Positions 1 to 64,000 of a stretch of DNA of 64,000 nucleotides are shown in pieces; position 1 is the first letter of the stretch; every line of letters begins with the position of its first letter. The notes below the pieces were generated by a model. That model had not been told where the DNA came from and searched no databases. It saw only the letters and a list, made by a program, of their open reading frames with translations. The stretch spans positions 116,756-180,755 of the forward strand of contig DATDHZ010000080.1 in NCBI GenBank assembly GCA_036521315.1. Reading direction: 5' to 3'. This stretch comes from Acidobacteriaceae bacterium. GTDB lineage: Bacteria; Acidobacteriota; Terriglobia; Terriglobales; Acidobacteriaceae. The translations under genes and the position numbers were made by a program.

Positions 1-1422
1 GGACTTGCGATTCACGGAGACGATGACGTCGCCCTGCTGCAGGCCGGCGTTATCGGCCGGGCTGCCGGGGCGGACGGTCTGGACGACTGCACCCTCGACG
101 CTCTGCGGCGCCTGAAGCTGCTGGCGCACGTCAGGCGTGAGATCGGCGAGGCCGAGGCCCCAGCGGCCTTTGTTATTGCCGTTCTGCGCCACTTCCGTCG
201 CACTGCTGTCGTTCATCGATTCCAGCGTGACCGGCACGCTGCTGGATTTGCCGTCGCGCGAAATTTCCAGCTGAATGGTCGTGCCCGGCTGCTGCTGGCC
301 GACGCGCATCTGCAGCTCGCCCGCATCATTCACAGGCTTGCCGTTCATGGCCGTGATGACATCACCGGTCTTGATGCCGGCTTTGGCGCCCGGCGAATCG
401 GAATTGACCTGGGTAACGACTGCGCCCTGAGCTTTCGTCATGGCGAAGAACTTCGCGTTCTCGGGCGTAACGTCACTGATAGTGACGCCCATCATGCCGT
501 GGCGAACGTGCCCGTCCTTGATGAGTTCGTTGACGATGGGCTCGGCCACTTCAGTGGGAATGGCAAAACCCATGCCGGAGAAGGATCCAGTCGGCGAGAC
601 GAGGAAGGTGTTGATGCCGATGAGCTGGCCGCGCGAATCGACGAGCGCACCGCCGGAGTTGCCGGGATTGATAGCCGCATCGGTCTGGATGAACTCGCCG
701 GGCTTGTGAGGATCGGCTTCCGGATTCGGGCGGTTGAGCGCGCTGATAATGCCCCGGGTGACGGTGAAGCGGAATCCATAGGGATTGCCGAAAGCGAGCA
801 CCATCTGGCCGGGATGCAGTTGCGCGGTGTCGCCCCACGGCACGCTGGGCAGGTTGTTCGCGTCGATCTTGATGACGGCGAGATCGGTGAGGGGATCGGT
901 GCCGATGAGCTTTGCCGAGTAGACGTCGCGATTGCTCATGGTGACGTGAATATCCATGGCTCCCTGCACGACGTGGTTGTTGGTGACGATGTAGCCATCA
1001 GGCGAAATGACGACGCCGCTGCCCAGGCCCTTCTCGATTTGGGGTCCAGGGCGCTGCATCGGGCCCTGGAAGAACTGCCCAAAGGGCGAGCCCGGTCCGA
1101 AGAACTGCTGCATCTGCTGCTGTTCCTGCTCCTGCTGGCCGCCGCCATCTTCGGCAAGCTGCTGCTGGGTGAGCTTCGAGGTGACGGTGACATTCACCAC
1201 CGCGGGCGTGATGTGGGCGGCCAGCGCTTCCATCGCCTGATCGAACGAGACGAGCGCGTTCGTTTCGTCGAGCGAAGGCGCGGCTGGAACGGCAGGAGCG
1301 GCGAGGGCCGCCGAAGCGGGCCTGGCGAATTCCCACGCCCCCGCGCCGACGAGCACTCCGGCGGCGAGCACCGGAACCGCGAGGCGACGCGTGAGCAGCG
1401 ACTGTAATTTTCCCTTGTTCAT
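1..1422 (-). CDS. htrA: Do/DegP/HtrA-family periplasmic serine endoprotease with two PDZ domains. It is partial: the C-terminal end runs off the window, so it is absent from the ORF track.
   Basis: Hand translation of the minus strand from ATG 1422-1420, with GGAGAA 7 nt upstream: MNKGKLQSLLTRRLAVPVLAAG... (signal peptide). Catalytic contexts are GYIVTNNHVV (His), DLAVIKI (Asp) and INPGNSGGALV (Ser, nt 643-669). PDZ-like stretches are VVTQVNSDSPGAKAGIKTGD and GAVVQTVRPGSPADNAGLQQGDVI. The frame stays open to nt 1. Confidence 0.9.
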   Translation of the reverse strand, partial: MNKGKLQSLLTRRLAVPVLAAGVLVGAGAWEFARPASAALAAPAVPAAPSLDETNALVSFDQAMEALAAHITPAVVNVTVTSKLTQQQLAEDGGGQQEQEQQQMQQFFGPGSPFGQFFQGPMQRPGPQIEKGLGSGVVISPDGYIVTNNHVVQGAMDIHVTMSNRDVYSAKLIGTDPLTDLAVIKIDANNLPSVPWGDTAQLHPGQMVLAFGNPYGFRFTVTRGIISALNRPNPEADPHKPGEFIQTDAAINPGNSGGALVDSRGQLIGINTFLVSPTGSFSGMGFAIPTEVAEPIVNELIKDGHVRHGMMGVTISDVTPENAKFFAMTKAQGAVVTQVNSDSPGAKAGIKTGDVITAMNGKPVNDAGELQMRVGQQQPGTTIQLEISRDGKSSSVPVTLESMNDSSATEVAQNGNNKGRWGLGLADLTPDVRQQLQAPQSVEGAVVQTVRPGSPADNAGLQQGDVIVSVNRKS

Positions 1423-1451
1423 GTTTGCTTCTCCACGGGTATTGCAAGATT

Positions 1452-1471
1452 GCAACTAATTAATTAGTTGC
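1452..1471 (-). promoter_or_regulatory. Perfect 20-bp palindrome GCAACTAATTAATTAGTTGC in the htrA promoter region; candidate BlaI-family operator.
   Basis: Lies in the 73-bp gap between the blaR1-like stop (1496) and the htrA start (1422). On the minus strand it starts 4 nt after TTGACT (1475-1480). A 14/18-identical copy lies upstream of the blaI-like gene (3587-3604). Confidence 0.5.
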
Positions 1472-1495
1472 TTGAGTCAAAAATTTTTGCGCTAA

Positions 1496-3127
1496 CTACG
1501 TTTGCATCGGTCCTGCCTGCAGAACTGGAATCATGAGGACCACGCGCCAGGTGCGCACGTGGACGCCGGTTTCGTCCTGCTCGACGACTCGGACGGTTTG
1601 GACTTGCACGGCCTGCATCGGAATCGCGTGCTGTGGCGCTGCTGCGCCGGGGTGCTGCGTCTGCGTCAGACGGTCGCTGCCGGGCGAGCCCTGAGCCGGC
1701 GCGGCGTCGGAACCGGGCTGCACATACTGGGTCTCGACGACCATGACTACTTGCGTCGCCGGAGGGCCGGCTTCGCGCTCCGAGACCGGGGTGCGATCGG
1801 GTGCGCCTGGATGCTGCGTCTGATCGAGGTTGGCCATCACCACCTGGGGAGCTTGCGTCTGGGCAACGGCGACTTCGGACTCAGCCTGGTTCTGTCCCTT
1901 CGCGTGGCGGGCGTGGAATCCTGACACGGGATGCGTCAGGCGTGGGGCCGTCGCCGTGTTGGCAGGCTGCGCTGCGGGGTGAAACATGACCGGGACGACT
2001 GCGGCCCCATGCAGGCTGCCGCGCAGATCCACGCCGGATGGAATGGGAACGCCGATGTGATTCGCCGCCGCCGTGGGATGCATCGGCTCTGCGTCGGGAG
2101 CGAAACTTACCATTTGCGGCACGACGGCCAGCACGCCGCAACAGGCCACGGACAACGCGGCGGCCAGGCCGAGCACGCCGCGACCCACGCGCGTGGTCGA
2201 TGAAGCTTTGCCGCTCAGGAGCCGGGCGATGCGCAGCGAAGCTTCCCTGGCTCGCGCGACGGCAGTCTGGGCCATGGTCCATCCGCGATGGGCGCAGCCG
2301 CGCTCGAGCAGACCGATCAGGCTGCCCGCATAGGAACGAGCATCGCCGGTTGCGGCGAGTACTGCGTCGTCGCAGGCCATCTCCCGCTCGAGCGAAAGGC
2401 GGGCATCGATCCACCACACTGCCGGATGAAAGAAGAACACGGCGCGCGCCAACTTCTGGAACAGGTTCGTCCAGTCGTCGCGGCGACGGAGGTGAGCCAT
2501 CTCGTGAATCAGGATTGGATGAAGCTGCTCAGCGCTCAGCTCGCGGAAACACCATGCGGGCAGCACAATGGCGGGATGTCGAAATCCGATGGCCGCGGGA
2601 ACGCGCGCTTTCTCTGAGACGAGCAGCCGGACGGCTCTTCCCTTCCCATGTTGCGCGAGAGCATCGCGCAGGATGGGGTCCAGAATCGCATGATCTATTT
2701 CCAGGCAAGCTCGGCGCATGCTGCGCACCTGGGACACGCCGGCGGCCAACCGCAGCAGTGCGACCAGTGCAATGGGCACCCACAGCGCCACAAAAGCAAT
2801 GGCCCAGATGCCGGGGACGGTCACTTCCGCGTGCGGAACCGCCCCGAAAGTGCGGCCCAGCGCGTGCCTGCTGGATTCGAGTCCGGTCAGCAGTGGAAGT
2901 GCCGCAACGCCGGCAAGCGCCGTGAGCCACACGAGAAATCGTGTTCCGGCGTTGGTGCCGCGGATGAGACGGAGGAGGAGCCAGGCGCAAATGGCGAGCA
3001 AGATGCCTTCGGGCAGCGAATTGAGCACGCGGCCAACCGCAACCTGCGCGACGTTTTCCGCGCCCCCCGCGAAGCCGTTGCGGGCCGCGGCGAAAGCTAC
3101 GAAGACCAGGACAGAGCTGCTGATCAT
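1496..3127 (-). CDS. BlaR1/MecR1-like M56 family membrane metalloprotease signal transducer, without a penicillin-binding sensor domain.
   Basis: HEXXH in LIHEMAHLRRRDDW, typical of peptidase M56. N-terminal TM helices are present. ATGA start/stop overlap with the upstream blaI-like gene (3124-3127). The C-terminal 190 aa are Q/T/P/A-rich low complexity with a repeated QTQHPGA. Confidence 0.85.
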   Translation of the reverse strand: MISSSVLVFVAFAAARNGFAGGAENVAQVAVGRVLNSLPEGILLAICAWLLLRLIRGTNAGTRFLVWLTALAGVAALPLLTGLESSRHALGRTFGAVPHAEVTVPGIWAIAFVALWVPIALVALLRLAAGVSQVRSMRRACLEIDHAILDPILRDALAQHGKGRAVRLLVSEKARVPAAIGFRHPAIVLPAWCFRELSAEQLHPILIHEMAHLRRRDDWTNLFQKLARAVFFFHPAVWWIDARLSLEREMACDDAVLAATGDARSYAGSLIGLLERGCAHRGWTMAQTAVARAREASLRIARLLSGKASSTTRVGRGVLGLAAALSVACCGVLAVVPQMVSFAPDAEPMHPTAAANHIGVPIPSGVDLRGSLHGAAVVPVMFHPAAQPANTATAPRLTHPVSGFHARHAKGQNQAESEVAVAQTQAPQVVMANLDQTQHPGAPDRTPVSEREAGPPATQVVMVVETQYVQPGSDAAPAQGSPGSDRLTQTQHPGAAAPQHAIPMQAVQVQTVRVVEQDETGVHVRTWRVVLMIPVLQAGPMQT

Positions 3128-3558
3128 CGGGATCTGCTCCCAGCGCCGGACCTTGTCTCGCTTCCGGAATTTGCTTCCAGCATTTTGCGCAGCCGCTCCA
3201 ATTCTTTTGGATCGATGCCGCGATCTTCCAGGATGTTCAGGACCAGATCTTCATGGGAATTGCGGAAGAACCTGCCGACCAGATGGCGAATTTCCGACCG
3301 GCTCGCTTCGTCACGCTCGACGAGCGGGCGGAAGATGTGGGCGCGGCCATCCTTGTCGTGCCCGACGTATCCTTTTTTCTCGAGGATCCGGATGGTCGTC
3401 AGCACCGTGTTGTAGGCGAGAGCCGGCTGCGCCCGCAGGCCGTCCAGAATCTGCTGCACCGATCCCTGCCCCTGCTGCCAGAGCACCTGCATGATGCGCA
3501 GTTCAGCCTCGGTGAGCGTTTCTGAGGATTTCCGGGGCACCGATCCATTCCCTTCCAC
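3124..3558 (-). CDS. BlaI/MecI/CopY family winged-helix transcriptional repressor.
   Basis: LTEAELRIMQVLWQQGQGSVQQILDGL...AYNTVLTTIRILEKKGYV matches the Penicillinase_R fold pattern. The gene is paired with the M56 gene. The start is GTG at 3558, or GTG at 3540, which is preceded by GGAAGGGA. Confidence 0.9.
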   Translation of the reverse strand: MEGNGSVPRKSSETLTEAELRIMQVLWQQGQGSVQQILDGLRAQPALAYNTVLTTIRILEKKGYVGHDKDGRAHIFRPLVERDEASRSEIRHLVGRFFRNSHEDLVLNILEDRGIDPKELERLRKMLEANSGSETRSGAGSRSR

Positions 3559-3586
3559 TTCTTTAGACCCGCCTCGACAGCAAAAG

Positions 3587-3604
3587 TAACTAATTTTGTA
3601 GTTG
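3587..3604 (-). promoter_or_regulatory. Second copy of the AACTA-N8-TAGTT dyad (CAACTACAAAATTAGTTA on the minus strand) in the blaI-like promoter / divergent region.
   Basis: Begins 1 nt after TTGTCA (3606-3611, minus strand). A TACTTT -10-like hexamer follows. 14 of 18 positions are identical to the core of the 1452-1471 palindrome. Confidence 0.45.
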
Positions 3605-3725
3605 TTGACAAGAGAGGGGAGAAAGAGCCCTGATTTTTCAACAAAATGCCAGCTATACGACGGCGCGGAAGCGGGGCCAGTAATTCTGTAGTCGAACGGT
3701 GAACTTCGTATTAGGCTATCCCGGT

Positions 3726-6700
3726 ATGCGGCCCTTTTGCTCTGTTTCCATGCTCTGCTTCTGCCTCGTTCCGTACGCCGGTCACGCCCAAACGCAAGCG
3801 AACTCCGCGCCGCCCGGGAAGCCTGCCGCCGTCCAACCGGCCGCAGCCGCGACCGATCCTTATAAGAACGAAGCGCTGGTCTTCGAGAAGTCCGAAACCA
3901 CGATCCGCATGCACGCGGACGGGACGGGCGATCGGGAAGTTCACGTGGTGATGCGCATCCAGTCGGAGGGTGCGGCGCAGCAGTTCGGGGTGCTGGCCTT
4001 CGCCTATGCCGGAGCCTACGAGACTCCGGTCATCAAGATGGTGCGCGTCCACAAAGCAGACGGTTCGGTGGTGGACACGCCGCCGAGCGACGCCATCGAG
4101 ATGCCGACAGAAGTGACGCGCGAGGCCCCGCTCTACAGCGACCTGAAAGAGAAGCACTTGCCGGTACGGTCGCTCTCGCCGGGCGACACGCTGGAATATG
4201 TTGTCGATACTTCGATTGATAAGCCAGAAGCGCCGGGTGAGTTCTGGGGCGCGCAGCACTTCACGCCGCCGGGCACGATCGTCGTGCTTGCCGAAGTGCT
4301 CAACCTCGAGGTTCCGGCGGATCAATATGTTCAGGTGTGGAGCCCGAACCACAAGTTCACTGTGGCCGAGAAGGACGGCATCAAGACGTACAACTGGAAT
4401 GTGCCGCAACTGGTGACGGCGCCGAAGAGCAGCGGGGATGATGCGAATAAGGTGACGCCGCCGAAAGATCCCGACGAAGACAGCGATGGGAGGAAACTGC
4501 CGTCTGTGGCCTGGACCACGTTCCACAGCTGGCAGGAGGTAGGCGCGTGGTATCGCAGCCTCGCGCTCGATCGCGCGCAACCGACGGACGCGATTCGAGC
4601 CAGGGCCGACGAGATTGTGAAGGACGGAAAGACTCCGGAGGATCAGGTGCGCGCGCTGTACAGCTATGTGTCGCAGCACAATCGCTACGTGGGAATTGAT
4701 TTCGGCATCGGGCGCTACCAGCCGCACAGCGCCGCCGAGGTGCTGGCGAACCAATACGGCGACTGCAAGGACAAGGACACGCTGCTGGAAGCGCTGCTGC
4801 ACGCGAAGGGCTTCTCCACTGCGCCGGCACTGATCGGGGCGGGGATCGCTCCGGTTCCGGACGTGCCGTCGCCGGCGGTATTCAACCACGTGATTACGAC
4901 TGTCAACCTGGCGGGCGCGCGCGTCTGGCTGGACAGCACGCCGCAGGCTGCGCCGTATGAGTACCTGAGCGCGATCATTCGTGACGAAAAGGCACTGGTG
5001 ATTCCTGCCGACGGGGCGGCTTCGCTGGAATCGACGCCGGCGGCGGTACCTTATCCCTTCAAGGCTGACTTTGAAGCGGTCGCGACGCTCGATGCCGATG
5101 GAAAACTCACTGGAAAAATGACCGCGACCTACAGGGACGACGATGAAGTGGGGGTGCGCACGCTGGCCCAGAACATCGCTCCGGCGGAGTGGGACAAGGC
5201 ATCGCAATACCTCTCTTCCGTGACCGGTTTTGGAGGGACGACCAGCAACACGCAGTTCGACCACGCCGACGACAACTCGAGCCCGATTGTGCTGAAGTAC
5301 GACTACAGCCGGCATCCTTACGGCGACTGGGACAACCACCGCATCGTTCCGCTGTTTCCGATGCTGGAATTCAGCGCGCTGGACAGCGACACCAAAGCAC
5401 CGGAGGAAGACATTCAGCTGGGCGCGCCGCGCACGCTGGTGGCGGTCTCTCACATTCGTCTGCCTGAGGGCTACGCGACCGATTTGCCCGATCCCATCCA
5501 CGTCAAGACGGACTTCGCCACGTTCGACAAGACGTACCGGTTCGACGGCGAGGAGATCGTCGCGGAACGCACCATCGTGATCCTGAAGAACAAAGTGCCG
5601 AAGGACGACTGGAAGGCGTACCAGTCGTTCACGAAGGACATCAGCCTCTCAGGCGAACCATGGATTACGCTGCTGCCACCCAACAAACCATTCACGGTGA
5701 AGGTGGAGAAATCGCCGGCTCCCGCGACGGCCGCCGCGAAGCCGGACAAAGGAACAGAGACGGCTACGATTGCTGCAGCGCCGCCGGGCGGGACCACTCC
5801 AGCGACGCCGGCCGCTTCGTCTTCGAGGGCTGAATCGGTGAGCGACCTGATGCAACAGGCCGGTGAGCGGCTGCGCTCCGGCGATCTGCAGGGCGCGAAA
5901 GAGGCGCTGGACAAGGTGAAGGCGAAGAACCCCAACCAACAATATATGTGGGGTATGTACGGGTATATTGCCGGGGTGGAACGCAATTTCAACGACGCGG
6001 CGGCCGATTATCGCAAGGAACTGGCGGCCCATCCGGAGAATCCCGGGATCGTGATCGCGCTGGCGCAAACGCAAACCCAGACGGGGGATTCGGTGGGAGC
6101 GCGGGAGACGCTTTCGCATTACTTCGCGGACCATCCTGATGATTTGCACGTCTCGCTGTATCTGGCATCGCTCGAGACGACGGCCGAAGACTACAACAGC
6201 GCGCTGAAGACGCTGGAAACGGCCGCGAGCCACAACCCCGATAATCCCGAACTGCAGCTCCAGGTGAGCAATGCGCTGGTGCGCCTGAACCGCAACCAGG
6301 AAGCGGCGGCCGCGGCAGAAAGTGTGCTGGAGGGGACCGACGATCCGGGATTGCTGAACGACGGCGCCTACACGCTGAGCGAGACCGGCATCGACCTGCC
6401 GCGTGCCGAAGAAGCGTCGAGGAAAAGCATTGCGAAGCTCGACGAGGCGTCGGCCAGGATGACGGCAGAGCAGGCCAACAGCAAAGCTTTCGGGGAGGCG
6501 AACCTTCTGATCGCCTCATGGGACACGCTGGGCTGGATCCTTTATCGCGAAGGGAAGCTCGACGAGGCGCAGGCACTGATCGGTGCAGCGTGGCGCTCGA
6601 GCCAGCACGCTGAAGTCGCGTATCACCTGGGGCAAATTGACGAGGCAAAGAACGAAAAGGACGAGGCTCTGGCCAGCTATACGTATGCTGATGAGGCCAT

Positions 6701-7082
6701 CGATCGCACCGTGACGCCCGACGTTCGGAATGAAATTCACGAAAGCCTGCAGCGTCTGCGCGGGGCGGGCGTGAAGTCCGCGCCGGTGGAGTCGCTTCAG
6801 GATTTGCGCACCTACAAACTGAGCCGGCCTGCGGGGGTGGGCGGATGGGGCACCTTCCGCATGGAAATCACCACGAGCGGGGTAATTGAAGCGCAGCAGA
6901 TGTCGGGCGAGTCGAAGATCGCGGGCATTCAGCCGAAGCTCACGGCGATGAAATTCCCTGAGCTGCTGCCGCCGGGCTCGAACGCTCACCTGTTGCGGAG
7001 CGCGGTGGTCAGTTGCTCGCTGGCCACGACCTGCGAAGTAGTTTTAGTTCCCGACGGCGGGTTGCAAACGGAGCGGCAGTAG
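3726..7082 (+). CDS. Secreted DUF3857 / transglutaminase-like cysteine protease-fold protein fused to a TPR region and a C-terminal TonB_C-like domain.
   Basis: Signal peptide MRPFCSVSMLCFCLVPYAGHAQ. Transglutaminase-core context NQYGDCKDKDTLLEALLHAKG. A Pro/Ala/Thr linker (PAPATAAAKPDKGTETATIAAAPPGGTTPATPAASSS) is followed by TPR-like repeats. The last ~100 aa show a TonB C-terminal-like pattern (weak call). The ORF track starts at GTG 3699; ATG 3726 is preferred. Confidence 0.7.
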   Translation: MRPFCSVSMLCFCLVPYAGHAQTQANSAPPGKPAAVQPAAAATDPYKNEALVFEKSETTIRMHADGTGDREVHVVMRIQSEGAAQQFGVLAFAYAGAYETPVIKMVRVHKADGSVVDTPPSDAIEMPTEVTREAPLYSDLKEKHLPVRSLSPGDTLEYVVDTSIDKPEAPGEFWGAQHFTPPGTIVVLAEVLNLEVPADQYVQVWSPNHKFTVAEKDGIKTYNWNVPQLVTAPKSSGDDANKVTPPKDPDEDSDGRKLPSVAWTTFHSWQEVGAWYRSLALDRAQPTDAIRARADEIVKDGKTPEDQVRALYSYVSQHNRYVGIDFGIGRYQPHSAAEVLANQYGDCKDKDTLLEALLHAKGFSTAPALIGAGIAPVPDVPSPAVFNHVITTVNLAGARVWLDSTPQAAPYEYLSAIIRDEKALVIPADGAASLESTPAAVPYPFKADFEAVATLDADGKLTGKMTATYRDDDEVGVRTLAQNIAPAEWDKASQYLSSVTGFGGTTSNTQFDHADDNSSPIVLKYDYSRHPYGDWDNHRIVPLFPMLEFSALDSDTKAPEEDIQLGAPRTLVAVSHIRLPEGYATDLPDPIHVKTDFATFDKTYRFDGEEIVAERTIVILKNKVPKDDWKAYQSFTKDISLSGEPWITLLPPNKPFTVKVEKSPAPATAAAKPDKGTETATIAAAPPGGTTPATPAASSSRAESVSDLMQQAGERLRSGDLQGAKEALDKVKAKNPNQQYMWGMYGYIAGVERNFNDAAADYRKELAAHPENPGIVIALAQTQTQTGDSVGARETLSHYFADHPDDLHVSLYLASLETTAEDYNSALKTLETAASHNPDNPELQLQVSNALVRLNRNQEAAAAAESVLEGTDDPGLLNDGAYTLSETGIDLPRAEEASRKSIAKLDEASARMTAEQANSKAFGEANLLIASWDTLGWILYREGKLDEAQALIGAAWRSSQHAEVAYHLGQIDEAKNEKDEALASYTYADEAIDRTVTPDVRNEIHESLQRLRGAGVKSAPVESLQDLRTYKLSRPAGVGGWGTFRMEITTSGVIEAQQMSGESKIAGIQPKLTAMKFPELLPPGSNAHLLRSAVVSCSLATTCEVVLVPDGGLQTERQ

Positions 7083-7118
7083 TCTTCGGCTTTTTCAACG
7101 AGGGACGCGGAGACGCGC

Positions 7119-7784
7119 TTAGATTTTTGGGCGCGTGAGCCAGTCACCCGCATGCTTCTCAATCGCGATGCGGACCAACTGGCTGCGGGTGCGCACGCCT
7201 GCTTTGTGGAACAGCTCCTGAATGACGGCCTTGACGGAACTTTCGGAGATTTTCAGGTTCCAGGCGATCTCCTTATTCGCGAGCCCTTCCAGGATACCGG
7301 AGAGCACCTCGCGCTGGCGTTCGGTGAGCGGGCGCGTGCTGCGCGGCTCTTCTGTGCGCTGCTCAGATCCCGAGATGAGCGAGCGGATGATTTGCCCTTC
7401 CAGCCACATTTCGCCTCGAGCAACTTTGCGAATGGCTTCAAGGAGCTGATCGGGATTGTTGTGCTTGTAGAGGACGCCGGAAATGCCGGCCTGGAGGACG
7501 TCGTGGGTGACACGACTGCTCATACCGGCGGTGACCATAAGAACGCGCGCGGGCCATTTGCGATCGTGAATGTGGCGCAGCAAGTCAGTTCCTCGCTGGT
7601 CGCCGAGGTCGTAGTCGAGCAGGATGACGTCGAGCGGCATGCGGTCCAGAATCTCGAGCGCTTCAGCAATCGAGGCGCAGTGGCCTGTGACTTCGAGATC
7701 GGGCTGGGCTTCGAGAAGCCGAACGAGGCTCTCGCGAAAGAGGCTGTGATCGTCGATGAGGAGAATGCGCGTCGGAGGCGTCAT
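7119..7784 (-). CDS. NarL/LuxR (FixJ) family response regulator (REC + LuxR HTH).
   Basis: MTPPTRILLIDDHSLFRESL...DVILLDYDLGD (receiver domain), then LTERQREVLSGILEGLANKEIAWNLKISESSVKAVIQELFHKAGVRTRSQL (LuxR HTH). ATG 7784 overlaps the kinase stop (ATGA), so the longer ORF-track start at 7874 is rejected. Confidence 0.9.
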   Translation of the reverse strand: MTPPTRILLIDDHSLFRESLVRLLEAQPDLEVTGHCASIAEALEILDRMPLDVILLDYDLGDQRGTDLLRHIHDRKWPARVLMVTAGMSSRVTHDVLQAGISGVLYKHNNPDQLLEAIRKVARGEMWLEGQIIRSLISGSEQRTEEPRSTRPLTERQREVLSGILEGLANKEIAWNLKISESSVKAVIQELFHKAGVRTRSQLVRIAIEKHAGDWLTRPKI

Positions 7785-9259
7785 GCAGAGATCTCCGGCG
7801 ATTCCACAATCGGTATCTCGACTACGAAGCCGGCGCCATTTTCGACAGGCTGATAGCGCAGCTCGCCCCGGCACGCCCGCATGAGCGCCCGGGAGAGAAA
7901 AAGGCCGAGGCCGGTCACTTCGGCCTCTTGCTGAAACGGATGGAACAGCCGGTCAGGATGCGCGACGCCGCCTGCGTTGTCGACGAACTCAACCAGCACG
8001 CAATGGTCCTGGAGAAGCGCGGAAACCGAGAGTTCCGGATCACTGCGTCCGGTGAGCGCGCGAATGGCGTTGGAGGTTACGTTGAGAAACACCTGGAGGA
8101 GGTTCTGACGGTCCGCCCATATAGCGGGCAACTCCGCCGGAATGTTCCAGCGGCATTCGATGCCTGCATCGCGGAGGGCGGGAGCCACTACAATACGCAA
8201 ATCGTCGAGGACGGCGATCAGGTCGATCTCAGCGCTTTGATCCGTATACTGCCGCAGGTCGACTGCTGCGATTCTTTCGAGAGCATGCAGCAGACTGCCG
8301 AGGGCCTCAAAATCCTTATCGCGCGAAAGCAAACCGCTGCGGGTGAGGTTCTGATGCACGACGGAAATGGCTCCCGAGACATTCCGCACCTCATGGGAGA
8401 CCGCGGCCGCCGCGATGCGCGACCCCGCGAGCATCTGCTGGAGGCCGGTCTCTTCGCGGGTACGCAGATCCTCTGATGTGTCGAGGATCATGGCGGCGAG
8501 CCTGGTGCCGCGGTGTGTCGCATAGGTGGAAAAGCTGATCTCTGCCAGAAAGACCTCGCCATCGGCGCGGCGTCCGCGCGACTGCATGGTGGTTCGGTAC
8601 TGCTGCGATGTCTGCAGCCGGGGAACATGAGCGAGAGAGGGAAAGTAGCCATGGATGGACCGGCCTGGCAGGTCGCCCGCAGGAAGCGTGAGCAAACGAT
8701 GCGCCGCATCGTTCGCCATCAGCACGGTTCCATCGGAGTCGGCGGTAATGATGGCGGCAGGACTGCTTTCGATGAGCACCCTGAGTTGCTCTTCGGCCTC
8801 GCGGCGAGCTTCGCTTTCGTTTGTGATTTCCTCGAGATGATCGAGGGCGGCCCGGCGGTTGCGGTGCACCTCGCGCGTGAACATGCCTGCACCGAAGAAG
8901 GCGACGAAGTACAGGATGTCGCGCGTCGACCCGGCTCGAGGGTGCCACGGAAACGCGTCGAAGGATTCGGCCAGGACCATGCACAGGGCGGCTACGCCGC
9001 CGATCTGCCACGGCTGGAGCACGCTGCCGACCATCATCATGGGAAGCAGATACAAAAGGCTCAGCGGAATCTCGTCCACAGTGCGCCAGTCAGCGATGGC
9101 GATCACGGCGGTTAACACCGCAGCGCGCAGCAAGACCTCTCGTCTGTTCCCCCGGAAGAATGTCGCGTACATCGGTCCCTGTGCCTGCATCGGCGGTGGT
9201 TGTGAACTACTGCCATTGTAGTGACCAGCTGCGAAGGGCACGAAAACGAAGGCAGCCAA
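7781..9259 (-). CDS. Membrane sensor histidine kinase with a PAS domain.
   Basis: About four N-terminal hydrophobic helices. PAS-like region SSPAAIITADSDGTVLMANDAAHRLL. H-box AAAVSHEVRNVSGAI. HATPase_c motifs (NVTSNAIRA, TGLGLFLSRAL). The start is uncertain: 9259, 9190 or 9172. Confidence 0.85.
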   Translation of the reverse strand: MAAFVFVPFAAGHYNGSSSQPPPMQAQGPMYATFFRGNRREVLLRAAVLTAVIAIADWRTVDEIPLSLLYLLPMMMVGSVLQPWQIGGVAALCMVLAESFDAFPWHPRAGSTRDILYFVAFFGAGMFTREVHRNRRAALDHLEEITNESEARREAEEQLRVLIESSPAAIITADSDGTVLMANDAAHRLLTLPAGDLPGRSIHGYFPSLAHVPRLQTSQQYRTTMQSRGRRADGEVFLAEISFSTYATHRGTRLAAMILDTSEDLRTREETGLQQMLAGSRIAAAAVSHEVRNVSGAISVVHQNLTRSGLLSRDKDFEALGSLLHALERIAAVDLRQYTDQSAEIDLIAVLDDLRIVVAPALRDAGIECRWNIPAELPAIWADRQNLLQVFLNVTSNAIRALTGRSDPELSVSALLQDHCVLVEFVDNAGGVAHPDRLFHPFQQEAEVTGLGLFLSRALMRACRGELRYQPVENGAGFVVEIPIVESPEISA

Positions 9260-9414
9260 AAGATAGCCAGCGATGCCCGCAAGAGGGGTAGACGAGGGCG
9301 AAAGATCGATCCCGGGTTAACGGATCGCTCTTTATTCTTGGGATAACCCTGCTGTCGATTCCTGTGTGGCTGGCCTGTCGATGCGGCTACAGGAGCGCAT
9401 CTCGAGTTCCCTTC

Positions 9415-10695
9415 ATGACAAGATCACACTTCATTCGCAGAAGCGCCTGCTGCCTTCTGGCTTTGGCGATTGGCTGCGGGACACAGTGCCGGGGACAGAG
9501 CCTCACGTGGGATCAGGTCAAAGCGAAATTCGAGGCGGATAATCCGACGCTGAAGGCGGACGAGTCGAGCGTCGAGGAGATGAAGGCGCAGGAGATGACG
9601 GCATATCTTCGGCCGAATCCCCAGTTCGGGCTAACCGTAGACGGCACGCAAATTGCGCCGAACGAGGGGGTTTGGAAGCCGCTCGCGGGGACATTCGAGG
9701 CGCCGTCGATCAGCTACCTGCACGAGCGCGATCACAAGCGCGAACTGCGCCGCGATGCCGCTGAGCACGAGACGCAGATTGCAGCCTCGCAGCACGACGA
9801 CATGGAACGGACAATGCTGTTCACGCTGCGGTCGGCCTTCGTGCAGGTGCTGCAGGCCAAGGCCATCGTCGAACTATCGAAGCAGGAACTCGACTATTAC
9901 AACCACATTATCGACATCAGCCACGAGCGCTTCATCAAGGGCGACCTGGCTGAGATCGACTTCGAGCGCATCGAGCTGCAGCGGGTACAGTATGAATCCG
10001 ATTTGCAGACCGCCGAAGTCAGCGTGCGCACAGCGAAGATCCAGCTGCTGCAACTGCTCGATGACAAGACGCCGATCGATCAGTTCGATGTGCAGGGGCC
10101 GTTTGACTTCACCGATCAGCTGCAGCCGCTGGACGTGTTTCACCAGACAGCCATCGACAACCGGCCCGATCTGCGGGCGGCGATCCAGTCTGTGCAGCAG
10201 GCGGATACGAACCACAAGCTGGCGATTGCGAATGGATCGACTGACCCGACGTTTGGCGCCTGGTACACCCACAATGCCTCGACCAACAACAGCTACGGAA
10301 ACCAGACGCTTGGGCTGAGCGTCAATGTTCCGCTGCGCATCTTCGACCGCAATCAGGGCGAGAAGCTGCGGACGCAGATCGACATTACCCGCAACCAGCA
10401 GCTCGAGGAAGGCACACGGGCGCAAATCTTCAACGATGTGGACTCGGCATACGCGCAGGTGAACAGCAACCTGATTCTGCTGCGCCCGTACCACGACAAG
10501 TATCTTGCCGAAGCGGCGCACGTGCGCGACACGGTGACCTATGCCTGGCAGCACGGAGGAGCCTCGCTGATGGATTTTCTGAACGCGCAGAGCGACTACC
10601 GCAACGTGCAGATGGCCTATCTGCAGCTGGTGGGCTCGTATATGACGGCGGCTGGCCAGCTCAACATGGCCGTGGGACGCGAGGTGATCCAATGA
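9415..10695 (+). CDS. czcC: TolC-family outer membrane efflux protein (CzcC-like).
   Basis: Signal-like N-terminus MTRSHFIRRSACCLLALAIGCG. Coiled repeat pattern typical of OEP family proteins. First gene of the three-gene efflux operon; its stop overlaps the next start (ATGA at 10692). Confidence 0.8.
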   Translation: MTRSHFIRRSACCLLALAIGCGTQCRGQSLTWDQVKAKFEADNPTLKADESSVEEMKAQEMTAYLRPNPQFGLTVDGTQIAPNEGVWKPLAGTFEAPSISYLHERDHKRELRRDAAEHETQIAASQHDDMERTMLFTLRSAFVQVLQAKAIVELSKQELDYYNHIIDISHERFIKGDLAEIDFERIELQRVQYESDLQTAEVSVRTAKIQLLQLLDDKTPIDQFDVQGPFDFTDQLQPLDVFHQTAIDNRPDLRAAIQSVQQADTNHKLAIANGSTDPTFGAWYTHNASTNNSYGNQTLGLSVNVPLRIFDRNQGEKLRTQIDITRNQQLEEGTRAQIFNDVDSAYAQVNSNLILLRPYHDKYLAEAAHVRDTVTYAWQHGGASLMDFLNAQSDYRNVQMAYLQLVGSYMTAAGQLNMAVGREVIQ

Positions 10696-11834
10696 AGAAG
10701 CGGACCGTTGTACGAGCCGCTGTGGTTTTGGCGGCCGGAGCGATGCTGACCGCCTGCGGGAAAAAATTCGATCCCGCGCAGGGCGCGCCGCCTCAACCGC
10801 AGGTGGTGGATCAGAGCAACGCCGGGCGCGTCAGCGTCGATCATCCCGAACAGTTCCCCGTCGTCGCGGCCGAGAGCTTCGCCTCTCCAGAGACGCTGAA
10901 CGTGACAGGCACGGTGAACGCGGATATTTCCCGGGAAATTCCGGTGATCTCCCTGGCCAGCGGACGCATCGTGGAGATTCGCGCGCGGCTCGACGACAAC
11001 GTGAAGAAGGGCGACCTGCTGCTCAAGGTCAAGAGCCCGGATATTAACAACGCTTTCAACCTCTATCTGAAGGCGGTGAACGACGAACATCTCGCGTCTC
11101 TGGCGCTGGCACGCGCGAAGGATCTGTTCGCGCACGGGGCCGTTCCGCAGGCGCAGGTGGAGCAGACGCAGGATGCCGAGGACGATGCGAAGGCCGATCT
11201 GACGGCAGCGGAGCAGCAACTGGACACGCTGGGGGTGAACAAGGATCATCCGTCAGACATCGTGAATGTCTACGCGCCGATTTCCGGCGTCATCATTGCG
11301 CAGAATGTGACCAATGCAGCAGCGGCGGGCGTGACCTATGCGGGATCGCCGACAGCTTTCACCATTGCCGATCTGTCGGAGGTGTGGGTGCTGTGCGATG
11401 TCTACGAGAACGATCTGCCCAGGGTGAGGCTGGGACAAACCGCGCGGATTCACCCGGCTGCCTACCCTGACAAAGTGCTGACCGGCCGCGTGAGCGACAT
11501 CGGCCCGATCCTCGATCCGGCGATGCGCACGGCCAAGGTGCGCATCCAGGTTCCGAATCCGGGCAATCTGCTGCGGCTCGGGATGTTTGTGAGCGCGACG
11601 CTGTCGAGCACGACCAGCCAGGTTCACGCGGTGGTGCCGTCCGCGGCCATCCTGCACCTGCACGATCGCGACTGGGTTTTTGTGCCGGCGGGTGGAAAGC
11701 AGTTCCGGCGGGTGGAAGTGAGGGCCGGAAATACACTGCCGGGCGACAAAGAGGTCATTCTCTCCGGAGTCGCGCCGGGACAGCAGGTGGTGGGCAATGT
11801 TCTGGCGCTGGAAGCGACGCTGGAGGCGCAATGA
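10692..11834 (+). CDS. czcB: RND efflux periplasmic adaptor (HlyD/CzcB family) lipoprotein.
   Basis: Lipobox MLTACGKK. Biotinyl-lipoyl-like and beta-barrel segments (VYAPISGVIIAQNV, GMFVSATL). Translationally coupled to both neighbours. Confidence 0.88.
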   Translation: MKKRTVVRAAVVLAAGAMLTACGKKFDPAQGAPPQPQVVDQSNAGRVSVDHPEQFPVVAAESFASPETLNVTGTVNADISREIPVISLASGRIVEIRARLDDNVKKGDLLLKVKSPDINNAFNLYLKAVNDEHLASLALARAKDLFAHGAVPQAQVEQTQDAEDDAKADLTAAEQQLDTLGVNKDHPSDIVNVYAPISGVIIAQNVTNAAAAGVTYAGSPTAFTIADLSEVWVLCDVYENDLPRVRLGQTARIHPAAYPDKVLTGRVSDIGPILDPAMRTAKVRIQVPNPGNLLRLGMFVSATLSSTTSQVHAVVPSAAILHLHDRDWVFVPAGGKQFRRVEVRAGNTLPGDKEVILSGVAPGQQVVGNVLALEATLEAQ

Positions 11835-14800
11835 TCCGAAGAGTGGTCGATTTCGCCCTCCAGAGCCGTTTTCTGGTGCTGGCGATCGGAGTCCTGCTCT
11901 TCGCCTGGGGCATTGTGTCGTTCCATCGGTTGCCTGTTGAGGCGTATCCCGACGTGGCGAACAACTATGTCGATGTGATCGCGCAATGGCCTGGGATTTC
12001 CGCCGAGCAGATGGAGCAACAGGTGACCATCCCGCTGGAAACCGCGATGAACGGTATCCCGGGTATCGCCCACATCCGCTCCTGGTCGATCTTCGGTCTC
12101 TCTACCGTCGAGATGGTCTTTGGGGAGACGACCACCGACTTCCAAAACCGCGAACACGTGCTGGAGCGGCTTTCGCAGGTGAATCTTCCGGCGGGCGTGG
12201 TCCCGCAGATGGGCACGGACTGGAGCCCGGTCGGCCAGATTTACTTTTACACGCTGCGCAGCAGCAATCCGGAATACGACGTGATGAATCTCAAGTCGCT
12301 CGAAACCTGGGTGATTGAGAAAAACCTCAAATCCGTACCCGGCGTGGTGGACACGAACCCATTTGGCGGGCCCACGCGCGAATACCAGGTGCGGGTCGAT
12401 CCCGACAGGCTGATTGCCTACGGCCTGAACATCGGGCAGGTAGAACAGCAACTCGCGAACAACAACGCCAATGCGGGCGGCAGCTTCATCCAGGCGGGCG
12501 ATCAGCAGATCAACGTTCGCGAAGTGGGTCTGGTCAAGGATCTCGACGACATCGGCAACACCGTCATCACGACGCGGAACGGCACGCCGCTGCGGGTGAA
12601 AGACATCGCCGAGGTCACACAGGGGCCGATGATCCGGCTCGGTCAGTTTGGAGACTCGTACCACCGCGAGGACGGCAAGCTGGTCAACAACGACGACGTG
12701 GTCTCAGGCATTGCACTGCTGCAGAAGGGCGCCGACGCGCAGCCGGTGCTGAACGCCATCCATAAGAAGGTGGAGGAACTGAACTCGCAGATCCTCCCGG
12801 CGGGCGTCAAGATTGTTCCCTTTCTCGATCGCAGCGAGTTATTGCGCTTCACCACGCATACGGTTCTGCACAATTTGTCCGAAGGAATGATCCTCGTTGC
12901 GATCATTCTTTTTCTCTTTCTCGGCAATGTGCGCGGCGCCACGATCGTGGTGCTCACCATCCCGTTTTCGCTGCTGTTTGCGGCTACATGCCTTGATCTC
13001 AAGGGCATTCCCGCCAACCTGCTCTCGCTGGGGGCGCTGGATTTCGGCATGGTGGTGGAGGGAGCTGTGGTGATGGTGGAAAACATCGTTCGTCATCTCA
13101 ACCACAAAGACGAAAGCGGCCATTCCACGCAGGAGCGCATCGCCGAGGCCGCACACGAGGTGCAGCGTCCCGTCTTCTACGCGATCGCCATCATCATAAC
13201 CGCGTACTTGCCCATCTTCACGCTGCAGTCGGTGGAAGGACGGCTGTTCAAGCCGATGGCCTGGACGGTAGCTTTCGCATTGCTGGGCGCGCTGCTTTAC
13301 GCCATGCTTCTGGCTCCTGTTCTGTCGAGCATGATGCTCGGCAAAGGCGCGAAGGAGTGGAAGAACCCGGTGATGGAATACCTGCAAAATCGGTACCGGA
13401 GCGGCGTTACGTGGACGATCCGCCACCAGGCTTTCACGATTGGCGTGGGCGTGGTGGCACTGGTGATGGCCGTGTATCTGGGGTTCAGCGGCGTTATCGG
13501 CTCCGAATTTCTGCCTCATCTGGACGAAGGGGCGCTGTGGGTGCGCGGCACGCTCGACCAGAGCGTCGGCCCGGACGAGAGTGTGAAGGTAGCCAATGAG
13601 GCGAGGCTGCTGCTGTGCTCATTTCCTGAAACCACCGAGTGCACGAGCCAGACGGGGCGGCCGGACGACGGGACCGACCACACGGGATTTTTCGACACCG
13701 AGTATTTTGTCGGCCTGAAGCCCAAAGAGCAGTGGCGGCCGGTCTTTCGCCAGGACAAGGACAACCTGATCGCGTCGATGAACGAACAGCTGGTGAAGAA
13801 ATTCCCGGGCATCATCTGGGGCTTTTCACAACCCATCGAAGACAACATGGAGGAGGCGGTCAGCGGTGTGAAGGGCGAGCTGGCGACCAAGATCTACGGC
13901 GACGATCTGCACCTGCTGGAGAGCAAGGCCAGTGAGATTGAAGCGGTGATGAGCCGGGTGCCGGGAATTACGGACATCGGCGTCTTCCAGGTGACCGGGC
14001 AGCCCGATCTGGATGTGACGGTGGATCGCCAGAAGGCGGCACGCTGGGGCATCAACGTGGCGGACGTGCAGGATGCGATCCAGACCGCCGTGGGGGGCAT
14101 CGCAGTGAGCCAGGTGCTGCGGGGCGAGCAAGTCTACAACCTGACGCTGCGGTATCTGCCGCAGTACCGGGATACGCCGGAGGCCATCGCGAACATCCGC
14201 CTGGTTTCACCCTCCGGCGAGCGCGTTTCGCTCGCTCAGCTCTGCACGATTCGCGAAGCGGACGAGGGCTCGGAAATCTATCGCGAAAACAACGAGCGCT
14301 ATGTCGCCATCAAGTACAGCGTGCGCGGGCGCGCTCTCGGCGATGCGGTGAAGCAGGCAATACACGATGTCACCGCGCAGGTGAAGCTGCCGCGCGGTTA
14401 TCACATCGGGTGGGAAGGCGAGTATCAGAGCGAGGTGCGCGCCGAAGCCCGTATGGCGGTGATCGTGCCGATCACCGTGCTGCTGATCTTTATCATCCTG
14501 TACTCGATGTACCGGTCGCTCAAATGGTCGGTTCTTATTCTGGCCACCGTGGCCATGGCCAGCATCGGGGGTCTGCTCGTGCTGCTGGTGACCGGCACCG
14601 AGTTCAGCGTGTCGTCGGAAGTGGGATTCCTCGCTCTCTTCGGCGTCTCCGTCCAGTCCGGGATCATTTTGCTGGAATACATCAACCAGTTGCGCGCGCG
14701 CGGCGAAACCGTCGAGCAAGCCGCCGTGGAAGGTGCGGTGGTGCGCCTGCGCCCGATCATGATGACCATGCTGGTAGCGACTTTGGGACTGCTGCCGGCC

Positions 14801-14971
14801 GCGTTCTCGCACGGCATCGGCTCCGACTCGCAGCGGCCGTTCGCCATCGTCATTGTCGGCGGGCTGATGACCAACCTGCTGATGAGCGTCTTTTTGCTGC
14901 CGACGCTCTACGTCTGGGTGGCTCGCGACGCAGATATTTTGCCGCAGCCGGAAATGGAATTCGAGAACTGA
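11831..14971 (+). CDS. czcA: CusA/CzcA family heavy-metal efflux RND transporter.
   Basis: 1046 aa. N-terminus MIRRVVDFALQSRFLVLAIGVLLFAWGIVSFHRLPVEAYPDV and the 12-TM/large-loop architecture are typical of the HME-RND family. Confidence 0.93.
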   Translation: MIRRVVDFALQSRFLVLAIGVLLFAWGIVSFHRLPVEAYPDVANNYVDVIAQWPGISAEQMEQQVTIPLETAMNGIPGIAHIRSWSIFGLSTVEMVFGETTTDFQNREHVLERLSQVNLPAGVVPQMGTDWSPVGQIYFYTLRSSNPEYDVMNLKSLETWVIEKNLKSVPGVVDTNPFGGPTREYQVRVDPDRLIAYGLNIGQVEQQLANNNANAGGSFIQAGDQQINVREVGLVKDLDDIGNTVITTRNGTPLRVKDIAEVTQGPMIRLGQFGDSYHREDGKLVNNDDVVSGIALLQKGADAQPVLNAIHKKVEELNSQILPAGVKIVPFLDRSELLRFTTHTVLHNLSEGMILVAIILFLFLGNVRGATIVVLTIPFSLLFAATCLDLKGIPANLLSLGALDFGMVVEGAVVMVENIVRHLNHKDESGHSTQERIAEAAHEVQRPVFYAIAIIITAYLPIFTLQSVEGRLFKPMAWTVAFALLGALLYAMLLAPVLSSMMLGKGAKEWKNPVMEYLQNRYRSGVTWTIRHQAFTIGVGVVALVMAVYLGFSGVIGSEFLPHLDEGALWVRGTLDQSVGPDESVKVANEARLLLCSFPETTECTSQTGRPDDGTDHTGFFDTEYFVGLKPKEQWRPVFRQDKDNLIASMNEQLVKKFPGIIWGFSQPIEDNMEEAVSGVKGELATKIYGDDLHLLESKASEIEAVMSRVPGITDIGVFQVTGQPDLDVTVDRQKAARWGINVADVQDAIQTAVGGIAVSQVLRGEQVYNLTLRYLPQYRDTPEAIANIRLVSPSGERVSLAQLCTIREADEGSEIYRENNERYVAIKYSVRGRALGDAVKQAIHDVTAQVKLPRGYHIGWEGEYQSEVRAEARMAVIVPITVLLIFIILYSMYRSLKWSVLILATVAMASIGGLLVLLVTGTEFSVSSEVGFLALFGVSVQSGIILLEYINQLRARGETVEQAAVEGAVVRLRPIMMTMLVATLGLLPAAFSHGIGSDSQRPFAIVIVGGLMTNLLMSVFLLPTLYVWVARDADILPQPEMEFEN

Positions 14972-15121
14972 GGAACGCCGCCGTCCGCAGCTGGGACAGT
15001 AGCCAGGGGATGACCCTGTCGCGATGGTGATTCTCTATGACGGTTGCACCGATTTGCGCTTGCCTGGCGGTGACGCCTATCGCCGACTCTGGCTGTGCGA
15101 TGGCGGCAGGTGTAACGGTGA

Positions 15122-15464
15122 GCCATCGATGGGAACCAGGCGCCCGCGCTTCCGGGTGACGTTCTCCTGCTGCAGCACGTGCACGCTTGCCCCCGCGGCG
15201 GTACTTGGTCAGTGGGATCTGCCGTATGGGTGGGCTCCGCTCGGGTGGATCGCTGTGGATGGCATGAATCAATGCGGGGACCATGCCAATGCGGAACGGA
15301 TGGCGCAAGAATTCCCAGCGACAATCCGCGACAGTTTTCAGCGCGACCACATGATCCGCGAGAAATACAACGTCGTGACTCGCTCAGCGGAGTTTCAGGT
15401 GACGGCAGGGTATCAGCAAAACGTGGCCTGCTGCGGATGGACCACGGCGTTTATCGGGAGATGA
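15122..15464 (+). pseudogene. C-terminal remnant of a GH37 trehalase gene, 5'-truncated and frameshifted.
   Basis: The frame of ORF 15024-15464 reads LGQWDLPYGWAPLGWIAVDGMNQCG...IREKYNVV...AGYQQNVACCGWTTAF. E. coli TreA has [25 protein letters not shown]...VEKYDV...GEYPLQDGFGWTNGV. Just upstream, a different frame reads VLLLQHVHACPRGGT against TreA HLLQPGGLNTT. About 400 N-terminal codons are missing and the GFGWTNG motif has decayed. Confidence 0.55.
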
Positions 15465-15546
15465 AGAGCTTGCCCGACCGAGGCCAGCAGACGACTGCCG
15501 GTGCAGCGGGCCATTAACTCGCTGCGCGGATCGTGACACCTGAAAG

Positions 15547-17772
15547 TTAGTGCGCGGCGCTTTGCGATGGCTGGGCGGCAAAGAAAACCAGCTCGGAGGT
15601 GAGCGGCTCGGGCAACGCGACGCGCAGACCGCCGTTCATCAGATCGCGGCCGGAAGCGGTTGCGTCGGGCGAGGAGCCATCCTGAAAGTGCAGTTGATAC
15701 GAACTGTGCGGATCAAGGCCGGCGAGGACATACTGGTGCACGGGTTCATCGGGAGCCGAGCCGCGAAACGCATAGACCACGCCCCGGTGCAGCGCGGCCG
15801 CGTAGTACTCCATGCCGTCCCAGTGGAGGCCATCAGGACGCGGCGAAATGTGGAAGAGCTGCGCATCGCGGATGAGCGGGCGCAGGCGCGCCTTGTAGAG
15901 GGCGATGGCGTCGCGCGCGGCGGCGTGCTGCCCGGGCGTCCAGTTATTGGTGTTTTGCATGACGGAGAGCCAGCCCATCATGCCGCTGCGGAGTTCGTAG
16001 AGGAAATTCGCGATGGTCGGCGTGAGCCATTTGTCCACGTAGGTTTCGAGCATGGCGGGCGGCAGAACGTAGCTGGCGTCGTAGAAGGCGCGCCGGTTGG
16101 AGAGCGGATCATAGCTGTCGGTGATGGAGAAATAGTCGCCATGCGCGGCGCTGCCGAAGTCGACCATGCGGCCGCCGTCGTTGCAGATTTCGAGCAGCAG
16201 GCCGGGGTGATGGCGGCGGAGCTGCTCGTAAATGAGGTAGTAGGCGAGGACCGCGTGGTAGCTGACGTCGGTGGAATTGGAGCTGAGGACGATGTCTTCG
16301 CCGTCGTAATGCTCGACGGCAGTGTTGCGCGGATCGGGCGCCGCGTGAGGATGATTATCGCGCGTGCATCCCTGGGCGACGAGGTAGCCATCGTGCTCGA
16401 GCATATCGAGCTTGTCGCAGGCGACGATGCGGTTGACCTCGCGCGACGCGTACGCCGCCGCTGCAGGGACACCGAGGTCGATCGTCTGGCCCTTGAAGTC
16501 CTGCGGCTTCCAGCCGGCGGGCACATCGGCGACGAGCCAGTCGCGGACCGTGGGATCGCGGAGGTTGAGCGCGCCAGGGTTCGAGTCGAGGCCGGCCTGG
16601 GTCCAGTCGGTCCAGAGACCGAAGCGTTCGCCATGCGCGTGGGCATCGGCGGCAAGAACGGCGAGGCCGCGGGGAAATTTCACGGGATTCGCATACCAGT
16701 CGCCGACGCCACGGAACCAGCCGGCATCGAGATGAAACATTTCGAAGCCGAGGGCCGCGGAATCGGCGATCATCGCGTGCGCGGCTGACTCGTTGATGTC
16801 CATACCGACGCCCCAGCTGTTGTTGACGACGAGCGGGTAATGCGGATCGGACCAGGTACGCGGGTTGCCGAGAACGGCGCGGACCCACGGACGGAGCTGA
16901 TTTCCCGCGCCGTCGGGCCCGCCGGTGAACGAGCCGAGAAAAACGGTCGGCGCAGTAAAGCTGCCGCCGGGTATGAGCCGCGTGAGGGCGGGACCCGGAG
17001 CAGGATCGAGGCCAAGCTGAGCCGCAAGGAATTGTGCGGTGCGGCGGAACGCGATGCGCGTACGCCCGCTGAATTCGATGCCGGCGAACCAGCCGGACGA
17101 CTCGGGATTGGCGCGAAAGACGGCGGTGTAGGGGATGATCTCGCGCGGCTCGTCGTGGATGGGATGGGCGAAGGTGCTCGAGCGGCCGGTCCAGGTATAG
17201 CCTGGATCAATGGACAGGAGATGAGTGCCGAGGTCGGAGGGCGCACCTGCGCCCTTCTCGACATAGAGCTGGCGCAGGTTTGCGTCGCTCGGCACGGCGA
17301 AGCCGAGCGCGAGCGTGTCTGGGAGGGGAAGCCAGTACTCATCGCCGGTGAGATTTTCAATGAGCATGCTGTGCTCGATGGGCCCGAAGTCGGCGCGGGC
17401 GGTCCATTGCCAGGTGAGGCGCAGATGGGGCTGACTGGACTCGTAGACGAACACGACGCGATGCGGCGTGATGACCGAAGTGGAAGGAATGTTGCGCCAG
17501 ACGAGTGCCAGATTCCGGCCATTGCGCACGACCGATGCGGGCAGCGGCACGGACGCATCGTTGAGCCAGAGGTCGCGGCTGCGGCCATGGAGGGAACGAA
17601 GCTGAGGGGCGGTTGCGCCGGCGGCGAACTGGAGGGTCACGTCGGCCGTGCTCAGCGTGGCTCGGGATTGAGCAAAGGTGACGGGGAGGGTGGCGAGAAT
17701 ACAGCCGAGAATCGTCGCACGGAAAAGTGTGCTGTGAGATGAGGCGCGCATGGATGGGCTGAAGGGTCTCAT
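15547..17772 (-). CDS. GH36-family alpha-galactosidase-like glycoside hydrolase, secreted.
   Basis: NNSWGVGMDINESAAHAMIADSAALGFEMFHLDAGWFRGVGDWYANPVKFPRGLAVLAADAHAHGERFGLWTDW, plus KLDMLEHDGY and CNDGGRMVDFG, match GH36 signature regions. Signal peptide present. ATG 17772 lies 4 nt after the upstream stop. Confidence 0.78.
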   Translation of the reverse strand: MRPFSPSMRASSHSTLFRATILGCILATLPVTFAQSRATLSTADVTLQFAAGATAPQLRSLHGRSRDLWLNDASVPLPASVVRNGRNLALVWRNIPSTSVITPHRVVFVYESSQPHLRLTWQWTARADFGPIEHSMLIENLTGDEYWLPLPDTLALGFAVPSDANLRQLYVEKGAGAPSDLGTHLLSIDPGYTWTGRSSTFAHPIHDEPREIIPYTAVFRANPESSGWFAGIEFSGRTRIAFRRTAQFLAAQLGLDPAPGPALTRLIPGGSFTAPTVFLGSFTGGPDGAGNQLRPWVRAVLGNPRTWSDPHYPLVVNNSWGVGMDINESAAHAMIADSAALGFEMFHLDAGWFRGVGDWYANPVKFPRGLAVLAADAHAHGERFGLWTDWTQAGLDSNPGALNLRDPTVRDWLVADVPAGWKPQDFKGQTIDLGVPAAAAYASREVNRIVACDKLDMLEHDGYLVAQGCTRDNHPHAAPDPRNTAVEHYDGEDIVLSSNSTDVSYHAVLAYYLIYEQLRRHHPGLLLEICNDGGRMVDFGSAAHGDYFSITDSYDPLSNRRAFYDASYVLPPAMLETYVDKWLTPTIANFLYELRSGMMGWLSVMQNTNNWTPGQHAAARDAIALYKARLRPLIRDAQLFHISPRPDGLHWDGMEYYAAALHRGVVYAFRGSAPDEPVHQYVLAGLDPHSSYQLHFQDGSSPDATASGRDLMNGGLRVALPEPLTSELVFFAAQPSQSAAH

Positions 17773-17776
17773 GCGG

Positions 17777-20335
17777 TCACCGGGTGCGGAAGGCAACAGT
17801 CAGGGAGTGGCGGGAGTAAGCGGAGCCTGACGGAGAAACGGGCGCGCTCGCAGGTGCGAAGGTGACGCGGTACCAATCGGGACTGATACGCGTGGCGGAG
17901 CCGCCGCGCACATCGGCGATGATCCAGGGGCTCTCGATTTCAACCGACGACTGATCGGCGGAAGCTATGTCGGCGGCGAGGGTGAGCGAAGAGCCGTCGA
18001 GATGGAGCGCGGTCAGCTTGAGGCCGCGGGAACCGTCCCCGCGTGCGGGCATGACGGTGGGTATGCGAACACCCACGCCTCCGGAGTAGGAGATGCGGAT
18101 GTGGGCGGAGCCGGTGGGGAGATCGAAGGCGACACGAGCGTGTTGATCTTGCGCGTGCTGTTCGAGGATGGCGGGGGCAGAGCAGCCATCGATCAGAGCA
18201 TGGATGTTCGTCGCCCCCAGGAGAATTTCGGGAGCGAAAACGACGTGAACCGGGCCGGATTGAGCGGTGAAGACGGCGTCGGTCTCACCGGGATGCTGAT
18301 CGATGGTGACGGCGACCTGCGCGGGGCCGACCGGCATTTGCGCGAGGGAGATGTGCTCCCATCGCGGATCGAGATGGGGAGCAAGGGTCAATGTGTGCTG
18401 AGCGGCATCCACTTCGAGACCGAAGAGACCGCGGATCGCAGCGTGGAGAAAGCCGGCAGAGGACCAGGATTGTTCCGGCACCGATTCGATTTGCGGCTGG
18501 AAGCTGTCGCCATCGGAGAGCTCATGCAGGTGGCCGGGAGAATCCAATTGTAACCATGGCAGGAGCGAATCGAAAATCGGCAGAGCGATGGCCGGCCGGT
18601 GAGCGCGCAAGAATGCCACGGCATTGTCGGCTGTAAGCAACGGGGAGACGCTGCCCGCCCCGTAGGAACGGGGATCGTAACGCGGTGAGGAAGAAGCGAG
18701 GCCGCGCGTGCCCCAGTCGGTTTCGAACGCAAAACCAGCGAGGCGATCGAGCGCGGCGTTTTCACGATCCGAACTGAGCAGGTCATTGCCGAGCAGATCG
18801 GGATGGGCGCGCTCGTCGGTGATGGGAGCGCCGCTCTCTGTATAGCCAGCGATCCAGAAATGCTTTTGCTGGTTCCAGTAGCGGGCAGCGAAGGCGCGGC
18901 GCGCGGCTTCGGCAGGAGCGGCCGCGGCGCCGGACTCATCGGGGTGGCCGGCGGCGAGGGCGAGCGTGCGGTAGGCCGACGAAGCGGCGACCCATGCGGC
19001 CGAAAAGCTCACGTCTTCGCTCATACGGTCCTGCTCGTTTCCGCCTTCTTTGTCAGCGGGAATTTTTGGCAATGCCGTTTTCGGATCGATGAGCGAGCAG
19101 GCGTACTTCCAGGCGGCGGCGATCTGCTGCCAGTGGTCGCGGAGGAATGGGCCGTCGCCCGTGGCGGCGAAGTAGTCGGCGAGCGTGGAGAGAAACGCGT
19201 AGGTGATGTCGACGTGGACGTACATGTAGGGATATTTGTTGGCCCAGTCGAGAAAGCCGGCGCTCTGCGAGATTTCGTGCCAGATCATGCCGTTGGCGGG
19301 GTTCTGGTAGCGAAGGATGAAGTTGAGCTCGTCGCGTGCACGGGCGATGTCGCCGGTGGCGAGCAGGGCTTCCACGGCGACGAGACCGTCTCCGGCAAAG
19401 AACCAGTCATATTGCGGGCGGCGCTCGGGGCGCGAGGGGCCGTAGCCGGCAACTTCGCCGCAGCCGATGCGCGGATTGCAGACCCAGGCCTGATCGAGTG
19501 CGAGGCGAGACCAGGTGAGGGCGCGGTTGAGAGTATCGTCGGGGGTTTGGATTTGCAGGCCGGCAGCGAGGAGTTGCGTGACGTGGGAGCGGTATTCGGC
19601 GCGGAGTTGCGCCTCGTCCCGCTCGAGGGGCAGGAGCGCAGAACCTTCGGGAGACGGCTTGCTTTCGAGCGCGGCGAAGAGCACGGCGTGGCCGTGGGAG
19701 GGGCGCAACACCATGGACTGCGTGAGGTCCTTGCGAAGAGTGGCGTTGACGACGGATGTGTGGGTGGCGACCTGCGGTGATGCGATCACGGCACGGAATC
19801 CGGTGGTGGCTTCGGAGATGACGTAGCCGTGGAGCTCGTCGCTCCAGCGCAGATCCTGGCCGCCGAGGGCCCCCGGCCACATGAGGTCAAGGACAGGCAG
19901 AAAGGTGACACGGAGATCGATCGGATGCGCGCTCTGCACGTCCCAGTAAAGGATGACGGCGGGTCGATTGAGCGGAACAAAGAGGCGCTCGCGAATTTTG
20001 TAACCGTTGCCGTCATAAATGCGGGCGATTTCGTCAGGGTGGTATTCGATGCGGCGAAGGAGCGGGGCAGCATCGACCGGGGCGGAGGAATCGGCGGGGA
20101 CAATTTGCAGCCGCAGATGCGTGAAGAGCTGGAAAGGGTAGGCCCAGGCTTCGAGACCGTAGCCGGTGTAGCCCATCAAGACGGCGGCCTGGCCGTGCGC
20201 GGCGGCGAAGCGGGGCTGCGTGGAGACATCGGCCGTGAGGCTGAGGGAGTTGGCGAAATCCTGCGCGCAGACGGGAAGAGCCAGGGCCGTGACAGCGAGA
20301 AGCGCGAGAGCCGAGCGGACCAACGCAGCGATCAC
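17777..20335 (-). CDS. Secreted (alpha/alpha)6-barrel protein, amylo-alpha-1,6-glucosidase / glycogen-debranching (GDE_C, COG3408)-like.
   Basis: Signal peptide MIAALVRSALALLAVTALALPVCAQ. Core YDWFFAGDGLVAVEALLATGDIARARDELNFILRYQNPANGMIWHEISQSA. Paralogous to the next gene upstream. Confidence 0.6.
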   Translation of the reverse strand: MIAALVRSALALLAVTALALPVCAQDFANSLSLTADVSTQPRFAAAHGQAAVLMGYTGYGLEAWAYPFQLFTHLRLQIVPADSSAPVDAAPLLRRIEYHPDEIARIYDGNGYKIRERLFVPLNRPAVILYWDVQSAHPIDLRVTFLPVLDLMWPGALGGQDLRWSDELHGYVISEATTGFRAVIASPQVATHTSVVNATLRKDLTQSMVLRPSHGHAVLFAALESKPSPEGSALLPLERDEAQLRAEYRSHVTQLLAAGLQIQTPDDTLNRALTWSRLALDQAWVCNPRIGCGEVAGYGPSRPERRPQYDWFFAGDGLVAVEALLATGDIARARDELNFILRYQNPANGMIWHEISQSAGFLDWANKYPYMYVHVDITYAFLSTLADYFAATGDGPFLRDHWQQIAAAWKYACSLIDPKTALPKIPADKEGGNEQDRMSEDVSFSAAWVAASSAYRTLALAAGHPDESGAAAAPAEAARRAFAARYWNQQKHFWIAGYTESGAPITDERAHPDLLGNDLLSSDRENAALDRLAGFAFETDWGTRGLASSSPRYDPRSYGAGSVSPLLTADNAVAFLRAHRPAIALPIFDSLLPWLQLDSPGHLHELSDGDSFQPQIESVPEQSWSSAGFLHAAIRGLFGLEVDAAQHTLTLAPHLDPRWEHISLAQMPVGPAQVAVTIDQHPGETDAVFTAQSGPVHVVFAPEILLGATNIHALIDGCSAPAILEQHAQDQHARVAFDLPTGSAHIRISYSGGVGVRIPTVMPARGDGSRGLKLTALHLDGSSLTLAADIASADQSSVEIESPWIIADVRGGSATRISPDWYRVTFAPASAPVSPSGSAYSRHSLTVAFRTR

Positions 20336-20361
20336 TCCATTCTCGATGACGAGTTTCTCAG

Positions 20362-22920
20362 CTACCAGGACAAGGTTACCGTTTTTTCCACGAAACCGGG
20401 GGCGGCCGGAAACTGCACAGTGAGTGTGCGGAGACCATTGGCGACATCGCCCAGTTGGGCGTCATGCGCGGCGAGATGCGGCAGGATGAGGTTTTCGCGA
20501 ATCGAGAGCACTTGCGTAGAACCGCCGGGAGCGGCAAGCTTGAGCGCGAGGGAGTGGTTTGTCGCGTCATCGGAGACGACTTTGAGCTGATGGGTCTCGG
20601 CGCCCGGGGCGGGCAATTCTGCGGCGATGGCCGCTTCGACGGCGGGGAGAGGGATGTGGAGCGCGCCATCCCCCACAACGGCTCCAGGCGCGGCGGAAAC
20701 AAGACGCAGGGAAGTGTCGCTGGATTGGACGAGCAATTCCCTGCCCTCGCGGCGGAAGGTGAGGTCAAGCGTGTGGCCGCCGAATGGGATGCGGCGGACG
20801 ACAGCACGGTCCCAGGTGGCGGGAAGATGCGGCGTGACGGAGAGCGTGTGCGCGGGGTCGTCCCATGAAAGGCCGAAGAGGCCGCGCAAAATGGGTGAGA
20901 TGACCATGGCCGAGGACCAGAGCTGGTGCGCAGTGCTGCGGCCGAGGACCTGGTAGAACTTGCCGGAGAGGAGTTCGGTGACGCTGCCTGGATCCTGGGG
21001 CCACGTCAGCTCCGCGTTCTGCATCAGGTGAGAGTACGCGGAGAGCGGGTGACCAGCGCGGTATTCGGCGAGCGAAACCCATCCGGTGAAGAGCGGCCAA
21101 ACCGTGCCCTGGTGATAGCTGATGGGATCGTAGAACGAGGTTTGGTCGCTCAGGTCGCGCGTGCCCCAGTCCGTGGAGAACTCGTTCGTGGCCCAGCGCT
21201 CGAGCATGAATTCAGGATGGGCAAGCTGGAAGTCGCCATCCCACCAGGCGACGGAGGGAAAGATCGTGGCAGTGGTGTCGCGCTGGCCGGCGTTCCAGCT
21301 GAATGCATAGTTTTGCTGTTCGGGCAGGTAGTATTCCTGCTCGATGAGAGGCACGATGCGCTGGGCACGCTGCGATGCTGCCGTAGCCAGATCGGCGTGG
21401 CCGGCAGCGGACGCGAGATGCGCAAAGGCGAGGCTGGCCTGCTCATCGAGGGCGGCGAGATAGATTTCCTGACGGGGCATGGAGGGAATCCAGGATTCGA
21501 CCCAGCCGGAACCCTCAGCGTTGTCGTAGATGCCGTCGCCGTCGGTGTCGTGGGAAGTTTCGAAGGTCCAGGCTCGTTGCAGGCTGGGCCAGATCGACGA
21601 GACGAAAGCCGCATCGCCGCTGATGCGCAGATAGTCATTCGCTGCCATGAGAAAGAGGGGCGTGGAGTCCGCGGCAGCCCACTCATAGGGTAGCGAGGCC
21701 CAGTCCACCAGACTCGCGGTCTGCGACCACTCATGCATGATCTTGCCATCGGCGCGCTGATGGTCAATGAGGAACTGCATCTCCTGCTTCGTGGTTTCGA
21801 AGTCGCCGTAGCTGTTGACGGCGTAGAGGGTCCAGAGCGCATCGCGGCCGAAAAACCATCCGAAGCCGGGGCGTGCGGCATCACCGGACCCATAGAAACC
21901 GGCGGTGAGCGCCTGATGGCCGGAGCCGATGGGAGTTTCGACGCGGAGCTGATCAATCGCGGTCTCCGCCCAGGAGAATGCGTCGTTGAGGCGCGCGTCC
22001 GGCGTTTCGATGGAGGTATGCCGGGCGAGGAAGTCGCGATAGTGCGACTGATTCGCGGTGAAGATGGACTGCGCCTGGCTGTCGAGTTGCGCGAGGCTTG
22101 CGGCGAGAGCGGATTTGGTGGCGGTCTCGGGAGAATCGGCGAAAGTGGTCAGGAGTGGATAGACCTTGCCCGCATCCTGCTTTGGATCGAAGTGCAGGAC
22201 AAACTGGAGTGGCCAGGAGGCGGCGCGTTCCTGATATGGCGGAAGAATGCCGGACTTCGCCGTTGGGAGCGCCAGCGCGGCGGCGTGATCGGGCGTATTG
22301 AGATGCAGGATGTAGAAGCCGGAACCGCGGGGCGATTCGACCCACTCGGGCGAGGGGCGATCGGGCGACTCGGCAGGCCACATGCGCTGCATATCAGGAT
22401 GAAAGCTGAAGGTGACGTCCATGGGTCGGACGGCTGCGAAGGAGAAAAAGATCAGCGCCCCCGGGTTGCCGGACTTCGGGGCGAGCATGATCTGGCGAAT
22501 GGTGAAGTTGGCGTGCGAGTACGTGATCGTCGTCTCGTCGGGCTGCACGTCGATGGAGGCGGCGTGGGGATTGACTTCGATGGGGACGGCGTAGTCCTGC
22601 ATGGAAACGGAAAGCCGCAGGTCGCTGAAGATCTTCCATGGGAAGAGCCACACTTCGCAGGAGCCGTCCTGCTGGCCGAGGACAGCACCGCGCGGGCCGA
22701 CGACAGAGAATGGCAACTGCGGCACTGCGTCGCGGTGGATGGCTGGCATATCATGCGCAGCGACGGGGAAGGCAGAGACCGGAGACAGATCGGTCTGACC
22801 GCGAGCGGAACTGGCTGCCGCGACCAGGCAAAGCAGCGCGAGTTCCGGAACGAGGGTGCGAGTCAGCAAGGTACCAACCTCCGCGCGGCGCGGGAACCGC
22901 TGCCCTGGATTGAAAAGCAT
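20362..22920 (-). CDS. Second secreted GDE_C/COG3408-like (alpha/alpha)6 glycosidase paralogue.
   Basis: FGWFFGRDALWTLYAVNSYGDFETTKQEMQFLIDHQRADGKIMHEWSQTA parallels the neighbour. ATG 22920 (MLFNPGQ..., followed by a signal-like LALLCLVAAASSARGQ) is preferred over ORF-track start 23154, which would overlap the receptor gene. Confidence 0.6.
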   Translation of the reverse strand: MLFNPGQRFPRRAEVGTLLTRTLVPELALLCLVAAASSARGQTDLSPVSAFPVAAHDMPAIHRDAVPQLPFSVVGPRGAVLGQQDGSCEVWLFPWKIFSDLRLSVSMQDYAVPIEVNPHAASIDVQPDETTITYSHANFTIRQIMLAPKSGNPGALIFFSFAAVRPMDVTFSFHPDMQRMWPAESPDRPSPEWVESPRGSGFYILHLNTPDHAAALALPTAKSGILPPYQERAASWPLQFVLHFDPKQDAGKVYPLLTTFADSPETATKSALAASLAQLDSQAQSIFTANQSHYRDFLARHTSIETPDARLNDAFSWAETAIDQLRVETPIGSGHQALTAGFYGSGDAARPGFGWFFGRDALWTLYAVNSYGDFETTKQEMQFLIDHQRADGKIMHEWSQTASLVDWASLPYEWAAADSTPLFLMAANDYLRISGDAAFVSSIWPSLQRAWTFETSHDTDGDGIYDNAEGSGWVESWIPSMPRQEIYLAALDEQASLAFAHLASAAGHADLATAASQRAQRIVPLIEQEYYLPEQQNYAFSWNAGQRDTTATIFPSVAWWDGDFQLAHPEFMLERWATNEFSTDWGTRDLSDQTSFYDPISYHQGTVWPLFTGWVSLAEYRAGHPLSAYSHLMQNAELTWPQDPGSVTELLSGKFYQVLGRSTAHQLWSSAMVISPILRGLFGLSWDDPAHTLSVTPHLPATWDRAVVRRIPFGGHTLDLTFRREGRELLVQSSDTSLRLVSAAPGAVVGDGALHIPLPAVEAAIAAELPAPGAETHQLKVVSDDATNHSLALKLAAPGGSTQVLSIRENLILPHLAAHDAQLGDVANGLRTLTVQFPAAPGFVEKTVTLSW

Positions 22921-23068
22921 GCCGCGGAAAATTCGGCAGACACCCCGCGAATCGACGCTCTGGCAACGAAGGCGATGTTGGCGGTCACGCGAAACCCAGC
23001 CGGCACAGGATTTCGGGAACGACGCGGGGATGACACAGTTTTCTGCCATCCCCGGGAGGGATTGCGGT

Positions 23069-26000
23069 TCAGAACTGGAACCGGCCGGCAAACTGCAGGC
23101 GGCGCAGCGAAGTGCCGTCCTGCTCGGAAACCGTGCCCTGGATATAACCGGCATTGGTGCCGATGCAATCCACGCAAGGCGATGGCTCCGAGTAATTCAC
23201 GTGGTTGAAAACGTTGTAGGCCTGGACGATGAGCTGCATCTTGAGGCCCTCGTGAATGGTGAAGTTCTTGGCGAGGGTAGAGTCGACGTTGAAGAGGCTG
23301 GGACCCCATAGCGAGTCGCGGCCGAGATTACCCCACGTGCCAACGTCAGGGCGAGCGAAAGGACCGAAGCTGTCGCCGTTCGCGGTGAACGGATACGGCG
23401 ATGTGGCCAGGTACGGCACGCGCAGGGCGATGGGATCGAACTTACCCTTGTGGATGCCCCATCCATGGCCAGGCACTTTATTGACGAAGGAGGGCCCGCA
23501 GCCATCACGCGCCGCGACGTCGTTGTCGAGAGCGATTTCGTTGTAGCACGGCGTGAAGGGCAAGCCGCCGTCAAGCGTGAGGTTGGCGTTGAGCTGGAAT
23601 CCTCCGATGATTTCGTTCATCCAGCCCGGCACGTTGGAAGCGACGAGCTTGTCGCGTCCGAATGGCAGGTCGTAATTGCCGGCAAAGACCCATGCCTGGC
23701 GGCGATTGTAGTAGCTGTTGCCGCGGCCGATGCGCGGGTTGATGAGGAACTCATACGACTCATGGTCGATGTCGTGGGACCAGGTGTAGTGGGTGAGAAA
23801 CTGGAGACCGTTTTGGTAGCGCTTTTTCAGGATGATCTGCAACGCGTTGTAACTGCCGGTCGCTTCGTTGTAGTTGTCGGAAAGATCCTGGGTAAAGCCA
23901 AACGCGTAACCATTGTGGACGCCGAGCTTCTGAGCATCGCCGTTGTTGTAAGGACGGCGATCGTCGTAGGTGTAATCGACGCCCGTGGCAGGGTTGATCT
24001 GATCGAAGCCGGCGACAGTGGCTTCATTGGCGTTGTACTGGTTCGAGGAATCGAACATGTTGTGGTAAGCCTCACTGCCCACATAGGCGACCTGCAGCGC
24101 AAGGCTGTTGGTCAACTGCTGCTCCACGGTGAGGTTCCATCCTTCCACGGTTGGCAGCCGCAGCGTCCGCGGACGCGCGGTTTGCGAAACACCGATGGGT
24201 AGCGGATAGATGCCGTTGCTGGGGATCGGGGAAAACGTATAGCCGGGCGGACCTGCAGCCACGCCATCCTCGGTGGTACTGAGGTTGAAAGCGGCACCGT
24301 ACTCGCTGGCGGGGTTGAGGTTTTGCTCGACCTGGAGCGGATAGGAGCCGGTCAGCACCTCGCCGAAGGTGTTGCCCGCCCATCCCTGGCCGTAGACGAT
24401 GCCGTAGCCGGCGCGCACGACGGTTTTGGGCATCACCTGCCACGCAACGCCGAGACGGGGGGCAAATTCGCGAGGATTGTTCTTTACGTTCAGGGCGTTA
24501 TTCACGCTGCCGTAACCGGCGATGAGGATGTAGCCGGCATCGAGATCGAGCAGGCCGCCTTCGCCTTTGGCCGTCACGGACTCCGGCGTGTAGAGTTCCC
24601 AGCGCAGGCCGTAGTCGAGGGTGACATTGCGAGTGACGCGCCACTGATCCTGCGCGTAGGCGAAGAGGCGGTTCTGGCGGGTCTGGCCGATGACGGTGGT
24701 GCTTTGATTCACGGTGCGCTGGAAACCAGACACATCGCCGAGCATGAAGGTCGCAAAGCCGAGGCCCGCTGAGGACCCGCCCGCGGTCCGAGCGCCGGCG
24801 AAGTCATACGTGCCGGAGCGCAGGACGTTGCCGCTGCCGCTCAGAGAGAGCGAATTGTTCTTGCCGAAGCGGTAGTCCACGCCGAACTTGATGTTGTGGT
24901 TGCCCATTTCGTGGGACCAGTTGTTCACGATCTGGTACTGCGCGGTCTGCTGCAGGTTCGCCTGCGCGGACGTGCCGTATTCGATGTTGGCGCCGTTGTT
25001 CGCGCCGTTGGGCGGAATCTGGATATTGAACTGCGGGAGGCCGCCGGTGAGCGAGAGCGGCGCGGGGTTCCCATTGGGGATGCCGAGATTCGTGCCCAGC
25101 GGCTGGGTCGCGTCCGGTCCCGCCGTATTGTTGTAGATCTGGTAGTAGCCGAAGCGGAAGTCGGTGAGCCACTTCACCGAGAGCACGTAATCGCCGCCCG
25201 AAGCGAGGCTGTTGTAGTGGAAGGCATCGGTGCCGGCAAAACCGCCGGATCCATAGCCGGCGCCGCCCGCCGCGCCGAAGTATGGCGCGCCCGAGAGATT
25301 GCCGCTGAACCACGTGTAGCGGCCGAAAAGATGGAGCTTCTCGGTCGGCTTCCAGTCGATGCGGGCATCGGGTTGGTCGGTGTTGAAGATGCCGAAGCCG
25401 GTAGCAGCAAAGTTGTTGATGATGGAGGTGCTGCTGGTCGGCTTGGGCAGAAGCTTGAAGAAGTTCTCCGCGGCCGTGGAGAGGTCGGCTGCCGGAATGA
25501 TGTTGCCGGCGAAGGGGGCACGGCCGGCGTCGCTCGTGTCCATGAGGCTCGTGGGCTGATAAGCCTGAAGACCGCTGGCCAGGTAATCGCTGAGATTGCA
25601 GTCGCCGCCTGAGCTGCACGTGGTTTCAGCCAGCAGAGTGGGAACGGTGGTGAGCGTGGAAGAACCGGTTTTTTCGCGCAGACCCTGGTAGTCGCCGAAG
25701 AAAAAGAGCTTGTCTTTGCGGATCGGGCCTCCGATGGATCCGCCGAACTGATTGTGCAGCGTGGACGGCAGTGTGGTGTTGGGCGGCGCATTGGCAAACG
25801 GATCGCGGGCCTGCTGCGCGTCGGAGCGGCGGTACTCGAACGCGGTCCCGTGGAAGTCGTTGCTGCCGGAGCGCGTTTGCGCGGTGACGAGGCCGGCGAC
25901 GGCCTTTCCGAATTCGGCGTCGTAGTTCTGCGCCGTGACTTTCATTTCGGAGACGGCGTCAAGATTGGGGTTGATGACCGCGACGCCGTTGAGAGGATCC

Positions 26001-26647
26001 TGATTGTCGGTACCGTCGAGCTCATAGCCTGTGGCGAACGGAAGCTGACCGTCGACCTCGATGGATTCGCTGCGCTGCGGGTTGCCGCTGCCTTCACCGG
26101 GTCCCCAGCCGATGTAGGTGGTGCCGGGGGTGAGCAGCTCAAAGGCGGTGAAGTTGCGATTCATGTTCGGGAGGTTTTCGACGGCGCGTTCATTCAGAAT
26201 GGTGGAGACGTCGGCGCGGTCGGTCTGCAGGAGAGTGGTTCCACCCTGGACGGTCACGGTTTCCGCGGTCGAGCCGACGGCCAGTGCGAGGTTCACTTCC
26301 GGAGCGGTATCGGCGAAGACGGTAACCGGCTCGATGGTCTCTTTCGTGAACCCCTTCGCGTCGGCCTGGACGCGATAGGTATCGGGGATGAGATGCTGAA
26401 CGCGATACTCGCCGCTGGCGTTCGTCTGCGTTGTCTGGACTGTCGCCTTGGTGATGTCGATGACCGTGACCGTGGCGTTGGGGATGACGGCGTTGGATTT
26501 ATCGGTAACCGTGCCGTAGACCGACCCATAGACTGCCTGGGCGTTGGCCGCGGGTATCGTCACCCAAGCGAAGGCCAACAAGGCAGCGAACGCGAGGAAA
26601 AGGCGAAACATTCCGGATGAGAATCCGGATCCGGATGTATGGCGCAT
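23069..26647 (-). CDS. TonB-dependent outer-membrane receptor with an N-terminal carboxypeptidase-regulatory-like domain.
   Basis: Signal peptide, then AVYGSVYGTVTDKSNAVIPNATVTVIDITKATVQTTQTNASGEYRV (CarboxypepD_reg), a plug region, and a long beta-barrel ending in the aromatic residue of ...LQFAGRFQF. AGGAGGAGC lies upstream of ATG 26647. Confidence 0.85.
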   Translation of the reverse strand: MRHTSGSGFSSGMFRLFLAFAALLAFAWVTIPAANAQAVYGSVYGTVTDKSNAVIPNATVTVIDITKATVQTTQTNASGEYRVQHLIPDTYRVQADAKGFTKETIEPVTVFADTAPEVNLALAVGSTAETVTVQGGTTLLQTDRADVSTILNERAVENLPNMNRNFTAFELLTPGTTYIGWGPGEGSGNPQRSESIEVDGQLPFATGYELDGTDNQDPLNGVAVINPNLDAVSEMKVTAQNYDAEFGKAVAGLVTAQTRSGSNDFHGTAFEYRRSDAQQARDPFANAPPNTTLPSTLHNQFGGSIGGPIRKDKLFFFGDYQGLREKTGSSTLTTVPTLLAETTCSSGGDCNLSDYLASGLQAYQPTSLMDTSDAGRAPFAGNIIPAADLSTAAENFFKLLPKPTSSTSIINNFAATGFGIFNTDQPDARIDWKPTEKLHLFGRYTWFSGNLSGAPYFGAAGGAGYGSGGFAGTDAFHYNSLASGGDYVLSVKWLTDFRFGYYQIYNNTAGPDATQPLGTNLGIPNGNPAPLSLTGGLPQFNIQIPPNGANNGANIEYGTSAQANLQQTAQYQIVNNWSHEMGNHNIKFGVDYRFGKNNSLSLSGSGNVLRSGTYDFAGARTAGGSSAGLGFATFMLGDVSGFQRTVNQSTTVIGQTRQNRLFAYAQDQWRVTRNVTLDYGLRWELYTPESVTAKGEGGLLDLDAGYILIAGYGSVNNALNVKNNPREFAPRLGVAWQVMPKTVVRAGYGIVYGQGWAGNTFGEVLTGSYPLQVEQNLNPASEYGAAFNLSTTEDGVAAGPPGYTFSPIPSNGIYPLPIGVSQTARPRTLRLPTVEGWNLTVEQQLTNSLALQVAYVGSEAYHNMFDSSNQYNANEATVAGFDQINPATGVDYTYDDRRPYNNGDAQKLGVHNGYAFGFTQDLSDNYNEATGSYNALQIILKKRYQNGLQFLTHYTWSHDIDHESYEFLINPRIGRGNSYYNRRQAWVFAGNYDLPFGRDKLVASNVPGWMNEIIGGFQLNANLTLDGGLPFTPCYNEIALDNDVAARDGCGPSFVNKVPGHGWGIHKGKFDPIALRVPYLATSPYPFTANGDSFGPFARPDVGTWGNLGRDSLWGPSLFNVDSTLAKNFTIHEGLKMQLIVQAYNVFNHVNYSEPSPCVDCIGTNAGYIQGTVSEQDGTSLRRLQFAGRFQF

Positions 26648-26878
26648 CGTGCTCCTCCTGAGAAATCCATTGGCTGGCGTCCAGCACTCCGGCGCCAGGC
26701 TTTGTGATTCGGGAGATGCTTGTTGTCTTTGCTCCCTGTGGTTTACCAGCGATTGTGATGCAGATCGCCGCGCACCGGGCAACAGCGCGGCCACGGCCTG
26801 ACACAGATCGCATCACAGCCGCTAAGTATTCGCGTCGAAATGTAGCGCTTACAAGGTTTTTTACGGTCAATTTGACGG

Positions 26879-28162
26879 GTGAAATGCCGTGTGACATACT
26901 CGCCACGGATTCAAATGGCGGTCAGTCATCCAGTTACCAATGTCGGTGTGCCCAGTGTTGCGGATGAACGATGGGCCCTGGTAACCCGGATCGCAGCGAG
27001 TCAACACCTCAAGACCTCTCCGCGCCTGCGGGAATTCCTGTTTTACATAGCGAGATGTGCGATTCGGGAGGCTCCGGAAGAGGCGACGGAGCAACAGATC
27101 GGCATTCGCGTCTTCGGCCGGCCAGCGGGATACAACTCCAGCGAAGACAGCATCGTTCGCACCCATGCGCGGCTGCTGCGGCAAAAGCTCGCGGCGTATT
27201 TCAGCGAGGAGGGCGCGCAGGAGACCGTCATCCTCGAAGTGCCGAAGGGGCATTATCTTCCGATTTTTCATGCGCGCGAGGGGCCGCGAGCTCCCGAGCC
27301 CGTCGCTGTCATCGTGCCGCATGGCGTGGAGAGGACCCAGGAAGACGAGGGGTTCGCGCCGACGCGACCCTGGAAGCTGTGGATTGCGCTGGGCACGGCG
27401 ATCCTCGCCGCGCTGCTGCTGGGTGCAGCCGTCGTGTCGCACCCATGGAGAAGGGCGACTCCGCAGCCAACGGCGGTCGATCTCTTCTGGCGTCCATTTC
27501 TGAACAGCGACCCGCCGCTCGTGATTTACAGCAACGCTCTCTTTGAGGGGAGTTCGACACAGGGATTGCGCTACGCGCCGCCGGAAACGGTGCGTCGGGC
27601 AAACGGTGACGGGTATGTGGATACCTACACCGGCATCGGCGAGCTGGCATCGGTCTACACACTGACGCGGCTGTTCGATTCGCACCATGCAACGTTCTTG
27701 TTGAAGCGCAGCCTTCTGGTGACGTGGGACGAGGCGCAACTGCGGAACCTGATCTTCATCGGATCGCGCGCGGAGAACCCTTCGCTGCGCGTGTTGCAGC
27801 CGACCTCGGACTTCACCATGGTGGCGGGGCCGGATTCGGCGGGAGTGGTGAACGTGCATCCTTTACAGGGGGAGCAGGCGGTGTATTCCAGGCCGGAGCG
27901 TCCGCTGACGACCGACTACGCGATCCTTGCGCTGCAACCGGGCGTGCAGGCGGGGCGCCAGATGCTGGAGTTCAGCGGGCTGACGACGTTCGGTACGCAG
28001 GCGGCAGTCGATTTCGTGTGCAGCCCGGACACGATGGGGCCCCTGCTGAAGAAGATCACCGGACCCAAAGGCGAGATTCGGCCCTTTGAAGCTGTGCTGC
28101 AGACGACGATCGGCGGCGGCGTGCCGCTGCAGACGCGGCTGGTGACGATTCGGGTCCACTGA
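26879..28162 (+). CDS. Membrane-anchored one-component regulator: N-terminal OmpR/CadC-like winged-helix, one TM helix, and a periplasmic domain I do not recognise.
   Basis: SPRLREFLFYIARCAI...EQQIGIRVFGRPAGYNSSEDSIVRTHARLLRQKLAAYFSEEGAQETVILEVPKGHYLPIF resembles the recognition helix/wing of Trans_reg_C. The TM helix is LWIALGTAILAALLLGAAVV. About 240 C-terminal residues have no recognisable motif. Confidence 0.5.
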   Translation: MKCRVTYSPRIQMAVSHPVTNVGVPSVADERWALVTRIAASQHLKTSPRLREFLFYIARCAIREAPEEATEQQIGIRVFGRPAGYNSSEDSIVRTHARLLRQKLAAYFSEEGAQETVILEVPKGHYLPIFHAREGPRAPEPVAVIVPHGVERTQEDEGFAPTRPWKLWIALGTAILAALLLGAAVVSHPWRRATPQPTAVDLFWRPFLNSDPPLVIYSNALFEGSSTQGLRYAPPETVRRANGDGYVDTYTGIGELASVYTLTRLFDSHHATFLLKRSLLVTWDEAQLRNLIFIGSRAENPSLRVLQPTSDFTMVAGPDSAGVVNVHPLQGEQAVYSRPERPLTTDYAILALQPGVQAGRQMLEFSGLTTFGTQAAVDFVCSPDTMGPLLKKITGPKGEIRPFEAVLQTTIGGGVPLQTRLVTIRVH

Positions 28163-28257
28163 AGAACAGGGTTGAGGGGATAAGGCTTAAGGATTAGGAA
28201 TTGCGCCTGAGCGCGCACATTCAATCTGAATCCAGGCATCACCGGCATGGCTCGCCG

Positions 28258-29280
28258 CTATTGCATCGGCCCGAGGCCGCTCTCGTTCCCCAGGTGACTT
28301 TTCGCGGCGAGTTCATTCTCGCGCTTCGCCTCGTCCTCTTGTCCCGCGATGCGATAGGCCTGCGCGAGCGAGGCGTGGGTGACGTAGTTGCCGGGGTCCA
28401 TCTTCTCGGCATGCTGCAGATACATGATGGCGGTGCGCGCATCCTGGCGGCGCAGCAGAACGCGCCCCATAAGGATGAACGGGCCGGTGCTGGACATATC
28501 GAGGGAGAGCGCTTTGGTGAGTGACTGCTGCGCGAGGTCGAGCTGATTGGTGCGCAGATAGGCGTCGCCGAGGCGTTCGTAGACGGGAGCGTAGTCCGGA
28601 TTGATGCGCTGTTCGGCCTGAAATTCCTTCAGTGAGAGATCGATGTTGGAGTCGAGCAGGGCGACCTGGCCGAGAAGAAAGTGGGCCAGCGGCAGTTGCG
28701 GATTGACGTCGAGGGCTTTCTGCGCCTCCACGGCTGCCTGACGCGGCAGGTTGGCGTGCTGCAGCATGGTGGCCAGCAGCAGCCTGGCCGCGCCCGATTC
28801 GGGATCTTCGCCGTATTGCGCGGCGAAGGCTTTGCGGGCATCGTCGTAACGATTGGCGTTGAGATAGCAGAGGCCGAGGACGTAGTTCGCATCCGTGCCG
28901 GCGTTGGGAGTCCACTGGCGGACTCGCTCTAGAAACGGAATTGCGGCCGCCGGTTGGCCCAGCCGGTAGAGCGTGAGGCCCTCCATCTGCACTGACTCGG
29001 CGTCCTGCGGGTCTTGCTGGATGGCCGCGTTGAAGGCGTCACGCGCCTCAGCGAGTTTGCCGGTGCGGTACCAGGCGAGGCCGAGCGCGTGCTGCACACC
29101 TTTGGCGCTGGGCGGCATCTGCTTCAGGATCGCGAGTGCATCGTCGACGTGATCGTGATCCAAAGCTTGCTGCGCCTGCGCCAGCGTCTCACCGGCCGGA
29201 GCCGGAGCAGCCTGCAACTGTGCAGCGAAAGATGACAGCGAGACAAGAAGAAAAGGGACGCAGGAACAGAGACGCATCAC
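28258..29280 (-). CDS. Secreted tetratricopeptide (TPR) repeat protein.
   Basis: Signal peptide MMRLCSCVPFLLVSLSSFAAQLQA. Repeated A-x-x-x-Y/F...A...P-type TPR units run throughout. Confidence 0.8.
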   Translation of the reverse strand: MMRLCSCVPFLLVSLSSFAAQLQAAPAPAGETLAQAQQALDHDHVDDALAILKQMPPSAKGVQHALGLAWYRTGKLAEARDAFNAAIQQDPQDAESVQMEGLTLYRLGQPAAAIPFLERVRQWTPNAGTDANYVLGLCYLNANRYDDARKAFAAQYGEDPESGAARLLLATMLQHANLPRQAAVEAQKALDVNPQLPLAHFLLGQVALLDSNIDLSLKEFQAEQRINPDYAPVYERLGDAYLRTNQLDLAQQSLTKALSLDMSSTGPFILMGRVLLRRQDARTAIMYLQHAEKMDPGNYVTHASLAQAYRIAGQEDEAKRENELAAKSHLGNESGLGPMQ

Positions 29281-29308
29281 GCCCCAGCATACTGCGCGCG
29301 ATGGGGCG

Positions 29309-31057
29309 ATGAGTAGTGATAGTATTTGCGGCGGTATGTGCGCTGTGAAGCTGCCGGCCCTGGTTCTGGTGGTGGTGCTCGGGACTAGCTACGCGATGCA
29401 GAGCGGACCCTATCCGGCGAGCCGGAAGTACGCGGCGCCGGCGTGGTTCGTGAATGTGGCGTCGCAGGCCGGGCTCACGATGCGCAATGTGAACGGCGAA
29501 GCGGCGACGAAGAATTACATCATCGAGACCACCGGCGGCGGCGTGGCGATCTTCGATTACGATCACGATGGCTGGCCCGATATCTATCTCACCAGCGGAC
29601 AGAATCTGCAGGGCGAGCCGAATGCCGATGGCGTGCCGACGGGACATCTCTACCACAACAACCACGACGGAACGTTCACGGACGTGACGAAGCGGGCGGG
29701 ACTCGCGACGACGGGCTGGGCGCAGGGCGCGTGCGTGGGCGACTACGACAACGACGGCTGGGACGATCTCTACGTGACCTATTACGGGAAGAGCCGGCTC
29801 TACCACAACGACGGCAACGGACACTTTACGGAAGTAGCCGAGCAGGCTGGTGTGGCGGGCGATGGAACGAAGTGGGGCACGGGGTGCGCCTTCGTCGATT
29901 ACGACCGCGACGGCAGGCTGGATCTGTTTGTTGCAAACTACGTGCAGTTCGATTTGAAGACCGCGCCCAAGCCGGGCGAAGGGATGACGTGCATCTGGAA
30001 AGGGACGCCGGTGGAGTGCGGGCCGCGCGGACTGCCCTACACAACGAATTTGCTCTATCGCAACCTGGGCAACGGCAAGTTTGCCGACGTGACCCGGACG
30101 AGCGGGGTCGCGGCCACGAATGGGCATTATTGTCTCGGCGTGGCCACGCTCGATTACAACCGCGATGGATGGCCGGACATTTACGTGGCCAGCGACAGCA
30201 CGCCGAGCATTCTGTATCGCAACAATAAAAATGGAACGTTCACGGATGTGGCCGTCGATTCCTCGGTAGCCTTCAGCGATGACGGTAACGAGCAGGCCGG
30301 GATGGGCGCGACCGTGGGCGACTACGATGGCGACGGCTGGCCGGACATCTTCAAGACGAATTTCTCCGACGACATTTCGTCGCTCTATCGGAATAACCAC
30401 GACGGCACGTTCACCTCGACGATCTACGATGCAGGACTGGGGCTGAACACACATTACCTGGGTTGGGGTGTGATGTTTGTGGATGTGGACAACGATGGCT
30501 GGCCCGATCTGCTGCTGGCGAACGGGCACGTCTATCCGCAGGTCACGGCTGATCGCGGCGCGAGCTATCGCGAGCCGCGGGTTCTCTACTGGAACCAGGG
30601 GAACGGGAAGTTCAAAGAGATGACGAACACGGCGGGCCCGGGCATTACAGAGCCGATGCCCGCGCGCGGACTCGCTATTGGCGATTTGTGGAACGACGGG
30701 CGCGAGTCGGCGGTGATCAACGACATGGATGAAAAGCCCATGCTGCTGGTCAATCTGGCGGCAAATGACAATCACTGGCTGGGCGTGATCCTTCAGGGAA
30801 CACAGTCGAATCGCGATGGTATCGGCGCGCGCGTGACGGTGAAAGCAGCTGGACGAAGCTGGGTGCAGGAGGAGCGGAGCGGGTCGAGCTATCTATCAAG
30901 CAGCGACCTGCGGCTGCACTTCGGGCTGGGCGCGGCCAATGCGGTGGAATCGATCGACGTAGCCTGGCCGAGCGGGCGCGACGAGCGCTTTGCAGGAGGC
31001 GCGGCGAACCGGTTCGTGACGCTTATGGAGGGAAAGGGCGTCCCGGAGAAGAAATAA
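29309..31057 (+). CDS. CRTAC1 family protein (FG-GAP/VCBS repeats + ASPIC/UnbV C-terminal domain).
   Basis: Six repeats of the D-x-D-x-DGW-x-D type (FDYDHDGWPDIYL, GDYDNDGWDDLYV, VDYDRDGRLDLFV, LDYNRDGWPDIYV, GDYDGDGWPDIFK, VDVDNDGWPDLLL). C-terminal NRDGIGARVTV...SGSSYLSSSDLRLHFGLG. Confidence 0.85.
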   Translation: MSSDSICGGMCAVKLPALVLVVVLGTSYAMQSGPYPASRKYAAPAWFVNVASQAGLTMRNVNGEAATKNYIIETTGGGVAIFDYDHDGWPDIYLTSGQNLQGEPNADGVPTGHLYHNNHDGTFTDVTKRAGLATTGWAQGACVGDYDNDGWDDLYVTYYGKSRLYHNDGNGHFTEVAEQAGVAGDGTKWGTGCAFVDYDRDGRLDLFVANYVQFDLKTAPKPGEGMTCIWKGTPVECGPRGLPYTTNLLYRNLGNGKFADVTRTSGVAATNGHYCLGVATLDYNRDGWPDIYVASDSTPSILYRNNKNGTFTDVAVDSSVAFSDDGNEQAGMGATVGDYDGDGWPDIFKTNFSDDISSLYRNNHDGTFTSTIYDAGLGLNTHYLGWGVMFVDVDNDGWPDLLLANGHVYPQVTADRGASYREPRVLYWNQGNGKFKEMTNTAGPGITEPMPARGLAIGDLWNDGRESAVINDMDEKPMLLVNLAANDNHWLGVILQGTQSNRDGIGARVTVKAAGRSWVQEERSGSSYLSSSDLRLHFGLGAANAVESIDVAWPSGRDERFAGGAANRFVTLMEGKGVPEKK

Positions 31058-31341
31058 CGGTTAAGGGCGGGACCCCACGGCCACCGTCTGGCGGATCGGA
31101 GAACGCACGTCAGGAATCGCGAAATTCATTGGCCTTGTTTTTATTACGAATCGGGTCGAGGTCTTACGGATAGGATCACTCTTGCGCTCGCGTCAAGGCG
31201 CGGTCCCGCTGCCGAACCGCGGATGGCCGGTGCGCACTTTGCCATGCTGAAATCTTGGTGAGGGTGCGATTCGAGCGTTCTTCCGCACCAATGGCCAGCT
31301 CATCGTAAAGGCTTGCGGGGCGGTCAAACGGAAACGACGGC

Positions 31342-31370
31342 TTGACAGCCTCGGGCGCTTTCTCTAGCCT
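31342..31370 (+). promoter_or_regulatory. Sigma70-like promoter of the alpha-galactosidase-like gene.
   Basis: TTGACA (31342-31347), a 17-nt spacer, then TAGCCT (31365-31370). The spacer contains GCTTTCT, and a CAAACGAAAG element follows at 31389-31398. Confidence 0.4.
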
Positions 31371-31419
31371 CACGCTCGTAAAGATAAACAAACGAAAGAC
31401 ACGCGAAGAGGGGGCAATC

Positions 31420-33882
31420 ATGAACAATCACCGAAGTATTGCAACAGGAGTCCTTCTCTGCGCAAGTTTGGCGTTACAGTCCGGGTGGTCCGCCCGGGCG
31501 GCCGCGCAACAAGCGCTGTCTGTTTCGGTGAACGACCGCGGTCAGTATGTCGTCGGCGTACCGGGCGACAACGCGCCGGTGCTGGTCTCGGGAGTCGCAG
31601 CGGAAGTAGGTGGCATCTGGATTCACAGCGCGGATTATCCGCATCACGCGATCCAGGAGACTGCAGCACAAGGCTATCTCGGCGCGGCGCAGCAGTGGAT
31701 CGTGACATTCTCCGGACTGGCGGGAAAACCGGATCTCGTCTACCGGCTGCGGTTGTACCAGTCGGAGCCATTTGCGGATGTGGCCGTCTCGGTGGAGAAT
31801 AATACCGGCCAACCCATCGACGTGGAGAGCCTTCGCGCGGTCGAGGCCGTGGGTGACGCGATCGCGGCGCTGGCCGGCCCTGCTGCGGCGGAGCGCGTGC
31901 TCTCCGACAGTTTCAGCGAAGACCGGCCGGCGATGCAGATTCACGATCTGGGCGATGCGACGCACGGCATGCACCGCGCGGTCGGCAGCCAGTTGATCTA
32001 CAACCGGCAAAGCCGTGAGAACCTCTTCGTCGGGGCGCTCACAGCGGATCGGTTCCTGACCATCTTGCGGCTGCACGTGGACGGGCCCGCTGAGGCTCCG
32101 CGCATCACGCATTACGAGGCCGATTCAACCGGTACGACGGAGATGGAAGAGGAAAACTCGCTTGAAAAATCTTCCGCCGAGGATCGTGTGGAATTGCGTC
32201 TGCCGGTCGAGCCGGGAGGGACGCTCTCGTCCGAGACGATAGCGATTGCTGCCGGCAACGATTATCACCGGGAACTGGAAACCTACGGCTCGCTCATCCG
32301 GACAATTCATCACGCGCGTGTTTCCGCACCGCCGCTGATGGGATGGTGGAGTTGGACGGCCTACTACTTCGGACTGAACGAGGGCGCGGCGCTCACCAAT
32401 GCCGCCTGGCTGGCCCAAAACCTGAAGAGCTTCGGTTACGACCTGTTTCACATTGACGAAGGCTACCAGTACGCCCGCGGCGAATATGTAACTGCGAATA
32501 GCACAGTTTTCCCCGACGGCCTCGGCCCGGTCGAATATCAGGTGCGGGGGCTCGGCCTGACGCCGGGCATCTGGACGGCCCCGTTTGAGATCTCTGAACG
32601 TTCTGAAGTCTATCGCGACCATCGCGATTGGCTGGTGAAGAACGCACAAGGCCAGCCGATCCACGCGGGATTTGTCGACGAGGACAAGGATCAGCTCTAT
32701 ATCCTCGACACGACCAATCCCGGAGCCGCGCAATACCTGCGCGAGACATACGGCAAGCTGGTCCGCGACTGGGGCATTCACTACATCAAGATGGATTTTA
32801 TGGACGACAGCGCAATCGAGGGCTACTACTTTGAGCCGCACACTACGGCGATGGAAGCGCAGCGCATCGGACTGCAGATCATTCGTGACGCTGTCGGCGA
32901 TCAGGTCTACCTCGACAAGGACGGCAGCGCGATGCTCAACCCCGTCGGCTACGTCGATTATGGGCGCATCTCGCAGGACACCGGCCACAGCTTCGAGGCC
33001 AGCCGCGATGCGGCCACCGGTATAGCTGCGCGCTACTACATGAATCGCAACTTCTATGTATCCGATCCCGATGCATTCACTGTCTCGACCCAGCGCATCA
33101 CCGATCAGTCGTGGCACGAGGGCAAAGCGCCGCTCACCCTAGAGGAGGCTGAGGTCTCCCTTGCGCTGGCGGCTGTATCCGGCGGCATGCTGGAGATCGG
33201 CGACAATCTGCCGTCGCTCGAGAACTCGCCAGATCGGCTGGCGCTGATCGAAAACCGCGATCTGATTAATATGGTGCGGCTCGGCAAGGCTTCGGTGCCG
33301 ATGGATCTGATGAGCTACGCAGTGGCGGATCGGCAGCCAAGCATCTTTTACCTGCGCGAATCGCCGCAACAGAGCATTCTCACCGTCTTCAACTGGACCG
33401 AGGGCGCGCAACGGCGGCAGATTCGGCTGGCCGATCTGGGTCTGCAGGAAACGGGCGACTATACCATCACTGACGTATTCGATCACGGGACGGTTGAAAC
33501 TGGGTCGGGAACGCTGGCTTTCGAGCAACCGGCGCATGCGGTGCGGGTGCTGAAGATCGTGGACCATACACATTCCGCGCCGCAATTCGTTTTCGCCGTC
33601 GACTGCCCGAAGTCGGGAGCTACGGGAACGCAGCTTTCCCTGGCCGCGCATGCGGGCGAGGGCGACCCCGCGCTTACCTTTCGCTGGGCCTTCGGCGATG
33701 GTGTGGAACAGGAGGGCGCGGAGGTACGGCATGCCTGGACGGAGCCCGGCGGCTATTCGGTTCGCGTGAGCGGTACGGGTCTGAACGGAGCGCAGCAGGA
33801 GCACACCTGCGCAGTGAACGTGACCGGATTGCTCCCGACGGTGTTCGCGCCCGAGAAGAATGCGCGCTACCAGCAAAAATGA
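31420..33882 (+). CDS. Secreted clan GH-D (GH27/GH36 melibiase-type) alpha-galactosidase or alpha-N-acetylgalactosaminidase-like enzyme with a C-terminal PKD domain.
   Basis: MGWWSWTAYYFGLNEGAALTNAAWLAQNLKSFGYDLFHIDEGYQYARGEY...GLTPGIWTAPFE. IHYIKMDFMDD is a KxD nucleophile context. GRISQDTGHSF is present. PKD-like FRWAFGDGVEQEGAEVRHAWTEPGGYSVRVSG. ATG 31420 is preceded by GAAGAGGGGG. Confidence 0.78.
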   Translation: MNNHRSIATGVLLCASLALQSGWSARAAAQQALSVSVNDRGQYVVGVPGDNAPVLVSGVAAEVGGIWIHSADYPHHAIQETAAQGYLGAAQQWIVTFSGLAGKPDLVYRLRLYQSEPFADVAVSVENNTGQPIDVESLRAVEAVGDAIAALAGPAAAERVLSDSFSEDRPAMQIHDLGDATHGMHRAVGSQLIYNRQSRENLFVGALTADRFLTILRLHVDGPAEAPRITHYEADSTGTTEMEEENSLEKSSAEDRVELRLPVEPGGTLSSETIAIAAGNDYHRELETYGSLIRTIHHARVSAPPLMGWWSWTAYYFGLNEGAALTNAAWLAQNLKSFGYDLFHIDEGYQYARGEYVTANSTVFPDGLGPVEYQVRGLGLTPGIWTAPFEISERSEVYRDHRDWLVKNAQGQPIHAGFVDEDKDQLYILDTTNPGAAQYLRETYGKLVRDWGIHYIKMDFMDDSAIEGYYFEPHTTAMEAQRIGLQIIRDAVGDQVYLDKDGSAMLNPVGYVDYGRISQDTGHSFEASRDAATGIAARYYMNRNFYVSDPDAFTVSTQRITDQSWHEGKAPLTLEEAEVSLALAAVSGGMLEIGDNLPSLENSPDRLALIENRDLINMVRLGKASVPMDLMSYAVADRQPSIFYLRESPQQSILTVFNWTEGAQRRQIRLADLGLQETGDYTITDVFDHGTVETGSGTLAFEQPAHAVRVLKIVDHTHSAPQFVFAVDCPKSGATGTQLSLAAHAGEGDPALTFRWAFGDGVEQEGAEVRHAWTEPGGYSVRVSGTGLNGAQQEHTCAVNVTGLLPTVFAPEKNARYQQK

Positions 33883-33923
33883 TCTCCAGAGGAGTATCGG
33901 GACTAAACGTGATCAGCCGGCGC

Positions 33924-34727
33924 TTACACGACAATCACTTCGATATGCAGAGCGCGCAGAGCCGCTTCCGTTTCGCGTTCGATTCCGCGGTCGGTGATGA
34001 CGCAGTGGATCGCATCGGGCGGAACAATGCGGGAAAGGCTGCGGCGACCGAACTTGGTCGAGTCGCAGACGGCGACCACGCGGCGCGCCGCCTTGACCAT
34101 CGCCCGGTTCACGCGCGATTCAAGAAAGTTCGGCGTGGTCAGCCCAATTTCCGGATCGAATCCGTCCACACCGAGGAAGAGAATGTCGGCGTGCATTTCC
34201 TTCAGCACGTCCTCTGCCAGCGGCCCGACCAGCGAGAAGGAGTTTTTGCGGAGGATGCCTCCGATCAGAACGACTTCGAGATTCGTGCTGGCCAGTTCAG
34301 CGGCAATGTTCATGGCGTTGGTGATGACGGTGAGCTGAGAGAATCGTCGCAATTCCTGGCAGATGGCCGTGGTGGTGGTGCCGGAATCGAGCATCACGCA
34401 TTGCCCTTCCTCCACCATTTTCGCGGCGGCTGCGGCAATGCGCTGTTTCTCCTGGAGATGCTGTTTCTGTTTCTCCTGCAGCGTGGGATCGAAGAGCGCG
34501 CTCGACTGAATGCGGAGCGCGCCGCCGTGGGTGCGCCGCACAAGGCTTTTCGACTGGAGATACTCCAGGTCCTTGCGAATGGTGATCTGCGAGATGCCGA
34601 GGTCGCGGGAGAGTTCCCCGACCAGCACGCGGCCATGGTTCTGAACCAGGGATAGAATATGCTGCCGGCGCTCGTCGATCAGGAGCTGGGGAGTTTCGTC
34701 GGCCTTTCGTGCCGATTTGCGGGCCAT
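33924..34727 (-). CDS. DeoR/GlpR family transcriptional repressor (AgaR-like by context).
   Basis: ERRQHILSLVQNHGRVLVGELSRDLGISQITIRKDLEYLQSKSLVRRTHGGA (DeoR HTH) plus a C-terminal sugar-phosphate-binding DeoRC pattern. Confidence 0.85.
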   Translation of the reverse strand: MARKSARKADETPQLLIDERRQHILSLVQNHGRVLVGELSRDLGISQITIRKDLEYLQSKSLVRRTHGGALRIQSSALFDPTLQEKQKQHLQEKQRIAAAAAKMVEEGQCVMLDSGTTTTAICQELRRFSQLTVITNAMNIAAELASTNLEVVLIGGILRKNSFSLVGPLAEDVLKEMHADILFLGVDGFDPEIGLTTPNFLESRVNRAMVKAARRVVAVCDSTKFGRRSLSRIVPPDAIHCVITDRGIERETEAALRALHIEVIVV

Positions 34728-34924
34728 CGTTTCGTTTGCTTTCCCCGGGAAGGTTACACCAAACCTCGGCTTTCGTCATCGATGATGCGTCGACGCGCAG
34801 GTCTGGCATACATTCGGCGGGCGCAGTTGTGGCTTCAGAGCACATTTTCGGGCTGGGACGATGAGTGCCCGGCTGTGAAGAGGAAGCAACAACGAAGGTT
34901 GCTACACTGCACCGGGAGACCCTC

Positions 34925-35869
34925 ATGCCTGCGCTGGATATTACGATTGCCGGCGAGGTCAATCTTGACCTCATCCTTTACGGCCTCGACGAGGCGATTC
35001 CGGTCGATCGCGAAGTGCTGGGATCCAATTTTGAATTGACCCTTGGCAGCTCGTCGGCCATTCTCGCGCACAATCTCTCCGTTTTGCGACGCCGCGTCGG
35101 TTTCGTTACGCTCTGCGGGTCCGACGCTATGGGCGCAATTGCCATGGAACGGCTCGCGGAGGGGGGTGTCGATTTGTCACAGTCGAAGCAAGGCGGCCCG
35201 GGAACAAAGACCGGCGTCACCATCCTGCTGCCGCATGGCCGATCGCGCCGCATTCTTACCTATCCTGGCATTATGTTCGACATGAAGGTAGCCGACCTGG
35301 ACATCGACTATCTCGCGTCGGCCCGCCATTTTCATCTGTCGTCGCTATTTTTGTTGCGCGGCCTTCACGCGGGCCTTGCAGACTTGCTCCGCGCACTGAA
35401 GAGGCGAGGCCTGACGCTGTCGCTCGACACGAATGACGACCCTGACGGTCAATGGAACGGGGTGCTCCAGGACGTGCTGCCGCTGATCGATATCCTTTTA
35501 CCCAACGAAGACGAAGTCTGCCGCATAGCGCGGCGCGGGTCGATGGCGGAGGCGCTCGATGTTCTTGGGGGCATGATTCCGATGATCGCCGTGAAGTGCG
35601 GCAGCCGGGGCGCGGTCGTGCAGCAGGGGGAGCGTCGAATGGAAATTCCGCCCGTGCCGATGCAGCCTGTAGACACCATCGGTGCGGGTGACAGCTTCAA
35701 CGCTGGTTTTCTCTCTGCCTGGCTCTCCGGAGCGCCTGCGGAAACGTGCGCTGCCGCCGGAAATGTGACCGGAGCGCTCTCAACGCAGCGCCCCGGCGGG
35801 ACCGAGGCATTTCGCGATCGGGCGCTGATGGAAGAGTTCCTGGGCCGGCATCCGCTGCCCGCGGGATGA
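34925..35869 (+). CDS. PfkB-family carbohydrate kinase (possibly tagatose-6-phosphate or ketose-phosphate kinase).
   Basis: MPALDITIAGEVNLDLILYG... and the C-terminal anion-hole motif DTIGAGDSFNAGFL. The stop overlaps the AgaS start (ATGA 35866-35869). Confidence 0.85.
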   Translation: MPALDITIAGEVNLDLILYGLDEAIPVDREVLGSNFELTLGSSSAILAHNLSVLRRRVGFVTLCGSDAMGAIAMERLAEGGVDLSQSKQGGPGTKTGVTILLPHGRSRRILTYPGIMFDMKVADLDIDYLASARHFHLSSLFLLRGLHAGLADLLRALKRRGLTLSLDTNDDPDGQWNGVLQDVLPLIDILLPNEDEVCRIARRGSMAEALDVLGGMIPMIAVKCGSRGAVVQQGERRMEIPPVPMQPVDTIGAGDSFNAGFLSAWLSGAPAETCAAAGNVTGALSTQRPGGTEAFRDRALMEEFLGRHPLPAG

Positions 35870-37164
35870 AGAACGGTACCTTGACTTGCTGTTGGTTTCG
35901 CTTTCCAATGATACCTTACGCTTCATTACGAAGATCAACCGCCAGCCTCAAAAGGCTCGCGGGCGTCCGGGGGAACATCACGGTGGACCCACTTACCAAC
36001 CTGGTCGGCCTGAGCGCGCCGGAAAAGGCTGCGCGGGGCCTCGAGTTCACGCCTGCCGAGATCTCCCAGCAGCCCAGAACCTGGATTGCGACATTTGATC
36101 TGTTGCTAAAGCGGCGCAAGGATCTGATCGATTTCCTGACAAATGCGGGGATCGCCAGACCGACGGAGCAGAGGCCGACCGTATTTCTTATCGGCGCCGG
36201 GACGTCGGACTACATTGGCCGATCGGTGCACCACCTCTTGCAGACGCAGTGGCAATGCGAAGTGATTCCGCTGGCGAGCACCAGCCTGCTAACTGATTTT
36301 GCTGAGTCGATCATCAGAGATAAACGCTATCTCTGGATCTCTTTTTCACGTTCCGGAGACAGTCCCGAAGGGGTCGCAGTGCTGGAGCGCGCTCTGGCGG
36401 AGTATCCGGCAATTGCGCATTTGCTGGTCACCTGCAACCAGGCCGGTCGCATGAACCGGGCCGTACACGGGCGCGACAACTGCTTTTCGATTGTGCTCGA
36501 TAATGCGACGAACGATCGTGGCCTGGCGATGACCAGTTCATTCACCAATATGGTGCTGACCGCACAGTTTCTCGCGCATGCCCGGAGTCTCGAGGTGTAC
36601 GAGCCGGTCCTGCGCCGGCTGGCCGGCGCCGCGCAGGGATTCATGCCGCGGGCTGCGGAAATGGCTTTTGATCTGGCCGCAACGGGCTTCGAGCGTGCCT
36701 GTTTCGTTGGATCGTGTTCGCTGGCGGGCGCCGCGCTCGAATGCTCCCTCAAACTGCTGGAACTGACGTCCGGCCAGGTACAGACGATGACGCAACCGAC
36801 CCTCGCTCTTCGGCACGGGCCGATGGCCGCGCTCAATGGAGAAACGCTGTTCGTCGGTCTCGTGTCGAGCCACCCGCAGAGACGCCGTTACGAATTGGAC
36901 CTGCTGCGGGAAGTGGGCAGCAAGGGGCTGGCGAAAGTGAGAGTCGCCATTGCGACAGATCCCGACGGCCTTGCCTCCGATGCCGAGCACGTTCTGTCCC
37001 CTGGCGCTGCGGGGCCGATCCCCGACCTGTATCGGCCGATGCTCGATGTGATCTTCGGCCAGTTGCTCGGGCTGTTTGCGTCCATTCGCTGCGGGCTCAA
37101 ACCGGACGCGCCGAGCCCCACCGGGGCCATCAATCGCGTCGTGCAGAACGTAGAAATCTATTAG
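35866..37164 (+). CDS. agaS: AgaS-type double-SIS galactosamine-6-phosphate deaminase/isomerase.
   Basis: Collinear with E. coli AgaS as I recall it: PAEISQQPRTW, ISFSRSGDSPEGVAVLERA, VTCNQAG, NDRGLAMTSSFTNM, LRHGPMAAL, SSHPQRRRYELDLL, PDAPSPTGAINRVVQNV. The start is ATG 35866 or ATG 35908. Confidence 0.85.
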   Translation: MKNGTLTCCWFRFPMIPYASLRRSTASLKRLAGVRGNITVDPLTNLVGLSAPEKAARGLEFTPAEISQQPRTWIATFDLLLKRRKDLIDFLTNAGIARPTEQRPTVFLIGAGTSDYIGRSVHHLLQTQWQCEVIPLASTSLLTDFAESIIRDKRYLWISFSRSGDSPEGVAVLERALAEYPAIAHLLVTCNQAGRMNRAVHGRDNCFSIVLDNATNDRGLAMTSSFTNMVLTAQFLAHARSLEVYEPVLRRLAGAAQGFMPRAAEMAFDLAATGFERACFVGSCSLAGAALECSLKLLELTSGQVQTMTQPTLALRHGPMAALNGETLFVGLVSSHPQRRRYELDLLREVGSKGLAKVRVAIATDPDGLASDAEHVLSPGAAGPIPDLYRPMLDVIFGQLLGLFASIRCGLKPDAPSPTGAINRVVQNVEIY

Positions 37165-37433
37165 CTGCCGCGCGAGGCTCTCCTCCGGCATTCCTGTCCA
37201 CGCGTGTCCTCCCGGAGTTGCGGGCAATCTGGCACCTGACAGGTTCCAGAGGACCGGTGAACGTAGGCCGGCCGGCGATTACCCCTCTTGATCACCGTCC
37301 AGGCGCCGGACGGCATAAACATCTCAATCCTCGCGATTCCATCAAGATAACCATGGCGCGGCGAGCTGGTTGGCGACGGCGCCAGAGCAAATCCGTGTCC
37401 GGGTTCGAACAAAACGAAAGTTTGTGGTTTCGC

Positions 37434-37463
37434 TTGACAGGGTTTAGAAACTAGCAGTACTGT
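37434..37463 (+). promoter_or_regulatory. Sigma70-like promoter of the second TonB-dependent receptor gene.
   Basis: TTGACA (37434-37439), an 18-nt spacer, then TACTGT (37458-37463). AAAACGAAAG (37411-37420) and TTTCGC (37428-37433) abut the -35 element. Confidence 0.4.
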
Positions 37464-37545
37464 TTAACGCGAGTAACAGAACACATGCTGTCGGTGTGCT
37501 CTGTCAGAGTCAGGGTTGTGCAAGGCTTTGTTTCTGGAGGCGAGG

Positions 37546-40500
37546 ATGTCTGGATTTTGGGGGAAGATCGATCGGATTATTAGAGATGGATGGATGGGTT
37601 CCCGGTCCGTAACAGGGCGCATTGTGGCTGTGGCTCTTGCGTTGGGACTGATGACAGCCTGCACTGCCGCGGCGCAAACGGCGAGCACCTTCGACACCGG
37701 CACCATCACCGGCACCGTCACGGATCAGTCCGGCGCAGTCATTCCGCATGCATCGGTGACGATCTCCAACACCGGAACCGGCAACACGATCAAGGCTCAG
37801 TCGAACGATGAAGGGATCTTTTCTGCGCCGGGGCTGCCCTTCGGCAATTATGTCGTGACTGCTTCAGCCAGCCAGTTTGCACAGACCACGACGAAGCCTT
37901 TTGCGCTGAACGTGGGCGCCACGGTGCGCGTCGACCTGAAGTTATCCGTCGCCGCGGCAACCGAAAATGTCACGGTCACAGGAACTTCGGTTACGGTCGA
38001 TACGAACAGCGCAACCGCTGGCACGACCATGAATGAGGATCAGATTCGCAACCTGCCCACGAACGGCCGTGACGTGATGGACTTCCTGGAGATTGCTCCT
38101 GGGTCCATCAACTCTACCGGGTATTTCCAGGGCAGCGTAAACGGCCAGGAAAACTTTCTGACCGGACTGAATGTGACGCTCGATGGCCAGAATTCGACGC
38201 GTCCCGATGTCAACGGCTTCGATGAGACGGAGGGAAACGAGGCCAATCGCCTAACGCGGGCGAGCATCGACAGCATTCAGGAAATTGATTTTGCCAACAG
38301 CGGTTACAGCGCCGAGGTGGGCGATTCGCTGGGTCCCCAGATGAACATCGTGACCAAGGGCGGGACGAACGAATACCACGGTGAGTTATTCGATTTCTTC
38401 CGCAACGACGCCCTCGACGCGAACGATTATTTTGCCAACACGCTGACGAATCCGAAAGTGCCGCTGCGGATGAACCAGTTCGGGGCCAATCTGGGCGGGC
38501 CTTTCGTGAGAAACAAGGTTTTCTTCTTCGCCAGCTACGAAGGCATTCGCCAGCGGACGACGCAGATCAACGCGATTTACGAGGTGCCGAGCGCTTACGT
38601 ACGTTCGCAGTTCGTGGCGGCCATGCAGCCGGTGCTTGCGCAGATGGCGCCTCTGCCCGCCGGGTGCACCGCGATCCCCGCGCCGGCTTCCTGCGCCGAC
38701 CCGTCCACCGTGGACGAGACAAATGCCACAACGAAGGCCCACGGAGCCCAGTTGGTCTTTGATCCCGCTGCTTTTTCCACCAGTTTGCGGGAAGACAGCG
38801 GCGCAATCCGCGTGGACTACAACGTGGGTGATAAGGATCGAATGTTTGTCCGTTTCAACATCGATAATGGGCTGACCAACCAGCAAGTGGGGCTCAATCA
38901 GGGCCAGACCACGCCGCTCGCCGAGGTCAATAAGTCGACGATGATTGACGAAACGCACACGTTCACCCCGAACCTGGTGAACGAGCTGAGCATAGCGTTC
39001 CACAGCTTCTACTCGAACACGAATTCCGAAACCCCGCAGCCCTTAACGCAGTTTAGCGGCTTCTTCGTGAATCTCGGTGCGCTTCCCGGCGCCCCGATCA
39101 GTTTCAATCAGATCAACCCACAGTCGAAATTCGAGATCTTCGATAACGCGACGAAAACCGCCCGTAGCCATACGATTCGCTTCGGAACGCATATCCAGTT
39201 CAACCGCATCAATGAGTGGCTTCGCCCCCTGCAGAACTTTGCTTTCGGCGATTTTTCCGACCTCGAGAACGACCGGCCCTTCGTGCTGCAGAAGATCGGA
39301 TTCAACAACTTTGTCGGCGTGCGCAACTCCAACTGGGATCTGTACGCCGAGGATGACTGGCGCGTGAGCCCAAAGCTCACGCTGAACGCCGGGCTGCGCG
39401 TCGGCATCAACACGGCCTGGAGTTTCAGGGACAACGTGGCACCCAACTTTGATTTTGCCACGCAGTCGTTTCTGCCGGCCAATCAAACGGCCTACAAGGG
39501 TCCGACTTACGATGTGGCGCCGCGCCTTGGGCTCAACTTCGATCCTTTCGGCCACGGCAAGACGGTGATTCATGCTTACTACGGGCTGTTCTTCAATCCG
39601 ATGCACTTTGGAACCAACCTGGTGAGCAACAATCCAGCCTATGAGAGCTACTCACTGAATGCCTTCGAGGTGGCACTGGTCTATCCGATGGCGAATCCCC
39701 CGCTGCCTGCAGGCACACAGAACGTCTATATCGTTCCGCGGAGCATGCATGACCCTTACTCGCCGAACTGGCTAGTGGGCATTCAGCAGGAAATCCTGCA
39801 CAACACAGTTCTCACCGTGAACTACACGGGGAATGAAGACCATCGACAGGATTCGGGCATCGATTTCGCGGCGGAAAACCTGAACCCGCCGAACTACTTC
39901 AGCCAGGCGTATCCGTTGCCGGGTTTCGCCAACGAGTATTACGAGCCGGACGTGCTGCAATCCAGCTATAACGCCCTCCAGGTGCAGCTCCGTCACAACA
40001 TCGGCAAACTCAATGTGGAAGGCAACTACACCTGGTCGCACGAGATCGACGACATGGTGAATGTCTTCAACAGCTTTTCCGATCCTTACAATCCGCGCGA
40101 TGACTTTGGCAATGGCGACTGGGACGTCCGCCATAACCTGACCGGCAGCGTCGTCTACAACTTCACCGATCTGAACGGGCACGGCGCGCTGATGCGCACC
40201 CTTCTCGGCGGATGGCAGACGTCCACCATCGTCCAAACGCGCTCCGGCGATGCGATCAACGTGACAGATTCCGGTGGCGGCATTTTCGGCCTGTCCACCC
40301 GGCCCAACTCCACCGGGCAGCCGGTGAAGTTGTCGAACTTCTCCTGGCCGTATCACACATACAACATCCACGCGTTCATAGTCCCCCCGACGTTCAATGG
40401 CACGCCTGGCGATCCTTCGACGCTCGGCAATGTCGGGCGGAACAGCCTGCGAGGACCCGGGTTCTTCCAGTGGGACTTCTCGGGGATGAAAAACTTCCCG

Positions 40501-40731
40501 CTGACGGAGAAAGCGAAGCTGCAGTTCCGCGGCGACCTGTTCAACATCCTCAATCACCCGAACTTCGGCAACCCCGGTGTGGGAGTTTGCACCTCGTTTT
40601 CGGTCTTTGGCTGCGCTCCCAACACAACCAACTTCGGTCATGTTGGCTCGACCATCGCAGATCAGGACGCGAGCCTGGTCGGCACAGGAACGGCACGGCA
40701 AATTCAGCTCGCTCTGAAGGTCATCTTCTAG
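37546..40731 (+). CDS. TonB-dependent outer-membrane receptor with a CarboxypepD_reg-like N-terminal domain.
   Basis: GGAGGCGAGG lies upstream of ATG 37546. Signal peptide ...AVALALGLMTACTAAAQT. TGTITGTVTDQSGAVIPHASVTISNTGTGNTIKAQSNDEGIF. Plug region (NLPTNGRDVMDFLEIAPG). Barrel ending ...LALKVIF. Confidence 0.85.
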   Translation: MSGFWGKIDRIIRDGWMGSRSVTGRIVAVALALGLMTACTAAAQTASTFDTGTITGTVTDQSGAVIPHASVTISNTGTGNTIKAQSNDEGIFSAPGLPFGNYVVTASASQFAQTTTKPFALNVGATVRVDLKLSVAAATENVTVTGTSVTVDTNSATAGTTMNEDQIRNLPTNGRDVMDFLEIAPGSINSTGYFQGSVNGQENFLTGLNVTLDGQNSTRPDVNGFDETEGNEANRLTRASIDSIQEIDFANSGYSAEVGDSLGPQMNIVTKGGTNEYHGELFDFFRNDALDANDYFANTLTNPKVPLRMNQFGANLGGPFVRNKVFFFASYEGIRQRTTQINAIYEVPSAYVRSQFVAAMQPVLAQMAPLPAGCTAIPAPASCADPSTVDETNATTKAHGAQLVFDPAAFSTSLREDSGAIRVDYNVGDKDRMFVRFNIDNGLTNQQVGLNQGQTTPLAEVNKSTMIDETHTFTPNLVNELSIAFHSFYSNTNSETPQPLTQFSGFFVNLGALPGAPISFNQINPQSKFEIFDNATKTARSHTIRFGTHIQFNRINEWLRPLQNFAFGDFSDLENDRPFVLQKIGFNNFVGVRNSNWDLYAEDDWRVSPKLTLNAGLRVGINTAWSFRDNVAPNFDFATQSFLPANQTAYKGPTYDVAPRLGLNFDPFGHGKTVIHAYYGLFFNPMHFGTNLVSNNPAYESYSLNAFEVALVYPMANPPLPAGTQNVYIVPRSMHDPYSPNWLVGIQQEILHNTVLTVNYTGNEDHRQDSGIDFAAENLNPPNYFSQAYPLPGFANEYYEPDVLQSSYNALQVQLRHNIGKLNVEGNYTWSHEIDDMVNVFNSFSDPYNPRDDFGNGDWDVRHNLTGSVVYNFTDLNGHGALMRTLLGGWQTSTIVQTRSGDAINVTDSGGGIFGLSTRPNSTGQPVKLSNFSWPYHTYNIHAFIVPPTFNGTPGDPSTLGNVGRNSLRGPGFFQWDFSGMKNFPLTEKAKLQFRGDLFNILNHPNFGNPGVGVCTSFSVFGCAPNTTNFGHVGSTIADQDASLVGTGTARQIQLALKVIF

Positions 40732-40849
40732 GCGCGGCGCAACTGGAGATCGACGGCAATCGCGAGCGGATCGCTCATCCGCTCGCCGACTCCCAGTCAC
40801 TCCTGGTCTCGCGTTCCGCGCGGCGGCACACGCACCTGCAGGAGGGTCT

Positions 40850-42031
40850 ATGCACACGGGTGGATCCCTCGCACTGCTTGCTTCGCTCGTCGCCGTTCTT
40901 TTCCCGGCCGCGTGCGGCGGAGCGGGATCGGGCTCGCAGCCGGTGCCCCCGCACACCCCGCAATCGTCCGGTTACTTTCCCTACCAGCAGGGTTGGCTCG
41001 GCGCGGACGGCGCCTATTCGATCCCGATTGCCACGAACCAGAGCCTTTGGATCTTTGCCGACACCTTCATCGGCCCCTCGACTGCAACCAGCCGCACGCA
41101 AGCCAACGGATTCATCCACAACTCCATCGCCATCTCCACCTGCTCGAGCGGCAGCTGCAGCTTTCAGTACTACTGGCCGGGAATGGGCACATCGAATCAG
41201 AGCGCAGTCTTTGCCGCTCCAGAGACGGACTGGTTCTGGCCGATGGATGGCTTCACCTATAACGGCACGCTCTATCTGGCGCTGATGCAGATGCACGCTC
41301 AGGGCAGCGGCGCGTTTGGCTTTGCCTACAGCGGCTCGCAACTAGCCAGCATCAGCAATTACAAGGCCCCACCCTCGCAGTGGAAGATCACCTACCAGCA
41401 GCTCAATAGCGGCGGCAGCGCGGTCCCTGGCATCTCCATCGTCGTCAATCAGGGACCGAGCGGCAATCCCGACCCCTCGAATCCGCAGGGCGCGAACTAC
41501 GCCTACTTCTTTACCGGTGCAGGCGCCAGGCCGTATCTTGCTCTGCTGCGCCTGCCGCTCGCCGATCTCGACAACCTCGCGCGACCAGGCAACACCGACT
41601 GGCAATATCTGAATACCAGCGGGACCTGGGAGTCCTGGCCGGACGCGGCCACTACGCTGCCCGCCGACAATGCGCCCCTCATCAATCCAGGAGCGACGGA
41701 GATGACCGTTCGCTGGCACAGCTCAACAAACCAGTGGATTGCCGTCTACCCGTCGGGTCTCAAGAACTATGCCTACTACAGCCTTTCCTCTTCCCTGACC
41801 AGCGGCTGGGGCTCGCAGGAGACGGTCTATACCTATCCGGAGATGCAGCCCGGTAATCCCAATTACACGCCCAATGTCTTTTGTTATGCGGCGAAGGAGC
41901 ACGTCGAGTTCGAAACGGCCGGACAGCTCTTTTTCACTTACGCCTGCAATTCCACCGTCGAGAGCGATGTAACGAATAACATGAACCTTTATCACCCGGT
42001 GGTCGTCACGCAGGCGCTGCCGAGCCAGTAG
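40850..42031 (+). CDS. DUF4185-like beta-propeller protein, predicted lipoprotein (putative glycoside hydrolase, GH183-like).
   Basis: Lipobox-like LVAVLFPAACGG. QQGWLGADGAYSIPIATNQSLWIFADTFIG resembles the N-terminal G-x-D-x-x-x-S...W-x-F-x-DT pattern I associate with DUF4185. The size (about 370 aa mature) fits. Family assignment is from memory only. Confidence 0.5.
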   Translation: MHTGGSLALLASLVAVLFPAACGGAGSGSQPVPPHTPQSSGYFPYQQGWLGADGAYSIPIATNQSLWIFADTFIGPSTATSRTQANGFIHNSIAISTCSSGSCSFQYYWPGMGTSNQSAVFAAPETDWFWPMDGFTYNGTLYLALMQMHAQGSGAFGFAYSGSQLASISNYKAPPSQWKITYQQLNSGGSAVPGISIVVNQGPSGNPDPSNPQGANYAYFFTGAGARPYLALLRLPLADLDNLARPGNTDWQYLNTSGTWESWPDAATTLPADNAPLINPGATEMTVRWHSSTNQWIAVYPSGLKNYAYYSLSSSLTSGWGSQETVYTYPEMQPGNPNYTPNVFCYAAKEHVEFETAGQLFFTYACNSTVESDVTNNMNLYHPVVVTQALPSQ

Positions 42032-42098
42032 GAGTTGACGGGTGATCGGGCCTACCGCGACGCGCAATTCGGAACCGAGGACGACGAATGGAACAACC

Positions 42099-43217
42099 AT
42101 GAAGATTTGCCTTCGCGCATTCGCATGGGCCGCCCCTTGCCTGCTGCTCTTTTCGGGGCACCGCGCGTTTGCGGCAGCGCCCGGCTCCACATGTACGCCG
42201 GAGTTCCCGCTCGAACACGCACAGGCTAACGGATGGCTGGGTGCGGATGCCGCCTACTCCATTCCGCTGCCCGACGGCCGCGATGTGTGGATCTTCGGCG
42301 ACACGCTCTACGGTGAGCAGCGGGTGGTCAACGGGTCGACTCCGCAGATGGTGCGCAACAGCATCGGCATCTCCACGTGCCGGCATGGCCGATGGCACGT
42401 GCAGTACGTGATCCGCAAAGATGCACAGGGGCGGCCGGACTCTTACTTCACCCCCGAGCACCCGAACACGTGGTACTGGGCGCTCGACGGATTCGTCGCC
42501 GGACGCGATTTGTGGGTGACGCTGCTCTGCGTGCGCAGTGCGCCGGCGAAAACGGCAGCCATGGGGTTCGAGACATGCGGCACGGATCTCGCCCACATTC
42601 CTTCGCCCGGCCCCGATCCGCAGAGCTGGAAGATCGACTACTTCCCACTGGTGCCCGACGGCGCGCATGCCTATCCTTCAGCAACCGCGGTGGTCGATGG
42701 TCCGGATGCGTACGTCTTCGCTCTGAACGAGAAGGGCAACCGGCCCCTCGAGGCCACGCGCATCCCGCTGTCCGGCCTCGCCGATCCGCAGAAGAATCTT
42801 GAATACCTGGCGAGCGATGGTCAGTGGAAGCCAGGATTCGATCCAGCCGCCGCCCAGGAAGTGATGCATAGGGGATCGCCTGAGCTTTCCATCCGCTACC
42901 ATCCCGAGCTCAAGCAGTGGATTGCGGTCATGTTTGACCCTGAGGCGTTCTCGTCGAGGATCCTGCTGCGCACCGCGCCCTCGATCACAGGGCCGTGGGG
43001 CGACGGTCAGGTCATCTATACCGTCCCGGAGATGCAGCCCACCACGCCGGGTTACGACAAAAACACATTTTGCTACGCTGCCAAGGAGCATCCCGAATTC
43101 GAGCGCGGCGATCTGGTCTTTACCTATGTGTGCAACACGTTCGATGTTCCAAAACTGGCTGCGAACCTAAGCATCTACTTTCCGCGCGTCGTGCGCCGGT
43201 CGATGCCGCCGCTTTAA
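42099..43217 (+). CDS. Second DUF4185-like beta-propeller protein, with a cleavable signal peptide (paralogue of the preceding gene).
   Basis: MKICLRAFAWAAPCLLLFSGHRAFAAAPG. ANGWLGADAAYSIPLPDGRDVWIFGDTLYG. The C-terminal NTFCYAAKEHPEFERGDLVFTYVCNT parallels NVFCYAAKEHVEFETAGQLFFTYACNS in the neighbour. Confidence 0.5.
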   Translation: MKICLRAFAWAAPCLLLFSGHRAFAAAPGSTCTPEFPLEHAQANGWLGADAAYSIPLPDGRDVWIFGDTLYGEQRVVNGSTPQMVRNSIGISTCRHGRWHVQYVIRKDAQGRPDSYFTPEHPNTWYWALDGFVAGRDLWVTLLCVRSAPAKTAAMGFETCGTDLAHIPSPGPDPQSWKIDYFPLVPDGAHAYPSATAVVDGPDAYVFALNEKGNRPLEATRIPLSGLADPQKNLEYLASDGQWKPGFDPAAAQEVMHRGSPELSIRYHPELKQWIAVMFDPEAFSSRILLRTAPSITGPWGDGQVIYTVPEMQPTTPGYDKNTFCYAAKEHPEFERGDLVFTYVCNTFDVPKLAANLSIYFPRVVRRSMPPL

Positions 43218-43250
43218 AAACCCGAAGCCGCGCGGGCGGAGCGAGGACGG

Positions 43251-44072
43251 TTGATGGCCGACGGTATTCGCAACCCGGTTTTATCGGAAGAACTATCAGG
43301 CCATCCCGGCGTGCGGCTGCTCACGCTGTATTCGCCCGGGCTGCGGCATCGCGCCGACGTGACGCTGTATTTGCCGCCTGCGCCCGCGGGTCGTCCCCTG
43401 CCGCTGCTCATCCTCATGCATGGCGTTTATGGCAGCCACTGGAATTGGTGTGCGATGGGAAATCTGCCGTCCATCGCAGGCGAGATGCTCACCGCGGGCG
43501 AGATCACCCCTATAGCTGTCGCGATGCCCTCCGATGGGCTTTGGAGCGACGGCAGCGGTTACGTCGCGCACAAGCGCTTCGACGCCGAGGCTTGGATCAT
43601 CGACGATGTTCCCACGTGCGTGCGGGGTTTCTTTCCGCAGATTCAAACCAGTAGGGTCTTTCTCGCTGGACTTTCCATGGGCGGATTCGGGGCTCTGCGC
43701 ATTGGCGCGAAGCATGCGTCACGAGTAGCCGGCATCTCAGCGCATTCTGCGGTCACCAGCCTCGCCGATCTGAGGCAATTCATCCAGGACCCGATTGAAG
43801 ACGACCTGACCGCCGGCAAACGCGACGCGGACCTTCTTTACTGGATGCGCCGCAATCGGTCCCGCCTTCCTCCGATCCGCTTCGACTGCGGGACAGGAGA
43901 TTCGCTGCTGGCCGGCAATCGGGCGCTTCACGCGGCACTACAGCGGGCGCGCATCCCGCATGCATACGAAGAGCACCCCGGCGGACACGACTGGGCGTAC
44001 TGGCAGCGGCACGTGCGCACCACACTGCGCTTCGCCTCGCAACTCGCCTGCGAATCCGCTCAATTTAGCTGA
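43251..44072 (+). CDS. Esterase D / 'putative esterase' (PF00756-like) alpha/beta hydrolase.
   Basis: PLPLLILMHGVYGSHWNW, nucleophile elbow GLSMGGFGAL, and C-terminal HPGGHDWAYW. Confidence 0.72.
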   Translation: MMADGIRNPVLSEELSGHPGVRLLTLYSPGLRHRADVTLYLPPAPAGRPLPLLILMHGVYGSHWNWCAMGNLPSIAGEMLTAGEITPIAVAMPSDGLWSDGSGYVAHKRFDAEAWIIDDVPTCVRGFFPQIQTSRVFLAGLSMGGFGALRIGAKHASRVAGISAHSAVTSLADLRQFIQDPIEDDLTAGKRDADLLYWMRRNRSRLPPIRFDCGTGDSLLAGNRALHAALQRARIPHAYEEHPGGHDWAYWQRHVRTTLRFASQLACESAQFS

Positions 44073-46263
44073 TCCGTCTCACGCCGCTGCTGCTCGCTGC
44101 GTATTCCGCTCCCTGGTAGGGGAGATTCTCGAGCTGCGCCGCTGCATCAAAGTCGGCGAGCTTTGGAGCGGCGCGCAGCCCGCCGTACAAAGTTGGATCC
44201 ACACCGAAGATCGACTCGATCACAAGGTCGGCGAACGCGCCAGCGGAGATGCAGCACCAGTCCTCGATGTACGGCGCATCCTCCGATGCTTTATGCGCGC
44301 CACCATAGAGAGGCGGGACCACGTCTTCGGTGAAGTGGCCCTGGCCGATCGGTCCTTGCCGGCCTGCCTTTGCTACTTCCGTCAGCCAGGGGGCAATCTG
44401 CTCGCGCCCTTCGCACTTGTATAGGCCTTTGGCGCACATGGGAGGCCACGCAGCGTACGCGCCCAGGCAACTGTGATCCGGGCGGATGTTCCACGTCGCG
44501 TCGGGATCGCCGGCCGACAGCGCGCGCATCCACTTCTTCGACGCGAGCTCTTCGTGGAAGAAGTGCGCCATCTCCGATTTTTGCCGCGCCGTCAGGTCTT
44601 CGCTCATGTTGTCGAGTACGGCAAGGAAGTCGTAGCAGTGCCGCACTTCATTGAAGCTTGCGTCCGGCTGGCCGCAGCGCCACCATCCCTTGCCGTCGAC
44701 GTAGAGCAATCGATTGATGCGGGCGGCGAGATCCTGCGCATCCACCCGCAATGCCTTCGCCTGCTGGCTTTGGCCGCGCCGCTCCAGCAGCTCGCCGACA
44801 AATCGCATGCTGGATACGTTGCCTGCGTTCATCCCCGCCACTTCATGCAGATAAGTGCTCACCACTTCGAGGAGATTCGAAATCTCTCCGTAATCCGCCA
44901 GCCCCGTGTTCGTCTTCACCAGCTTCTTCCAATACGTGGCGTGATCGTGCAGATGGTCGATCACCTTGCGTTCGCCGACCGTCTTGTCGAGCCATGCGAA
45001 ATCCCCGGTCACCCGCAGATAATTCTGCGCGCAGCGCACGATGGCCATGTCGTTGACGCCGTACCAGGGTCCGATCGCATCGCCTGTGATGTAGTCCGTC
45101 GCCAGGTGCTGATGCATATCGCGCTGGAACCAAACCTCCACCAGCCCACGCAGCGGCTGCGGATCGAGCAGGGCGAGGCTCAGGCTGGTCAGCGCTGTGT
45201 CCCAGGGAAAGCTCAGAGTCGGCAGCACGTGGCCGCTGAGCGTCAGGAGGGTTGGGCCATAAGCGGAATCCGGCGATCGTCGCCGCGCCGTCAGCAGCCC
45301 CTTGAACCCGTTGTGGTACAAGTTCCAGAGGGTTTCGTTGTCCGTCTTCAACTGCGGCAGATGACCCGAGAAATCGCTGTTGCCCGGCGTGAACGCGGAC
45401 CGCACCAGGCGGTCGAAGACCGATTCATTGTCGCGGTCGAGCACCGCGAAATTCTCCTGCAGCCGATCATGCAGGCCTTCCGCATCAGACGCGTTCGAGG
45501 CAATCGCCGCTACAAAGTGGAATTCGCGCCGCTCGTCCGGCTGCATGCGCAGCGTGTATCGCAGCATGTTGCCGCCGCGCACTTCCTGTGCCGGAGGATG
45601 AATCCCCTGGGCGCAGGCCGCGGGTGAGTGCTGCGCGGCAAAGGTAATCCGGCCCTGCGCGGCGTTCCAGGTCTGCCGGTTGTCGCCCTCCCCAGGGAGC
45701 TCGTTGAACCAGGTCGTCCCCTTGTGAATGACGCCCGCGCGCATATCGAACCCGAGCGTGACGTCGCGGCTCGTCCCAGCCATGTTGCGCACTACAATGC
45801 TCTGCACCGTGGCGCGCGTATCCGCGGGCAGGAACATCTCGGCGCGAATGAACAGCTCGTCGACGGTCTGTTCCCGCACGACGCGGTGCGGAAACCACTG
45901 GTATGTGACGGCCTGCGCCGGATCATCGGAGATCGAGGCGAGCCTTCCGTTCACAAACAGCTCGCAGGTTGTGAGGTATCCGGGGCTCCATGGAATGCTG
46001 GGAACCCCGCAGCACGCATAGGGCGGAAAGGCGATCGCGCTGATGGCGGAGACGGACTTTACCGTCTGCGCGTAGCCCCAGTCGTTCATCGCGATGGGCA
46101 GGTTGAACAGCTCCATGAATCCGTGCGTCATCCGCACGCTGGCCAGGTCGGCCAGGCCTGGGATCGCAGGACGCGACGTGGGCGAAAACGCGCGCAATGG
46201 TGAAGCGCCCGCAGCGAGCGCCGCCGCGCCCGCCGAGCCTTTGACGAAATCGCGGCGGTTCAT
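44065..46263 (-). CDS. Tat-exported large protein, probably a beta-sandwich + (alpha/alpha)6 glycosidase-like fold; family not recognised.
   Basis: Twin-arginine signal MNRRDFVKGSAGAAALAAGASPLRAF at ATG 46263, preceded by CAGGAGTG. 733 aa. The fold guess rests only on helix-rich C-terminal repeats and sugar-locus context. Confidence 0.45.
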   Translation of the reverse strand: MNRRDFVKGSAGAAALAAGASPLRAFSPTSRPAIPGLADLASVRMTHGFMELFNLPIAMNDWGYAQTVKSVSAISAIAFPPYACCGVPSIPWSPGYLTTCELFVNGRLASISDDPAQAVTYQWFPHRVVREQTVDELFIRAEMFLPADTRATVQSIVVRNMAGTSRDVTLGFDMRAGVIHKGTTWFNELPGEGDNRQTWNAAQGRITFAAQHSPAACAQGIHPPAQEVRGGNMLRYTLRMQPDERREFHFVAAIASNASDAEGLHDRLQENFAVLDRDNESVFDRLVRSAFTPGNSDFSGHLPQLKTDNETLWNLYHNGFKGLLTARRRSPDSAYGPTLLTLSGHVLPTLSFPWDTALTSLSLALLDPQPLRGLVEVWFQRDMHQHLATDYITGDAIGPWYGVNDMAIVRCAQNYLRVTGDFAWLDKTVGERKVIDHLHDHATYWKKLVKTNTGLADYGEISNLLEVVSTYLHEVAGMNAGNVSSMRFVGELLERRGQSQQAKALRVDAQDLAARINRLLYVDGKGWWRCGQPDASFNEVRHCYDFLAVLDNMSEDLTARQKSEMAHFFHEELASKKWMRALSAGDPDATWNIRPDHSCLGAYAAWPPMCAKGLYKCEGREQIAPWLTEVAKAGRQGPIGQGHFTEDVVPPLYGGAHKASEDAPYIEDWCCISAGAFADLVIESIFGVDPTLYGGLRAAPKLADFDAAAQLENLPYQGAEYAASSSGVRRIS

Positions 46264-46288
46264 GGAAATCACTCCTGGAACAGAGAAA

Positions 46289-46313
46289 TGTATGATTCGG
46301 CACAAATCATACA
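46289..46313. promoter_or_regulatory. Perfect 9-bp inverted repeat TGTATGATT-N7-AATCATACA upstream of the Tat-exported protein gene.
   Basis: The arms at 46289-46297 and 46305-46313 are exact reverse complements. Located 26-50 nt upstream of ATG 46263. Confidence 0.4.
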
Positions 46314-46405
46314 GGAATTGGTTCCGCTTTGCGGAGATTCGTTCATACAAGGCGCGAACTCGCCAGCAGCCGATTCGGCGCACTTGCCACACCGCGGCAA
46401 CGCAC

Positions 46406-47251
46406 TCAGACGCGCAGCACTTCGATGCCCAGCTTCTGATAGGGCGCGATCAGTTCATCCGTCGCGCCGCTGTCGGTGATCAGGGTGCGCAGTAAAGTGG
46501 TTTCGCAGATGCGCCAGTTTGCCACGACGTTCAGCTTTGTATGGTCGACGACGGCGATGTGTCGTCGCGCATGGCGTGCCATGGTGGCGTTCAGCTCCGC
46601 TTCATCGGCGTTGAAACAGCTGACGCCCCACTGCGGATCGATGCCGTCGGCGCCCACAAACATGGTGTGAATGAGCATATTCTCAAGGCTGCGAATCGCT
46701 GTCGGCCCCACCAGCGAGAACCATTCACCGTGCAGATGCCCTCCCGTGACGAAGACGTTAATGTCCTTCCGCTTCGAAAGCTCCATCGCGATGTTCGCAG
46801 TGTTTGTGACGACGGTGATTTTGCTGTTGAGCGGCAATCCGCGAATGATCTCCGCCGTGGTTGTGCCTGGCGTGATGGCGATCGTCTCTCCGGAGGTGAT
46901 GAGCGCGGCCGCAGCCCGTCCAATGCGCCGCTTCTCGTTCGCCTGCCGCTCCACCTGCGCTGTGAATGAGCGGTCCTTCTTGAAGGGCTCGTAGAAGAGC
47001 GGCTCGATAGAGACTGCTCCGCCGTGCGTGCGCCGCAGCAGTCCCTGTTGTTCCAGCAAGTCGAGATCGCGCCGGATGGTCACGACAGAAACGCTGAGCA
47101 GTTCGGCCAGCTCGTCGACCACCACCGAGCTGGTGTCCTGCAAAGAAGTCAAAATCGAGTTGATCCGCTGCTGTTGCTTTTCCCGGCTGTGTGATGCTTC
47201 TGCGTTGCCGCCTGCCGGCGTTGCTTTCTTCTTCTTCGCTCGTTTGACCAT
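46406..47251 (-). CDS. DeoR family transcriptional repressor with a Lys-rich N-terminal tail.
   Basis: MVKRAKKKKATPAGG... then VVVDELAELLSVSVVTIRRDLDLLEQQGLLRRTHGGAV (DeoR HTH) and a DeoRC-like C-terminus. ATG 47251 is preferred over ORF-track start 47320. Confidence 0.85.
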   Translation of the reverse strand: MVKRAKKKKATPAGGNAEASHSREKQQQRINSILTSLQDTSSVVVDELAELLSVSVVTIRRDLDLLEQQGLLRRTHGGAVSIEPLFYEPFKKDRSFTAQVERQANEKRRIGRAAAALITSGETIAITPGTTTAEIIRGLPLNSKITVVTNTANIAMELSKRKDINVFVTGGHLHGEWFSLVGPTAIRSLENMLIHTMFVGADGIDPQWGVSCFNADEAELNATMARHARRHIAVVDHTKLNVVANWRICETTLLRTLITDSGATDELIAPYQKLGIEVLRV

Positions 47252-47501
47252 GCCATGCCCTTTCCGGCGCTGCTTATCCCTCTCGCTCGCGAGCTTTTCC
47301 CATCCGAAATCACGACACAACCGAAAACCTTAGAAATCGAACGAGATGTTTATATCGGAAAGTTGCCGTGTTCGAAAGTGACGAAAAGAATCCCGAATGA
47401 AAAGCGGGACTCCGCTCGCCTGCCGGACCGGGGCGGGGAATTCTGAGGCTGGAATCCCGAACTGAGCATGACGGGGATGTAGATTTATTGCTAATTCGGC
47501 A

Positions 47502-47559
47502 AAAACGAACATGACTTATGATTGTTATCGTTGAAAACGAACAAACAATCTGCTACGAT
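47502..47559 (+). promoter_or_regulatory. Direct 10-bp repeats AAAACGAACA (47502-47511, 47534-47543) overlapping a TTGAAA-17-TACGAT promoter of the cupin-PGI operon.
   Basis: TTGAAA 47531-47536 and TACGAT 47554-47559. The -10 ends only 11 nt before ATG 47571. An imperfect complement TGTTATCGTT lies at 47523-47532. Confidence 0.45.
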
Positions 47560-47570
47560 TCCTTCCTGTC

Positions 47571-48158
47571 ATGAAAAGCTCTGCTCCTGGGCCTCCGGCC
47601 GTCCTCGCTCCTCCTGTTTTGCTGGACCTGGCTCGCGGGGTCATGGCCGGCGAGGGGATCATCGAAAGCCGCAAGACCTTCGGCGAATTGGCGAATGTCT
47701 TCCGCGATCGCGCCGCGTACGCGCACTTCGATCCGGCAGGCGAGATCTACCGGGTCCGCTCGTGGATGCCGGTTGTTTCGGGTACTGAGGGCGGTCTATT
47801 CCTGGGCGTGACGGTGCTGCAGCCAGGAAAAGTAGGGGACGAATACTTCATGACGCACGGTCACTTTCACGCGAATCCCACACGCGCCGAATACTACGCC
47901 ACCGTCTCCGGCAGCGGGATGCTTATCCGCATGGATCGGGAGCGCCGCACCTGGGGGGAACCAATGGCTCCCGGTTCCCTGCACTACATTCAGGGCGAGC
48001 ATGCGCATCGCGTCGCCAACACCGGCAGCGTGCCGCTCATCTTCTGGGCGTGCTGGGGCAGCGATGCCGGCTATGACTACGGAACGATTGCCGAACGCGG
48101 CTTCGGAGCCCGCCTGGTGGAGCGCGAGGGCCAGCCGGTGTTCCTCGCCGAAGAGTGA
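47571..48158 (+). CDS. Cupin-type (archaeal-type) glucose-6-phosphate isomerase.
   Basis: TVLQPGKVGDEYFMTHGHFHANPTRAEYYATVSGSGMLI and SDAGYDYGTIAERGFGARLVEREGQPVFL align with Pyrococcus furiosus cPGI (TVLYPGKVGKEFFFTKGHFHAKLDRAEVYVALKGKGGMLL; ADAGHDYGTIAEKGFSKIVIEENGEVKVV) as I recall it. Confidence 0.85.
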   Translation: MKSSAPGPPAVLAPPVLLDLARGVMAGEGIIESRKTFGELANVFRDRAAYAHFDPAGEIYRVRSWMPVVSGTEGGLFLGVTVLQPGKVGDEYFMTHGHFHANPTRAEYYATVSGSGMLIRMDRERRTWGEPMAPGSLHYIQGEHAHRVANTGSVPLIFWACWGSDAGYDYGTIAERGFGARLVEREGQPVFLAEE

Positions 48159-48162
48159 TCCA

Positions 48163-48948
48163 GTGACTACGGACCTCTTCGATCCCGGCTTTGCGATCCG
48201 CCTCGACCCCGACAGCCTCGGGTTTCAGTATGGCCCCGGCGTCTTCGGCCCTGCTCCGGAACTGCGACGACTCGACGACATCCGGCCAAGCCTGCGCGAT
48301 CCGCAGTGCAGCGGCCCCGATCCGGTATACGGGATCGCGATGGACGTGGGGAAAGAGGAGGATCGTGCGGAGTTGCAGCGGCGGTCTCTGCTCTTCGGCG
48401 TGGTGGTCTACGCCAGCGGCCGGCTGGGCGAGGAGCCGGTGCGCAGCCAGGGCCACGTCCACGCCATTGCACCGCATTGCGGGTGGTCTACGCCGGAGCT
48501 GTTCGAGATTTGGGAAGGCCGCACCGTCATCTACGCACAGCAATCCGCCGGTGACGATCCCGGCCGCTGCATTGCCGTCGAAGCCGGCCCTGGCGATCAT
48601 GTTGTTGTGCCGCCGGGCTGGGCGCACGCGGTCATCAACGCGAGCGAATCGGAGCGGATGGTCTTTGGCGCGCTTTGCGAACGGCAGTATGGGTTTGTTT
48701 ACGATGAAATCCGCGCCCACGGAGGTCTCGCGTGGTTTCCCCTGCTGCGCGACGGAGGCGTGGAGTGGCAGGCGAACCCGCGGTACGCGTCTTCCCTGCT
48801 GAGCGTTCGCGCCGCACGCCAATATCCGGAGCTCGGAGTGGCTCCGGGCGTGCCGATCTATCGGCAGTTCGAAGATCATCCGGACCGCCTGCAGTGGGTT
48901 TCGGAACCGGCTCGCGCCGCTTCGTTCTGGACCACCCTGGAGCCCTGA
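48163..48948 (+). CDS. Second, divergent cupin-fold glucose-6-phosphate isomerase family (PF06560-like) protein.
   Basis: GTG 48163 lies 5 nt after the upstream stop and is in frame with ORF 48001-48948. GEEPVRSQGHVHAIAPHCGWSTPELFEIWEGRTVIYAQ...GDHVVVPPGWAHAVINASESERMVFGALCERQYGFVYDEI reproduces the HxH...E...H cupin metal-site spacing. Confidence 0.62.
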   Translation: MTTDLFDPGFAIRLDPDSLGFQYGPGVFGPAPELRRLDDIRPSLRDPQCSGPDPVYGIAMDVGKEEDRAELQRRSLLFGVVVYASGRLGEEPVRSQGHVHAIAPHCGWSTPELFEIWEGRTVIYAQQSAGDDPGRCIAVEAGPGDHVVVPPGWAHAVINASESERMVFGALCERQYGFVYDEIRAHGGLAWFPLLRDGGVEWQANPRYASSLLSVRAARQYPELGVAPGVPIYRQFEDHPDRLQWVSEPARAASFWTTLEP

Positions 48949-48955
48949 AGACCGC

Positions 48956-51205
48956 ATGAAAGCTTTCGATCGCCGTACGTTCCTTACCGGCAGCGCCGCC
49001 GCTGCCCTGGTCACCGGGCTCGAACGGCCCGCCTCCGCCGCCCACCAGGGAAGGCACCCTGCGCCAGTCGCGACCGACCAGGCGGACTCGTTCAACGCAG
49101 TCGTGGACTTCCGCTATGCTCCCGCGGATTATCAATCGACGATTTGCTTCCCCGATGATCCCTTCAAGACGCTGGTCGGCAAGTGGGGCGATCTACGCTG
49201 CGACTTTCCCCACGATCAGTTCGCGCCGATCAATCAGTTCGGAACCATCGTGGAGTTCACGCTCTCTGGCATGGGCCGCGATACCTGGGCCGCACAAACG
49301 ATGGAGGCGCCCGGCGTCCCCATTCTCCATACGCGTCTCGAACGGGCCACGGCGACTATCGAGCTGATCGCATTCTGCACGCGCCGCGAAAATGAAGGGC
49401 GCGTCGACAACGTGCTCATGGAGATTCGCGCTCGCGACGAGGACGCAATGGTAACCCCGCTGGTCCGGATCCGCTCCGGCGAGAAATTTCAATGGAAGCC
49501 GACGCCCTCCGGCATTACCAGCGTGACGCGCGGCACAGGGCAGAATCCCTGGATGGTCGCCATCCCGCAGGACAACGCATCGCGTGATGTCTCCTGGTTA
49601 CCGGAGGAAGGCGGCTACCGCCTCACCCTCGAGCATGGAACAGCGAGCCAGACACGCCCGCTGCGCTACCTCTTCCGATTCCCGCAGTCCGCAACCCCCC
49701 CCGGCCTCGACACCTCCGCCACTGCGGACGAACTGCTCGCCGAGGTGCGTTCATGGTGGACCCAGTGGCGCGCATTCAGCGCTCCCGTCTCGTGGTCGAT
49801 CCCAGGCACGCAGGGTGAGTTCCTCACCGCCTGCGCGCGCAATATCCAGCAGGCGCGGGAAGTGAAGAACGGACGCCTCGTCTTCGAAGTCGGCCCCACC
49901 GTCTACCGCGGACTGTGGATCGTCGATGGCAATTTCATTCTCGAAGCCGCGCGCTACCTCGGGTTCGATGAAGCAGCCGACCAGGGCCTGCTTTCGGAGT
50001 GGAATCAGCAGGTCTCCACCGGCCAGATCATCGCGTCGGGCGGCAAGGAGCACTGGAAGGACACGGCGATCGCCATGTTCACACTGGTGCGCGCCTGCGA
50101 GCTGAAGCAGGACTGGTCGCTGCTCCGCCGGCTGGCGCCTAACGTCGGCCACGCCATCGAGTTCCTCATCCAGCTGCGTGACGATGCTCGCAAGGATGAT
50201 TCCCCGAACGGCCGTTACGGCCTCCTGGCGCCTGGATTTCCAGACGGCGGCATCGGCGGCGTCTGCTACGACTTCACCAACACGCTGTGGACGCTGGCCG
50301 GGTTGCGTGCCGTCGCCACCGCGAATCAAAGGCTGCAAATCGCCGACCTGTCGCGCGCCGACGGCTTTTACCGCGAGCTGCGCACCGCTTTCGACGCCGC
50401 CGCGCGCGCAGAAATGGTTCACGACCCGCGTGGCTTCACGTACCTGCCCATGCTCATGCACGACGATCCGCAGATGCATCTGGACCCGTGGGATCGTCCT
50501 CGTCCGCAAAGCGCGCAGTGGGCGCTCTCCCACACCATTTTTCCTGGAGACGTGTTTGCGAAGGATGATCCCGTGGTGCGCGGCCACATCGCGCTCATGC
50601 AGGCCTGCACGCAGGAGGACATTCCCGCGGAAACCGGTTGGCTGCACCACGAGGGCGTGTGGAATTACAACGCGGCGTTCGTGGCGGAAGTTTACCTGTG
50701 GGCCGGAATGCGCGAGTGGGCGCATCGCGCCTTCACCGGATACCTGAATCATGCTTCGCCGCTGCATGCGTGGCGCGAAGAACAGCCTCTGCAGCACGCG
50801 CTGCTCGGAGATTTATGGGGCGATATGCCGCACAACTGGGCCAGCGCGGAATGCATTCGCTATTTGCGCCACCGGCTTGTGCTCGAAGACAGCGAAACGC
50901 TGCGCCTGCTCGAAGGCGTACAGCCGACGGATCTGCTGGATCGCCGTCCCTTTTCTCTCGCTGGATCACCGACCCGCTTCGGCCGCGTGGCGCTTTCCGC
51001 GGAACCTTCAGGAAAGCGCGGATGGAAAGCGCGTTTTACCCGCGAAGCCTCCGCAGCGCCGCCGCAGGCCGTGCGAATCCCAGCCACGCTGGGCGCCGGA
51101 GCCGCCTTCACGCGCGTCGAAGGCGCGAGCACTCGCACACTCGCATCGGGGACGATCAGTATCGACCCTGCCGCAAATTCCTGGACTGCACTCTGGGAAA
51201 GCTGA
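48956..51205 (+). CDS. Tat-exported (alpha/alpha)6-barrel-like protein; putative glycoside hydrolase of unrecognised family.
   Basis: Twin-arginine signal MKAFDRRTFLTGSAAAALVTGLERPASA. Helix-rich repeats follow (GLWIVDGNFILEAARYLG, WKDTAIAMFTLVRACEL, TNTLWTLAGLRAVATA, WNYNAAFVAEVYLWAGM, DMPHNWASAECIRYLRH). Confidence 0.45.
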   Translation: MKAFDRRTFLTGSAAAALVTGLERPASAAHQGRHPAPVATDQADSFNAVVDFRYAPADYQSTICFPDDPFKTLVGKWGDLRCDFPHDQFAPINQFGTIVEFTLSGMGRDTWAAQTMEAPGVPILHTRLERATATIELIAFCTRRENEGRVDNVLMEIRARDEDAMVTPLVRIRSGEKFQWKPTPSGITSVTRGTGQNPWMVAIPQDNASRDVSWLPEEGGYRLTLEHGTASQTRPLRYLFRFPQSATPPGLDTSATADELLAEVRSWWTQWRAFSAPVSWSIPGTQGEFLTACARNIQQAREVKNGRLVFEVGPTVYRGLWIVDGNFILEAARYLGFDEAADQGLLSEWNQQVSTGQIIASGGKEHWKDTAIAMFTLVRACELKQDWSLLRRLAPNVGHAIEFLIQLRDDARKDDSPNGRYGLLAPGFPDGGIGGVCYDFTNTLWTLAGLRAVATANQRLQIADLSRADGFYRELRTAFDAAARAEMVHDPRGFTYLPMLMHDDPQMHLDPWDRPRPQSAQWALSHTIFPGDVFAKDDPVVRGHIALMQACTQEDIPAETGWLHHEGVWNYNAAFVAEVYLWAGMREWAHRAFTGYLNHASPLHAWREEQPLQHALLGDLWGDMPHNWASAECIRYLRHRLVLEDSETLRLLEGVQPTDLLDRRPFSLAGSPTRFGRVALSAEPSGKRGWKARFTREASAAPPQAVRIPATLGAGAAFTRVEGASTRTLASGTISIDPAANSWTALWES

Positions 51206-51206
51206 G

Positions 51207-52937
51207 CTAAACGCGCACGCGTGCCTGAATCGTGCCCAGCTCCCGCGCGGGGTTCGGCGTGCAAGGACGAATCGTATAGGGCCCCACCGCGGCCGGGATG
51301 ATGAAAGTCTCCGCATAGTGAACGACAAACGGCGCAAACGCGTCCGTCGGGCTTTCCACCACCGCCGCATCGCCTTCAATCAGATTGAGGACGTGCACGG
51401 TACCCTTCGTATCGTGCGGCACCGTGCCGGTGAACCAGTGGCGTCGCGTCTCAATGAACTCCAGCTCGTGCAGCCCGGTGCGCTCTTCGCGCCAGCCTTC
51501 CCCGCTCGCCGTCGCCTCCACGCGATTGATCAGCGACCGCCGCACCCACTCCGTCGTCCGGCTCCACTGGATATTGGCTTCGCCATACCGCAGATGGATC
51601 GGCCGCGGCCGTCCGTCCAGCCCCACCCGTCCCCAGTCCCACAGCTTGAACGTGAAAATGTACGGCGTGGCGCTGATCTCCAGCACCATGCTGTCCTTGC
51701 CGGAGCAGTGCACTGTGCCCGCGGGAATCAGAAAATGATCGTGCTTCTTCGCCGGAAAACGATTGACGTACTGCCCTGCCGGAAAATCGAAGTCCTCTTC
51801 CTGCGCACGATGCAGATCGCGCAGCATCGCGCTCTTGTCCACGCCTTCCTTCAGCCCCAGATACACGCACGCGCCCGGCTCCGCGTCCAGCATGTAGTAG
51901 CTCTCGTCCTGCGTGTAATCCATCCCGAAGTGCTCGCGAATAAACGACGGCAGCGGATGCACCTGCAGCGACAGATTGCCTCCGCCGACGGTGTCGAGGA
52001 AATCGAATCGAATCGGAAACTCTGCCCCGAAGCGCTCGACGATCACGTTGCCCAGCAGTTCCTGCGGGTGCGCCAGCACCAGATTGATCGACGGAACCTC
52101 CACGCGTTCCGCCCCGAAGCCCAGCAGCAGGCTGTTCTCCTCCGGAACGCAGTCGAAGCACCAAGCATGATTCGGCGCATCGCCCGCCGGAACACCGCAC
52201 ACCCGCTCCATCCAGTGCCCGCCCCACGGCCCCGGATCAAAGAACGGAACGACGCGGAACGGTCGCCGGACAACGTCGCGCAGGCAGCGCCGGAACACCT
52301 CACCGCTGATCGCCTTCGGGTACCCGGGCACACTCGTATCAAGCAGCACGCCGATGTGGTCGAAGAGGCGCATTTTCAGACGGTCTGCTGAGCGCCAGTC
52401 GACAAAAAATGATCGCTTGTACTTGAGGGACGGCGTCTCTTCCAAATTTTCCGCGCCGAAGTTGCCGCTCTCATTGCGCCGCTGCCGCATCTGGATTTCC
52501 CAGCGCGCCAGATCGGCGTACGCCAGCACATCGGAAGCCGGGCAGACCAGCGAAGCCCCCGTTCCAATCACCACCACAGCCGCATCATCCTGCGCGCATT
52601 GTTTCTGCGCTTCCGCCAGTTTCTCCGCGTCGAGGAAATCGGCAATCTCGATCGTGTTCATCCGGCCGAAGACCGGATCGCCGCCCAGCACCGGCTCCAG
52701 CATTGCGCCGATTTCTTCAGGTGAACGCAGCAGCGCATTCGCATCGATGAAGCAGGCTTCCGGCAGCGCCTGCCGCAGCCCGCGCTCCACTTCCGCGAGA
52801 TGCACGCCCGGATAGCACTCCACCACGAGTTTGCCGCGCGCTCCGACGCGCTCGTGCAAGTGCGCACCAATGCGCGCCCAGCCGGTCAGGCACTCGCTGG
52901 CGCTGCCCGCCTCCACGCATGGAAACCTATCGTACAA
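51207..52937 (-). CDS. Class I mannose-6-phosphate isomerase (cupin) with a ~230-aa N-terminal extension.
   Basis: FFDPGPWGGHWM, FPIRFDFLDTVGGGNLSLQVHP, QDESYYMLDA and IPAGTVHCSG match type I PMI motifs. TTG start at 52937 with GGAGAG 7 nt upstream. 11-nt overlap with the ROK gene stop. Confidence 0.72.
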   Translation of the reverse strand: MYDRFPCVEAGSASECLTGWARIGAHLHERVGARGKLVVECYPGVHLAEVERGLRQALPEACFIDANALLRSPEEIGAMLEPVLGGDPVFGRMNTIEIADFLDAEKLAEAQKQCAQDDAAVVVIGTGASLVCPASDVLAYADLARWEIQMRQRRNESGNFGAENLEETPSLKYKRSFFVDWRSADRLKMRLFDHIGVLLDTSVPGYPKAISGEVFRRCLRDVVRRPFRVVPFFDPGPWGGHWMERVCGVPAGDAPNHAWCFDCVPEENSLLLGFGAERVEVPSINLVLAHPQELLGNVIVERFGAEFPIRFDFLDTVGGGNLSLQVHPLPSFIREHFGMDYTQDESYYMLDAEPGACVYLGLKEGVDKSAMLRDLHRAQEEDFDFPAGQYVNRFPAKKHDHFLIPAGTVHCSGKDSMVLEISATPYIFTFKLWDWGRVGLDGRPRPIHLRYGEANIQWSRTTEWVRRSLINRVEATASGEGWREERTGLHELEFIETRRHWFTGTVPHDTKGTVHVLNLIEGDAAVVESPTDAFAPFVVHYAETFIIPAAVGPYTIRPCTPNPARELGTIQARVRV

Positions 52938-53859
52938 AGCCGCTCTCCTGCTGAAACAAAGGAACCACGCCGAGCAGCGCCGCGTCGTTGCCCAGCCGCG
53001 CCGCCCGCACCGCCGGATTGCCCCATGGCGTCCACGCGTAGCGATTCACGTAGTCCTGAATGAAGGGAAGAATCACATCGCCGCTCTTCATCACCCCTCC
53101 GCCGTAGAGCAGCACGTCGGGATCGAAGGCGTGCACGGCCGCGACCGCCGCGGCGCCCCACACGCTCAGACAATGCTGTTGCACTTCCTGCGCGACCCGA
53201 TCGCCGGCCGCCGCGCAGGCAAATACGTTTTCGAAATTGATCTCCAGCCCCCGCAGCGCGCTCGCGGCAAAGCCCGGCCACTCCGCGCATACCAGCGGCA
53301 GCGACCAGCCTGACGCTTCCGACTCCGCACATCCGATCGCTCCACAGGTACACTTGCGGCCGTTGAACTTGACAGGGACATGACCGCCCAGCACGCCTGC
53401 CTGGCCGTGTTTGCCCTGGAGCGGCCGTCCATCCATCATGGCGACGCCACCGATGCCCGTGCCGAGCGTGAACATCACCACGTCGGTTTCGCCCTGGGCC
53501 GCGCCCGCCGAACACTCGCCCAGCAGCGCCAGGCGCGCATCGTTCTCAAGATTCAGTGGCAGGCCGAACTGGCTCTGCGCCCACGCGCGCAGATCGAGGT
53601 CCACGGCGTCCACAAATTTTCCGTTGGTCGACGAGACGCGCGAGTTGCGCGCATCCACGAGCCCGCAGAATCCGAATCCCACACCCTGCGCGCTGCGCTC
53701 GTCGTCGAGCCGGCGCAGCACATCCGCTATCTCCGGGAGAATCGTACCCAGCGCGACGCCGTCACCGAATGTGATCGCGTCCCGCGCCACGATCGCCTGA
53801 TCTTCGACGAGCGCGCATGCGGCGTGGCTGCCTCCCAGATCAACCGCCAGGATTCTCAT
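52927..53859 (-). CDS. ROK family sugar kinase.
   Basis: MRILAVDLGGSHAACALV (ATP-binding DxGG), GTGIGGV, and the zinc motif CTCGAIGCAESEASG. ATG 53859 is preferred over ORF-track start 53997. Confidence 0.85.
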   Translation of the reverse strand: MRILAVDLGGSHAACALVEDQAIVARDAITFGDGVALGTILPEIADVLRRLDDERSAQGVGFGFCGLVDARNSRVSSTNGKFVDAVDLDLRAWAQSQFGLPLNLENDARLALLGECSAGAAQGETDVVMFTLGTGIGGVAMMDGRPLQGKHGQAGVLGGHVPVKFNGRKCTCGAIGCAESEASGWSLPLVCAEWPGFAASALRGLEINFENVFACAAAGDRVAQEVQQHCLSVWGAAAVAAVHAFDPDVLLYGGGVMKSGDVILPFIQDYVNRYAWTPWGNPAVRAARLGNDAALLGVVPLFQQESGFVR

Positions 53860-53996
53860 TGCGCACCCCCCGAAAGCCGGAAGCGCAACTGGACCCGCGG
53901 GACACAGAAGCACAACGGACCCGACTTCCGCGGAGTTGGCTCGTTCCGAAAAAGTTCGAGCAGCGTCATGGCAGGACAAACCAAGCCTGAACCGCA

Positions 53997-54021
53997 ATCA
54001 TAGCAGGTAAATGTTCGTTTT
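53997..54021 (-). promoter_or_regulatory. AAAACGAACAT-TTAC-CTGCTATGAT module upstream of the ROK-PMI operon, near-identical to the cupin-PGI promoter module.
   Basis: The minus-strand reading of 54021-53997 is AAAACGAACATTTACCTGCTATGAT. Compare AAAACGAACAAACAATCTGCTACGAT at 47534-47559. Confidence 0.45.
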
Positions 54022-54158
54022 AGGCGTAAAAGAACACGAATAATGATCGAATTCCATTGCATCGCCCACAGTCTCCACTCGGAACGCACTCCTGCCCCGT
54101 GGAATCGGGTCCGCAGCGAAGTCCCTGCTTTCCCGGGTGCGCCAGCCGCGGCAATCGC

Positions 54159-55535
54159 TTAGCCTTCCCACTCGTGCTGAATCTGTTCGAGGGTCTTGCC
54201 CCGCGTCTCCGGCACCATCTTCCAGATAAACACGAACGCGACTGCCGAGAGCGCCGCGTAGATGCCAAAGGTGCCGCTCACCCCCAGCGCGCGGATGAGT
54301 GAAAGAAACGTCAGCGTCACCACGAGCGTTCCGGTCCAGAGCGTCGAGGTCGCAATGGATGCGGCGCGCCCGCGAATCTTCGTCGGAAAGATCTCGGAGA
54401 TGACCACCCAGGGAATCGGGCCCATGGCAAATGCGAAGAATCCTGTGTAGCCGAGAATGCACGCGAGCACGACAAACGGCGAGACACCGGAAATGCGATC
54501 CATGATGACAAACAGCAACAGTGTGACGGTCATCCCGGCCGAAGCGGTCAGGAGCATCGTTCGCCGGCCCCAGCGATCGAGGCAATACAGCGCAATCAGG
54601 GTGCACGCCAGATTCGTGCCTCCGATGATCACGTTGGCCATCAGCGCCGTTCCCGTCGTTTGTCCGCTGAAGTGCTGGGTGATGAGGATCGATCCGTAAT
54701 ACAGCACGGTATTGATGCCAGTGATCTGGCACAGAATTGCTAATCCCAGCGCGATGGTCAGCGGCCGCCGCATCGCCGGCGAGAATACCTCGCTCCACGA
54801 TCCTTCTTCGCTCGACGCAGCCTCTTCGACAGCCTTTACTTCGACATCAGCCTGCAGAGCGCCGTAAATGCGCGCCAGGACGCGGCGCCCCTTCTCGCGC
54901 TGCCCATGGCTGATGAGCCAGCGCGGGCTCTCAGGAATGAACAGCAGCCCCAAAAAGAAACCAATCGCCGGTAGCGCGGCAACGCCGAGCATCCACCGCC
55001 AGCTGGCATCGCCCAGCCCGGCCAGGCCCCAGCCCACCACATAGGCCACCAGAATGCCCACCACAATCGCGAGCTGGTTCATCGACACGAGGCGCCCCCG
55101 ATTGCGTGCCGGCGCGACTTCCGCGATGTAGACCGGCGTCAGCACCGATGAGAGCCCGATGGCCAATCCGCCTGCCAGCCTGCCGATAGCGAAGACCGTG
55201 ACGGATTGTGCCAGGGCCGCCACGACCGTTGACCCTGCAAACAGGATGGCCGCAATCAGCAGCGAAGCACGCCGCCCCAGGCGATCCCCTATCAGGCTCG
55301 CGCCCGCCGCTCCGAGAAGGCAGCCCAGCAGCAGCGCGCTCGCCGCCATCTCTGTCTGGACCGTTGAGAGCGCGAAGTCGCGCTGCAGAAAAAGCAGAAC
55401 CCCGTTGATCACGGCCGTGTCAAACCCGAAGAGAAATCCTGAGATCGCGGCGACGACAGCGAGGAACAGAACGTAAATCGGCGACTTGGCCTTCGCGCCG
55501 CCAGGCGTTGTATCGACTACCGCGGAAATGTGCAT
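54159..55535 (-). CDS. MFS sugar porter family transporter (sugar:H+ symporter).
   Basis: Twelve hydrophobic segments; GDRLGRR, PESPRWL and PETRGKTLEQI signatures. Confidence 0.92.
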   Translation of the reverse strand: MHISAVVDTTPGGAKAKSPIYVLFLAVVAAISGFLFGFDTAVINGVLLFLQRDFALSTVQTEMAASALLLGCLLGAAGASLIGDRLGRRASLLIAAILFAGSTVVAALAQSVTVFAIGRLAGGLAIGLSSVLTPVYIAEVAPARNRGRLVSMNQLAIVVGILVAYVVGWGLAGLGDASWRWMLGVAALPAIGFFLGLLFIPESPRWLISHGQREKGRRVLARIYGALQADVEVKAVEEAASSEEGSWSEVFSPAMRRPLTIALGLAILCQITGINTVLYYGSILITQHFSGQTTGTALMANVIIGGTNLACTLIALYCLDRWGRRTMLLTASAGMTVTLLLFVIMDRISGVSPFVVLACILGYTGFFAFAMGPIPWVVISEIFPTKIRGRAASIATSTLWTGTLVVTLTFLSLIRALGVSGTFGIYAALSAVAFVFIWKMVPETRGKTLEQIQHEWEG

Positions 55536-55682
55536 CTTCTGCCCCGTAGTCTGGATATATGAACGATTTGTTTATATACGAAAGCGGAGGAGTTGCGAAA
55601 CAAGGAAAAACATTCAAGCCGCGGAGCCGGCGCCAGGTTCTGTCCATTCTCTTTCGAACGCCACCACCGCGGTCGCCGACAG

Positions 55683-56480
55683 CTAGCTCACACCAAGGCC
55701 GGCCAGCAATCCGCCATCCACCAGAAAATCGCTGCCCGTGCAGAAAGCCGCGCGATCCGATGCAAGGAACGCTGCCAGCTCCGCGATCTCTTCCGGCGTG
55801 CCGATACGGCCCAGCGGATGCGCCGCCCCGAAACGCGCGAACACTTCGTGCGTGGGCACGCCGGGGGAAAAGTGCGCGGCCGAGGCGGCCAGCATCGGCG
55901 TCCGCACCGATCCGGGGCTGATGGAGTTCACGCGAATGGCATCCTTCGCATGGTCGAGCGCCAGGGCCCGCGTCAGACTGTGGATCGCTCCCTTCGACGT
56001 GGCATAGGCCGCTACTCCCTTTTGGCACGCGTAGCCCTGCACCGAGGCAAGATTCAGGATGCATCCGCCGCCACGTTTCCGCATCACGGGGATCACCGCC
56101 CGCGCCATCAGATACACGCTGCCCACGTTGATGGCCATGCAGCGATTCCAGGTTTCAGGGTCCGTCTCCACCACGTCGCCGAACGGATGAATGGCCGCCG
56201 CATTCACCAGAATGTCAATGCCGCCCATCTGCTGCGCTGCTCGCTGCACGGCGCTTTCAACCGCCTGCGCATCGGCCACGTCGCAACGTTCCGCAACGAC
56301 CACGTTGCCCTGATCTTTGGCGAGCGACGCCAGTTCGCGATTGCCGGCGTCATCGATGCCGAGAGCCGTCACCTGCGCGCCGCCCGCAGCCAGGCGGAGC
56401 GCAATGGCTCGACCAATGCCGGTGGTGCCCGTCACCAGCGCGGTCTTTCCTGCGAATTCATTTGTCTCGACCATGCTCAC
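55683..56480 (-). CDS. Classical short-chain dehydrogenase/reductase (SDR), substrate unknown.
   Basis: TALVTGTTGIGRAIA (TGxxxGxG), NAAA, catalytic YATSKGAI. Its start overlaps the uxuA stop. Confidence 0.88.
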   Translation of the reverse strand: MSMVETNEFAGKTALVTGTTGIGRAIALRLAAGGAQVTALGIDDAGNRELASLAKDQGNVVVAERCDVADAQAVESAVQRAAQQMGGIDILVNAAAIHPFGDVVETDPETWNRCMAINVGSVYLMARAVIPVMRKRGGGCILNLASVQGYACQKGVAAYATSKGAIHSLTRALALDHAKDAIRVNSISPGSVRTPMLAASAAHFSPGVPTHEVFARFGAAHPLGRIGTPEEIAELAAFLASDRAAFCTGSDFLVDGGLLAGLGVS

Positions 56481-57691
56481 AATTCACCTCGCCCGTCCTT
56501 CGACACGCGCAGTTCGGGAACGGCATACTGCAACCCCCGAATCGCGCCGCGCAGCTCCGCCAATCCCTTCAGTCGTCCCACAAACGAATAACCCGCATTC
56601 CCCGGCTTGCCGATATCGTCTCCCAACTGATGCCCATGATCCGGCCGCATGGGAATCTCCCAGTCGCCGCGGCCCTGCGCCGCTCTCCGCCGCTCCTCTT
56701 CGAGCATCACGCGAACAATGCCCACCATATCGGAGCTCCCCGACAGGTGCTCCGCCTCATGAAACGAACCGTCGGCCTCGCGCTGCACCTGGCGCAGATG
56801 CAGGAAGTGGATGCGCGGTCCGAATTCACGCGCCATCGCCGGCAGATTGTTGTCCCCGCGGGATCCAAGGGAGCCCACGCAAAACGTCAACCCGTTGGCA
56901 GGGGCATCGTATCCCGCGAGAATCGCCCTCAGATCGTCCGCGGTCGAAACCACGCGCGGCAATCCGTACAGCGAAAAGGGCGGATCGTCGGGGTGGATTG
57001 CCAGAACCAGGCCCAACTGCTCCGCTACAGGAACCACTTCGCGCAAAAACTCGACCAGGTTCGCGCGCAGATCCTCTGCGGTCATGCCATCGTAGGCCGC
57101 AATCGCCGCCCGCATGGATTCGCGATCGTACGACGACTCCGATGCGGAAAGTCCCGCAATCAGGTTTTTCTCCAGCAAATCTTTCTGCGCCTCGCTCATG
57201 TGCGCGAAGCGCGCCCGCGCCGCCTGCACGCGGTCCGGCGTGTAGCTGTCCTCCGCATGGCGCCGCTTGAGCAGGAACAAGTCGTAGGCGGCATGATCAA
57301 TCGCATCGAATCGGACCGCGTATCCAGTCGATGGCAGCCGCCACGCGATGTCGGTCCGCACCCAGTCCACTACCGGCATGAAGTTGTAGGCGACGATCTT
57401 CACACCAATCTGCGCAATCGCGGCGAGCGAATCCTTCCACGCGCCAATGGCTTTCCGACGCTCGCCCGTCCGCAGCTTGATGGAGTTGTGCATGGGGATA
57501 CTCTCCACAATCGACCACTCCATGCCTGCTGCTGTGATCGCGTCTTTCCGTTTCTGCAGTTCGTCCAGGGGCCACGCCTCTCCGCGATAGAGGTGGTGCA
57601 ACGCAGTGACTATCCCCATTGCGCCCGCCTGCCTCGCGTTGTGCAGCGGGACCGGGTCCTCAGGACCAAACCAGCGCCAGGTCTCCTTCAT
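56477..57691 (-). CDS. uxuA: Mannonate dehydratase.
   Basis: MKETWRWFGPEDPVPLHNARQAGAMGIVTALHH closely parallels the E. coli UxuA N-terminus ([33 protein letters not shown]). Length 404 aa. Confidence 0.9.
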   Translation of the reverse strand: MKETWRWFGPEDPVPLHNARQAGAMGIVTALHHLYRGEAWPLDELQKRKDAITAAGMEWSIVESIPMHNSIKLRTGERRKAIGAWKDSLAAIAQIGVKIVAYNFMPVVDWVRTDIAWRLPSTGYAVRFDAIDHAAYDLFLLKRRHAEDSYTPDRVQAARARFAHMSEAQKDLLEKNLIAGLSASESSYDRESMRAAIAAYDGMTAEDLRANLVEFLREVVPVAEQLGLVLAIHPDDPPFSLYGLPRVVSTADDLRAILAGYDAPANGLTFCVGSLGSRGDNNLPAMAREFGPRIHFLHLRQVQREADGSFHEAEHLSGSSDMVGIVRVMLEEERRRAAQGRGDWEIPMRPDHGHQLGDDIGKPGNAGYSFVGRLKGLAELRGAIRGLQYAVPELRVSKDGRGEL

Positions 57692-58629
57692 GCTTCCCTG
57701 CCCCGCGCTCGATCGCCGGTCGCCGCTGTTACCGGCTCGATTCTGGAACGGTATTTCAATTGGCCACGAATTCCGGCGCGCACGCGATAGAGCGGACCTC
57801 CCACAAACACGCTCTTCGGATCGTATCCCTTGGGCGCGAGCACCACCGCGTTGGTCTGCGCGGCCGAGGTCACGTAAATCTCATCCAGTTCCGGCCCTCC
57901 GAACGCCACCGAGGAAGTCTGCTTCGCCTGAAAATCCAGGCGCCGCTCTCGCTTGCCGTCCGGATCGAATCGCGACACGCATCCGCCGAACCAGTGCGCG
58001 CACCAAACGTACCCTTCAGCATCGACGCACAGACCATCGGGTATGCCCTCGCTCCGATCGATCCGCGCAAACACCCGGCGGTTCTGCAGGGCGCCGTCAC
58101 TGCGCCGCCAGTCGTATGCATAAATCACCCGCGCCACCGTGTCAGCGAAATACATCGTCGCGCCATCCGGCGAGAACGCCAAGCCGTTCGAGAAGCAGAT
58201 GCCGTCATCCGCCAGGTGCACCGTCCCATCGCGATCCACGCGAAAGAGAAAGCTCGGCGCCGACCTGCCCTGCTCATCCAGGTGCCACGATCCCGAGTAC
58301 ACACGACCCTCCGGATCGGCAGCGCAGTCGTTCATCACGCATTCCTGGCCATCCGCTTCGTTTGCCAGCAGCAGCGCATCCTCACCGGGACGCCACAGCC
58401 AAATTCCGTCGCTGTTCGTCACGACAAATCCGCCATCCTCCTGACGACTGAACCCTCCCACCTGAAAGCCATCGCTGAGCCGCTCGTGGCGCTGTTCGCG
58501 CCACAAATAGCGAAAGAACCGGCGGCCCGTGATGTCCGTCCAGTAGAGCGCCTGTTCGCGCTCGTCCCACAGCGGTCCTTCGCCGCACAGGTTGCCTTCA
58601 TCAGCAATGATTTCAATGTCCATCGTCAT
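57688..58629 (-). CDS. SMP-30/gluconolactonase/LRE family lactonase (six-bladed propeller).
   Basis: NLCGEGPLWDEREQALYWTDI, NGLAFSPDG, PDGLCVDAEGYVW. ATGA overlap with the uxuA start. Confidence 0.85.
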   Translation of the reverse strand: MTMDIEIIADEGNLCGEGPLWDEREQALYWTDITGRRFFRYLWREQRHERLSDGFQVGGFSRQEDGGFVVTNSDGIWLWRPGEDALLLANEADGQECVMNDCAADPEGRVYSGSWHLDEQGRSAPSFLFRVDRDGTVHLADDGICFSNGLAFSPDGATMYFADTVARVIYAYDWRRSDGALQNRRVFARIDRSEGIPDGLCVDAEGYVWCAHWFGGCVSRFDPDGKRERRLDFQAKQTSSVAFGGPELDEIYVTSAAQTNAVVLAPKGYDPKSVFVGGPLYRVRAGIRGQLKYRSRIEPVTAATGDRARGREA

Positions 58630-58742
58630 AGTAGAAAGCGTCCCCGGTATACGGTCTGCCGCGTTGGCGTGTCAACCAACGCCCGACGCGCAGGCGATGC
58701 CATGCGGTGATCACGCCACCTTCAGAGGATAATGTTCGCTGT

Positions 58743-59942
58743 ATGAGTACGCAGAAAGTCGGGGTGAGAAGAGGCCGTTGGCGGAATCGCCCGTGCTGCA
58801 TTCTGAGCAACGACATCGTGGAGCTCACTCACCTGACCGGCGGCGGCCAAATTCCCGATTATCATTTTCTCGACGCGCCGACCCTCAATCCCTTCTGGAT
58901 CCCGCAATGGAGGCTCCGGGATCCGGTGCTCTTTCGCGCCGCGTGCGATGAGGCGACGTTCGGCCCGGAGCCCGTCGGCAAGTTGCTCAGCGGAATCGCC
59001 GGGCACAGCCTCTGTCTCGGGCTGTACGGCATGCCATCGGACGAAGAGATCGCCGCCGGCGCAGTGCTCCATGGCGAAGCCGGTGTGCGCCGCTGGACCG
59101 CGTCTCTGCGGTCTGGGCGGGACGAAGGCTACCTGCGCTTCTCCGTCCGCCTGCCTGCGTTCGGCCTCGTTTTCACGCGCGAACTTTCTCTGCGCACTGG
59201 CGAGTCGGTCATTCAGGTGCGCGAAGCCGTTCGCAATCTGCTGGACGCCGATCAATTCATCCAGTGGCAGCAGCACGCGGTGCTCGGTCCACCGTTCCTG
59301 GATGCGGCTGAATGTGTGATCACGCTGCCTGGTCTGCGAGGCATCACCGATCCCGGCGCTTACGAGGGCCACCCCGCGCTCGCCCCCGATTCGGAGTTCA
59401 CATGGCCTGCTGCGCCGGCCGTGGGCGGCGGCTCCGTCGACCTGCAGTATCCGTGCCAAACGCCTGGCCGCGGCTTTGTCGCGGGTATTCAGATCGATCC
59501 TCGCCGGGAACATGGGTTCGCCTGCGCGGTCAATCCGGCGGAGCGCCTGGCTTTTGGGTACATCTTTCGGCGTTCGCAGTTTCCGTGGGTCACTCTTTGG
59601 GAAGAAAACTGCACTCGCTTGGCTCCGCCGTGGGCCGGCCGCGAGCAAGCTCGTGCCTTTGAGTTTGGGGTGAGCCCTCTGCCCATTGGCCGCGCCGAAA
59701 CGCTGCGCCGCGGCGAAGCTTTCGGCACGCCCACCCTGCTCCGTGTCCCCGCTCGGGCCGCGGTCCATGCCGCCTGGGCCATGTTCTTGTGCCGCGTTCC
59801 ACATAGTACGCGCCGCGTTAACGACATCGTCTGCCATCCCAACCGGCTGTGCATCACCACCGACAGCACCGCCGAACTCACGATTCCGGCGGGTGGCATC
59901 GGCGAATTCCTGAATGGGCCTGCGCCGCGGTCGACAAGTTAG
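58743..59942 (+). CDS. Hypothetical protein, tentatively of the aldose-1-epimerase (galactose mutarotase)-like fold.
   Basis: 400-aa ORF divergent from the lactonase operon. Only a weak pattern (GAVLHGEAGVRRW...) recalls the mutarotase HG...W region. Coding status is supported by length and codon bias, not by motifs. Confidence 0.4.
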   Translation: MSTQKVGVRRGRWRNRPCCILSNDIVELTHLTGGGQIPDYHFLDAPTLNPFWIPQWRLRDPVLFRAACDEATFGPEPVGKLLSGIAGHSLCLGLYGMPSDEEIAAGAVLHGEAGVRRWTASLRSGRDEGYLRFSVRLPAFGLVFTRELSLRTGESVIQVREAVRNLLDADQFIQWQQHAVLGPPFLDAAECVITLPGLRGITDPGAYEGHPALAPDSEFTWPAAPAVGGGSVDLQYPCQTPGRGFVAGIQIDPRREHGFACAVNPAERLAFGYIFRRSQFPWVTLWEENCTRLAPPWAGREQARAFEFGVSPLPIGRAETLRRGEAFGTPTLLRVPARAAVHAAWAMFLCRVPHSTRRVNDIVCHPNRLCITTDSTAELTIPAGGIGEFLNGPAPRSTS

Positions 59943-59949
59943 TCATATC

Positions 59950-59967
59950 GCTCAGCTTGCGCTGAGC
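59950..59967. terminator. Possible bidirectional hairpin between convergent genes.
   Basis: GCTCAGC-TTGC-GCTGAGC, a perfect 7-bp stem with a 4-nt loop. There is no U-tract on either strand. Confidence 0.3.
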
Positions 59968-59986
59968 AGAGCGGGGATTCGGCGAA

Positions 59987-62545
59987 TCACTCGGTGCGCA
60001 GCGCCTTGACCGGGTCCAGCGAGGCGGCGCGCCGCGCCGGGATGATGCTGGCGACACACGCGCAGAAACCGAGGGTCAAAACCGCAACGCAGAGAACCAG
60101 CGGATCCCATCCTTTGACCTGATACAGCTGCGCGGCAATCAGCCGGCCGCAGCCGATCGAGGCGGGTATGCCGATGGCCAGTCCGATGAGGATCTGCAGG
60201 AAGGCTCCGCGCAGAACCAGGCGGACAATGCCGAAGCGATCGGCGCCGAGCGCCATGCGAATGCCGATTTCGCTGGTGCGGCGCTCCACAGTGTACGCGG
60301 TGACGCCGTAGAGGCCGACCGCGGCGAGGATGAGCGCGAGAATTCCGAAGAGACCGGTCATATTAGCGACGGCCCGCTGCTGATCGAAACGCGAATCCAC
60401 CGTGTCGCGCAGAGTCCACATGCCCAATAGCGTAAGGTTCGGATCGACGTCGGAGAAGACGTGCCGAATCGCAGGCTCGAGGCCTTCGGTGCTGCCGCGC
60501 ACCTGGAGAACCGCGCCCTCGATGAAGTGGGTCTCGTCGTCGATCTGCTGCATCATGGAGCCGTCTTCGTATTTCGCGTGCTGCGCGAGCGGCACGAAGA
60601 ACAGCGGGCGGGGCGGATCGGTGCTGGCAGGATCGGTGTACTTCGCGTTGCCTACCACGCCGACGATTTCATAGGTGCTGGAATAGCGGGGCAGATCGAG
60701 GCCGAAGTGCTGGCCGATGGGGTCTTCGCTGGGTTTGAAGAATTGCTTGACGAAGGCCTGGTTGACCACCACCACGTTCTGCGTCGAGGCGGTGTCATCT
60801 TCCGTAATCGTGCGGCCGCGGATAATTGGCTGGCCGAGGGTTTCCAGATATCCGGCACCGACGTGATCCCAGGAAGAGCCGACGGGTTCGTTCATGTTGG
60901 GCATGCCATGCCCCTGGCGAATGACCATCTCGCCCCAGTTGTCGGTCAGCGGCGTGTACTGCGCGAGGGCGGCGCGCTCAACGCCGGGGATATGGGTGAG
61001 ACGATCCTGCAGCTCGCGGTAGAGGGCGTCCAGCTGCGGTTTGGAGTAGGACGGCCATGGGGCGATGATGCCGATGGTGATGCGGTGGTCGAGCTGGTAG
61101 CCGAAGTCCTGGTGCTGCAGGTTGACGAGGCTGCGGGTGAGCAGGCCGGCGCCGGCCAGCAGGATGAGCGAGATCGCGGCCTGCGCGACGACCAGGGTCT
61201 TTTGCGACCACGAAGCGTGATCGCGAGTGCTGCGATTGGCGCCGCGGAGAGCCTCGGCGGGATCGGCGTGCGTGGCCAGCCATGCAGGCGCCGTTCCGAA
61301 GATGGCGCCGGTGACGAGAGACAGCGCAAAGGCAAAGAGCAGAACGGGCACCGAGGGCCTTGCCGAGATGGGGACAAAGTGCGCGCCGTGGAAAGCCATC
61401 GCGACGACGGCCTTGACCCCAAGCCACGCAACAGCCAGTCCGGCGAGGCCGCCGCAGATCGCCAGCAGAATGCTCTCGGTGAGGGTTTGTCGAATGAGAC
61501 GCCGGCGCGACGCGCCAAGGGCCAGGCGAACGGAGGTCTGCGTGCGGCGCGAGGCCCCGCGTGCGAGCAGCAGGTTGGCAATGTTGGCGCAGGCAATCAG
61601 CAGCACCAGGCCGCAAACCGTGAGCAGGATATGAAGACTGGCGGCGTAGTCGTCTTTCATTTCGCCCACGCCGGCTCCGGCAGGAATGACGCGGATGTTC
61701 TGTTTCGGGAGATCGGCTTTGACGTTCGCCATCCAGTCGGCGGGCATGCCACTGTCGTAGACGAGCCACTGGCGCAGGAGAGCGGTCATGCGCTGGCCGG
61801 TGGTGGAGACCGACGCGCCGGGCCGGACACGGCCGATGACGCGAAGCCACGCCTGAAAGTGGTGGAGCAACGAGTTGGACCCTGCAAACATCGGTTCGAG
61901 ATTGACCGGCAACCACATGTCAGGAGGATCGGCGCGAAGAGTTTCGCCGAAGAACCCGGGCGGCGTAACGCCCACGATGGTGACGGAATGGCCGTTGATG
62001 ATGAACGTGGAGCCGACGATGGAGGGATCAGAGCCGTACTGCTGCTGCCAGGTGCGGTAACTGAGGACGGCAACCGGCGCCGAGCCGGGCTGATCGTCGG
62101 AAGGAGCGATGGTGCGGCCCACAAACGCGCCGATGCCGAGCGTGGAGAAGTAATTCCCGGTCACCGCTTCTTCGCGCAATGGTTTAGCAAGGCGATCCGC
62201 TTCGCCACGGCGGACACTGTAGGTCCAGTTACCGGCCTGGAATGCGGCAAGCGAGGAGAATTCCGGCGCGTTCTGCTGCATCCGCCGGTAAAAGTCGTAG
62301 GAGAAAAAGCCCCAGTCGTCCTGGGTGGAACCCTGAATGCAGCAATCGTCCCCCTCGCCGATTCGGTAAAGGCTGCGTGGATCGCCCACCGGCAGCGACT
62401 TGAGCATGACGGTGTTAATGAGGGAGAAAATGGAAGTAGTGGCGCCGATGCCCAGGGCCAGGGTGAGCATCGCGGTGAGGGTGAAGACAGGGGAAAGGCG
62501 CATCTGGCGCAGAGCGTAGGCAAGGTCCTGGCGGAACGTCTGCAT
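59987..62545 (-). CDS. ADOP-family duplicated MacB/FtsX-type permease (no ATPase domain).
   Basis: MQTFRQDLAYALRQMRLSPVFTLTAMLTLALGIGATTSIFSLINTVMLKSLP (typical ADOP N-terminus). Two MacB_PCD + FtsX halves, with four TM helices each. ATG 62545 is preferred over ORF-track start 62776. Confidence 0.85.
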   Translation of the reverse strand: MQTFRQDLAYALRQMRLSPVFTLTAMLTLALGIGATTSIFSLINTVMLKSLPVGDPRSLYRIGEGDDCCIQGSTQDDWGFFSYDFYRRMQQNAPEFSSLAAFQAGNWTYSVRRGEADRLAKPLREEAVTGNYFSTLGIGAFVGRTIAPSDDQPGSAPVAVLSYRTWQQQYGSDPSIVGSTFIINGHSVTIVGVTPPGFFGETLRADPPDMWLPVNLEPMFAGSNSLLHHFQAWLRVIGRVRPGASVSTTGQRMTALLRQWLVYDSGMPADWMANVKADLPKQNIRVIPAGAGVGEMKDDYAASLHILLTVCGLVLLIACANIANLLLARGASRRTQTSVRLALGASRRRLIRQTLTESILLAICGGLAGLAVAWLGVKAVVAMAFHGAHFVPISARPSVPVLLFAFALSLVTGAIFGTAPAWLATHADPAEALRGANRSTRDHASWSQKTLVVAQAAISLILLAGAGLLTRSLVNLQHQDFGYQLDHRITIGIIAPWPSYSKPQLDALYRELQDRLTHIPGVERAALAQYTPLTDNWGEMVIRQGHGMPNMNEPVGSSWDHVGAGYLETLGQPIIRGRTITEDDTASTQNVVVVNQAFVKQFFKPSEDPIGQHFGLDLPRYSSTYEIVGVVGNAKYTDPASTDPPRPLFFVPLAQHAKYEDGSMMQQIDDETHFIEGAVLQVRGSTEGLEPAIRHVFSDVDPNLTLLGMWTLRDTVDSRFDQQRAVANMTGLFGILALILAAVGLYGVTAYTVERRTSEIGIRMALGADRFGIVRLVLRGAFLQILIGLAIGIPASIGCGRLIAAQLYQVKGWDPLVLCVAVLTLGFCACVASIIPARRAASLDPVKALRTE

Positions 62546-62623
62546 GGCAAACCTCAGGAGTGAATACGCTGCCAGGCGGAATCCGGTTCCCGCCTTATGG
62601 GAACGCGATCTCCGACCCTCCCC

Positions 62624-62661
62624 TTGACATTCGACCTGAACGGGAATACCTTCAGGTCGAA
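62624..62661 (+). promoter_or_regulatory. padR promoter with an embedded perfect 11-bp inverted repeat; the transcript is predicted to be leaderless.
   Basis: TTGACA 62624-62629, a 17-nt spacer, TACCTT 62647-62652. The arms TTCGACCTGAA (62630-62640) and TTCAGGTCGAA (62651-62661) are exact complements. The last base of the right arm is the A of ATG 62661. Confidence 0.5.
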
Positions 62662-63020
62662 TGACGACCGAAGAGAGCGACAGCCAACTGGAACTGCTGC
62701 AGGGCACCCTCGACCTGCTCATCCTGCAGACCCTTGCCTTTGGGCCGGCGCACGGCCACGCCATCGCCCGCATCATCCAGCAGCGATCGGAAGAAGTGCT
62801 GCAGGTTGGCCACGGTTCGCTCTATCCAGCACTGCAGCGCCTCCTGCGCGGCGGCCTCATCGTCGCCGACGACGGCCTCTCTGAGAACAATCGCAAGGCC
62901 CGCTTCTATCGCCTCACAGCGAAGGGCCGCAAACGGCTCACTGCCGAGACCTCTAAATGGGAGCGCTTCGCAGGCGCGATTGCGCGCTTGCTGTCTCCGC
63001 TGCCAGACCAAAACTCCTAG
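62661..63020 (+). CDS. PadR family transcriptional regulator.
   Basis: [56 protein letters not shown]...[14 protein letters not shown] is a canonical PadR winged helix. Confidence 0.9.
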
Positions 63021-63053
63021 GGCCCCGCAACATCATCAAGCGAGGAAACCGCC

Positions 63054-64000
63054 ATGGATCGCTGGGAAGATCGACGCAAGCGTTTAGAGGACGAAATGCA
63101 GCAGCACATCGACCTTGAAGCCCAGGAGAACATGGATGCCGGCATGTCGCCCGCCGAAGCCCGCCACGCCGCCATCCGCAAATTCGGTAACGTAGCCGCC
63201 GCCGGCGATGAATCCCGCGAAGCGTGGGGCTGGCTGTGGCCCGAGCACCTCCTGCAGGACCTGCGCTTCGCGCTGCGCACCTTCCGCAAAAATGCCGGCT
63301 TTACCCTTGTGGCGGTACTCTCGCTGATGCTCGGCATTGGCGCCAGCATCGCGTTGTTCAGCGTGGTCTACGGCGTCCTCATCGCGCCTTATCCCTACGC
63401 CAGGCCCAACCAGATCTGGGCCCCGGCGGTCCTCGGTCCCAAAGACGCCGCAAACGGCTGGCACTGGTATTCCCAGCGCGAAATGCAGGAAATCGAGAAG
63501 CTGCCTGCGTTTTCCGAGGTGATGGCGACGAATCCGAAGCGGGTGATGCTGACCGGCGGCATCAATCCGGAGAGCTTCTTCGGAGTCTTTCTGACCGGCA
63601 ATGCTTTCAACTTCCTCGGAGTGAAGCCACTGCTGGGGCGAACGATCCAGCCTTTTGATATCGGACCCGGCGGCCAGCCCGCGCCGGTCGTGGTGCTGAC
63701 TTACGGATTCTGGCAGCGCTTCTTCTCGGGCGACCCTCATGCCCTCGGGCGGAGGATTACGGTTGACGATGTGCCGCGCACCATCATTGGAGTCATGCCG
63801 CCGCGCTTTGGCTGGTGGACCAACGAGGCATTCTGGCTGCCTCTGCCGACCGATCTGAAAGATCCTGGCGGTCTCGCGGTCATCATGCGCCTCGCGCCCG
63901 GCGTCACGCAGCATGCCGCGGAGCAACAGCTCAACCAGCTGGACATCCATTTCGCAGCCGAGCACCCTGACGACTACCCGAAAGGCCAGCTCCGGACCAT
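63054..64000 (+). CDS. Second ADOP-family duplicated permease with a 'permease prefix' N-terminal segment. It is partial and runs off the window, so it is absent from the ORF track.
   Basis: Hand translation from ATG 63054: MDRWEDRRKRLEDEMQQHIDLEAQENMDAGMSPAEARHAAIRKFGNVAAAGDESREAWGWLWPEHLLQDLRFALRTFRKNAGFTLVAVLSLMLGIGASIALFSVVYGVLI... The frame is open to nt 64000. Confidence 0.85.
   Translation, partial: MDRWEDRRKRLEDEMQQHIDLEAQENMDAGMSPAEARHAAIRKFGNVAAAGDESREAWGWLWPEHLLQDLRFALRTFRKNAGFTLVAVLSLMLGIGASIALFSVVYGVLIAPYPYARPNQIWAPAVLGPKDAANGWHWYSQREMQEIEKLPAFSEVMATNPKRVMLTGGINPESFFGVFLTGNAFNFLGVKPLLGRTIQPFDIGPGGQPAPVVVLTYGFWQRFFSGDPHALGRRITVDDVPRTIIGVMPPRFGWWTNEAFWLPLPTDLKDPGGLAVIMRLAPGVTQHAAEQQLNQLDIHFAAEHPDDYPKGQLRT

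What the first reader, a model, noticed from the sequence alone, without database searches (positions are those of the whole stretch)
1452..3604. A shared AACTA-N8-TAGTT dyad links a BlaI/BlaR1-like proteolytic switch to the htrA/degP promoter
Seen: a perfect 20-bp palindrome GCAACTAATTAATTAGTTGC (1452-1471) sits in the 73-bp gap between the stop of the M56 BlaR1-like gene and the htrA start. On the coding (minus) strand it begins 4 nt after a TTGACT -35-like hexamer. A second copy (minus strand CAACTACAAAATTAGTTA, 3587-3604) has 14/18 positions identical with both AACTA/TAGTT arms intact. It begins 1 nt after TTGTCA upstream of the blaI-like gene, in the region shared divergently with the DUF3857/transglutaminase-like gene. 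Established: BlaI/MecI/CopY repressors bind dyads that overlap promoters and are released after signalling through the M56 partner. Their classical dyad core is TACA/TGTA, which this is not. Inference: the dyad is the operator of this BlaI homologue. The switch would then co-regulate itself, a periplasmic quality-control protease and possibly the transglutaminase-like protein. That would make it an envelope-stress circuit rather than a beta-lactam resistance circuit.
Basis: partly seen in the sequence, partly recalled or inferred. Interest (0 to 1): 0.62.

Follow-up and report, generated by a model that had tools for sequence, protein, structure and literature searches.

The report
BlaI operator pair controlling HtrA protease
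Two copies of a conserved 16-bp palindrome mark the promoter of a BlaI-type repressor/membrane-protease pair and the start of the adjacent htrA gene in soil Acidobacteria, so a switch best known from penicillin resistance here most likely turns on a periplasmic quality-control protease.

Summary
Both dyads are real and sit at the stated coordinates. The spacing is AACTA-N6-TAGTT (better: cAACTAA-N4-TTAGTT), not N8.

The genes are blaI-like (Penicillinase_R), an M56 BlaR1-like protease with no penicillin-binding domain, and a Do-family htrA.

In 80 syntenic loci from Acidobacteriaceae/Terriglobales, BlaR identity falls to 38%. Even so, the exact dyad lies upstream of blaI in 79 of 80 testable cases. 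It also lies in the blaR-htrA gap in 77 of 78. It occurs nowhere else in 697 kb, where 0.16 copies are expected by chance.

The same dyad, often in tandem, precedes distant blaI genes in low-GC contigs that look like Bacteroidota. Those BlaI proteins share the recognition helix AY(N/T)(T/S)V.T..RIL. BlaI is therefore by far the best candidate binder.

The palindrome is not a terminator. The neighbouring DUF3857 gene is not a conserved part of the module.

The most likely mechanism: the M56 protease senses an envelope signal through a disordered periplasmic tail and cleaves BlaI at the conserved LVLN|I site. That derepresses blaIR and htrA.

Repressor binding, the transcription starts and the signal are inferred, not shown. 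I found no paper describing this wiring or this operator. I class it as a new variant of the non-canonical BlaIR kind.

The parts
1..1422 (-). htrA (Do/DegP-family serine endopeptidase). The first 474 residues are present; the gene runs off the window start and orthologues are about 516 aa.
   Evidence: Pfam Trypsin_2 and two PDZ domains. NCBIfam TIGR02037 scores 439.9, above the 416.2 cutoff. Lies directly downstream of blaR in all 76 related loci that extend that far.
1428..1434 (-). Shine-Dalgarno GGAGAAG of htrA
   Evidence: Read from the sequence. A GGAG core is conserved 1-9 nt after the dyad in most loci.
1452..1471 (.). htrA operator: 20-bp perfect palindrome with core AACTAATTAATTAGTT at 1454-1469
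   Evidence: 35.2 bits. An exact dyad is present in the blaR-htrA gap in 77 of 78 testable loci.
1453..1458 (-). Candidate -10 (TAGTTG), formed by the right arm of the dyad and lying 16 nt after TTGACT
   Evidence: Inferred from geometry. TTG sits a fixed 8 nt before the dyad in 62/76 loci. The consensus scan did not call a sigma-70 promoter here.
1475..1480 (-). Candidate -35 (TTGACT) of an htrA promoter
   Evidence: TTGnnn is conserved at a fixed distance from the dyad.
1479..1488 (.). A5T5 tract (UP-element-like), abutting or overlapping the -35 and starting 7 nt after the blaR stop
   Evidence: The consensus AAAattTTTTg is conserved across loci.
1496..3127 (-). M56 BlaR1-like membrane metalloprotease, 543 aa, with HEMAH at residues 208-212
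   Evidence: Pfam PF05569, E=3e-34. Four TM-like segments with HExxH between TM3 and TM4. No transpeptidase domain; NCBIfam BlaR1 scores 80, below the 400 cutoff. The tail 326-510 has AF2 pLDDT below 35 and there is a weak beta-hairpin at 505-534.
3124..3540 (-). BlaI/MecI-family winged-helix repressor, 138 aa from GTG 3540. Its stop overlaps the blaR start (ATGA).
   Evidence: Pfam PF03965, E=7e-33. Aligns over its full length to MecI, including LVLN|F against LVLN|I. The MPxK start is conserved in orthologues. An alternative upstream GTG at 3558 is not conserved.
3550..3556 (-). Shine-Dalgarno-like GGAAGGG of blaI
3563..3568 (-). Conserved GTCTAA block in the blaI leader; function unknown
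   Evidence: The consensus cgcGTC.AA sits at a fixed distance from the dyad in 79 loci.
3583..3588 (-). Candidate -10 (TACTTT) of the blaI promoter, overlapping the last base of the dyad
   Evidence: TAC(T/C)TT is conserved in more than 90% of loci.
3588..3603 (.). blaI operator: AACTAATTTTGTAGTT on the plus strand, AACTACAAAATTAGTT on the minus strand
   Evidence: 24.7 bits. An exact dyad lies 40-50 nt upstream of the blaI start in 79 of 80 testable loci.
3606..3611 (-). Candidate -35 (TTGTCA), 17 nt upstream of TACTTT
   Evidence: Sequence. This position is conserved only in the closest relatives.

Best explanation
cAACTAA-N4-TTAGTT is the operator of the BlaI-family repressor encoded at 3124-3540.

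One copy overlaps the core promoter of the translationally coupled blaI-blaR operon, giving autoregulation. The second copy lies in the 73-bp blaR-htrA gap and covers the spacer and -10 of a probable internal htrA promoter: an A/T tract, then TTGACT, 16 nt, then TAGTTG. Any read-through from the operon must also pass this site.

The partner protein is an M56 zinc protease with BlaR1 topology. In place of a penicillin-binding domain it carries a roughly 200-residue disordered periplasmic tail that ends in a small conserved beta-hairpin.

On an extracytoplasmic signal, the cytoplasmic HExxH domain would cleave BlaI at the conserved LVLN|I site, which corresponds to N101|F102 of S. aureus BlaI. 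The BlaI dimer would then leave both operators, and blaIR and the Do-family protease HtrA would be induced together. HtrA would then relieve the stress, closing a negative feedback loop. The signal is most plausibly protein-folding or assembly stress in the envelope.

Shown here: the sites, their conservation and exclusivity, the synteny, the domain content and the conserved cleavage motif. Inferred: binding by BlaI, the promoter positions, cleavage by the M56 protein, and the identity of the signal.
For: Only two hits in the window, with 0 expected. Matrix scores are 35.2 and 24.7 bits against -0.5 for the next best position.

There are 80 related loci from Acidobacteriaceae/Terriglobales. 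blaI-blaR-htrA synteny holds in every locus that extends far enough.

The exact dyad occurs 157 times in 697 kb. All copies are at the two expected positions (one of them, in L035, at a contig end), against 0.16 expected. The surrounding intergenic positions are not conserved.

In the metagenome scan, 24 of 29 contigs with GC of at least 0.5 have blaI, blaR or htrA at the site. Low-GC contigs have single or tandem dyads directly upstream of blaI-M56 operons whose BlaI is only 30-40% identical.

All dyad-linked BlaI proteins share the helix AY(N/T)(T/S)V(L/S)T..RIL. LVLN|(I/L/V)LED is invariant in 76 orthologues and aligns with the MecI/BlaI cleavage site (PMC9834060).

HExxH lies between TM3 and TM4. 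There is no transpeptidase domain and the tail is disordered.

Metatranscriptome contigs match blaI, the blaI/blaR junction, blaR and htrA exactly.
Against: There are no binding data and no transcription start sites. The simple sigma-70 scan calls no promoter at either site.

In many orthologues the dyad ends only 1-9 nt before the htrA Shine-Dalgarno. A start about 7 nt after TAGTTn would therefore give a very short leader. This fits at least as well with htrA being transcribed mainly by read-through, with the downstream dyad acting as a roadblock.

The -35 of the blaI promoter is not conserved in position. The signal is a guess from the output gene.

The RNA evidence is a handful of low-depth contigs that could include DNA.
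Confidence: 0.78

Rival explanations
1. The regulator and operator are the same, but htrA has no promoter of its own. blaI-blaR-htrA is a single operon, and the downstream dyad is an intra-operon roadblock or checkpoint. It keeps htrA low while allowing basal synthesis of repressor and sensor. The A/T tract would then be a DNA-bending or RNA-processing element rather than an UP element plus -35.
For: The gap is only 44-117 bp in most loci. The GGAG Shine-Dalgarno is conserved 1-9 nt after the dyad, so it would be left out of a transcript starting downstream of TAGTTn. No sigma-70 promoter is called. An earlier scan note, e1-2341281, proposed this logic for another BlaI operon; that note is a lead only.
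Against: T-run+G (TTGnnn) sits at a fixed 8 nt from the dyad in 62/76 loci, with an upstream A-tract. That places TTG exactly 16 nt from TAGTT, which is the geometry a promoter requires and a roadblock does not.
Confidence: 0.3
2. The 20-bp palindrome is only the transcription terminator of the blaR gene, and the upstream copy is a coincidence.
For: It can form an 8-bp hairpin with a 4-nt loop right after the blaR stop.
Against: No T-run follows it, and the terminator scan reports nothing there. The fold energy of the gap equals that of shuffles, z=0.06. The arms keep their sequence in 77/78 lineages, with no compensatory changes, while the centre varies. The same dyad lies upstream of blaI, where a terminator makes no sense. 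htrA follows within 10-25 nt.
Confidence: 0.03
3. The dyad is bound by a regulator other than the adjacent BlaI homologue, for example a global envelope or heat-shock regulator.
For: No binding experiment exists. The half-site ACTAA differs from the classical TACA/TGTA of BlaI/MecI/CopY.
Against: Across contigs of 29-68% GC, the one gene always next to the dyad is blaI or an operon containing it. Dyad-linked BlaI proteins share one recognition helix, which differs from that of MecI. No copy was found at any other promoter in 697 kb of related loci.
Confidence: 0.06
4. The two dyads are the ends of a mobile two-gene blaI-blaR cassette that inserted upstream of htrA.
For: They bracket exactly the blaI-blaR pair.
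Against: The layout is inherited with the host lineage across a whole family, at 38-81% BlaR identity and 59-95% HtrA identity. No transposase or integrase is present. In other phyla the dyads lie in tandem on one side only.
Confidence: 0.02

Closest known systems
BlaI/BlaR1 and MecI/MecR1 of Staphylococcus aureus and Bacillus licheniformis
   Same: A winged-helix Penicillinase_R repressor that aligns over its full length with MecI. The cleavage motif LVLN|Phi is conserved. The partner has the M56 HExxH domain between TM3 and TM4, with blaI upstream of and coupled to blaR. Palindromic operators overlap promoters, and the system is autoregulated (PMC9834060).
   Different: No transpeptidase (penicillin-binding) sensor domain, and no beta-lactamase or PBP2a target. 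The operator is ACTAA-N4-TTAGT (16 bp), not TACA-N2-TGTA. The recognition helix is AYNTVLTTIRIL, not SPKTIRTLITRL. The two operators are 2.1 kb apart rather than side by side in one divergent region. Scores fall below the NCBIfam BlaI/MecI/BlaR1 cutoffs.
CenIR of Clostridioides difficile (Kurtz et al. 2026, PMC13492132) and other non-canonical BlaIR systems (M. tuberculosis/M. abscessus BlaIR; P. aeruginosa PvmSR, bioRxiv 10.64898/2026.08.03.742534)
   Same: An M56 protease with a mostly unstructured C-terminal tail instead of a transpeptidase domain, which is the commonest M56 architecture according to that paper. The regulon is small and envelope-related. The signal is unknown.
   Different: The output here is a Do-family HtrA protease, wired by a second operator and conserved across an entire family of Gram-negative Acidobacteria. 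No operator was defined for CenIR or PvmSR in the texts I read.
Sigma-E (RseA/DegS/RseP), CpxAR-degP of E. coli and CssRS-htrA/htrB of Bacillus subtilis (own knowledge)
   Same: The logic is the same: an envelope or secretion stress signal crosses the membrane and induces an HtrA/DegP protease, which then reduces the stress.
   Different: The transduction chemistry differs. Here a membrane zinc protease is proposed to destroy a DNA-bound repressor. In those systems an anti-sigma factor is destroyed or a response regulator is phosphorylated. There is no homology between the regulators.

Membership tests
BlaI/MecI/CopY repressors (Pfam PF03965 Penicillinase_R) | Winged-helix domain scoring above the Pfam gathering threshold | tested here: met
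   113.8 bits against a cutoff of 22.6. Aligns over its full length to MecI 1okr, E=1.6e-12.
BlaI/MecI/CopY repressors (Pfam PF03965 Penicillinase_R) | Cleavage motif at the start of the dimerisation helices (S. aureus N101|F102) | tested here: met
   LVLN|I aligns with MecI LVLN|F. LVLN|(I/L/V)LED is invariant in 76 orthologues. Cleavage itself was not tested.
BlaI/MecI/CopY repressors (Pfam PF03965 Penicillinase_R) | Classical TACA/TGTA operator core | tested here: not met
   The operator is AACTAA-N4-TTAGTT.
BlaI/MecI/CopY repressors (Pfam PF03965 Penicillinase_R) | Specific binding of the repressor to the dyad | not testable with these tools
   Only comparative association is available.
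CopY/TcrY copper repressors | C-terminal CxCx4CxC metal site, and a score above the TIGR02698 cutoff | tested here: not met
   65.8 bits against a cutoff of 121.95. The C-terminal region has no cysteine.
BlaR1/MecR1 beta-lactam sensor-transducers | M56 metalloprotease domain with HExxH, located between TM3 and TM4 | tested here: met
   PF05569 scores 119 bits. HEMAH is at 208-212, with TM-like segments at 34-56, 62-83, 101-134 and 314-344. H208, E209 and H212 are invariant.
BlaR1/MecR1 beta-lactam sensor-transducers | Extracellular penicillin-binding (transpeptidase, PF00905) sensor domain | tested here: not met
   No Pfam hit beyond M56. NF000326 scores 80 against a cutoff of 400 and covers only model positions 104-316. 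AF2 gives pLDDT below 35 for 326-510.
Do/DegP/HtrA serine endopeptidases | Trypsin-like protease domain plus PDZ domains, scoring above the TIGR02037 cutoff | tested here: met
   439.9 bits against a cutoff of 416.2. Trypsin_2 and two PDZ stretches. The motifs TNNHV, DLAVIK and GNSGGAL are visible in the translation.
Intrinsic terminator | G+C-rich hairpin followed by a T-run | tested here: not met

The most novel reading that the evidence does not exclude
The disordered periplasmic tail of the M56 protease, with its conserved terminal beta-hairpin (C-terminal residue Ile in 42 and Thr in 21 of 65 orthologues), is a tethered decoy substrate or PDZ ligand for the very HtrA that it controls.

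When HtrA is free, it would hold or trim the tail and keep the switch off. When unfolded envelope proteins titrate HtrA away, the M56 domain would be released to cleave BlaI.

This would be a closed-loop sensor of spare periplasmic proteolytic capacity. It would fill the DegS/RseA/sigma-E role in Acidobacteria and, according to an earlier scan note, independently in Caldisericia.

In addition, AACTAA-N4-TTAGTT would be the general operator of a very large Gram-negative BlaI subfamily. That would allow regulon prediction for thousands of orphan BlaIR systems.
Probability: 0.15. Interest if true: 0.8.

Novelty: new variant of a known kind. Interest (0 to 1): 0.6.

Why it matters
A 2026 survey (PMC13492132) reports that about 94% of BlaIR-type systems lack a beta-lactam sensor, and that their signals and physiological roles are essentially unknown.

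This locus provides one of those orphan systems with three things:
- a defined operator;
- a minimal, conserved, two-promoter regulon (itself plus htrA);
- a concrete, testable hypothesis for the signal, namely envelope protein-folding stress.

It would also describe an envelope-stress response in Acidobacteria, an abundant soil phylum in which I found none described in the literature searched.

The operator consensus recurs upstream of distant blaI genes in low-GC contigs, next to other envelope genes (TonB_C fusions, thioredoxin-like proteins). It can therefore be used to predict regulons well beyond this locus.

Cultured carriers exist for bench tests: Paracidobacterium acidisoli 4G-K13 (L047) and Acidobacterium sp. 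S8 (L048).

Tried and rejected
The spacing was corrected to N6.
The genome-wide regulon scan and a search for paralogues in the window's own genome could not be done. Within the 64-kb window there is no other BlaI, M56 or HtrA copy and no further site.
- The terminator reading is rejected.
- Start-site evidence from public RNA was sought. The four soil metatranscriptome runs give only a few short exact contigs, with no 5'-end information. No RNA run exists for L047. Runs X26-X29 for L048 look like even low-depth DNA.
- A metagenome scan with CAACTAANNNATTAGTT looked for a third class of regulated gene. The five contigs with GC of at least 0.5 and no blaI nearby (L086, L098, L150, L152, L185) look like chance hits: a pilin gene end, repeats, coding sequence, and a his-leader region.
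- Co-regulation of the DUF3857 gene is not supported, because that neighbour is conserved only in L001.
- The promoters could not be fixed by sequence alone. Several -35/-10 registers are possible at the blaI site, and the -35 is not conserved in position. A match to ECF geometry (GTTAC-N16-CGTC) and to the Bacteroidota -7 element (TAnnTTTG) was noted but not adopted.
- Literature searches for the motif strings, and for BlaI/M56 together with HtrA/DegP/Acidobacteria, found nothing relevant.
Full report
**Observation**

The window carries four genes in this region, confirmed. Three are on the minus strand:
- htrA at 1-1422. It is partial. It has Trypsin_2 plus two PDZ domains and scores above the cutoff for TIGR02037, the Do family.
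- an M56 BlaR1-like gene at 1496-3127;
- a Penicillinase_R (BlaI-family) gene ending at 3124, whose stop overlaps the M56 start (ATGA).

The fourth, on the plus strand, is a DUF3857/transglutaminase/TPR gene.

The 20-bp perfect palindrome GCAACTAATTAATTAGTTGC is at 1452-1471, in the 73-bp blaR-htrA gap. The related copy is at 3587-3604, upstream of blaI.

The arms AACTA and TAGTT are 6 nt apart, not 8. The N8 pattern has no hit. The N6 pattern has exactly these two hits in 64 kb, with none in 100 shuffles. A matrix built only from sites in other genomes scores them 35.2 and 24.7 bits. The third-best position in the window scores -0.5.

**Comparative test**

The M56 protein has hundreds of full-length relatives annotated as Acidobacteriaceae. 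A scan of species-representative genomes returned 80 loci from Acidobacteriaceae/Terriglobales, with BlaR identity of 38-77%. They include cultured Paracidobacterium acidisoli 4G-K13 (L047) and Acidobacterium sp. S8 (L048).

In every locus whose contig extends far enough, the order is blaI-blaR-htrA. The DUF3857 neighbour recurs only in the closest relative, L001. The gene after htrA also varies. The conserved unit is therefore the three genes.

The exact dyad is present at both positions:
- 40-50 nt upstream of blaI in 79 of 80 testable cases. L077 has one mismatch.
- In the blaR-htrA gap in 77 of 78. L068 has lost the right arm.

Across 697 kb there are 157 exact copies, against 0.16 expected. 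None lies outside these two positions. The arms are invariant, the four central bases vary, and the surrounding intergenic bases carry almost no information. This is the signature of a protein-binding site. It is not the signature of an RNA hairpin, where compensatory changes would be expected.

**Who binds it**

A metagenome scan with CAACTAANNNATTAGTT returned 120 contigs. Of the 29 contigs with GC of at least 0.5, 24 have blaI, blaR or htrA at the site. The five others look like chance hits.

Unexpectedly, low-GC contigs (29-42% GC, Bacteroidota-like) carry the same dyad, often as two or three copies about 20 bp apart. These lie directly upstream of blaI-M56 operons whose BlaI is only 30-40% identical to the window's. 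Three variants were seen:
- The dyad can precede 'gene X-blaI-M56' operons (L125, L171).
- Some of the M56 partners carry TonB_C domains or pentapeptide repeats.
- In L178 three dyads precede a thioredoxin-like gene that is followed by blaI-blaR.

All dyad-linked BlaI proteins share the recognition helix (L/P)AY(N/T)(T/S)V(L/S)T..RIL. MecI has SPKTIRTLITRL at the aligned position. The only constant partner of the dyad across phyla is therefore a BlaI of this subtype. The dyad is the general operator of a large BlaI subfamily, and htrA is the lineage-specific output in Terriglobales.

**Anatomy of the two sites**

*At blaI.* The dyad is followed immediately by conserved TAC(T/C)TT, which is -10-like (TAnnnT). 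In the window, TTGTCA lies 17 nt upstream of it, so the dyad fills the spacer. In more distant loci the -35 is not at this position and other registers are possible. A further block, cgcGTCtAA (window 3563-3568), is conserved at a fixed distance and is unexplained. The conserved GGAGG and the start GTG-CCN-CGN show that the window's blaI starts at GTG 3540, giving 138 aa beginning MPRK.

*At htrA.* The dyad is preceded at a fixed 8 nt by T-run+G (TTGnnn; TTGACT in the window), usually with an A-tract before it (62/76 loci). This puts TTG 16 nt from the TAGTT arm, which is promoter geometry. I therefore favour an internal, UP-assisted htrA promoter whose spacer and -10 are covered by BlaI.

The caveat is that the dyad ends only 1-9 nt before the Shine-Dalgarno in most loci. 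Transcripts from such a promoter would have very short leaders. Read-through from the blaI promoter, checked by BlaI bound at the downstream dyad, is a serious alternative or an additional route.

The consensus scans call neither a sigma-70 promoter nor a terminator at the dyads. The gap RNA folds no better than shuffles, z=0.06.

**The proteins**

BlaI aligns end to end with MecI. The staphylococcal cleavage site LVLN|F corresponds to LVLN|I here. BlaR1 directly cleaves BlaI between Asn101 and Phe102 (PMC9834060). LVLN|(I/L/V)LED is invariant in 76 orthologues.

The M56 protein has four TM-like segments, with HEMAH (208-212) between the third and fourth, as in BlaR1. H208, E209 and H212 are invariant. 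After TM4 comes a tail of about 200 residues that varies in length and sequence; whole proteins range from 406 to 607 aa. AlphaFold2 with an 18-sequence alignment gives pLDDT of 70-90 for the M56 core and below 35 for residues 326-510. It also gives a weakly supported beta-hairpin at 505-534. The alternating pattern of that hairpin is conserved, and the C-terminal residue is Ile in 42 and Thr in 21 of 65 orthologues. No transpeptidase domain is detectable.

**Expression**

Soil metatranscriptome contigs match htrA, blaR, blaI and the blaI/blaR junction (3014-3243) exactly. This is consistent with expression and with blaI-blaR co-transcription. The depth is minimal, however, and there is no 5'-end information. 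Other runs were uninformative.

**Mechanism proposed**

1. The M56 sensor-protease reads an extracytoplasmic cue through its disordered tail and hairpin.
2. Its cytoplasmic zinc site cuts BlaI at LVLN|I.
3. The BlaI dimer leaves both operators.
4. blaIR and htrA are induced, and HtrA feeds back on the stress.

Steps 1-3 are inferred from homology with BlaR1/BlaI and from the conserved motifs. The link to htrA rests on the phylogenetic footprint.

In the window the htrA operator is a perfect palindrome and the blaI operator is weaker (one arm reads AACTAC). This predicts earlier derepression of blaIR than of htrA. That prediction is inference only.

**Comparison with what is known**

The system works like BlaI/BlaR1. 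It passes the family tests for the repressor fold, the cleavage motif and the M56 domain. It fails two defining features of the beta-lactam systems: the penicillin-binding sensor and the TACA/TGTA operator. It also scores below the NCBIfam cutoffs for BlaI, MecI, CopY and BlaR1.

It belongs with the 'non-canonical BlaIR' systems recently highlighted for C. difficile CenIR. That paper reports that only about 6% of M56 proteins have a transpeptidase domain and that M56 plus an unstructured tail is the commonest architecture (PMC13492132). P. aeruginosa PvmSR belongs with them too.

Neither paper defines an operator or an HtrA output. Text searches for the motif, and for BlaI/M56 together with HtrA/DegP/Acidobacteria, found nothing.

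Functionally, the circuit parallels sigma-E/DegS-RseP, Cpx-degP and CssRS-htrA (own knowledge), but the transduction chemistry is different.

**Earlier notes of this scan**

Earlier notes describe the same trio in a Caldisericia genome, the same two-palindrome layout in two other genomes, and a roadblock idea for another BlaI operon. They agree with this reading. They are AI notes and are not independent evidence.

**Limits**

The genome-wide regulon and the presence of paralogous BlaIR pairs or other htrA copies in this genome are therefore unknown.

**Verdict**

I class the finding as a new variant of a known kind, of moderate to high interest.

Noticed in passing
window 3540 vs 3558: The blaI start is probably GTG 3540 (MPRKSSETL..., 138 aa), not the longer-ORF GTG 3558. 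The MPxK start and a GGAGG Shine-Dalgarno are conserved in 79 loci.
   Followed up: yes
window 3563-3568 (minus strand GTCTAA): A conserved block, cgcGTCtAA, lies in the blaI leader at a fixed 16 nt after GTTAC (the right dyad arm plus AC). The geometry resembles ECF-sigma promoters (AAC-N16-CGTC), but the -35 reads TAC. TAC(T/C)TTT(G) also resembles the Bacteroidota -7 element TAnnTTTG. Unexplained.
   Followed up: partly
window 1479-1488: A palindromic A5T5 tract lies directly after the blaR stop. It is conserved as AAAattTTTTG at a fixed distance from the htrA dyad in 62/76 loci. L047 and L075 have only a T8 run.
   Followed up: partly
window 1496-2100 (M56 residues ~345-543): The periplasmic tail is predicted to be disordered and varies in length between orthologues. 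It ends in a conserved amphipathic beta-hairpin (VQVQTVRVVEQDETGVHVRTWRVVLMIP). The C-terminal residue is Ile or Thr in 63 of 65 orthologues.
   Followed up: partly
L104, L108, L128, L131, L156, L157, L194 (low-GC metagenome contigs): Two or three copies of the same dyad, about 20 bp apart centre to centre, lie upstream of blaI-M56 operons. Some of the M56 proteins carry TonB_C. This resembles the paired operators of the staphylococcal bla region.
   Followed up: partly
L178 2225-2293; L125 2203; L171 3936: The same dyad precedes 'gene X-blaI-M56' operons. In L178 gene X is an AhpC/TSA thioredoxin-like exported protein.
   Followed up: partly
L090 7169-9244: An M56 protease is fused to a C-terminal pentapeptide-repeat domain. 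It lies behind a blaI that has the same dyad.
   Followed up: no
L185 800-815 and ~889-963: A dyad copy lies about 75 nt upstream of a histidine-operon leader peptide (MASLAHRHHHHHHVV...) that precedes hisI. This is probably a chance match.
   Followed up: partly
L056: The record is titled Verrucomicrobiia, but the locus is nearly the same as the Candidatus Sulfotelmatobacter loci (L049, L052, L054). The contig is probably mis-binned.
   Followed up: no
L068 4270-4300; L034 5486 and 5552: Two exceptions. L068 keeps only the left arm of the htrA dyad. L034 has two htrA-gap dyads 66 bp apart.
   Followed up: yes
window 3699-7082: The 1127-aa DUF3857 + transglutaminase-core + TPR protein is divergent from blaI. 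The adjacency is conserved only in L001, so it is unlikely to belong to the module.
   Followed up: partly

Follow-up and report, generated by a model that had tools for sequence, protein, structure and literature searches.

Two adjoining carbohydrate-utilisation modules with a common family of AgaR-like operators in an Acidobacteriaceae genome: a probable case of separate inheritance

The region between positions 31320 and 44072 of the window (the whole 64-kb stretch of DNA that we analysed, from a soil member of the Acidobacteriaceae) appears to hold two separately inherited sugar-use modules and is probably not a single galactosamine-glycan regulon. On balance, we favour its reading as the junction of two independently inherited Acidobacteriaceae carbohydrate-utilisation modules, each probably with its own AgaR-family (DeoR-type) repressor and with an operator family in common. 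The repeated CTTTCGTTT motif is conserved in evolution and is predicted to be a genuine repressor site of the AgaR type, and in the likeliest picture both repressors bind operators with the core TTTCGTTT / AAACGAAA. This reading is built on the gene identities, the separate conservation of modules A and B, and sites that are both conserved and matched by AgaR sites of E. coli; it carries predictions for binding, the assignment of each paralogue to its sites, the effectors, and all substrates of both modules. The original prediction had taken the whole span as one regulon. Its AgaR-type operator core, genes, and main motif copies held up, while the single regulon, a translational coupling of pfkB to agaS, and two minor motif copies did not. 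The genes recovered were the GH-D alpha-galactosidase-like enzyme with a PKD domain, the DeoR regulator (which passes the AgaR equivalog cut-off), the PfkB kinase, AgaS, the TonB-dependent receptor, the two DUF4185-like genes, and the PF00756 esterase (Table 1).

Table 1. Positions of the features of modules A and B in the window
Feature	Position	Strand	Basis or detail
Module A: GH36+PKD enzyme, AgaR, PfkB kinase, AgaS	31335-37166		
GH36 promoter and operator	31342-31400	+	-35 TTGACA 31342-31347, -10 TAGCCT 31365-31370; sequence read
Secreted GH36-family alpha-galactosidase / alpha-galactosaminidase-like enzyme, C-terminal PKD	31420-33882	+	Pfam Melibiase, Melibiase_C, PKD
agaR, DeoR-family repressor, AgaR orthologue	33924-34727	-	NCBIfam NF040755 AgaR, 267 bits (cut-off 260)
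agaR leader operator TCGTTTCGTTTGCTTTCC, then conserved palindrome/hairpin CTTTCC-loop-GGAAGG, then TACACCAAACC	34727-34766		
pfkB promoter region	34875-34909	+	Degenerate operator AAGCAACAACGAAGG, -10 TACACT; alignment A2
PfkB-family sugar kinase, ribokinase / KDG-kinase / YdjH-like group	34925-35869	+	Pfam PfkB, 150.8 bits
pfkB-agaS spacer, conserved internal promoter/operator	35870-35982	+	Alignment A6
agaS-family sugar-phosphate deaminase/isomerase, predicted on GalN-6-P	35983-37164	+	GTG start at 35983 likely
Module junction	37167-37390		blastn of 37000-37700 against related loci
Module B: receptor, two GH183-like DUF4185 enzymes, CE1 esterase onward	~37391-55600		
Receptor promoter	37396-37484	+	-35 TTGACA 37434-37439, -10 TACTGT 37458-37463; alignment A1
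TonB-dependent receptor, CarboxypepD_reg domain and OMP_b-brl_4 barrel	37546-40731	+	Pfam
DUF4185-like copy a, GH183-superfamily beta-propeller, possible lipoprotein	40850-42031	+	PF13810, 35.5 bits
DUF4185-like copy b, GH183-superfamily 5-bladed beta-propeller	42099-43217	+	PF13810, 47.8 bits (cut-off 39.5)
CE1-like carbohydrate esterase	43251-44072	+	Pfam PF00756
TAT-exported 732-aa protein, module B member	44065-46263	-	TAT signal
DeoR2, second AgaR-family regulator, syntenic with module B	46406-47251	-	Pfam HTH_DeoR and DeoRC
Divergent DeoR2 / cupin-isomerase control region	47332-47559		Promoter scan, matrix
Rest of module B	47571-55592		Synteny in L008, L009, L013, L014
Two cupin GPI-type isomerases	47571-48158 and ~48001-48948		
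TAT-exported 749-aa uncharacterised protein	48956-51205		
576-aa protein, mannose-6-P-isomerase-like domain	51207-52937	-	
ROK kinase	52927-53997	-	
MFS sugar porter	54159-55535	-	Operator-like sites at 54027 and 55576

Separate conservation of the two modules

We compared the window with 15 related Acidobacteriaceae loci; these are contig fragments, and a module described as lacking the other lacks it at that locus. The operon of receptor, two DUF4185 genes, and esterase occurs with no adjoining aga genes in L008, L009/L010, L013, and L014, always together with DeoR2, a regulator that the original prediction had missed. Module A stands without module B in L004, L005, L015, L016, L017, and L019-L022, and its GH36/AgaR/PfkB/AgaS cassette is free of DUF4185 genes in L004, L015, L016, L017, and L019-L021. 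In L015, L016, and L019-L021 the cassette is linked to different TonB-dependent receptors, to which the window receptor is only ~25% identical. L014 and L015 are one contig, on which modules A and B lie ~250 kb apart, and the modules are found as neighbours on the same strand only in the window and in its close relative L003, where agaR is deleted and the receptor operator is intact. In the window, similarity to module A loci ends at 37166 and similarity to module B loci begins at ~37391. A further variant, L011/L012, has a related receptor with a single DUF4185 gene and a GntR regulator, and the motif is absent from it. One regulon for one GalN-containing polymer is not supported by this pattern, as module B is kept without adjoining aga genes and module A without DUF4185. 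The two modules are conserved separately, and the pairing of AgaS with DUF4185-like enzymes, to which the original prediction had drawn attention as a combination, is therefore a lineage-specific juxtaposition. The adjacency of the modules, together with the lack of the usual receptors in module A of the window, would fit a scenario in which the module B receptor was functionally recruited.

Gene content of the modules

The GH36 enzyme of module A (Melibiase, 57.5 bits) has Thermotoga GalA as its closest solved structure (1zy9, E 5e-33), with a further match to the GH36 alpha-galactosidase 5m0x, and its translation, read by eye, has a hydrophobic, signal-peptide-like segment at the N-terminus. 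Orthologues that are 59-69% identical adjoin agaR in L004 and L015, as do domain-matched GH36+PKD genes in L016 and L019-L021. The local AgaR is 39% identical to that of E. coli, and every module A locus other than L003 and L022 has an orthologue of 71-91% identity. For the PfkB kinase, a LacC / 1-PFK type was rejected, as its matches belong to the ribokinase / KDG-kinase / YdjH-like group: the PDB matches were YdjH (3h49) and KDG kinase (1v19), and the best NCBIfam matches were IolC, ribokinases, tagatose kinase, and fructoselysine kinase, each below its own cut-off. The AgaS-family protein aligns over its full length with E. coli AgaS (3c3j, E 5e-55, 34% identical), though its TIGR02815 score of 286 bits is below the cut-off of 529. 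The agaS ORF could also begin further upstream, at 35908 or 35866. The proposed translational coupling to pfkB is unlikely, because homologue N-termini place the start at GTG 35983; most of the listed AgaS homologues are 393 aa long, and the three sequences of 393/394 aa that were read begin with MDPL or MNPL, which corresponds to this GTG and leaves a conserved pfkB-agaS spacer of 113 bp. Searches of the 64-kb window for homologues of KbaY, KbaZ, AgaI, and the AgaA fragment of K-12 (a pseudogene) found none, in line with the original observation that AgaA deacetylase and tagatose-bisphosphate aldolase are missing there. The lack of a deacetylase in the window points to GalN, not GalNAc, as the amino sugar of module A. 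We propose that the secreted GH36+PKD enzyme would cleave off alpha-linked Gal/GalN(Ac) at chain termini and that the PfkB kinase and AgaS would turn the imported amino sugar into tagatose-6-phosphate, with later steps presumably encoded elsewhere.

The receptor of module B is 97% identical to that of L003, and a receptor of the same type heads the same operon in L008, L009, L013, and L014. The two DUF4185-like proteins are 31-34% identical to each other; copy b passes the PF13810 cut-off, and copy a falls below it, also matches DUF5005, and has both conserved Asp residues. The ORF of copy b reaches upstream to 42042. Its AlphaFold2 model (mean pLDDT 91.6) was matched by Foldseek to 4hbs (E 3.5e-17) and to the endo-D-arabinanase EndoMA1 (8ic1/8hhv, E 5e-17, TM 0.65), and its residues D50, D68, and E262 are invariant, with R221 nearly so. 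On sequence and, for copy b, modelled structure, both copies are predicted to be GH183-superfamily hydrolases, which would act as periplasmic or lipoprotein retaining beta-propeller enzymes. The CE1-like esterase (PDB matches 5vol and the feruloyl esterases 7xrt and XynZ, 1jjf) has no evident signal peptide and also lies downstream of copy b in the four loci named above. The 732-aa protein gave no family or structure match in our searches; its orthologue in L008 is 88% identical, and L009, L013, and L014 have a 732-aa gene in the corresponding place.

The best NCBIfam match of DeoR2 is AgaR, at 200 bits and below cut-off, and DeoR2 is 37% identical to the window AgaR. Its orthologues in the same four loci are 81-92% identical, and AgaR and DeoR2 form two orthologous groups with 71-92% identity within and 35-38% between them. 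The cognate regulator of module B is most likely this adjoining paralogue, under which module B would form a receptor-led glycan operon.

Operator sites and competing regulatory models

The originally described TTGACA-17-TAGCCT promoter is present at 31342-31370, and the GH36 operator lies in the leader, where the minus strand reads CTTTCGTTTGTTTATC with the core AAACGAAAG at 31390-31398. L019 and L021 have the promoter block CTTTCTCTAGCCTCACGCTCGTAAAGATAAACAAACGAAA without any change, and in L016 it is largely kept. Directly against the agaR ATG is GTTTCGTTTGCTTTC (34729-34743), and the leader element is near-invariant in the window, L006, L015, L016, and L019 (alignment A2 and further comparison). 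The counterpart of the degenerate pfkB-promoter site in other loci is TGGTAATAATACGGAA, with TGGTAATAATACGGAA(T/G)C conserved in L004, L015, L016, and L017. The pfkB-agaS spacer contains TTGACT (35881-35886), GGTTTCGCTTTCC (35894-35906), and TTACGCTTCATTACGAAG (35916-35933), and the six loci of alignment A6 share the invariant pattern TTTCG..TT..GA..TT.CG..T..TTACGA. We propose that AgaR would bind the four conserved sites (GH36 leader, own leader, pfkB promoter, and spacer), block transcription there, and be released by a GalN-derived sugar phosphate, so that module A is predicted to be a small aga regulon.

The module B promoters carry the same kind of AgaR-like site. In the receptor promoter, AAAACGAAAG at 37411-37420 holds AAACGAAAG at 37412-37420 and is paired with an inverted TTTCGC at 37428-37433, directly against the -35 element as originally noted (AAAACGAAAG-N7-TTTCGC); further elements are TTAGAAAC (37444-37451) and the conserved leader block TTTAACGCGAGTAACAGAACAC (37463-37484). 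This site is invariant in six loci, four of them without nearby aga genes (alignment A1). The DeoR2 control region has AgaR-like sites at 47332-47349 (matrix match 14.8 at 47332), 47350-47378 (TTATATCGGAAAG-N7-GTTCGAAAG), 47501-47511 (AAAAACGAACA), and 47531-47542 (TTGAAAACGAAC, overlapping the -35), with a -10 TACGAT at 47554-47559. The main motif copies lay within 1-2 nt of their predicted coordinates; of the minor ones, GAAACGA at 31331-31337 is outside the conserved promoter block and itself not conserved, and CTTTCGT at 34770 is conserved only among the closest relatives.

The 64 kb contain 4 copies of the 8-mer TTTCGTTT (1.1 expected), three in the three promoter regions and one inside a histidine-kinase gene, and AAACGAAAG occurs 3 times in the window (0.37 expected). 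The 13-kb aga region of E. coli K-12 has 7 copies of TTTCGTTT (0.9 expected), and every one lies in the promoter region of agaR-kbaZ or of agaS, the regions to which AgaR binding has been reported (PMC3668189). This shared 8-mer, together with a DeoR protein that passes the AgaR model, upholds the AgaR-type core of the original prediction. When a matrix built solely from the 7 E. coli sites was scanned over the window, 6 of the 7 top matches fell in module A/B promoters (~1.7 kb of 64 kb). The best was the receptor-promoter site, at 21.7 against a maximum of 18.4 in the 10 listed of 20 shuffles, and it is also the top match in L003, L008, L013, and L014; module A had matches in the GH36 leader (31383, score 12.9), the agaR leader (34727, 12.9), and the spacer (35913, 13.3). 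In 10 of 12 related loci the single best match lay in a module promoter, and orthologous loci have kept all three main sites (alignments A1-A3).

It is very unlikely that the motif is a compositional or promoter-architecture feature of Acidobacteriaceae promoters, for instance an UP-like element or a leader rich in A/T. Intergenic DNA is richer in A/T than coding DNA, the receptor site sits at the UP-element position, and the intergenic comparison is weak alone (5 motif matches in 1667 bp versus 0 in 973 bp of other intergenic DNA). However, the position of the site differs by promoter (upstream of -35, downstream of -10, or in the leader against the start codon), the site is invariant where flanking bases vary, the motif matches regions of E. 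coli that experiments have defined as AgaR-controlled, and neither the remaining intergenic DNA of the window nor the GntR-controlled variant L011 has it. A single AgaR regulon over 31320-44072, as originally proposed, is improbable. Here the receptor would import oligosaccharides of a GalN/GalNAc polymer, the DUF4185-like enzymes and esterase would process them, and PfkB and AgaS would catabolise the amino sugar. The retention of the receptor operon and operator with DeoR2, and with no neighbouring aga genes, in four loci argues against this, as do the persistence of the receptor operator in L003 despite the agaR deletion, the different receptors (~25% identical) of aga cassettes elsewhere, the lack of any amino-sugar-specific feature in module B, and the overlooked DeoR2. 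What speaks for it is the exact 9-mer AAACGAAAG at the GH36 and receptor promoters alike, the local AgaR above its equivalog cut-off, a window module A with no receptor of its own, and the TonB-dependent receptor of Shewanella Aga regulons, inferred likewise for L015, L016, and L019-L021.

A shared regulon, in which AgaR and DeoR2 alike would bind most or all of the sites, as GalR/GalS or NagC/Mlc do, is possible if rather unlikely. The modules would then be co-regulated through two different effectors, and their adjacency in the window lineage would be an ongoing regulatory merger. The promoters of both modules have the same E. coli-like core, and the recognition-helix regions are alike (AgaR ISQITIRKDL, DeoR2 VSVVTIRRDL, E. 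coli AgaR VSTVTIRNDL). In addition, L003 has lost agaR and kept module A beside module B, so module A there may need another regulator. On the other side, the modules are unlinked in most genomes, and in genomes other than that of the window TACGGAA is confined to module A promoters and ACGAAAG to those of module B (6 in 1433 bp of receptor promoters versus 0 in the 2650 bp of module A promoters from outside the window); the top k-mers in four non-window DeoR2 control regions are AAACGAA and CGAAAG. Under our preferred reading of two modules with a repressor each, the module A and B sites are not separable with confidence, and AgaR could bind the receptor promoter too, because this is the best E. 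coli-AgaR-like site in the window and the module A sites of the window carry the same AAACGAAA core as those of module B. Co-regulation of the modules may occur, since both paralogues seem to use the same operator family, and AgaR and DeoR2 may cross-regulate across both modules.

Likeness to known systems

The E. coli aga/gam regulon has the repressor AgaR, the promoters PR, PZ, and PS, and AgaS as GalN-6-P deaminase (Hu et al. 2013, PMC3668189; also Ray & Larson 2004, as cited there). Module A resembles it in having a DeoR-family AgaR divergent from the catabolic genes, a site against its own start codon (the position that CTTTCG sites occupy in E. coli), a separate, putatively regulated agaS promoter, multiple copies of the TTTCGTTT core, and an AgaS-family enzyme. 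It differs in that the window lacks a PTS, an AgaA deacetylase, and KbaY/KbaZ, has in their place a PfkB kinase together with a secreted glycosidase of the GH36+PKD type, and belongs to another phylum, with protein identities of 34-39% and an AgaS below the TIGR02815 cut-off. The Shewanella Aga regulon comprises the TonB-dependent omp-Aga, the permease AgaP, the kinase AgaK, AgaA-II, and AgaS (Rodionov et al. 2010, PMC2996990), which confirms the claim that aga regulons of some bacteria include such a receptor. Like it, the cassette is non-PTS, with a kinase, AgaS, AgaR and, in L015, L016, and L019-L021, a dedicated TonB-dependent receptor. Unlike it, the window cassette has a PfkB-type kinase, no deacetylase, a GH36 enzyme within the unit, and a neighbouring receptor that belongs to module B. 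Leyn et al. 2012 is reportedly a further source on the proteobacterial Aga regulon.

The DUF4185-like proteins can be set beside the GH183 endo-D-arabinofuranases of D-arabinan utilisation loci (Al-Jourani et al. 2023, PMC10115798) and the EndoMA1 structures 8hhv/8ic1 (Shimokawa et al. 2023, PMC10509167). The modelled 5-bladed beta-propeller has EndoMA1 among its top structural matches, and D50/D68/R221/E262 of copy b would correspond, by spacing and invariance and not by superposition, to D33/D51/R198/E243, with the Asp pair 18 apart. D-arabinan loci likewise have tandem paralogous copies set in a glycan-uptake locus. The window proteins differ in an identity of only 17% to EndoMA1, in copy a falling short of the Pfam cut-off, and in forming a distinct subfamily that also matches DUF5005, with all taxon-named matches in Acidobacteriota; known D-arabinan partners, GH172 and GH116 among them, are missing from the locus.

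In the SusC/SusD polysaccharide utilisation loci of Bacteroidota, as in module B, a TonB-dependent receptor heads an operon of glycoside hydrolase and esterase genes with a local sugar-responsive regulator. Module B differs in having no SusD-like gene, an Acidobacteria-typical receptor (CarboxypepD_reg and OMP_b-brl_4), and a DeoR-type regulator, neither hybrid two-component nor SusR-type. GalR/GalS and NagC/Mlc of E. coli are paralogous repressors with shared operators, and AgaR and DeoR2 resemble them as two paralogues, 37% identical, in one genome, with the same core motif in their target promoters.

Gene content and the two modules

Every gene named in the original prediction was found in the window through Pfam, NCBIfam, and PDB matches, and their coordinates are collected in the table below. 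The G+C content of the window is approximately 62%, and the nearest public loci come from Acidobacteriaceae metagenome-assembled genomes. No RNA family from Rfam was matched within the window, a repeat finder run on the same stretch returned nothing relevant, and a scan of it for sigma-70 promoters and terminators was uninformative (one promoter-like site against 4.1 expected). We compared the window with related Acidobacteriaceae loci (L003-L022), most of which were obtained by exact-protein look-ups, while scans for AgaS in genome and metagenome collections provided three and two loci, respectively.

Positions of the features discussed in the text (window coordinates unless another locus is named)
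Feature	Position	Strand	Match or remark
BlaR1-type M56 peptidase sensor gene, then small ORF (3124-3558)	1496-3558	minus	
Upstream receptor-led glycan operon	15547-26794	minus	
FG-GAP/UnbV_ASPIC gene	29309-31057		
FG-GAP/UnbV_ASPIC gene, locus L009	2092-5034		
FG-GAP/UnbV_ASPIC gene, locus L013	12030-14975		
FG-GAP/UnbV_ASPIC gene, locus L021	11391-13139		
GH36-like enzyme with PKD domain	31420-33882		Pfam Melibiase and PKD
DeoR regulator (AgaR)	33924-34727	minus	NCBIfam AgaR equivalog
Conserved stem in the agaR leader	34740-34755		CTTTCC/GGAAGG
PfkB kinase	34925-35869		
AgaS-family protein	after PfkB gene; likely start GTG 35983		
TonB-dependent receptor	37546-40731		CarboxypepD_reg and OMP_b-brl_4 type
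DUF4185-like gene, copy a	40850-42031		
DUF4185-like gene, copy b	42099-43217		
Esterase	43251-44072		PF00756
TAT-exported protein, about 730-750 aa	44065-46263	minus	
DeoR2, paralogue of AgaR	46406-47251	minus	
DeoR2 control region	47252-47570		
TAT-exported protein, about 730-750 aa	48956-51205	plus	
576-aa protein	51207-52937	minus	no Pfam match
Matrix match in ROK-MFS intergenic region	54027-54044		
AgaR-like site upstream of MFS sugar porter	55569-55590		CTTTCGTATATAAAC

The GH36+PKD enzyme, agaR, pfkB, and agaS form a cassette (module A, 31335-37166). Most of the loci obtained by AgaS-homologue look-ups (L004, L005, L015, L016, L017, and L019-L022) contain this whole cassette and lack DUF4185 genes. 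The receptors linked to this cassette elsewhere are either of an 1175-aa type accompanied by a 640-aa unknown protein (L015, L016) or of an 1104-aa type (L019-L021). We considered orthology between these and the window receptor and rejected it, as an identity of 24-30% shows that the window receptor is not orthologous to the aga-linked receptors. There is also some variation in gene content among the cassettes. In L005, a more distant aga cassette, an Amidohydro_2 (PF04909) domain is joined to the PfkB kinase in one protein (5852-7882). In L004, pfkB and agaS are separated by an APC-type amino-acid permease and an unknown protein of 650-690 aa (753-1877, 6227-9879). These features suggest that those lineages take up a free cationic amino sugar and have an additional hydrolytic step.

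The remainder of the locus is a receptor-led operon (module B, from about 37391 to 55600), whose counterparts in L008, L009/L010, L013, and L014 were found by exact-protein look-ups of DUF4185b homologues. In each of these loci the gene order of the window is kept: receptor, DUF4185-like gene (one or two copies), esterase. A convergent gene for a TAT-exported 732-aa protein comes next, and then a gene of the DeoR family. Beyond it, L008, L009/L010, and L014 carry two cupin GPI-type isomerases, an unknown protein of 750 aa, and a 577-aa protein; a ROK kinase follows in L008 and L014, the L009/L010 locus stops before this point, and in L013 the first isomerase is the only one of these inside the locus. 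No aga genes are found nearby in any of the four. The window matches this arrangement exactly between 37546 and about 55600, including the second DeoR gene, DeoR2. In L011/L012, a variant has only one DUF4185 gene together with a related receptor, under a GntR/FCD regulator, and the operator motif is absent there. L014 and L015, a module B and a module A locus, lie on one contig with approximately 250 kb between them.

Similarity to the module A loci stops at 37166 and similarity to the module B loci starts at about 37391. The modules are adjacent in one other locus only, L003, and its proteins share 81-97% identity with those of the window. Comparison of L003 143-270 with window 33883-34924 showed that agaR has been cleanly deleted between the GH36 gene and pfkB, with the pfkB promoter retained and the receptor operator intact, and this natural loss may place module A of L003 under another regulator. 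The original prediction had described a single regulon for a galactosamine-containing glycan that couples AgaS to DUF4185-like genes. This is not supported: the modules are separate in the loci other than L003, and the headline claim rests on an adjacency that is lineage-specific.

A gene with FG-GAP/UnbV_ASPIC domains, often together with a TPR gene, accompanies either module depending on the genome and flanks module A in the window; it marks a rearrangement-prone neighbourhood. Further upstream, a separate glycan operon is likewise headed by a TonB-dependent receptor (1241 aa); it also encodes two MGH1-like (GH63-like) hydrolases (930 and 852 aa) and a canonical GH36 (749 aa). Operons for glycan utilisation are clustered in the window. 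Near the start of the window, and unrelated to the present finding, the small ORF behind the BlaR1-type sensor gene occupies the place expected of a BlaI-like repressor and is a candidate for one.

Candidate operator sites and their likely regulators

The motif copies reported in the original prediction were located to within 1-2 nt. The sequence AAACGAAAG occurs three times in the window against an expectation of 0.37, and the 8-mer TTTCGTTT four times against 1.1; three of the latter are in the three promoter regions and one is within a histidine-kinase gene. We also derived a pattern, TT[TC]CGT[AT]T, solely from the related loci. It has ten matches in the window, five of them in the 1.7 kb of regional promoters and five in 61 kb of coding DNA, and none in the 1.0 kb of remaining intergenic DNA (intergenic statistics are based on a hand-made gene list). 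For calibration, the 13-kb aga region of E. coli K-12 contains TTTCGTTT seven times (0.9 expected), and all seven copies are within the agaR-kbaZ intergenic region or upstream of agaS. A weight matrix made from these seven sites alone was then run on the window, and its top match in the entire stretch is the receptor-promoter site AACTTTCGTTTTGTTCGA (37405-37422). The score of 21.7 exceeds 18.4, the maximum among the ten listed of 20 shuffles. Six of the seven best matches are in promoters of the neighbourhood (37405, 47332, 54027, 35913, 31383, and 34727), so that the GH36, agaR-leader, and pfkB-agaS sites are all recovered, and for 10 of the 12 related loci the single best match lies in a corresponding promoter. 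The AgaR operator core given in the original prediction is therefore upheld. Operators of the E. coli AgaR type have an TTTCGTTT core and occur in multiple copies per promoter, the regulator's own promoter included. Judged by sequence, the window sites fit this type and are real candidates for AgaR-family binding, and the operator identification appears sound, which would extend AgaR-type regulation to the Acidobacteriota. Further AgaR-like sites include one that precedes the MFS sugar porter of the window and the matrix match at 54027, which lies between the ROK and MFS genes. The porter of L009 and L013 belongs to the DeoR2 operon, and the equivalent site is in the promoter of that operon.

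Phylogenetic footprints were visible at several of these sites. The receptor promoter, TGTCCG..AAAACGAAAG-N7-TTTCGCTTGACA-N4-TTAGAAAC, is unchanged together with its leader block in six loci (alignment A1). The agaR leader, GTTTCGTyTGCTTTCC-loop-GGAAGG-TACACCAAACC, is almost invariant across five loci (alignment A2 and a further comparison), and the GH36 promoter, TTGACA-17-TAGCCT followed by CGCTCGTAAAGATAAACAAACGAAA, is the same in L019 and L021 and mostly retained in L016. Most of the listed AgaS homologues are 393 aa long, and three sequences of 393/394 aa start with MDPL or MNPL. Because of these lengths and N-termini, the window AgaS most likely starts at the GTG and not at the ATGA overlap at 35866, which would leave a 113-bp spacer between pfkB and agaS. 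This spacer holds a putative promoter/operator conserved in six loci (alignment A6), a fourth site that was absent from the original prediction. The minor motif copies proposed at 31331-31337 and 34770-34776 are not conserved in the locus alignments. In the agaR leader, the CTTTCC/GGAAGG stem is found as the same block in L006, L015, L016, and L019, with a loop that is CCG in the window and TTC in the other loci. In the agaR mRNA, the CCUUCC arm might pair with the GGAAAG Shine-Dalgarno-like sequence, a putative form of translation control.

Two regulators could act on these sites. AgaR has HTH_DeoR and DeoRC domains and passes the NF040755 model with 267 bits (cut-off 260), and the best NCBIfam match of DeoR2 is also AgaR, at 200 bits and under the cut-off; the two window proteins are 37% identical. 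They belong to two clean orthologous groups, with 71-92% identity within and 35-38% between groups. AgaR is divergent from pfkB-agaS in the window, L004, L015-L017, and L019-L021. DeoR2 never adjoins agaS outside the window, and all full copies of module B retain it beside the receptor/DUF4185/esterase operon. Its divergent control region contains several AAACGAA sites, and DeoR2-adjacent control regions abound in the AgaR-type core (AAAACGAAC; TTGAAAACGAAC over the -35 element; TTATATCGGAAAG-N7-GTTCGAAAG). The k-mer ACGAAAG occurs six times in 1433 bp of receptor promoters versus zero times in 2650 bp of non-window module A promoters, and TACGGAA is found in module A promoters only. Both the synteny and this k-mer distribution point to DeoR2 as the more likely main regulator of the receptor operon. 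The motifs of both modules are very alike, and for this reason AgaR may bind the receptor-operon sites too, or the two proteins may share a regulon in the manner of GalR/GalS.

Predicted enzymes

The GH36+PKD enzyme, a predicted alpha-galactosidase or alpha-N-acetylgalactosaminidase, matches PF02065 with 57.5 bits (cut-off 27), covering positions 46-192 of the 347 in the profile. Among solved structures, the GH36 enzyme TmGalA is the nearest (1zy9, E 5e-33). The AgaS protein aligns over its full length, including two SIS domains, with E. coli AgaS (3c3j, E 5e-55; query 38-417 against chain 7-379), at 34% identity by tblastn. Against TIGR02815 (GalN-6-P deaminase/isomerase) it reaches 286 bits, short of the cut-off of 529, and from its sequence it is best described as a divergent member of the AgaS family. 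The PfkB kinase is nearest to YdjH, KDG kinase, and ribokinases, and not to LacC-type tagatose-6-P kinases. The amino-acid permease of L004 and a weak match to fructoselysine kinase prompted us to consider a frl-like fructosamine pathway composed of a PfkB kinase and a SIS protein. We rejected it, as the SIS protein is of the AgaS family, and it is further contradicted by a regulator that passes the AgaR model and by operators that match E. coli AgaR sites. The original prediction had noted the lack of AgaA and of a tagatose-bisphosphate aldolase, and indeed a homologue search of the 64-kb window found no KbaY, KbaZ, AgaA, or AgaI. In L016, a GatZ/KbaZ-like gene comes after agaS.

Of the DUF4185-like proteins, copy b scores 47.8 against PF13810 (gathering threshold 39.5), over profile positions 164-295 only, and copy a scores 35.5, which is below the threshold. 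PF13810 was matched at E <= 0.001 by 91 of 94 diverse homologues. To our knowledge, GH183 is known only as an endo-D-arabinanase acting on mycobacterial cell walls. The AlphaFold2 model of DUF4185b is confident (mean pLDDT 91.6) and predicts a 5-bladed beta-propeller like that of the GH183 endo-alpha-D-arabinanase EndoMA1. Its top structural match is BACOVA_04882 (4hbs, E 3.5e-17), and EndoMA1 (8ic1/8hhv) is matched at E 5e-17 with 17% identity and TM-scores of 0.65 (query) and 0.51 (target); the next families, the GH68 and GH43 propellers, are far behind at about 1e-7. EndoMA1 uses D33 as nucleophile and D51 as acid/base, plus R198 and E243 (PMC10509167). In the family to which DUF4185b belongs, D50, D68, and E262 are invariant and R221 is nearly so; going by spacing and invariance, they parallel D33, D51, E243, and R198, respectively, with the Asp pair 18 residues apart in each case. 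DUF4185a and DUF4185b are probably divergent members of the GH183 superfamily and are predicted to be active retaining hydrolases. It is a large family, with over 1,100 sequence clusters at E <= 1e-10; all matches that carry a taxon name are from Acidobacteriota, and most matches are nameless. Partner genes of GH172 or GH116 were not found in the locus.

The adjacent esterase, an alpha/beta-hydrolase (PF00756, 64.5 bits against a cut-off of 22), is CE1 feruloyl/acetyl-like, with the XynZ esterase and feruloyl esterases among its PDB matches; its translation showed no hydrophobic segment at the N-terminus. Each of the two TAT-exported proteins shares 84-88% identity with its L008 counterpart, and the remaining module B loci have genes of equal size in the matching places. 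Sequence searches of PDB, Pfam, and NCBIfam with the 732-aa and 749-aa proteins gave nothing usable, and a single-sequence AlphaFold2 model of the 732-aa protein was discarded (pLDDT 35.9). They are likely undescribed periplasmic glycan-active enzymes. The central region of the 576-aa protein is mannose-6-phosphate isomerase-like (PDB 1zx5 at E 2.6e-10, also 1qwr), and together with the two cupin GPI-type isomerases and the ROK kinase it hints at catabolism of a neutral hexose or pentose in module B.

Proposed mechanism and comparison with known systems

In module A, AgaR would act on four predicted sites to repress the GH36 gene, itself, pfkB, and agaS, until an amino-sugar phosphate lifts the repression. 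The secreted GH36+PKD enzyme would then liberate alpha-linked GalN or Gal, and the kinase and AgaS would lead to tagatose-6-P. In module B, a repressor, probably DeoR2, would bind the inverted pair abutting the -35 element of the receptor promoter and a probable second site in the receptor leader. It would also occupy the MFS promoter and the divergent region shared by DeoR2 and the isomerase. Upon induction, oligosaccharides would be taken up via the receptor, cleaved in the periplasm by the two propeller hydrolases, and de-esterified by the esterase, and the monosaccharide would be imported, isomerised, and phosphorylated.

Could the adjacency of the modules be functional? The D-arabinan of arabinogalactan and lipoarabinomannan bears non-stoichiometric galactosamine and succinate, according to the legend of Fig. 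1 in PMC10115798. Were the joined modules merging under one operator family toward a common target, actinobacterial arabinogalactan/lipoarabinomannan in soil necromass, the GH183-like enzymes would cut the D-arabinan and the esterase would take off acyl groups. The GH36+PKD enzyme would remove GalN for catabolism by PfkB and AgaS, and the cupin isomerases, ROK kinase, and MFS porter would import and use the released neutral sugar. We regard this as quite improbable; if true, it would amount to TonB-dependent, AgaR-family-controlled consumption of mycobacterial-type cell walls in Acidobacteria.

The core defined in E. coli is recognisable nearly unchanged in the Acidobacteriota, a poorly studied and hard-to-culture soil phylum, and Aga-type regulons should therefore be predictable from sequence there. 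Two widespread and uncharacterised Acidobacteriaceae modules can also be told apart, namely a GH36+PKD cassette of the GalN type and a receptor-led GH183-like operon, and the substrate of soil GH183-like enzymes would bear on the recycling of microbial necromass by Acidobacteria. Moreover, paralogous repressors with near-identical operators, including a natural agaR deletion in a relative, make this a tractable case of cross-talk or regulon merger.

A complete E. coli-type GalNAc pathway has AgaA and KbaY/KbaZ in the regulon, whereas the window is without them. The locus likewise differs from Bacteroidota-type PULs, which are marked by an adjacent SusC/SusD pair: in the window, the receptor is followed by a DUF4185-like gene, with no SusD match in the operon. 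Overall, the finding is an extension of known themes and not a new kind of system.

What the first reader, a model, noticed from the sequence alone, without database searches (positions are those of the whole stretch)
47571..48948. Tandem cupin-type phosphoglucose isomerase genes, one archaeal-type and one divergent
Seen: the first gene aligns almost motif-for-motif with Pyrococcus cPGI (GKVGDEYFMTHGHFHA...AEYY; DAGYDYGTIAERGF). The second starts 5 nt downstream at GTG 48163. It keeps the cupin HxH...E...H spacing (SQGHVHA...ELFEIWEG...PPGWAHAVIN) and the (Q/D)YG..Y(D/G).I tail, but is otherwise divergent and longer at the N-terminus. Established: cupin PGIs are mainly euryarchaeal, with sporadic bacterial occurrences ascribed to lateral transfer. 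Inference: the pair is either a hetero-oligomer or two aldose-ketose isomerases with different sugar-phosphate specificities (for example Glc6P and Man6P or another hexose-6-P). They serve the adjacent glycosidase/PMI/ROK genes rather than central glycolysis.
Basis: partly seen in the sequence, partly recalled or inferred. Interest (0 to 1): 0.6.

Follow-up and report, generated by a model that had tools for sequence, protein, structure and literature searches.

The report
Conserved three-cupin sugar-phosphate isomerase module
The two adjacent "archaeal-type glucose-6-phosphate isomerase" genes are real but only distantly related, and together with a long mannose-6-phosphate-isomerase-like gene they form an uncharacterised sugar-breakdown module found in soil Acidobacteria, enterobacteria and low-GC bacteria.

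Summary
Gene A (47571-48158, 195 aa) and gene B (48163-48948, GTG start, 261 aa) both pass Pfam PF06560. Both keep the His/His/Glu/His metal site and both are under purifying selection (dN/dS 0.10-0.20).

They are not a recent duplicate. A belongs to the short, archaeal-like branch of the family and B to the deep long-form branch.

A keeps the cPGI substrate-binding signature. B has an invariant remodelled pocket (V71, S85, F99, C152, F158 in P. furiosus numbering), an 11-residue metal-loop spacer and a 53-aa C-terminal extension. The extra length is not mainly N-terminal.

The pair is accessory. It occurs in about 12% of sampled Acidobacteriaceae, independently of whether a conventional pgi is present.

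In that sample B always co-occurs with a 576-aa PMI-like cupin (51207-52937). The trio recurs in a Cedecea-like enterobacterial locus and in low-GC bacteria, where a mannose-family PTS replaces the MFS porter plus ROK kinase found here. This points to a sugar-6-phosphate input.

B-only and A-only genomes argue against an obligate heteromer. My best reading is that A and B are separate, non-redundant isomerases of an unknown hexose-phosphate pathway. No biochemistry or transcript data were available.

The parts
47571..48158 (+). Gene A: short-form PF06560 cupin (195 aa), archaeal-cPGI-like. Keeps T71, P75, G79, E81, T85, G87, H88, H90, E97, Y99, H136, N140 and Y160. Has W152 and Y158, and QG in place of PP131-132.
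48163..48948 (+). Gene B: long-form PF06560 cupin (261 aa, GTG start). The metal ligands are kept. The pocket is remodelled: V71, S85, F99, C152, F158. The H90-E97 spacer is 11 residues and carries an invariant extra His105. Residues 209-261 form a C-terminal extension.
48956..51205 (+). Tat-signal 749-aa protein, 7 nt after B and probably in the same operon. It has no Pfam hit. The model shows a beta-sandwich plus an (alpha/alpha)6 glycosidase-like fold.
51207..52937 (-). Long PMI-like cupin (576 aa). Its C-terminal half resembles type I mannose-6-P isomerases (QVHP...DESYY...GTVH). It is present in every sampled genome that has B, and in other phyla.
52927..53997 (-). ROK-family sugar kinase. 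The probable ATG start is at 53969.
54159..55535 (-). MFS sugar porter (XylE/GlcP-like).
46406..47320 (-). DeoR/AgaR-like repressor, divergent from the cupin operon.
47497..47545 (.). Two AAAACGAACA boxes (47502-47511 within the repeat arm 47497-47512, and 47534-47543) in the promoter of gene A. The same box lies upstream of the ROK gene.
54011..54026 (.). Copy of the AAAACGAACAT box (reverse strand) upstream of the ROK / PMI-like operon.
37516..46392 (.). Frequently linked outer part of the locus: a TonB-dependent receptor, two DUF4185 (GH183-like) genes, an esterase and a Tat-exported 775-aa protein.

Best explanation
A and B are two separately translated, non-redundant metal-dependent aldose-ketose isomerases from the two deepest sampled branches of the cupin PGI family. 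With the 576-aa PMI-like cupin they form a conserved cytoplasmic module. This module acts on a sugar 6-phosphate made either by an MFS porter plus ROK kinase (as here) or by a mannose-family PTS (enterobacterial and low-GC versions). In this genome the module is repressor-controlled and linked to periplasmic glycan-degrading genes, and it is unrelated to housekeeping PGI. Shown: family membership, metal-site conservation, purifying selection, gene linkage, cross-phylum conservation, and independence from pgi. Inferred: A retains Glc6P/Fru6P-type chemistry. B uses the same His/His/Glu/His metal centre and Glu base on a different sugar phosphate, because five substrate-pocket positions are replaced and then held invariant. 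The enzymes work in series or in parallel, not as one obligate complex. The substrate is unknown.
For: Both genes belong to PF06560. B's fold is that of cPGI. All four metal ligands and G87 and Y160 are invariant in 76 A and 79 B orthologues; A keeps T71, T85 and Y99, while B has V71, S85, F99, C152 and F158 in 78-79 of 79. dN/dS is 0.10-0.20 for both. A and B share only a 26-residue BLASTP match (E 2e-4) and are split by a branch with 100% support. They are adjacent in 74 of 78 loci. In 401 family genomes, 43 have both, 5 have B only and 1 has A only (Fisher 5e-51). All 48 B-positive genomes have the PMI-like gene (4e-39). In 11 genomes the order is A-ROK-PMI-B. The trio sits with a mannose-family PTS in a Cedecea-like locus (B 52% and PMI-like 56% identical) and in a 34%-GC locus, with the same signature residues; a third locus (L100, 32% GC) carries the short-long cupin pair inside a mannose-family PTS operon. 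The same operator box lies before the cupin and ROK operons. The cupins' presence is independent of pgi presence.
Against: The roles of T71 and Y99 in substrate binding rest on my memory of the A. fulgidus cPGI mutagenesis paper, which is not held here. Only the H158 and Y152 roles were read from a paper. Column 52 aligns differently in two alignments. Very tight A-B spacing also fits a heteromer. If all three enzymes only perform 1,2-isomerisations, only Glc/Fru/Man 6-phosphates are reachable, and three enzymes would then be more than needed.
Confidence: 0.58

Rival explanations
1. A and B form a hetero-oligomeric cupin isomerase, with one catalytic subunit and one specificity or regulatory subunit, or with shared sites.
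For: The gap is 4 nt here and -13 to +76 nt in 74 loci, and there is an 8-nt overlap in the Cedecea-like locus. Of 49 genomes with either gene, 43 have both. The short-long pair is kept across three phyla. P. furiosus cPGI is a homodimer (established knowledge).
Against: Five genomes at least 90% complete have B without A, and one has A without B. B occurs without A on contigs of 9-14 kb in other lineages. In 11 genomes two genes separate A from B. No A-B fusion was found in 80 loci. Both keep complete metal sites.
Confidence: 0.17
2. B acts on an unphosphorylated sugar before the kinase, for example as a D-arabinose, D-mannose or lyxose-type isomerase. It would feed monosaccharides released by the neighbouring GH183-like enzymes.
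For: B replaces polar pocket residues with hydrophobic ones. DUF4185/GH183 enzymes are endo-D-arabinofuranases, and known D-arabinan loci carry an isomerase plus a kinase. A DUF4185 orthologue is present in 28 of 48 B-positive genomes. A GH172 gene lies near ROK-B-PMI in another lineage.
Against: In three PTS-linked loci the sugar arrives already phosphorylated and no kinase is present. Twenty B-positive genomes lack the DUF4185 orthologue. DeoR-type regulators usually sense sugar phosphates (established knowledge).
Confidence: 0.12
3. Both are plain, redundant glucose-6-phosphate isomerases.
For: Both are annotated this way in public records. Long forms with canonical residues probably are the PGI in some Bacillota, because genome G772 has no PF00342.
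Against: Deep divergence with co-retention across phyla. B has invariant changes at substrate-pocket positions. The distribution is independent of pgi. B is more conserved than A.
Confidence: 0.08
4. B has left isomerase chemistry, for example to become an epimerase or another metal-cupin enzyme acting on a pathway intermediate.
For: The remodelled pocket, an extra invariant His105 in the metal loop and the new C-terminal domain. Three 1,2-isomerases seem more than a Glc/Fru/Man pathway needs.
Against: The Glu97-equivalent base and all ligands are invariant. The closest folds are cPGIs only.
Confidence: 0.05

Closest known systems
Cupin-type phosphoglucose isomerase (cPGI) of Pyrococcus furiosus / Thermococcus litoralis (PDB 1x7n, 1qxj, 1j3p)
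   Same: Same Pfam family and fold. Both have the His88/His90/Glu97/His136 metal site. A also keeps T71, T85, Y99 and Y160 and has about the same length.
   Different: In the archaea cPGI is the glycolytic PGI. Here the genes are accessory, repressor-controlled and paired. B changes five pocket residues, lengthens the metal loop and adds a 53-aa C-terminal extension. A has W152 and lacks the PP of the second motif.
Long-form bacterial PF06560 proteins (Clostridia/Bacillota, Armatimonadota), annotated glucose-6-phosphate isomerase
   Same: B belongs to this 250-290-aa branch.
   Different: Most of them keep T71, T85 and Y99, are single-copy and sit in housekeeping contexts. Only the B lineage has V71, S85, C152 and F158 and travels with the PMI-like gene.
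Type I phosphomannose isomerase (B. subtilis 1qwr, A. fulgidus AF0035 1zx5)
   Same: The partner gene (51207-52937) matches these at E 1e-10 to 1e-8 and has the Q-x-H...E...H motif.
   Different: It has about 220 extra N-terminal residues, no Pfam hit above threshold, and constant linkage to B.
ManXYZ PTS plus ManA mannose pathway, and the LacAB/LacC/LacD tagatose-6-phosphate pathway
   Same: Uptake gives a hexose 6-phosphate that is then isomerised. Some B contexts carry a PfkB kinase and a DeoC/LacD-type aldolase.
   Different: The module uses three cupin isomerases and no RpiB-type isomerase. The substrate is unknown.
D-arabinan utilisation loci (GH183, GH172, GH116 with an isomerase and a kinase; PMC10115798, PMC10509167)
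   Same: DUF4185/GH183-like genes, an exported (alpha/alpha)6 enzyme and an isomerase-plus-kinase logic are all present.
   Different: The DUF4185 hits here are weak (35-48 bits). The link to B is only partial. The known loci use a fucose-isomerase-type enzyme, not cupin PGIs.

Membership tests
Cupin-type PGI family (Pfam PF06560) | Profile match above the curated cut-off (20.7 bits) | tested here: met
   A 67.4 bits, B 63.0 bits. They are the only two such genes in the genome.
Cupin-type PGI family (PF06560) | Metal ligands His88, His90, Glu97, His136 (P. furiosus numbering) | tested here: met
   Invariant in 76 A and 79 B orthologues.
Cupin-type PGI family (PF06560) | cPGI fold | tested here: met
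   The B model (pLDDT 95) has P. furiosus and T. litoralis PGI as its top 12 hits, E about 1e-12. A was judged by sequence only, at E about 1e-30.
Functional cPGI (Glc6P/Fru6P isomerase sensu Hansen et al. 2005) | Signature 1, T-x3-P-x3-G-x-E-x3-T-x-G-H-x-H-x(6-11)-E-x-Y (recalled from memory; paper not held) | tested here: not met
   A meets it at every position. B does not: T71V, P75A/S/G, T85S, Y99F. B's spacer of 11 is within range. The row status refers to B.
Functional cPGI (Glc6P/Fru6P isomerase sensu Hansen et al. 2005) | Signature 2, P-P-x3-H-x3-N (recalled from memory) | tested here: inconclusive
   B meets it in full. A keeps H136 and N140 but has G at 132 in 69 of 76 orthologues and a variable residue at 131.
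Functional cPGI (Glc6P/Fru6P isomerase sensu Hansen et al. 2005) | Catalyses Glc6P to Fru6P | not testable with these tools
   No enzymology was possible.
Functional cPGI (Glc6P/Fru6P isomerase sensu Hansen et al. 2005) | Serves as the cell's glycolytic PGI | tested here: not met
   A conventional PGI is present. Cupin presence is independent of strong PF00342 across 66 family genomes.
Hetero-oligomeric enzyme | The two subunits are always present together | tested here: not met
   There are 5 B-only genomes and 1 A-only genome.
Hetero-oligomeric enzyme | Physical A-B complex | not testable with these tools
   No multimer prediction or experiment was available.
Type I PMI (for the partner gene 51207-52937) | Profile match and Q-x-H...E...H metal motif | tested here: inconclusive
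   Pfam PF20511 gives only 12 bits. PDB PMIs match at E 2.6e-10 and 1e-8, and the motif is visible in the translation.

The most novel reading that the evidence does not exclude
The short cupin, the long cupin and the 576-aa PMI-like protein together constitute a previously undescribed cupin-only pathway. It would convert a non-glucose hexose 6-phosphate (galacto-, allo- or talo-configured, or an amino-sugar phosphate) into fructose 6-phosphate. In this reading the B lineage defines a new enzyme specificity, or even epimerase chemistry, inside the cPGI fold, and the pathway has spread horizontally between Acidobacteriota, Enterobacteriaceae and low-GC bacteria.
Probability: 0.38. Interest if true: 0.75.

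Novelty: new variant of a known kind. Interest (0 to 1): 0.62.

Why it matters
Thousands of public proteins of the B lineage are labelled glucose-6-phosphate isomerase, although the residues thought to hold the substrate are replaced. If B has another substrate, that annotation is wrong. It would also mean that a sugar pathway shared by abundant soil Acidobacteria and by enterobacteria is missing from metabolic maps. The Cedecea-type locus (regulator, PTS and three cupins between housekeeping genes) is a compact, clonable system in which the substrate could be found directly. That result would in turn indicate what the unknown Tat-exported glycosidase-like proteins and GH183-like enzymes of the acidobacterial locus release.

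Tried and rejected
**Explanations rejected or weakened**
- Recent tandem duplication: rejected. A and B share only 26 alignable residues by BLASTP and lie on opposite sides of the deepest split in the tree.
- A-B fusion genes as evidence for a complex: none in 80 loci.
- Cupins replacing a missing pgi: rejected, because their distribution is independent of pgi.
- Pseudogene or decaying copy: rejected. dN/dS is 0.1-0.2, and B is more conserved than A.
- A strict link to D-arabinan degradation: only partial. 28 of 48 B-positive genomes have the DUF4185 orthologue, and the PTS-type loci have no glycosidases.

**Searches that gave nothing**
- NCBIfam has no model for either cupin.
- Sequence search of the 749-aa and 775-aa Tat proteins against the PDB gave nothing useful. 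The two are not detectable paralogues.
- The Cedecea-type pair has no match in 5,426 E. coli genomes.
- Literature searches (cupin-type PGI, PF06560, cupin plus ROK plus PMI operon) found no description of the module.
- The D-arabinan paper's supplements do not name its isomerase.

**Sources that could not be used**
- Hansen et al. 2005 could not be read.

Full report
**1. The observation**

The window carries two same-strand ORFs. Gene A runs 47571-48158 (ATG, 195 aa). Gene B runs 48163-48948 (GTG, 261 aa), beginning 4 nt after A's stop codon.

Both match Pfam PF06560 above its 20.7-bit cut-off: A at 67.4 bits and B at 63.0 bits. NCBIfam has no model for either. They are the only PF06560 genes in the 5.25-Mb genome.

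A aligns end to end with the solved cupin PGIs of P. furiosus and T. litoralis at E about 1e-30. B aligns with them at only 5e-7.

An AlphaFold model of B, built on 46 orthologues, is confident (pLDDT 95.1). Its twelve best Foldseek matches in the PDB are those same cPGIs (E about 1e-12, target-normalised TM 0.75-0.79). Every other cupin scores at or above 1e-6.

B's extra length is mainly a C-terminal extension, residues 209-261, modelled as one strand and three helices. There is also a 5-residue insertion in the loop between the second His and the Glu ligand, and only about ten extra residues at the N-terminus.

**2. Both are working genes, and they are old paralogues**

Against four orthologous loci, dN/dS is 0.10-0.20 for A and 0.11-0.16 for B.

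A and B share only one 26-residue BLASTP segment (E 2e-4).

In a tree of 90 family members the deepest branch (support 100) separates two clades:
- a short-form clade: A, the two archaeal enzymes, and a third canonical-like type found singly in two other Acidobacteriaceae genomes;
- a long-form clade: B plus 250-290-aa proteins from Clostridia, Bacillota and Armatimonadota.

So this is not a local duplication.

**3. Active-site comparison**

I mapped 76 A and 79 B orthologues onto P. furiosus numbering.
- Both clades keep His88, His90, Glu97, His136, Gly87, Asn140 and Tyr160 without exception.
- A also keeps T/S71, P75, T85 and Y99. It has W152 and H or Y at 158, and G at 132.
- B has V71, S85, F99 and F158 in all 79, and C152 in 78. 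Its H90-E97 spacer is 11 residues instead of 6, with an invariant extra His (His105 of B).

PMC6627849 states that His158 and Tyr152 take part in proton transfer and contact the substrate. That Thr71 and Tyr99 bind substrate, and the two family signature patterns used in the membership table, are from my memory of Hansen et al. 2005. Those papers are not held here.

Column 52 aligned differently in two alignments, so I do not use it.

Most long-form proteins outside the B lineage keep T71, T85 and Y99. Only B's nearest relatives, at 38% identity or more, share V71, S85, C152 and F158. B is therefore a derived, tightly constrained offshoot of the long-form branch. It is also more conserved than A across the same loci: 60-89% identity against 47-87%.

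**4. Distribution and linkage in Acidobacteriaceae**

Eighty related loci, all from Terriglobales MAGs, were fetched.
- A sits directly upstream of B, with a gap of -13 to +76 nt, in 74 of the 78 loci that are not cut by a contig end.
- In three loci the order is A, ROK kinase, PMI-like gene, B.
- No locus fuses A and B.

In an even sample of 401 genomes of the same family, 51 have a PF06560 gene. Of these:

| Content | Genomes |
|---|---|
| A and B both | 43 (three of them with two pairs) |
| B only | 5 |
| A only | 1 |
| Third, canonical-like type only | 2 |

Protein searches confirmed these classes.

All 48 B-positive genomes also have an orthologue of the 576-aa gene at 51207-52937. That gene occurs in 85 of the 401 genomes (Fisher 4e-39). 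In 11 genomes it lies, together with ROK, between A and B.

An orthologue of the second DUF4185 gene is present in 39 genomes, 28 of which have B (2e-21).

Only 4 of 401 genomes in a phylum-wide sample carry true PF06560 genes. The module is therefore a patchy accessory trait.

**5. It is not the housekeeping PGI**

This genome has a full-length conventional PGI on another contig (751 bits).

Across the family, a strong PF00342 gene is present in 14 of 27 cupin-bearing genomes and in 18 of 39 cupin-free genomes. There is no compensation pattern.

By contrast, long-form PF06560 genes with canonical residues are common and single-copy in one Bacillota-type phylum sample (74 of 301 genomes, 140-165 bits). 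One such genome has the gene beside rapZ, yvcK and whiA and has no PF00342 at all. There it probably is the PGI. This is an inference, because the completeness of that genome is unknown.

**6. The neighbourhood here**

- Divergent from A lies a DeoR/AgaR-like regulator.
- Seven nucleotides after B begins a Tat-signal 749-aa protein with no Pfam hit. Its medium-confidence model (pLDDT 72) resembles beta-sandwich plus (alpha/alpha)6 glycosidases and phosphorylases. The matches are GH95, GH94, GH65 and the GH116 exo-beta-D-arabinofuranosidase ExoMA2, all at E 1e-11 to 1e-12, so the family cannot be told.
- Convergent with it are the PMI-like gene and the ROK kinase, followed by an MFS sugar porter.
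- The box AAAACGAACA(T) occurs twice before A and once before ROK. Related boxes are conserved before A in other loci. This fits common control, presumably by the DeoR-like protein.
- Upstream lie a TonB-dependent receptor, two DUF4185 genes, an esterase and another Tat-exported 775-aa protein.

DUF4185 is GH183, the endo-D-arabinofuranases. Known D-arabinan loci carry an isomerase and a kinase. The hits here are weak (35-48 bits), so the substrate cannot be assumed.

**7. Conservation across phyla, which is the main new point**

The B lineage is not confined to Acidobacteria.
- **Cedecea-like enterobacterial locus**, inserted between rihC and dapB. It holds a 186-aa short cupin overlapping by 8 nt a 260-aa long cupin (52% identical to B), a mannose-family PTS (EIIA-D), a 582-aa homologue of the PMI-like protein (56% identical over its full length) and a LacI-type regulator, and nothing else.
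- **A 34%-GC locus.** The order is GntR, EIIA-D, short cupin, 581-aa PMI-like protein (46% identical), long cupin.
- **A 32%-GC contig.** The order is EIIB-D, short cupin, long cupin, EIIA.

In all three loci the short protein has the A signature (T/S71, T85, Y99, G132, W152). The long one has the B signature (V71, S85, C152, F158). The low-GC short protein falls inside the A clade (support 97/99, on a long branch).

Other lineages have B with the PMI-like gene but no A:
- ROK-B-PMI beside a GH172 gene;
- B-PMI beside a mannose-family PTS, a DeoC-type aldolase and a ribulose-phosphate-3-epimerase-like gene;
- PMI-B with a 4-nt overlap.

One further lineage has DeoC-type aldolase, B, ROK, with a PfkB kinase fusion nearby.

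Where Acidobacteria use a porter plus a ROK kinase, the others use a PTS, which imports and phosphorylates in one step. The simplest common denominator is therefore that the cupins receive a sugar 6-phosphate.

**8. Interpretation**

- **Preferred reading (0.58).** A, B and the PMI-like protein are separate metal-dependent isomerases of one accessory pathway for a hexose phosphate. A is close to classical cPGI chemistry, and B is specialised for another substrate.
- **Obligate A-B heteromer (0.17).** The tight spacing and cross-phylum pairing favour it. The B-only and A-only genomes, B-without-A loci and split operons count against it.
- **B acting on a free sugar before the kinase (0.12).** This fits its hydrophobic pocket and the GH183/GH172 neighbours, but it is hard to square with the kinase-free PTS loci.
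- **Simple redundancy (0.08) and non-isomerase chemistry (0.05).** These are the remaining options.

What the substrate is remains open. With 1,2-isomerisation alone only Glc, Fru and Man 6-phosphates interconvert. Three enzymes therefore hint at either a different sugar series or an epimerisation step, but this is speculation.

**9. Limits**

- There is no biochemistry and no multimer modelling.
- Residue roles partly rest on memory.
- Most comparison genomes are MAGs.
- Earlier first-stage notes from other genomes describe the same ROK, long-PMI, cupin chains. I used them as leads and re-derived the pattern from my own loci.

**10. Verdict**

It is a conserved, unstudied module that includes a new variant of cupin sugar-phosphate isomerase. 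No paper in the held library describes it.

Noticed in passing
window 51207-52937 (-): 576-aa protein with no Pfam family above threshold. Its C-terminal half resembles type I PMI and it has about 220 extra N-terminal residues. It is full-length conserved (46-56% identity) in enterobacterial and low-GC loci and is present in 85 of 401 family genomes. It deserves its own study.
   Followed up: partly
window 48956-51205 (+) and 44065-46392 (-): Two Tat-signal proteins of 749 and 775 aa without Pfam hits, and not detectable paralogues of each other. The 749-aa model looks like a beta-sandwich plus (alpha/alpha)6 glycosidase (GH95/GH94/GH65/GH116-like). A periplasmic enzyme is apparently co-transcribed with two cytoplasmic isomerases.
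   Followed up: partly
window 47497-47545 and 54011-54026: The AAAACGAACA(T) box is shared by the promoter of the cupin operon (two copies) and that of the ROK/PMI-like operon. Similar boxes occur upstream of gene A in 28 of 76 related loci, and a variant AAAAGAACA box in 32.
   Followed up: partly
window 53998-54798 (-): The 266-aa ORF overlaps the 3' end of the MFS porter gene (which stops at 54159) and has no family hit. It is almost certainly spurious.
   Followed up: yes
family-level genome sample: About half of the sampled Acidobacteriaceae genomes (34 of 66), with or without cupins, lack a strong PF00342 PGI. In one search, seven of the eight such genomes showed only a weak partial match (44-63 bits) and one showed none; one search listed only matches at E <= 1e-50, so weak matches were not assessed for the other 26. 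Which enzyme is their PGI is unclear.
   Followed up: no
L092 (Bacillota genome G772): Long-form PF06560 genes with canonical residues are present in 74 of 301 genomes of one Bacillota-type phylum sample, usually single-copy. In G772 the gene sits in the order PK_C-domain gene, GPI, rapZ, yvcK, whiA, and no PF00342 was found. Cupin PGIs are much commoner in bacteria than the literature implies.
   Followed up: partly
genomes G634 and G735 (L090, L091): A third, canonical-like short cPGI (PF06560 104-115 bits, 33-35% identical to A) occurs singly in two Acidobacteriaceae genomes that have neither B nor the PMI-like gene.
   Followed up: partly
window 55683-59942: An SDR, a mannonate dehydratase (UxuA), an SMP30 lactonase and a DUF4432-like gene lie next to the porter. 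They may form an oxidative sugar-acid branch beside the phosphorylative module.
   Followed up: no
window 43251-44072 (+): An esterase of Pfam PF00756 sits among the GH183-like genes. To my knowledge, that family also contains the mycolyltransferases and esterase D. Its substrate is unknown.
   Followed up: no
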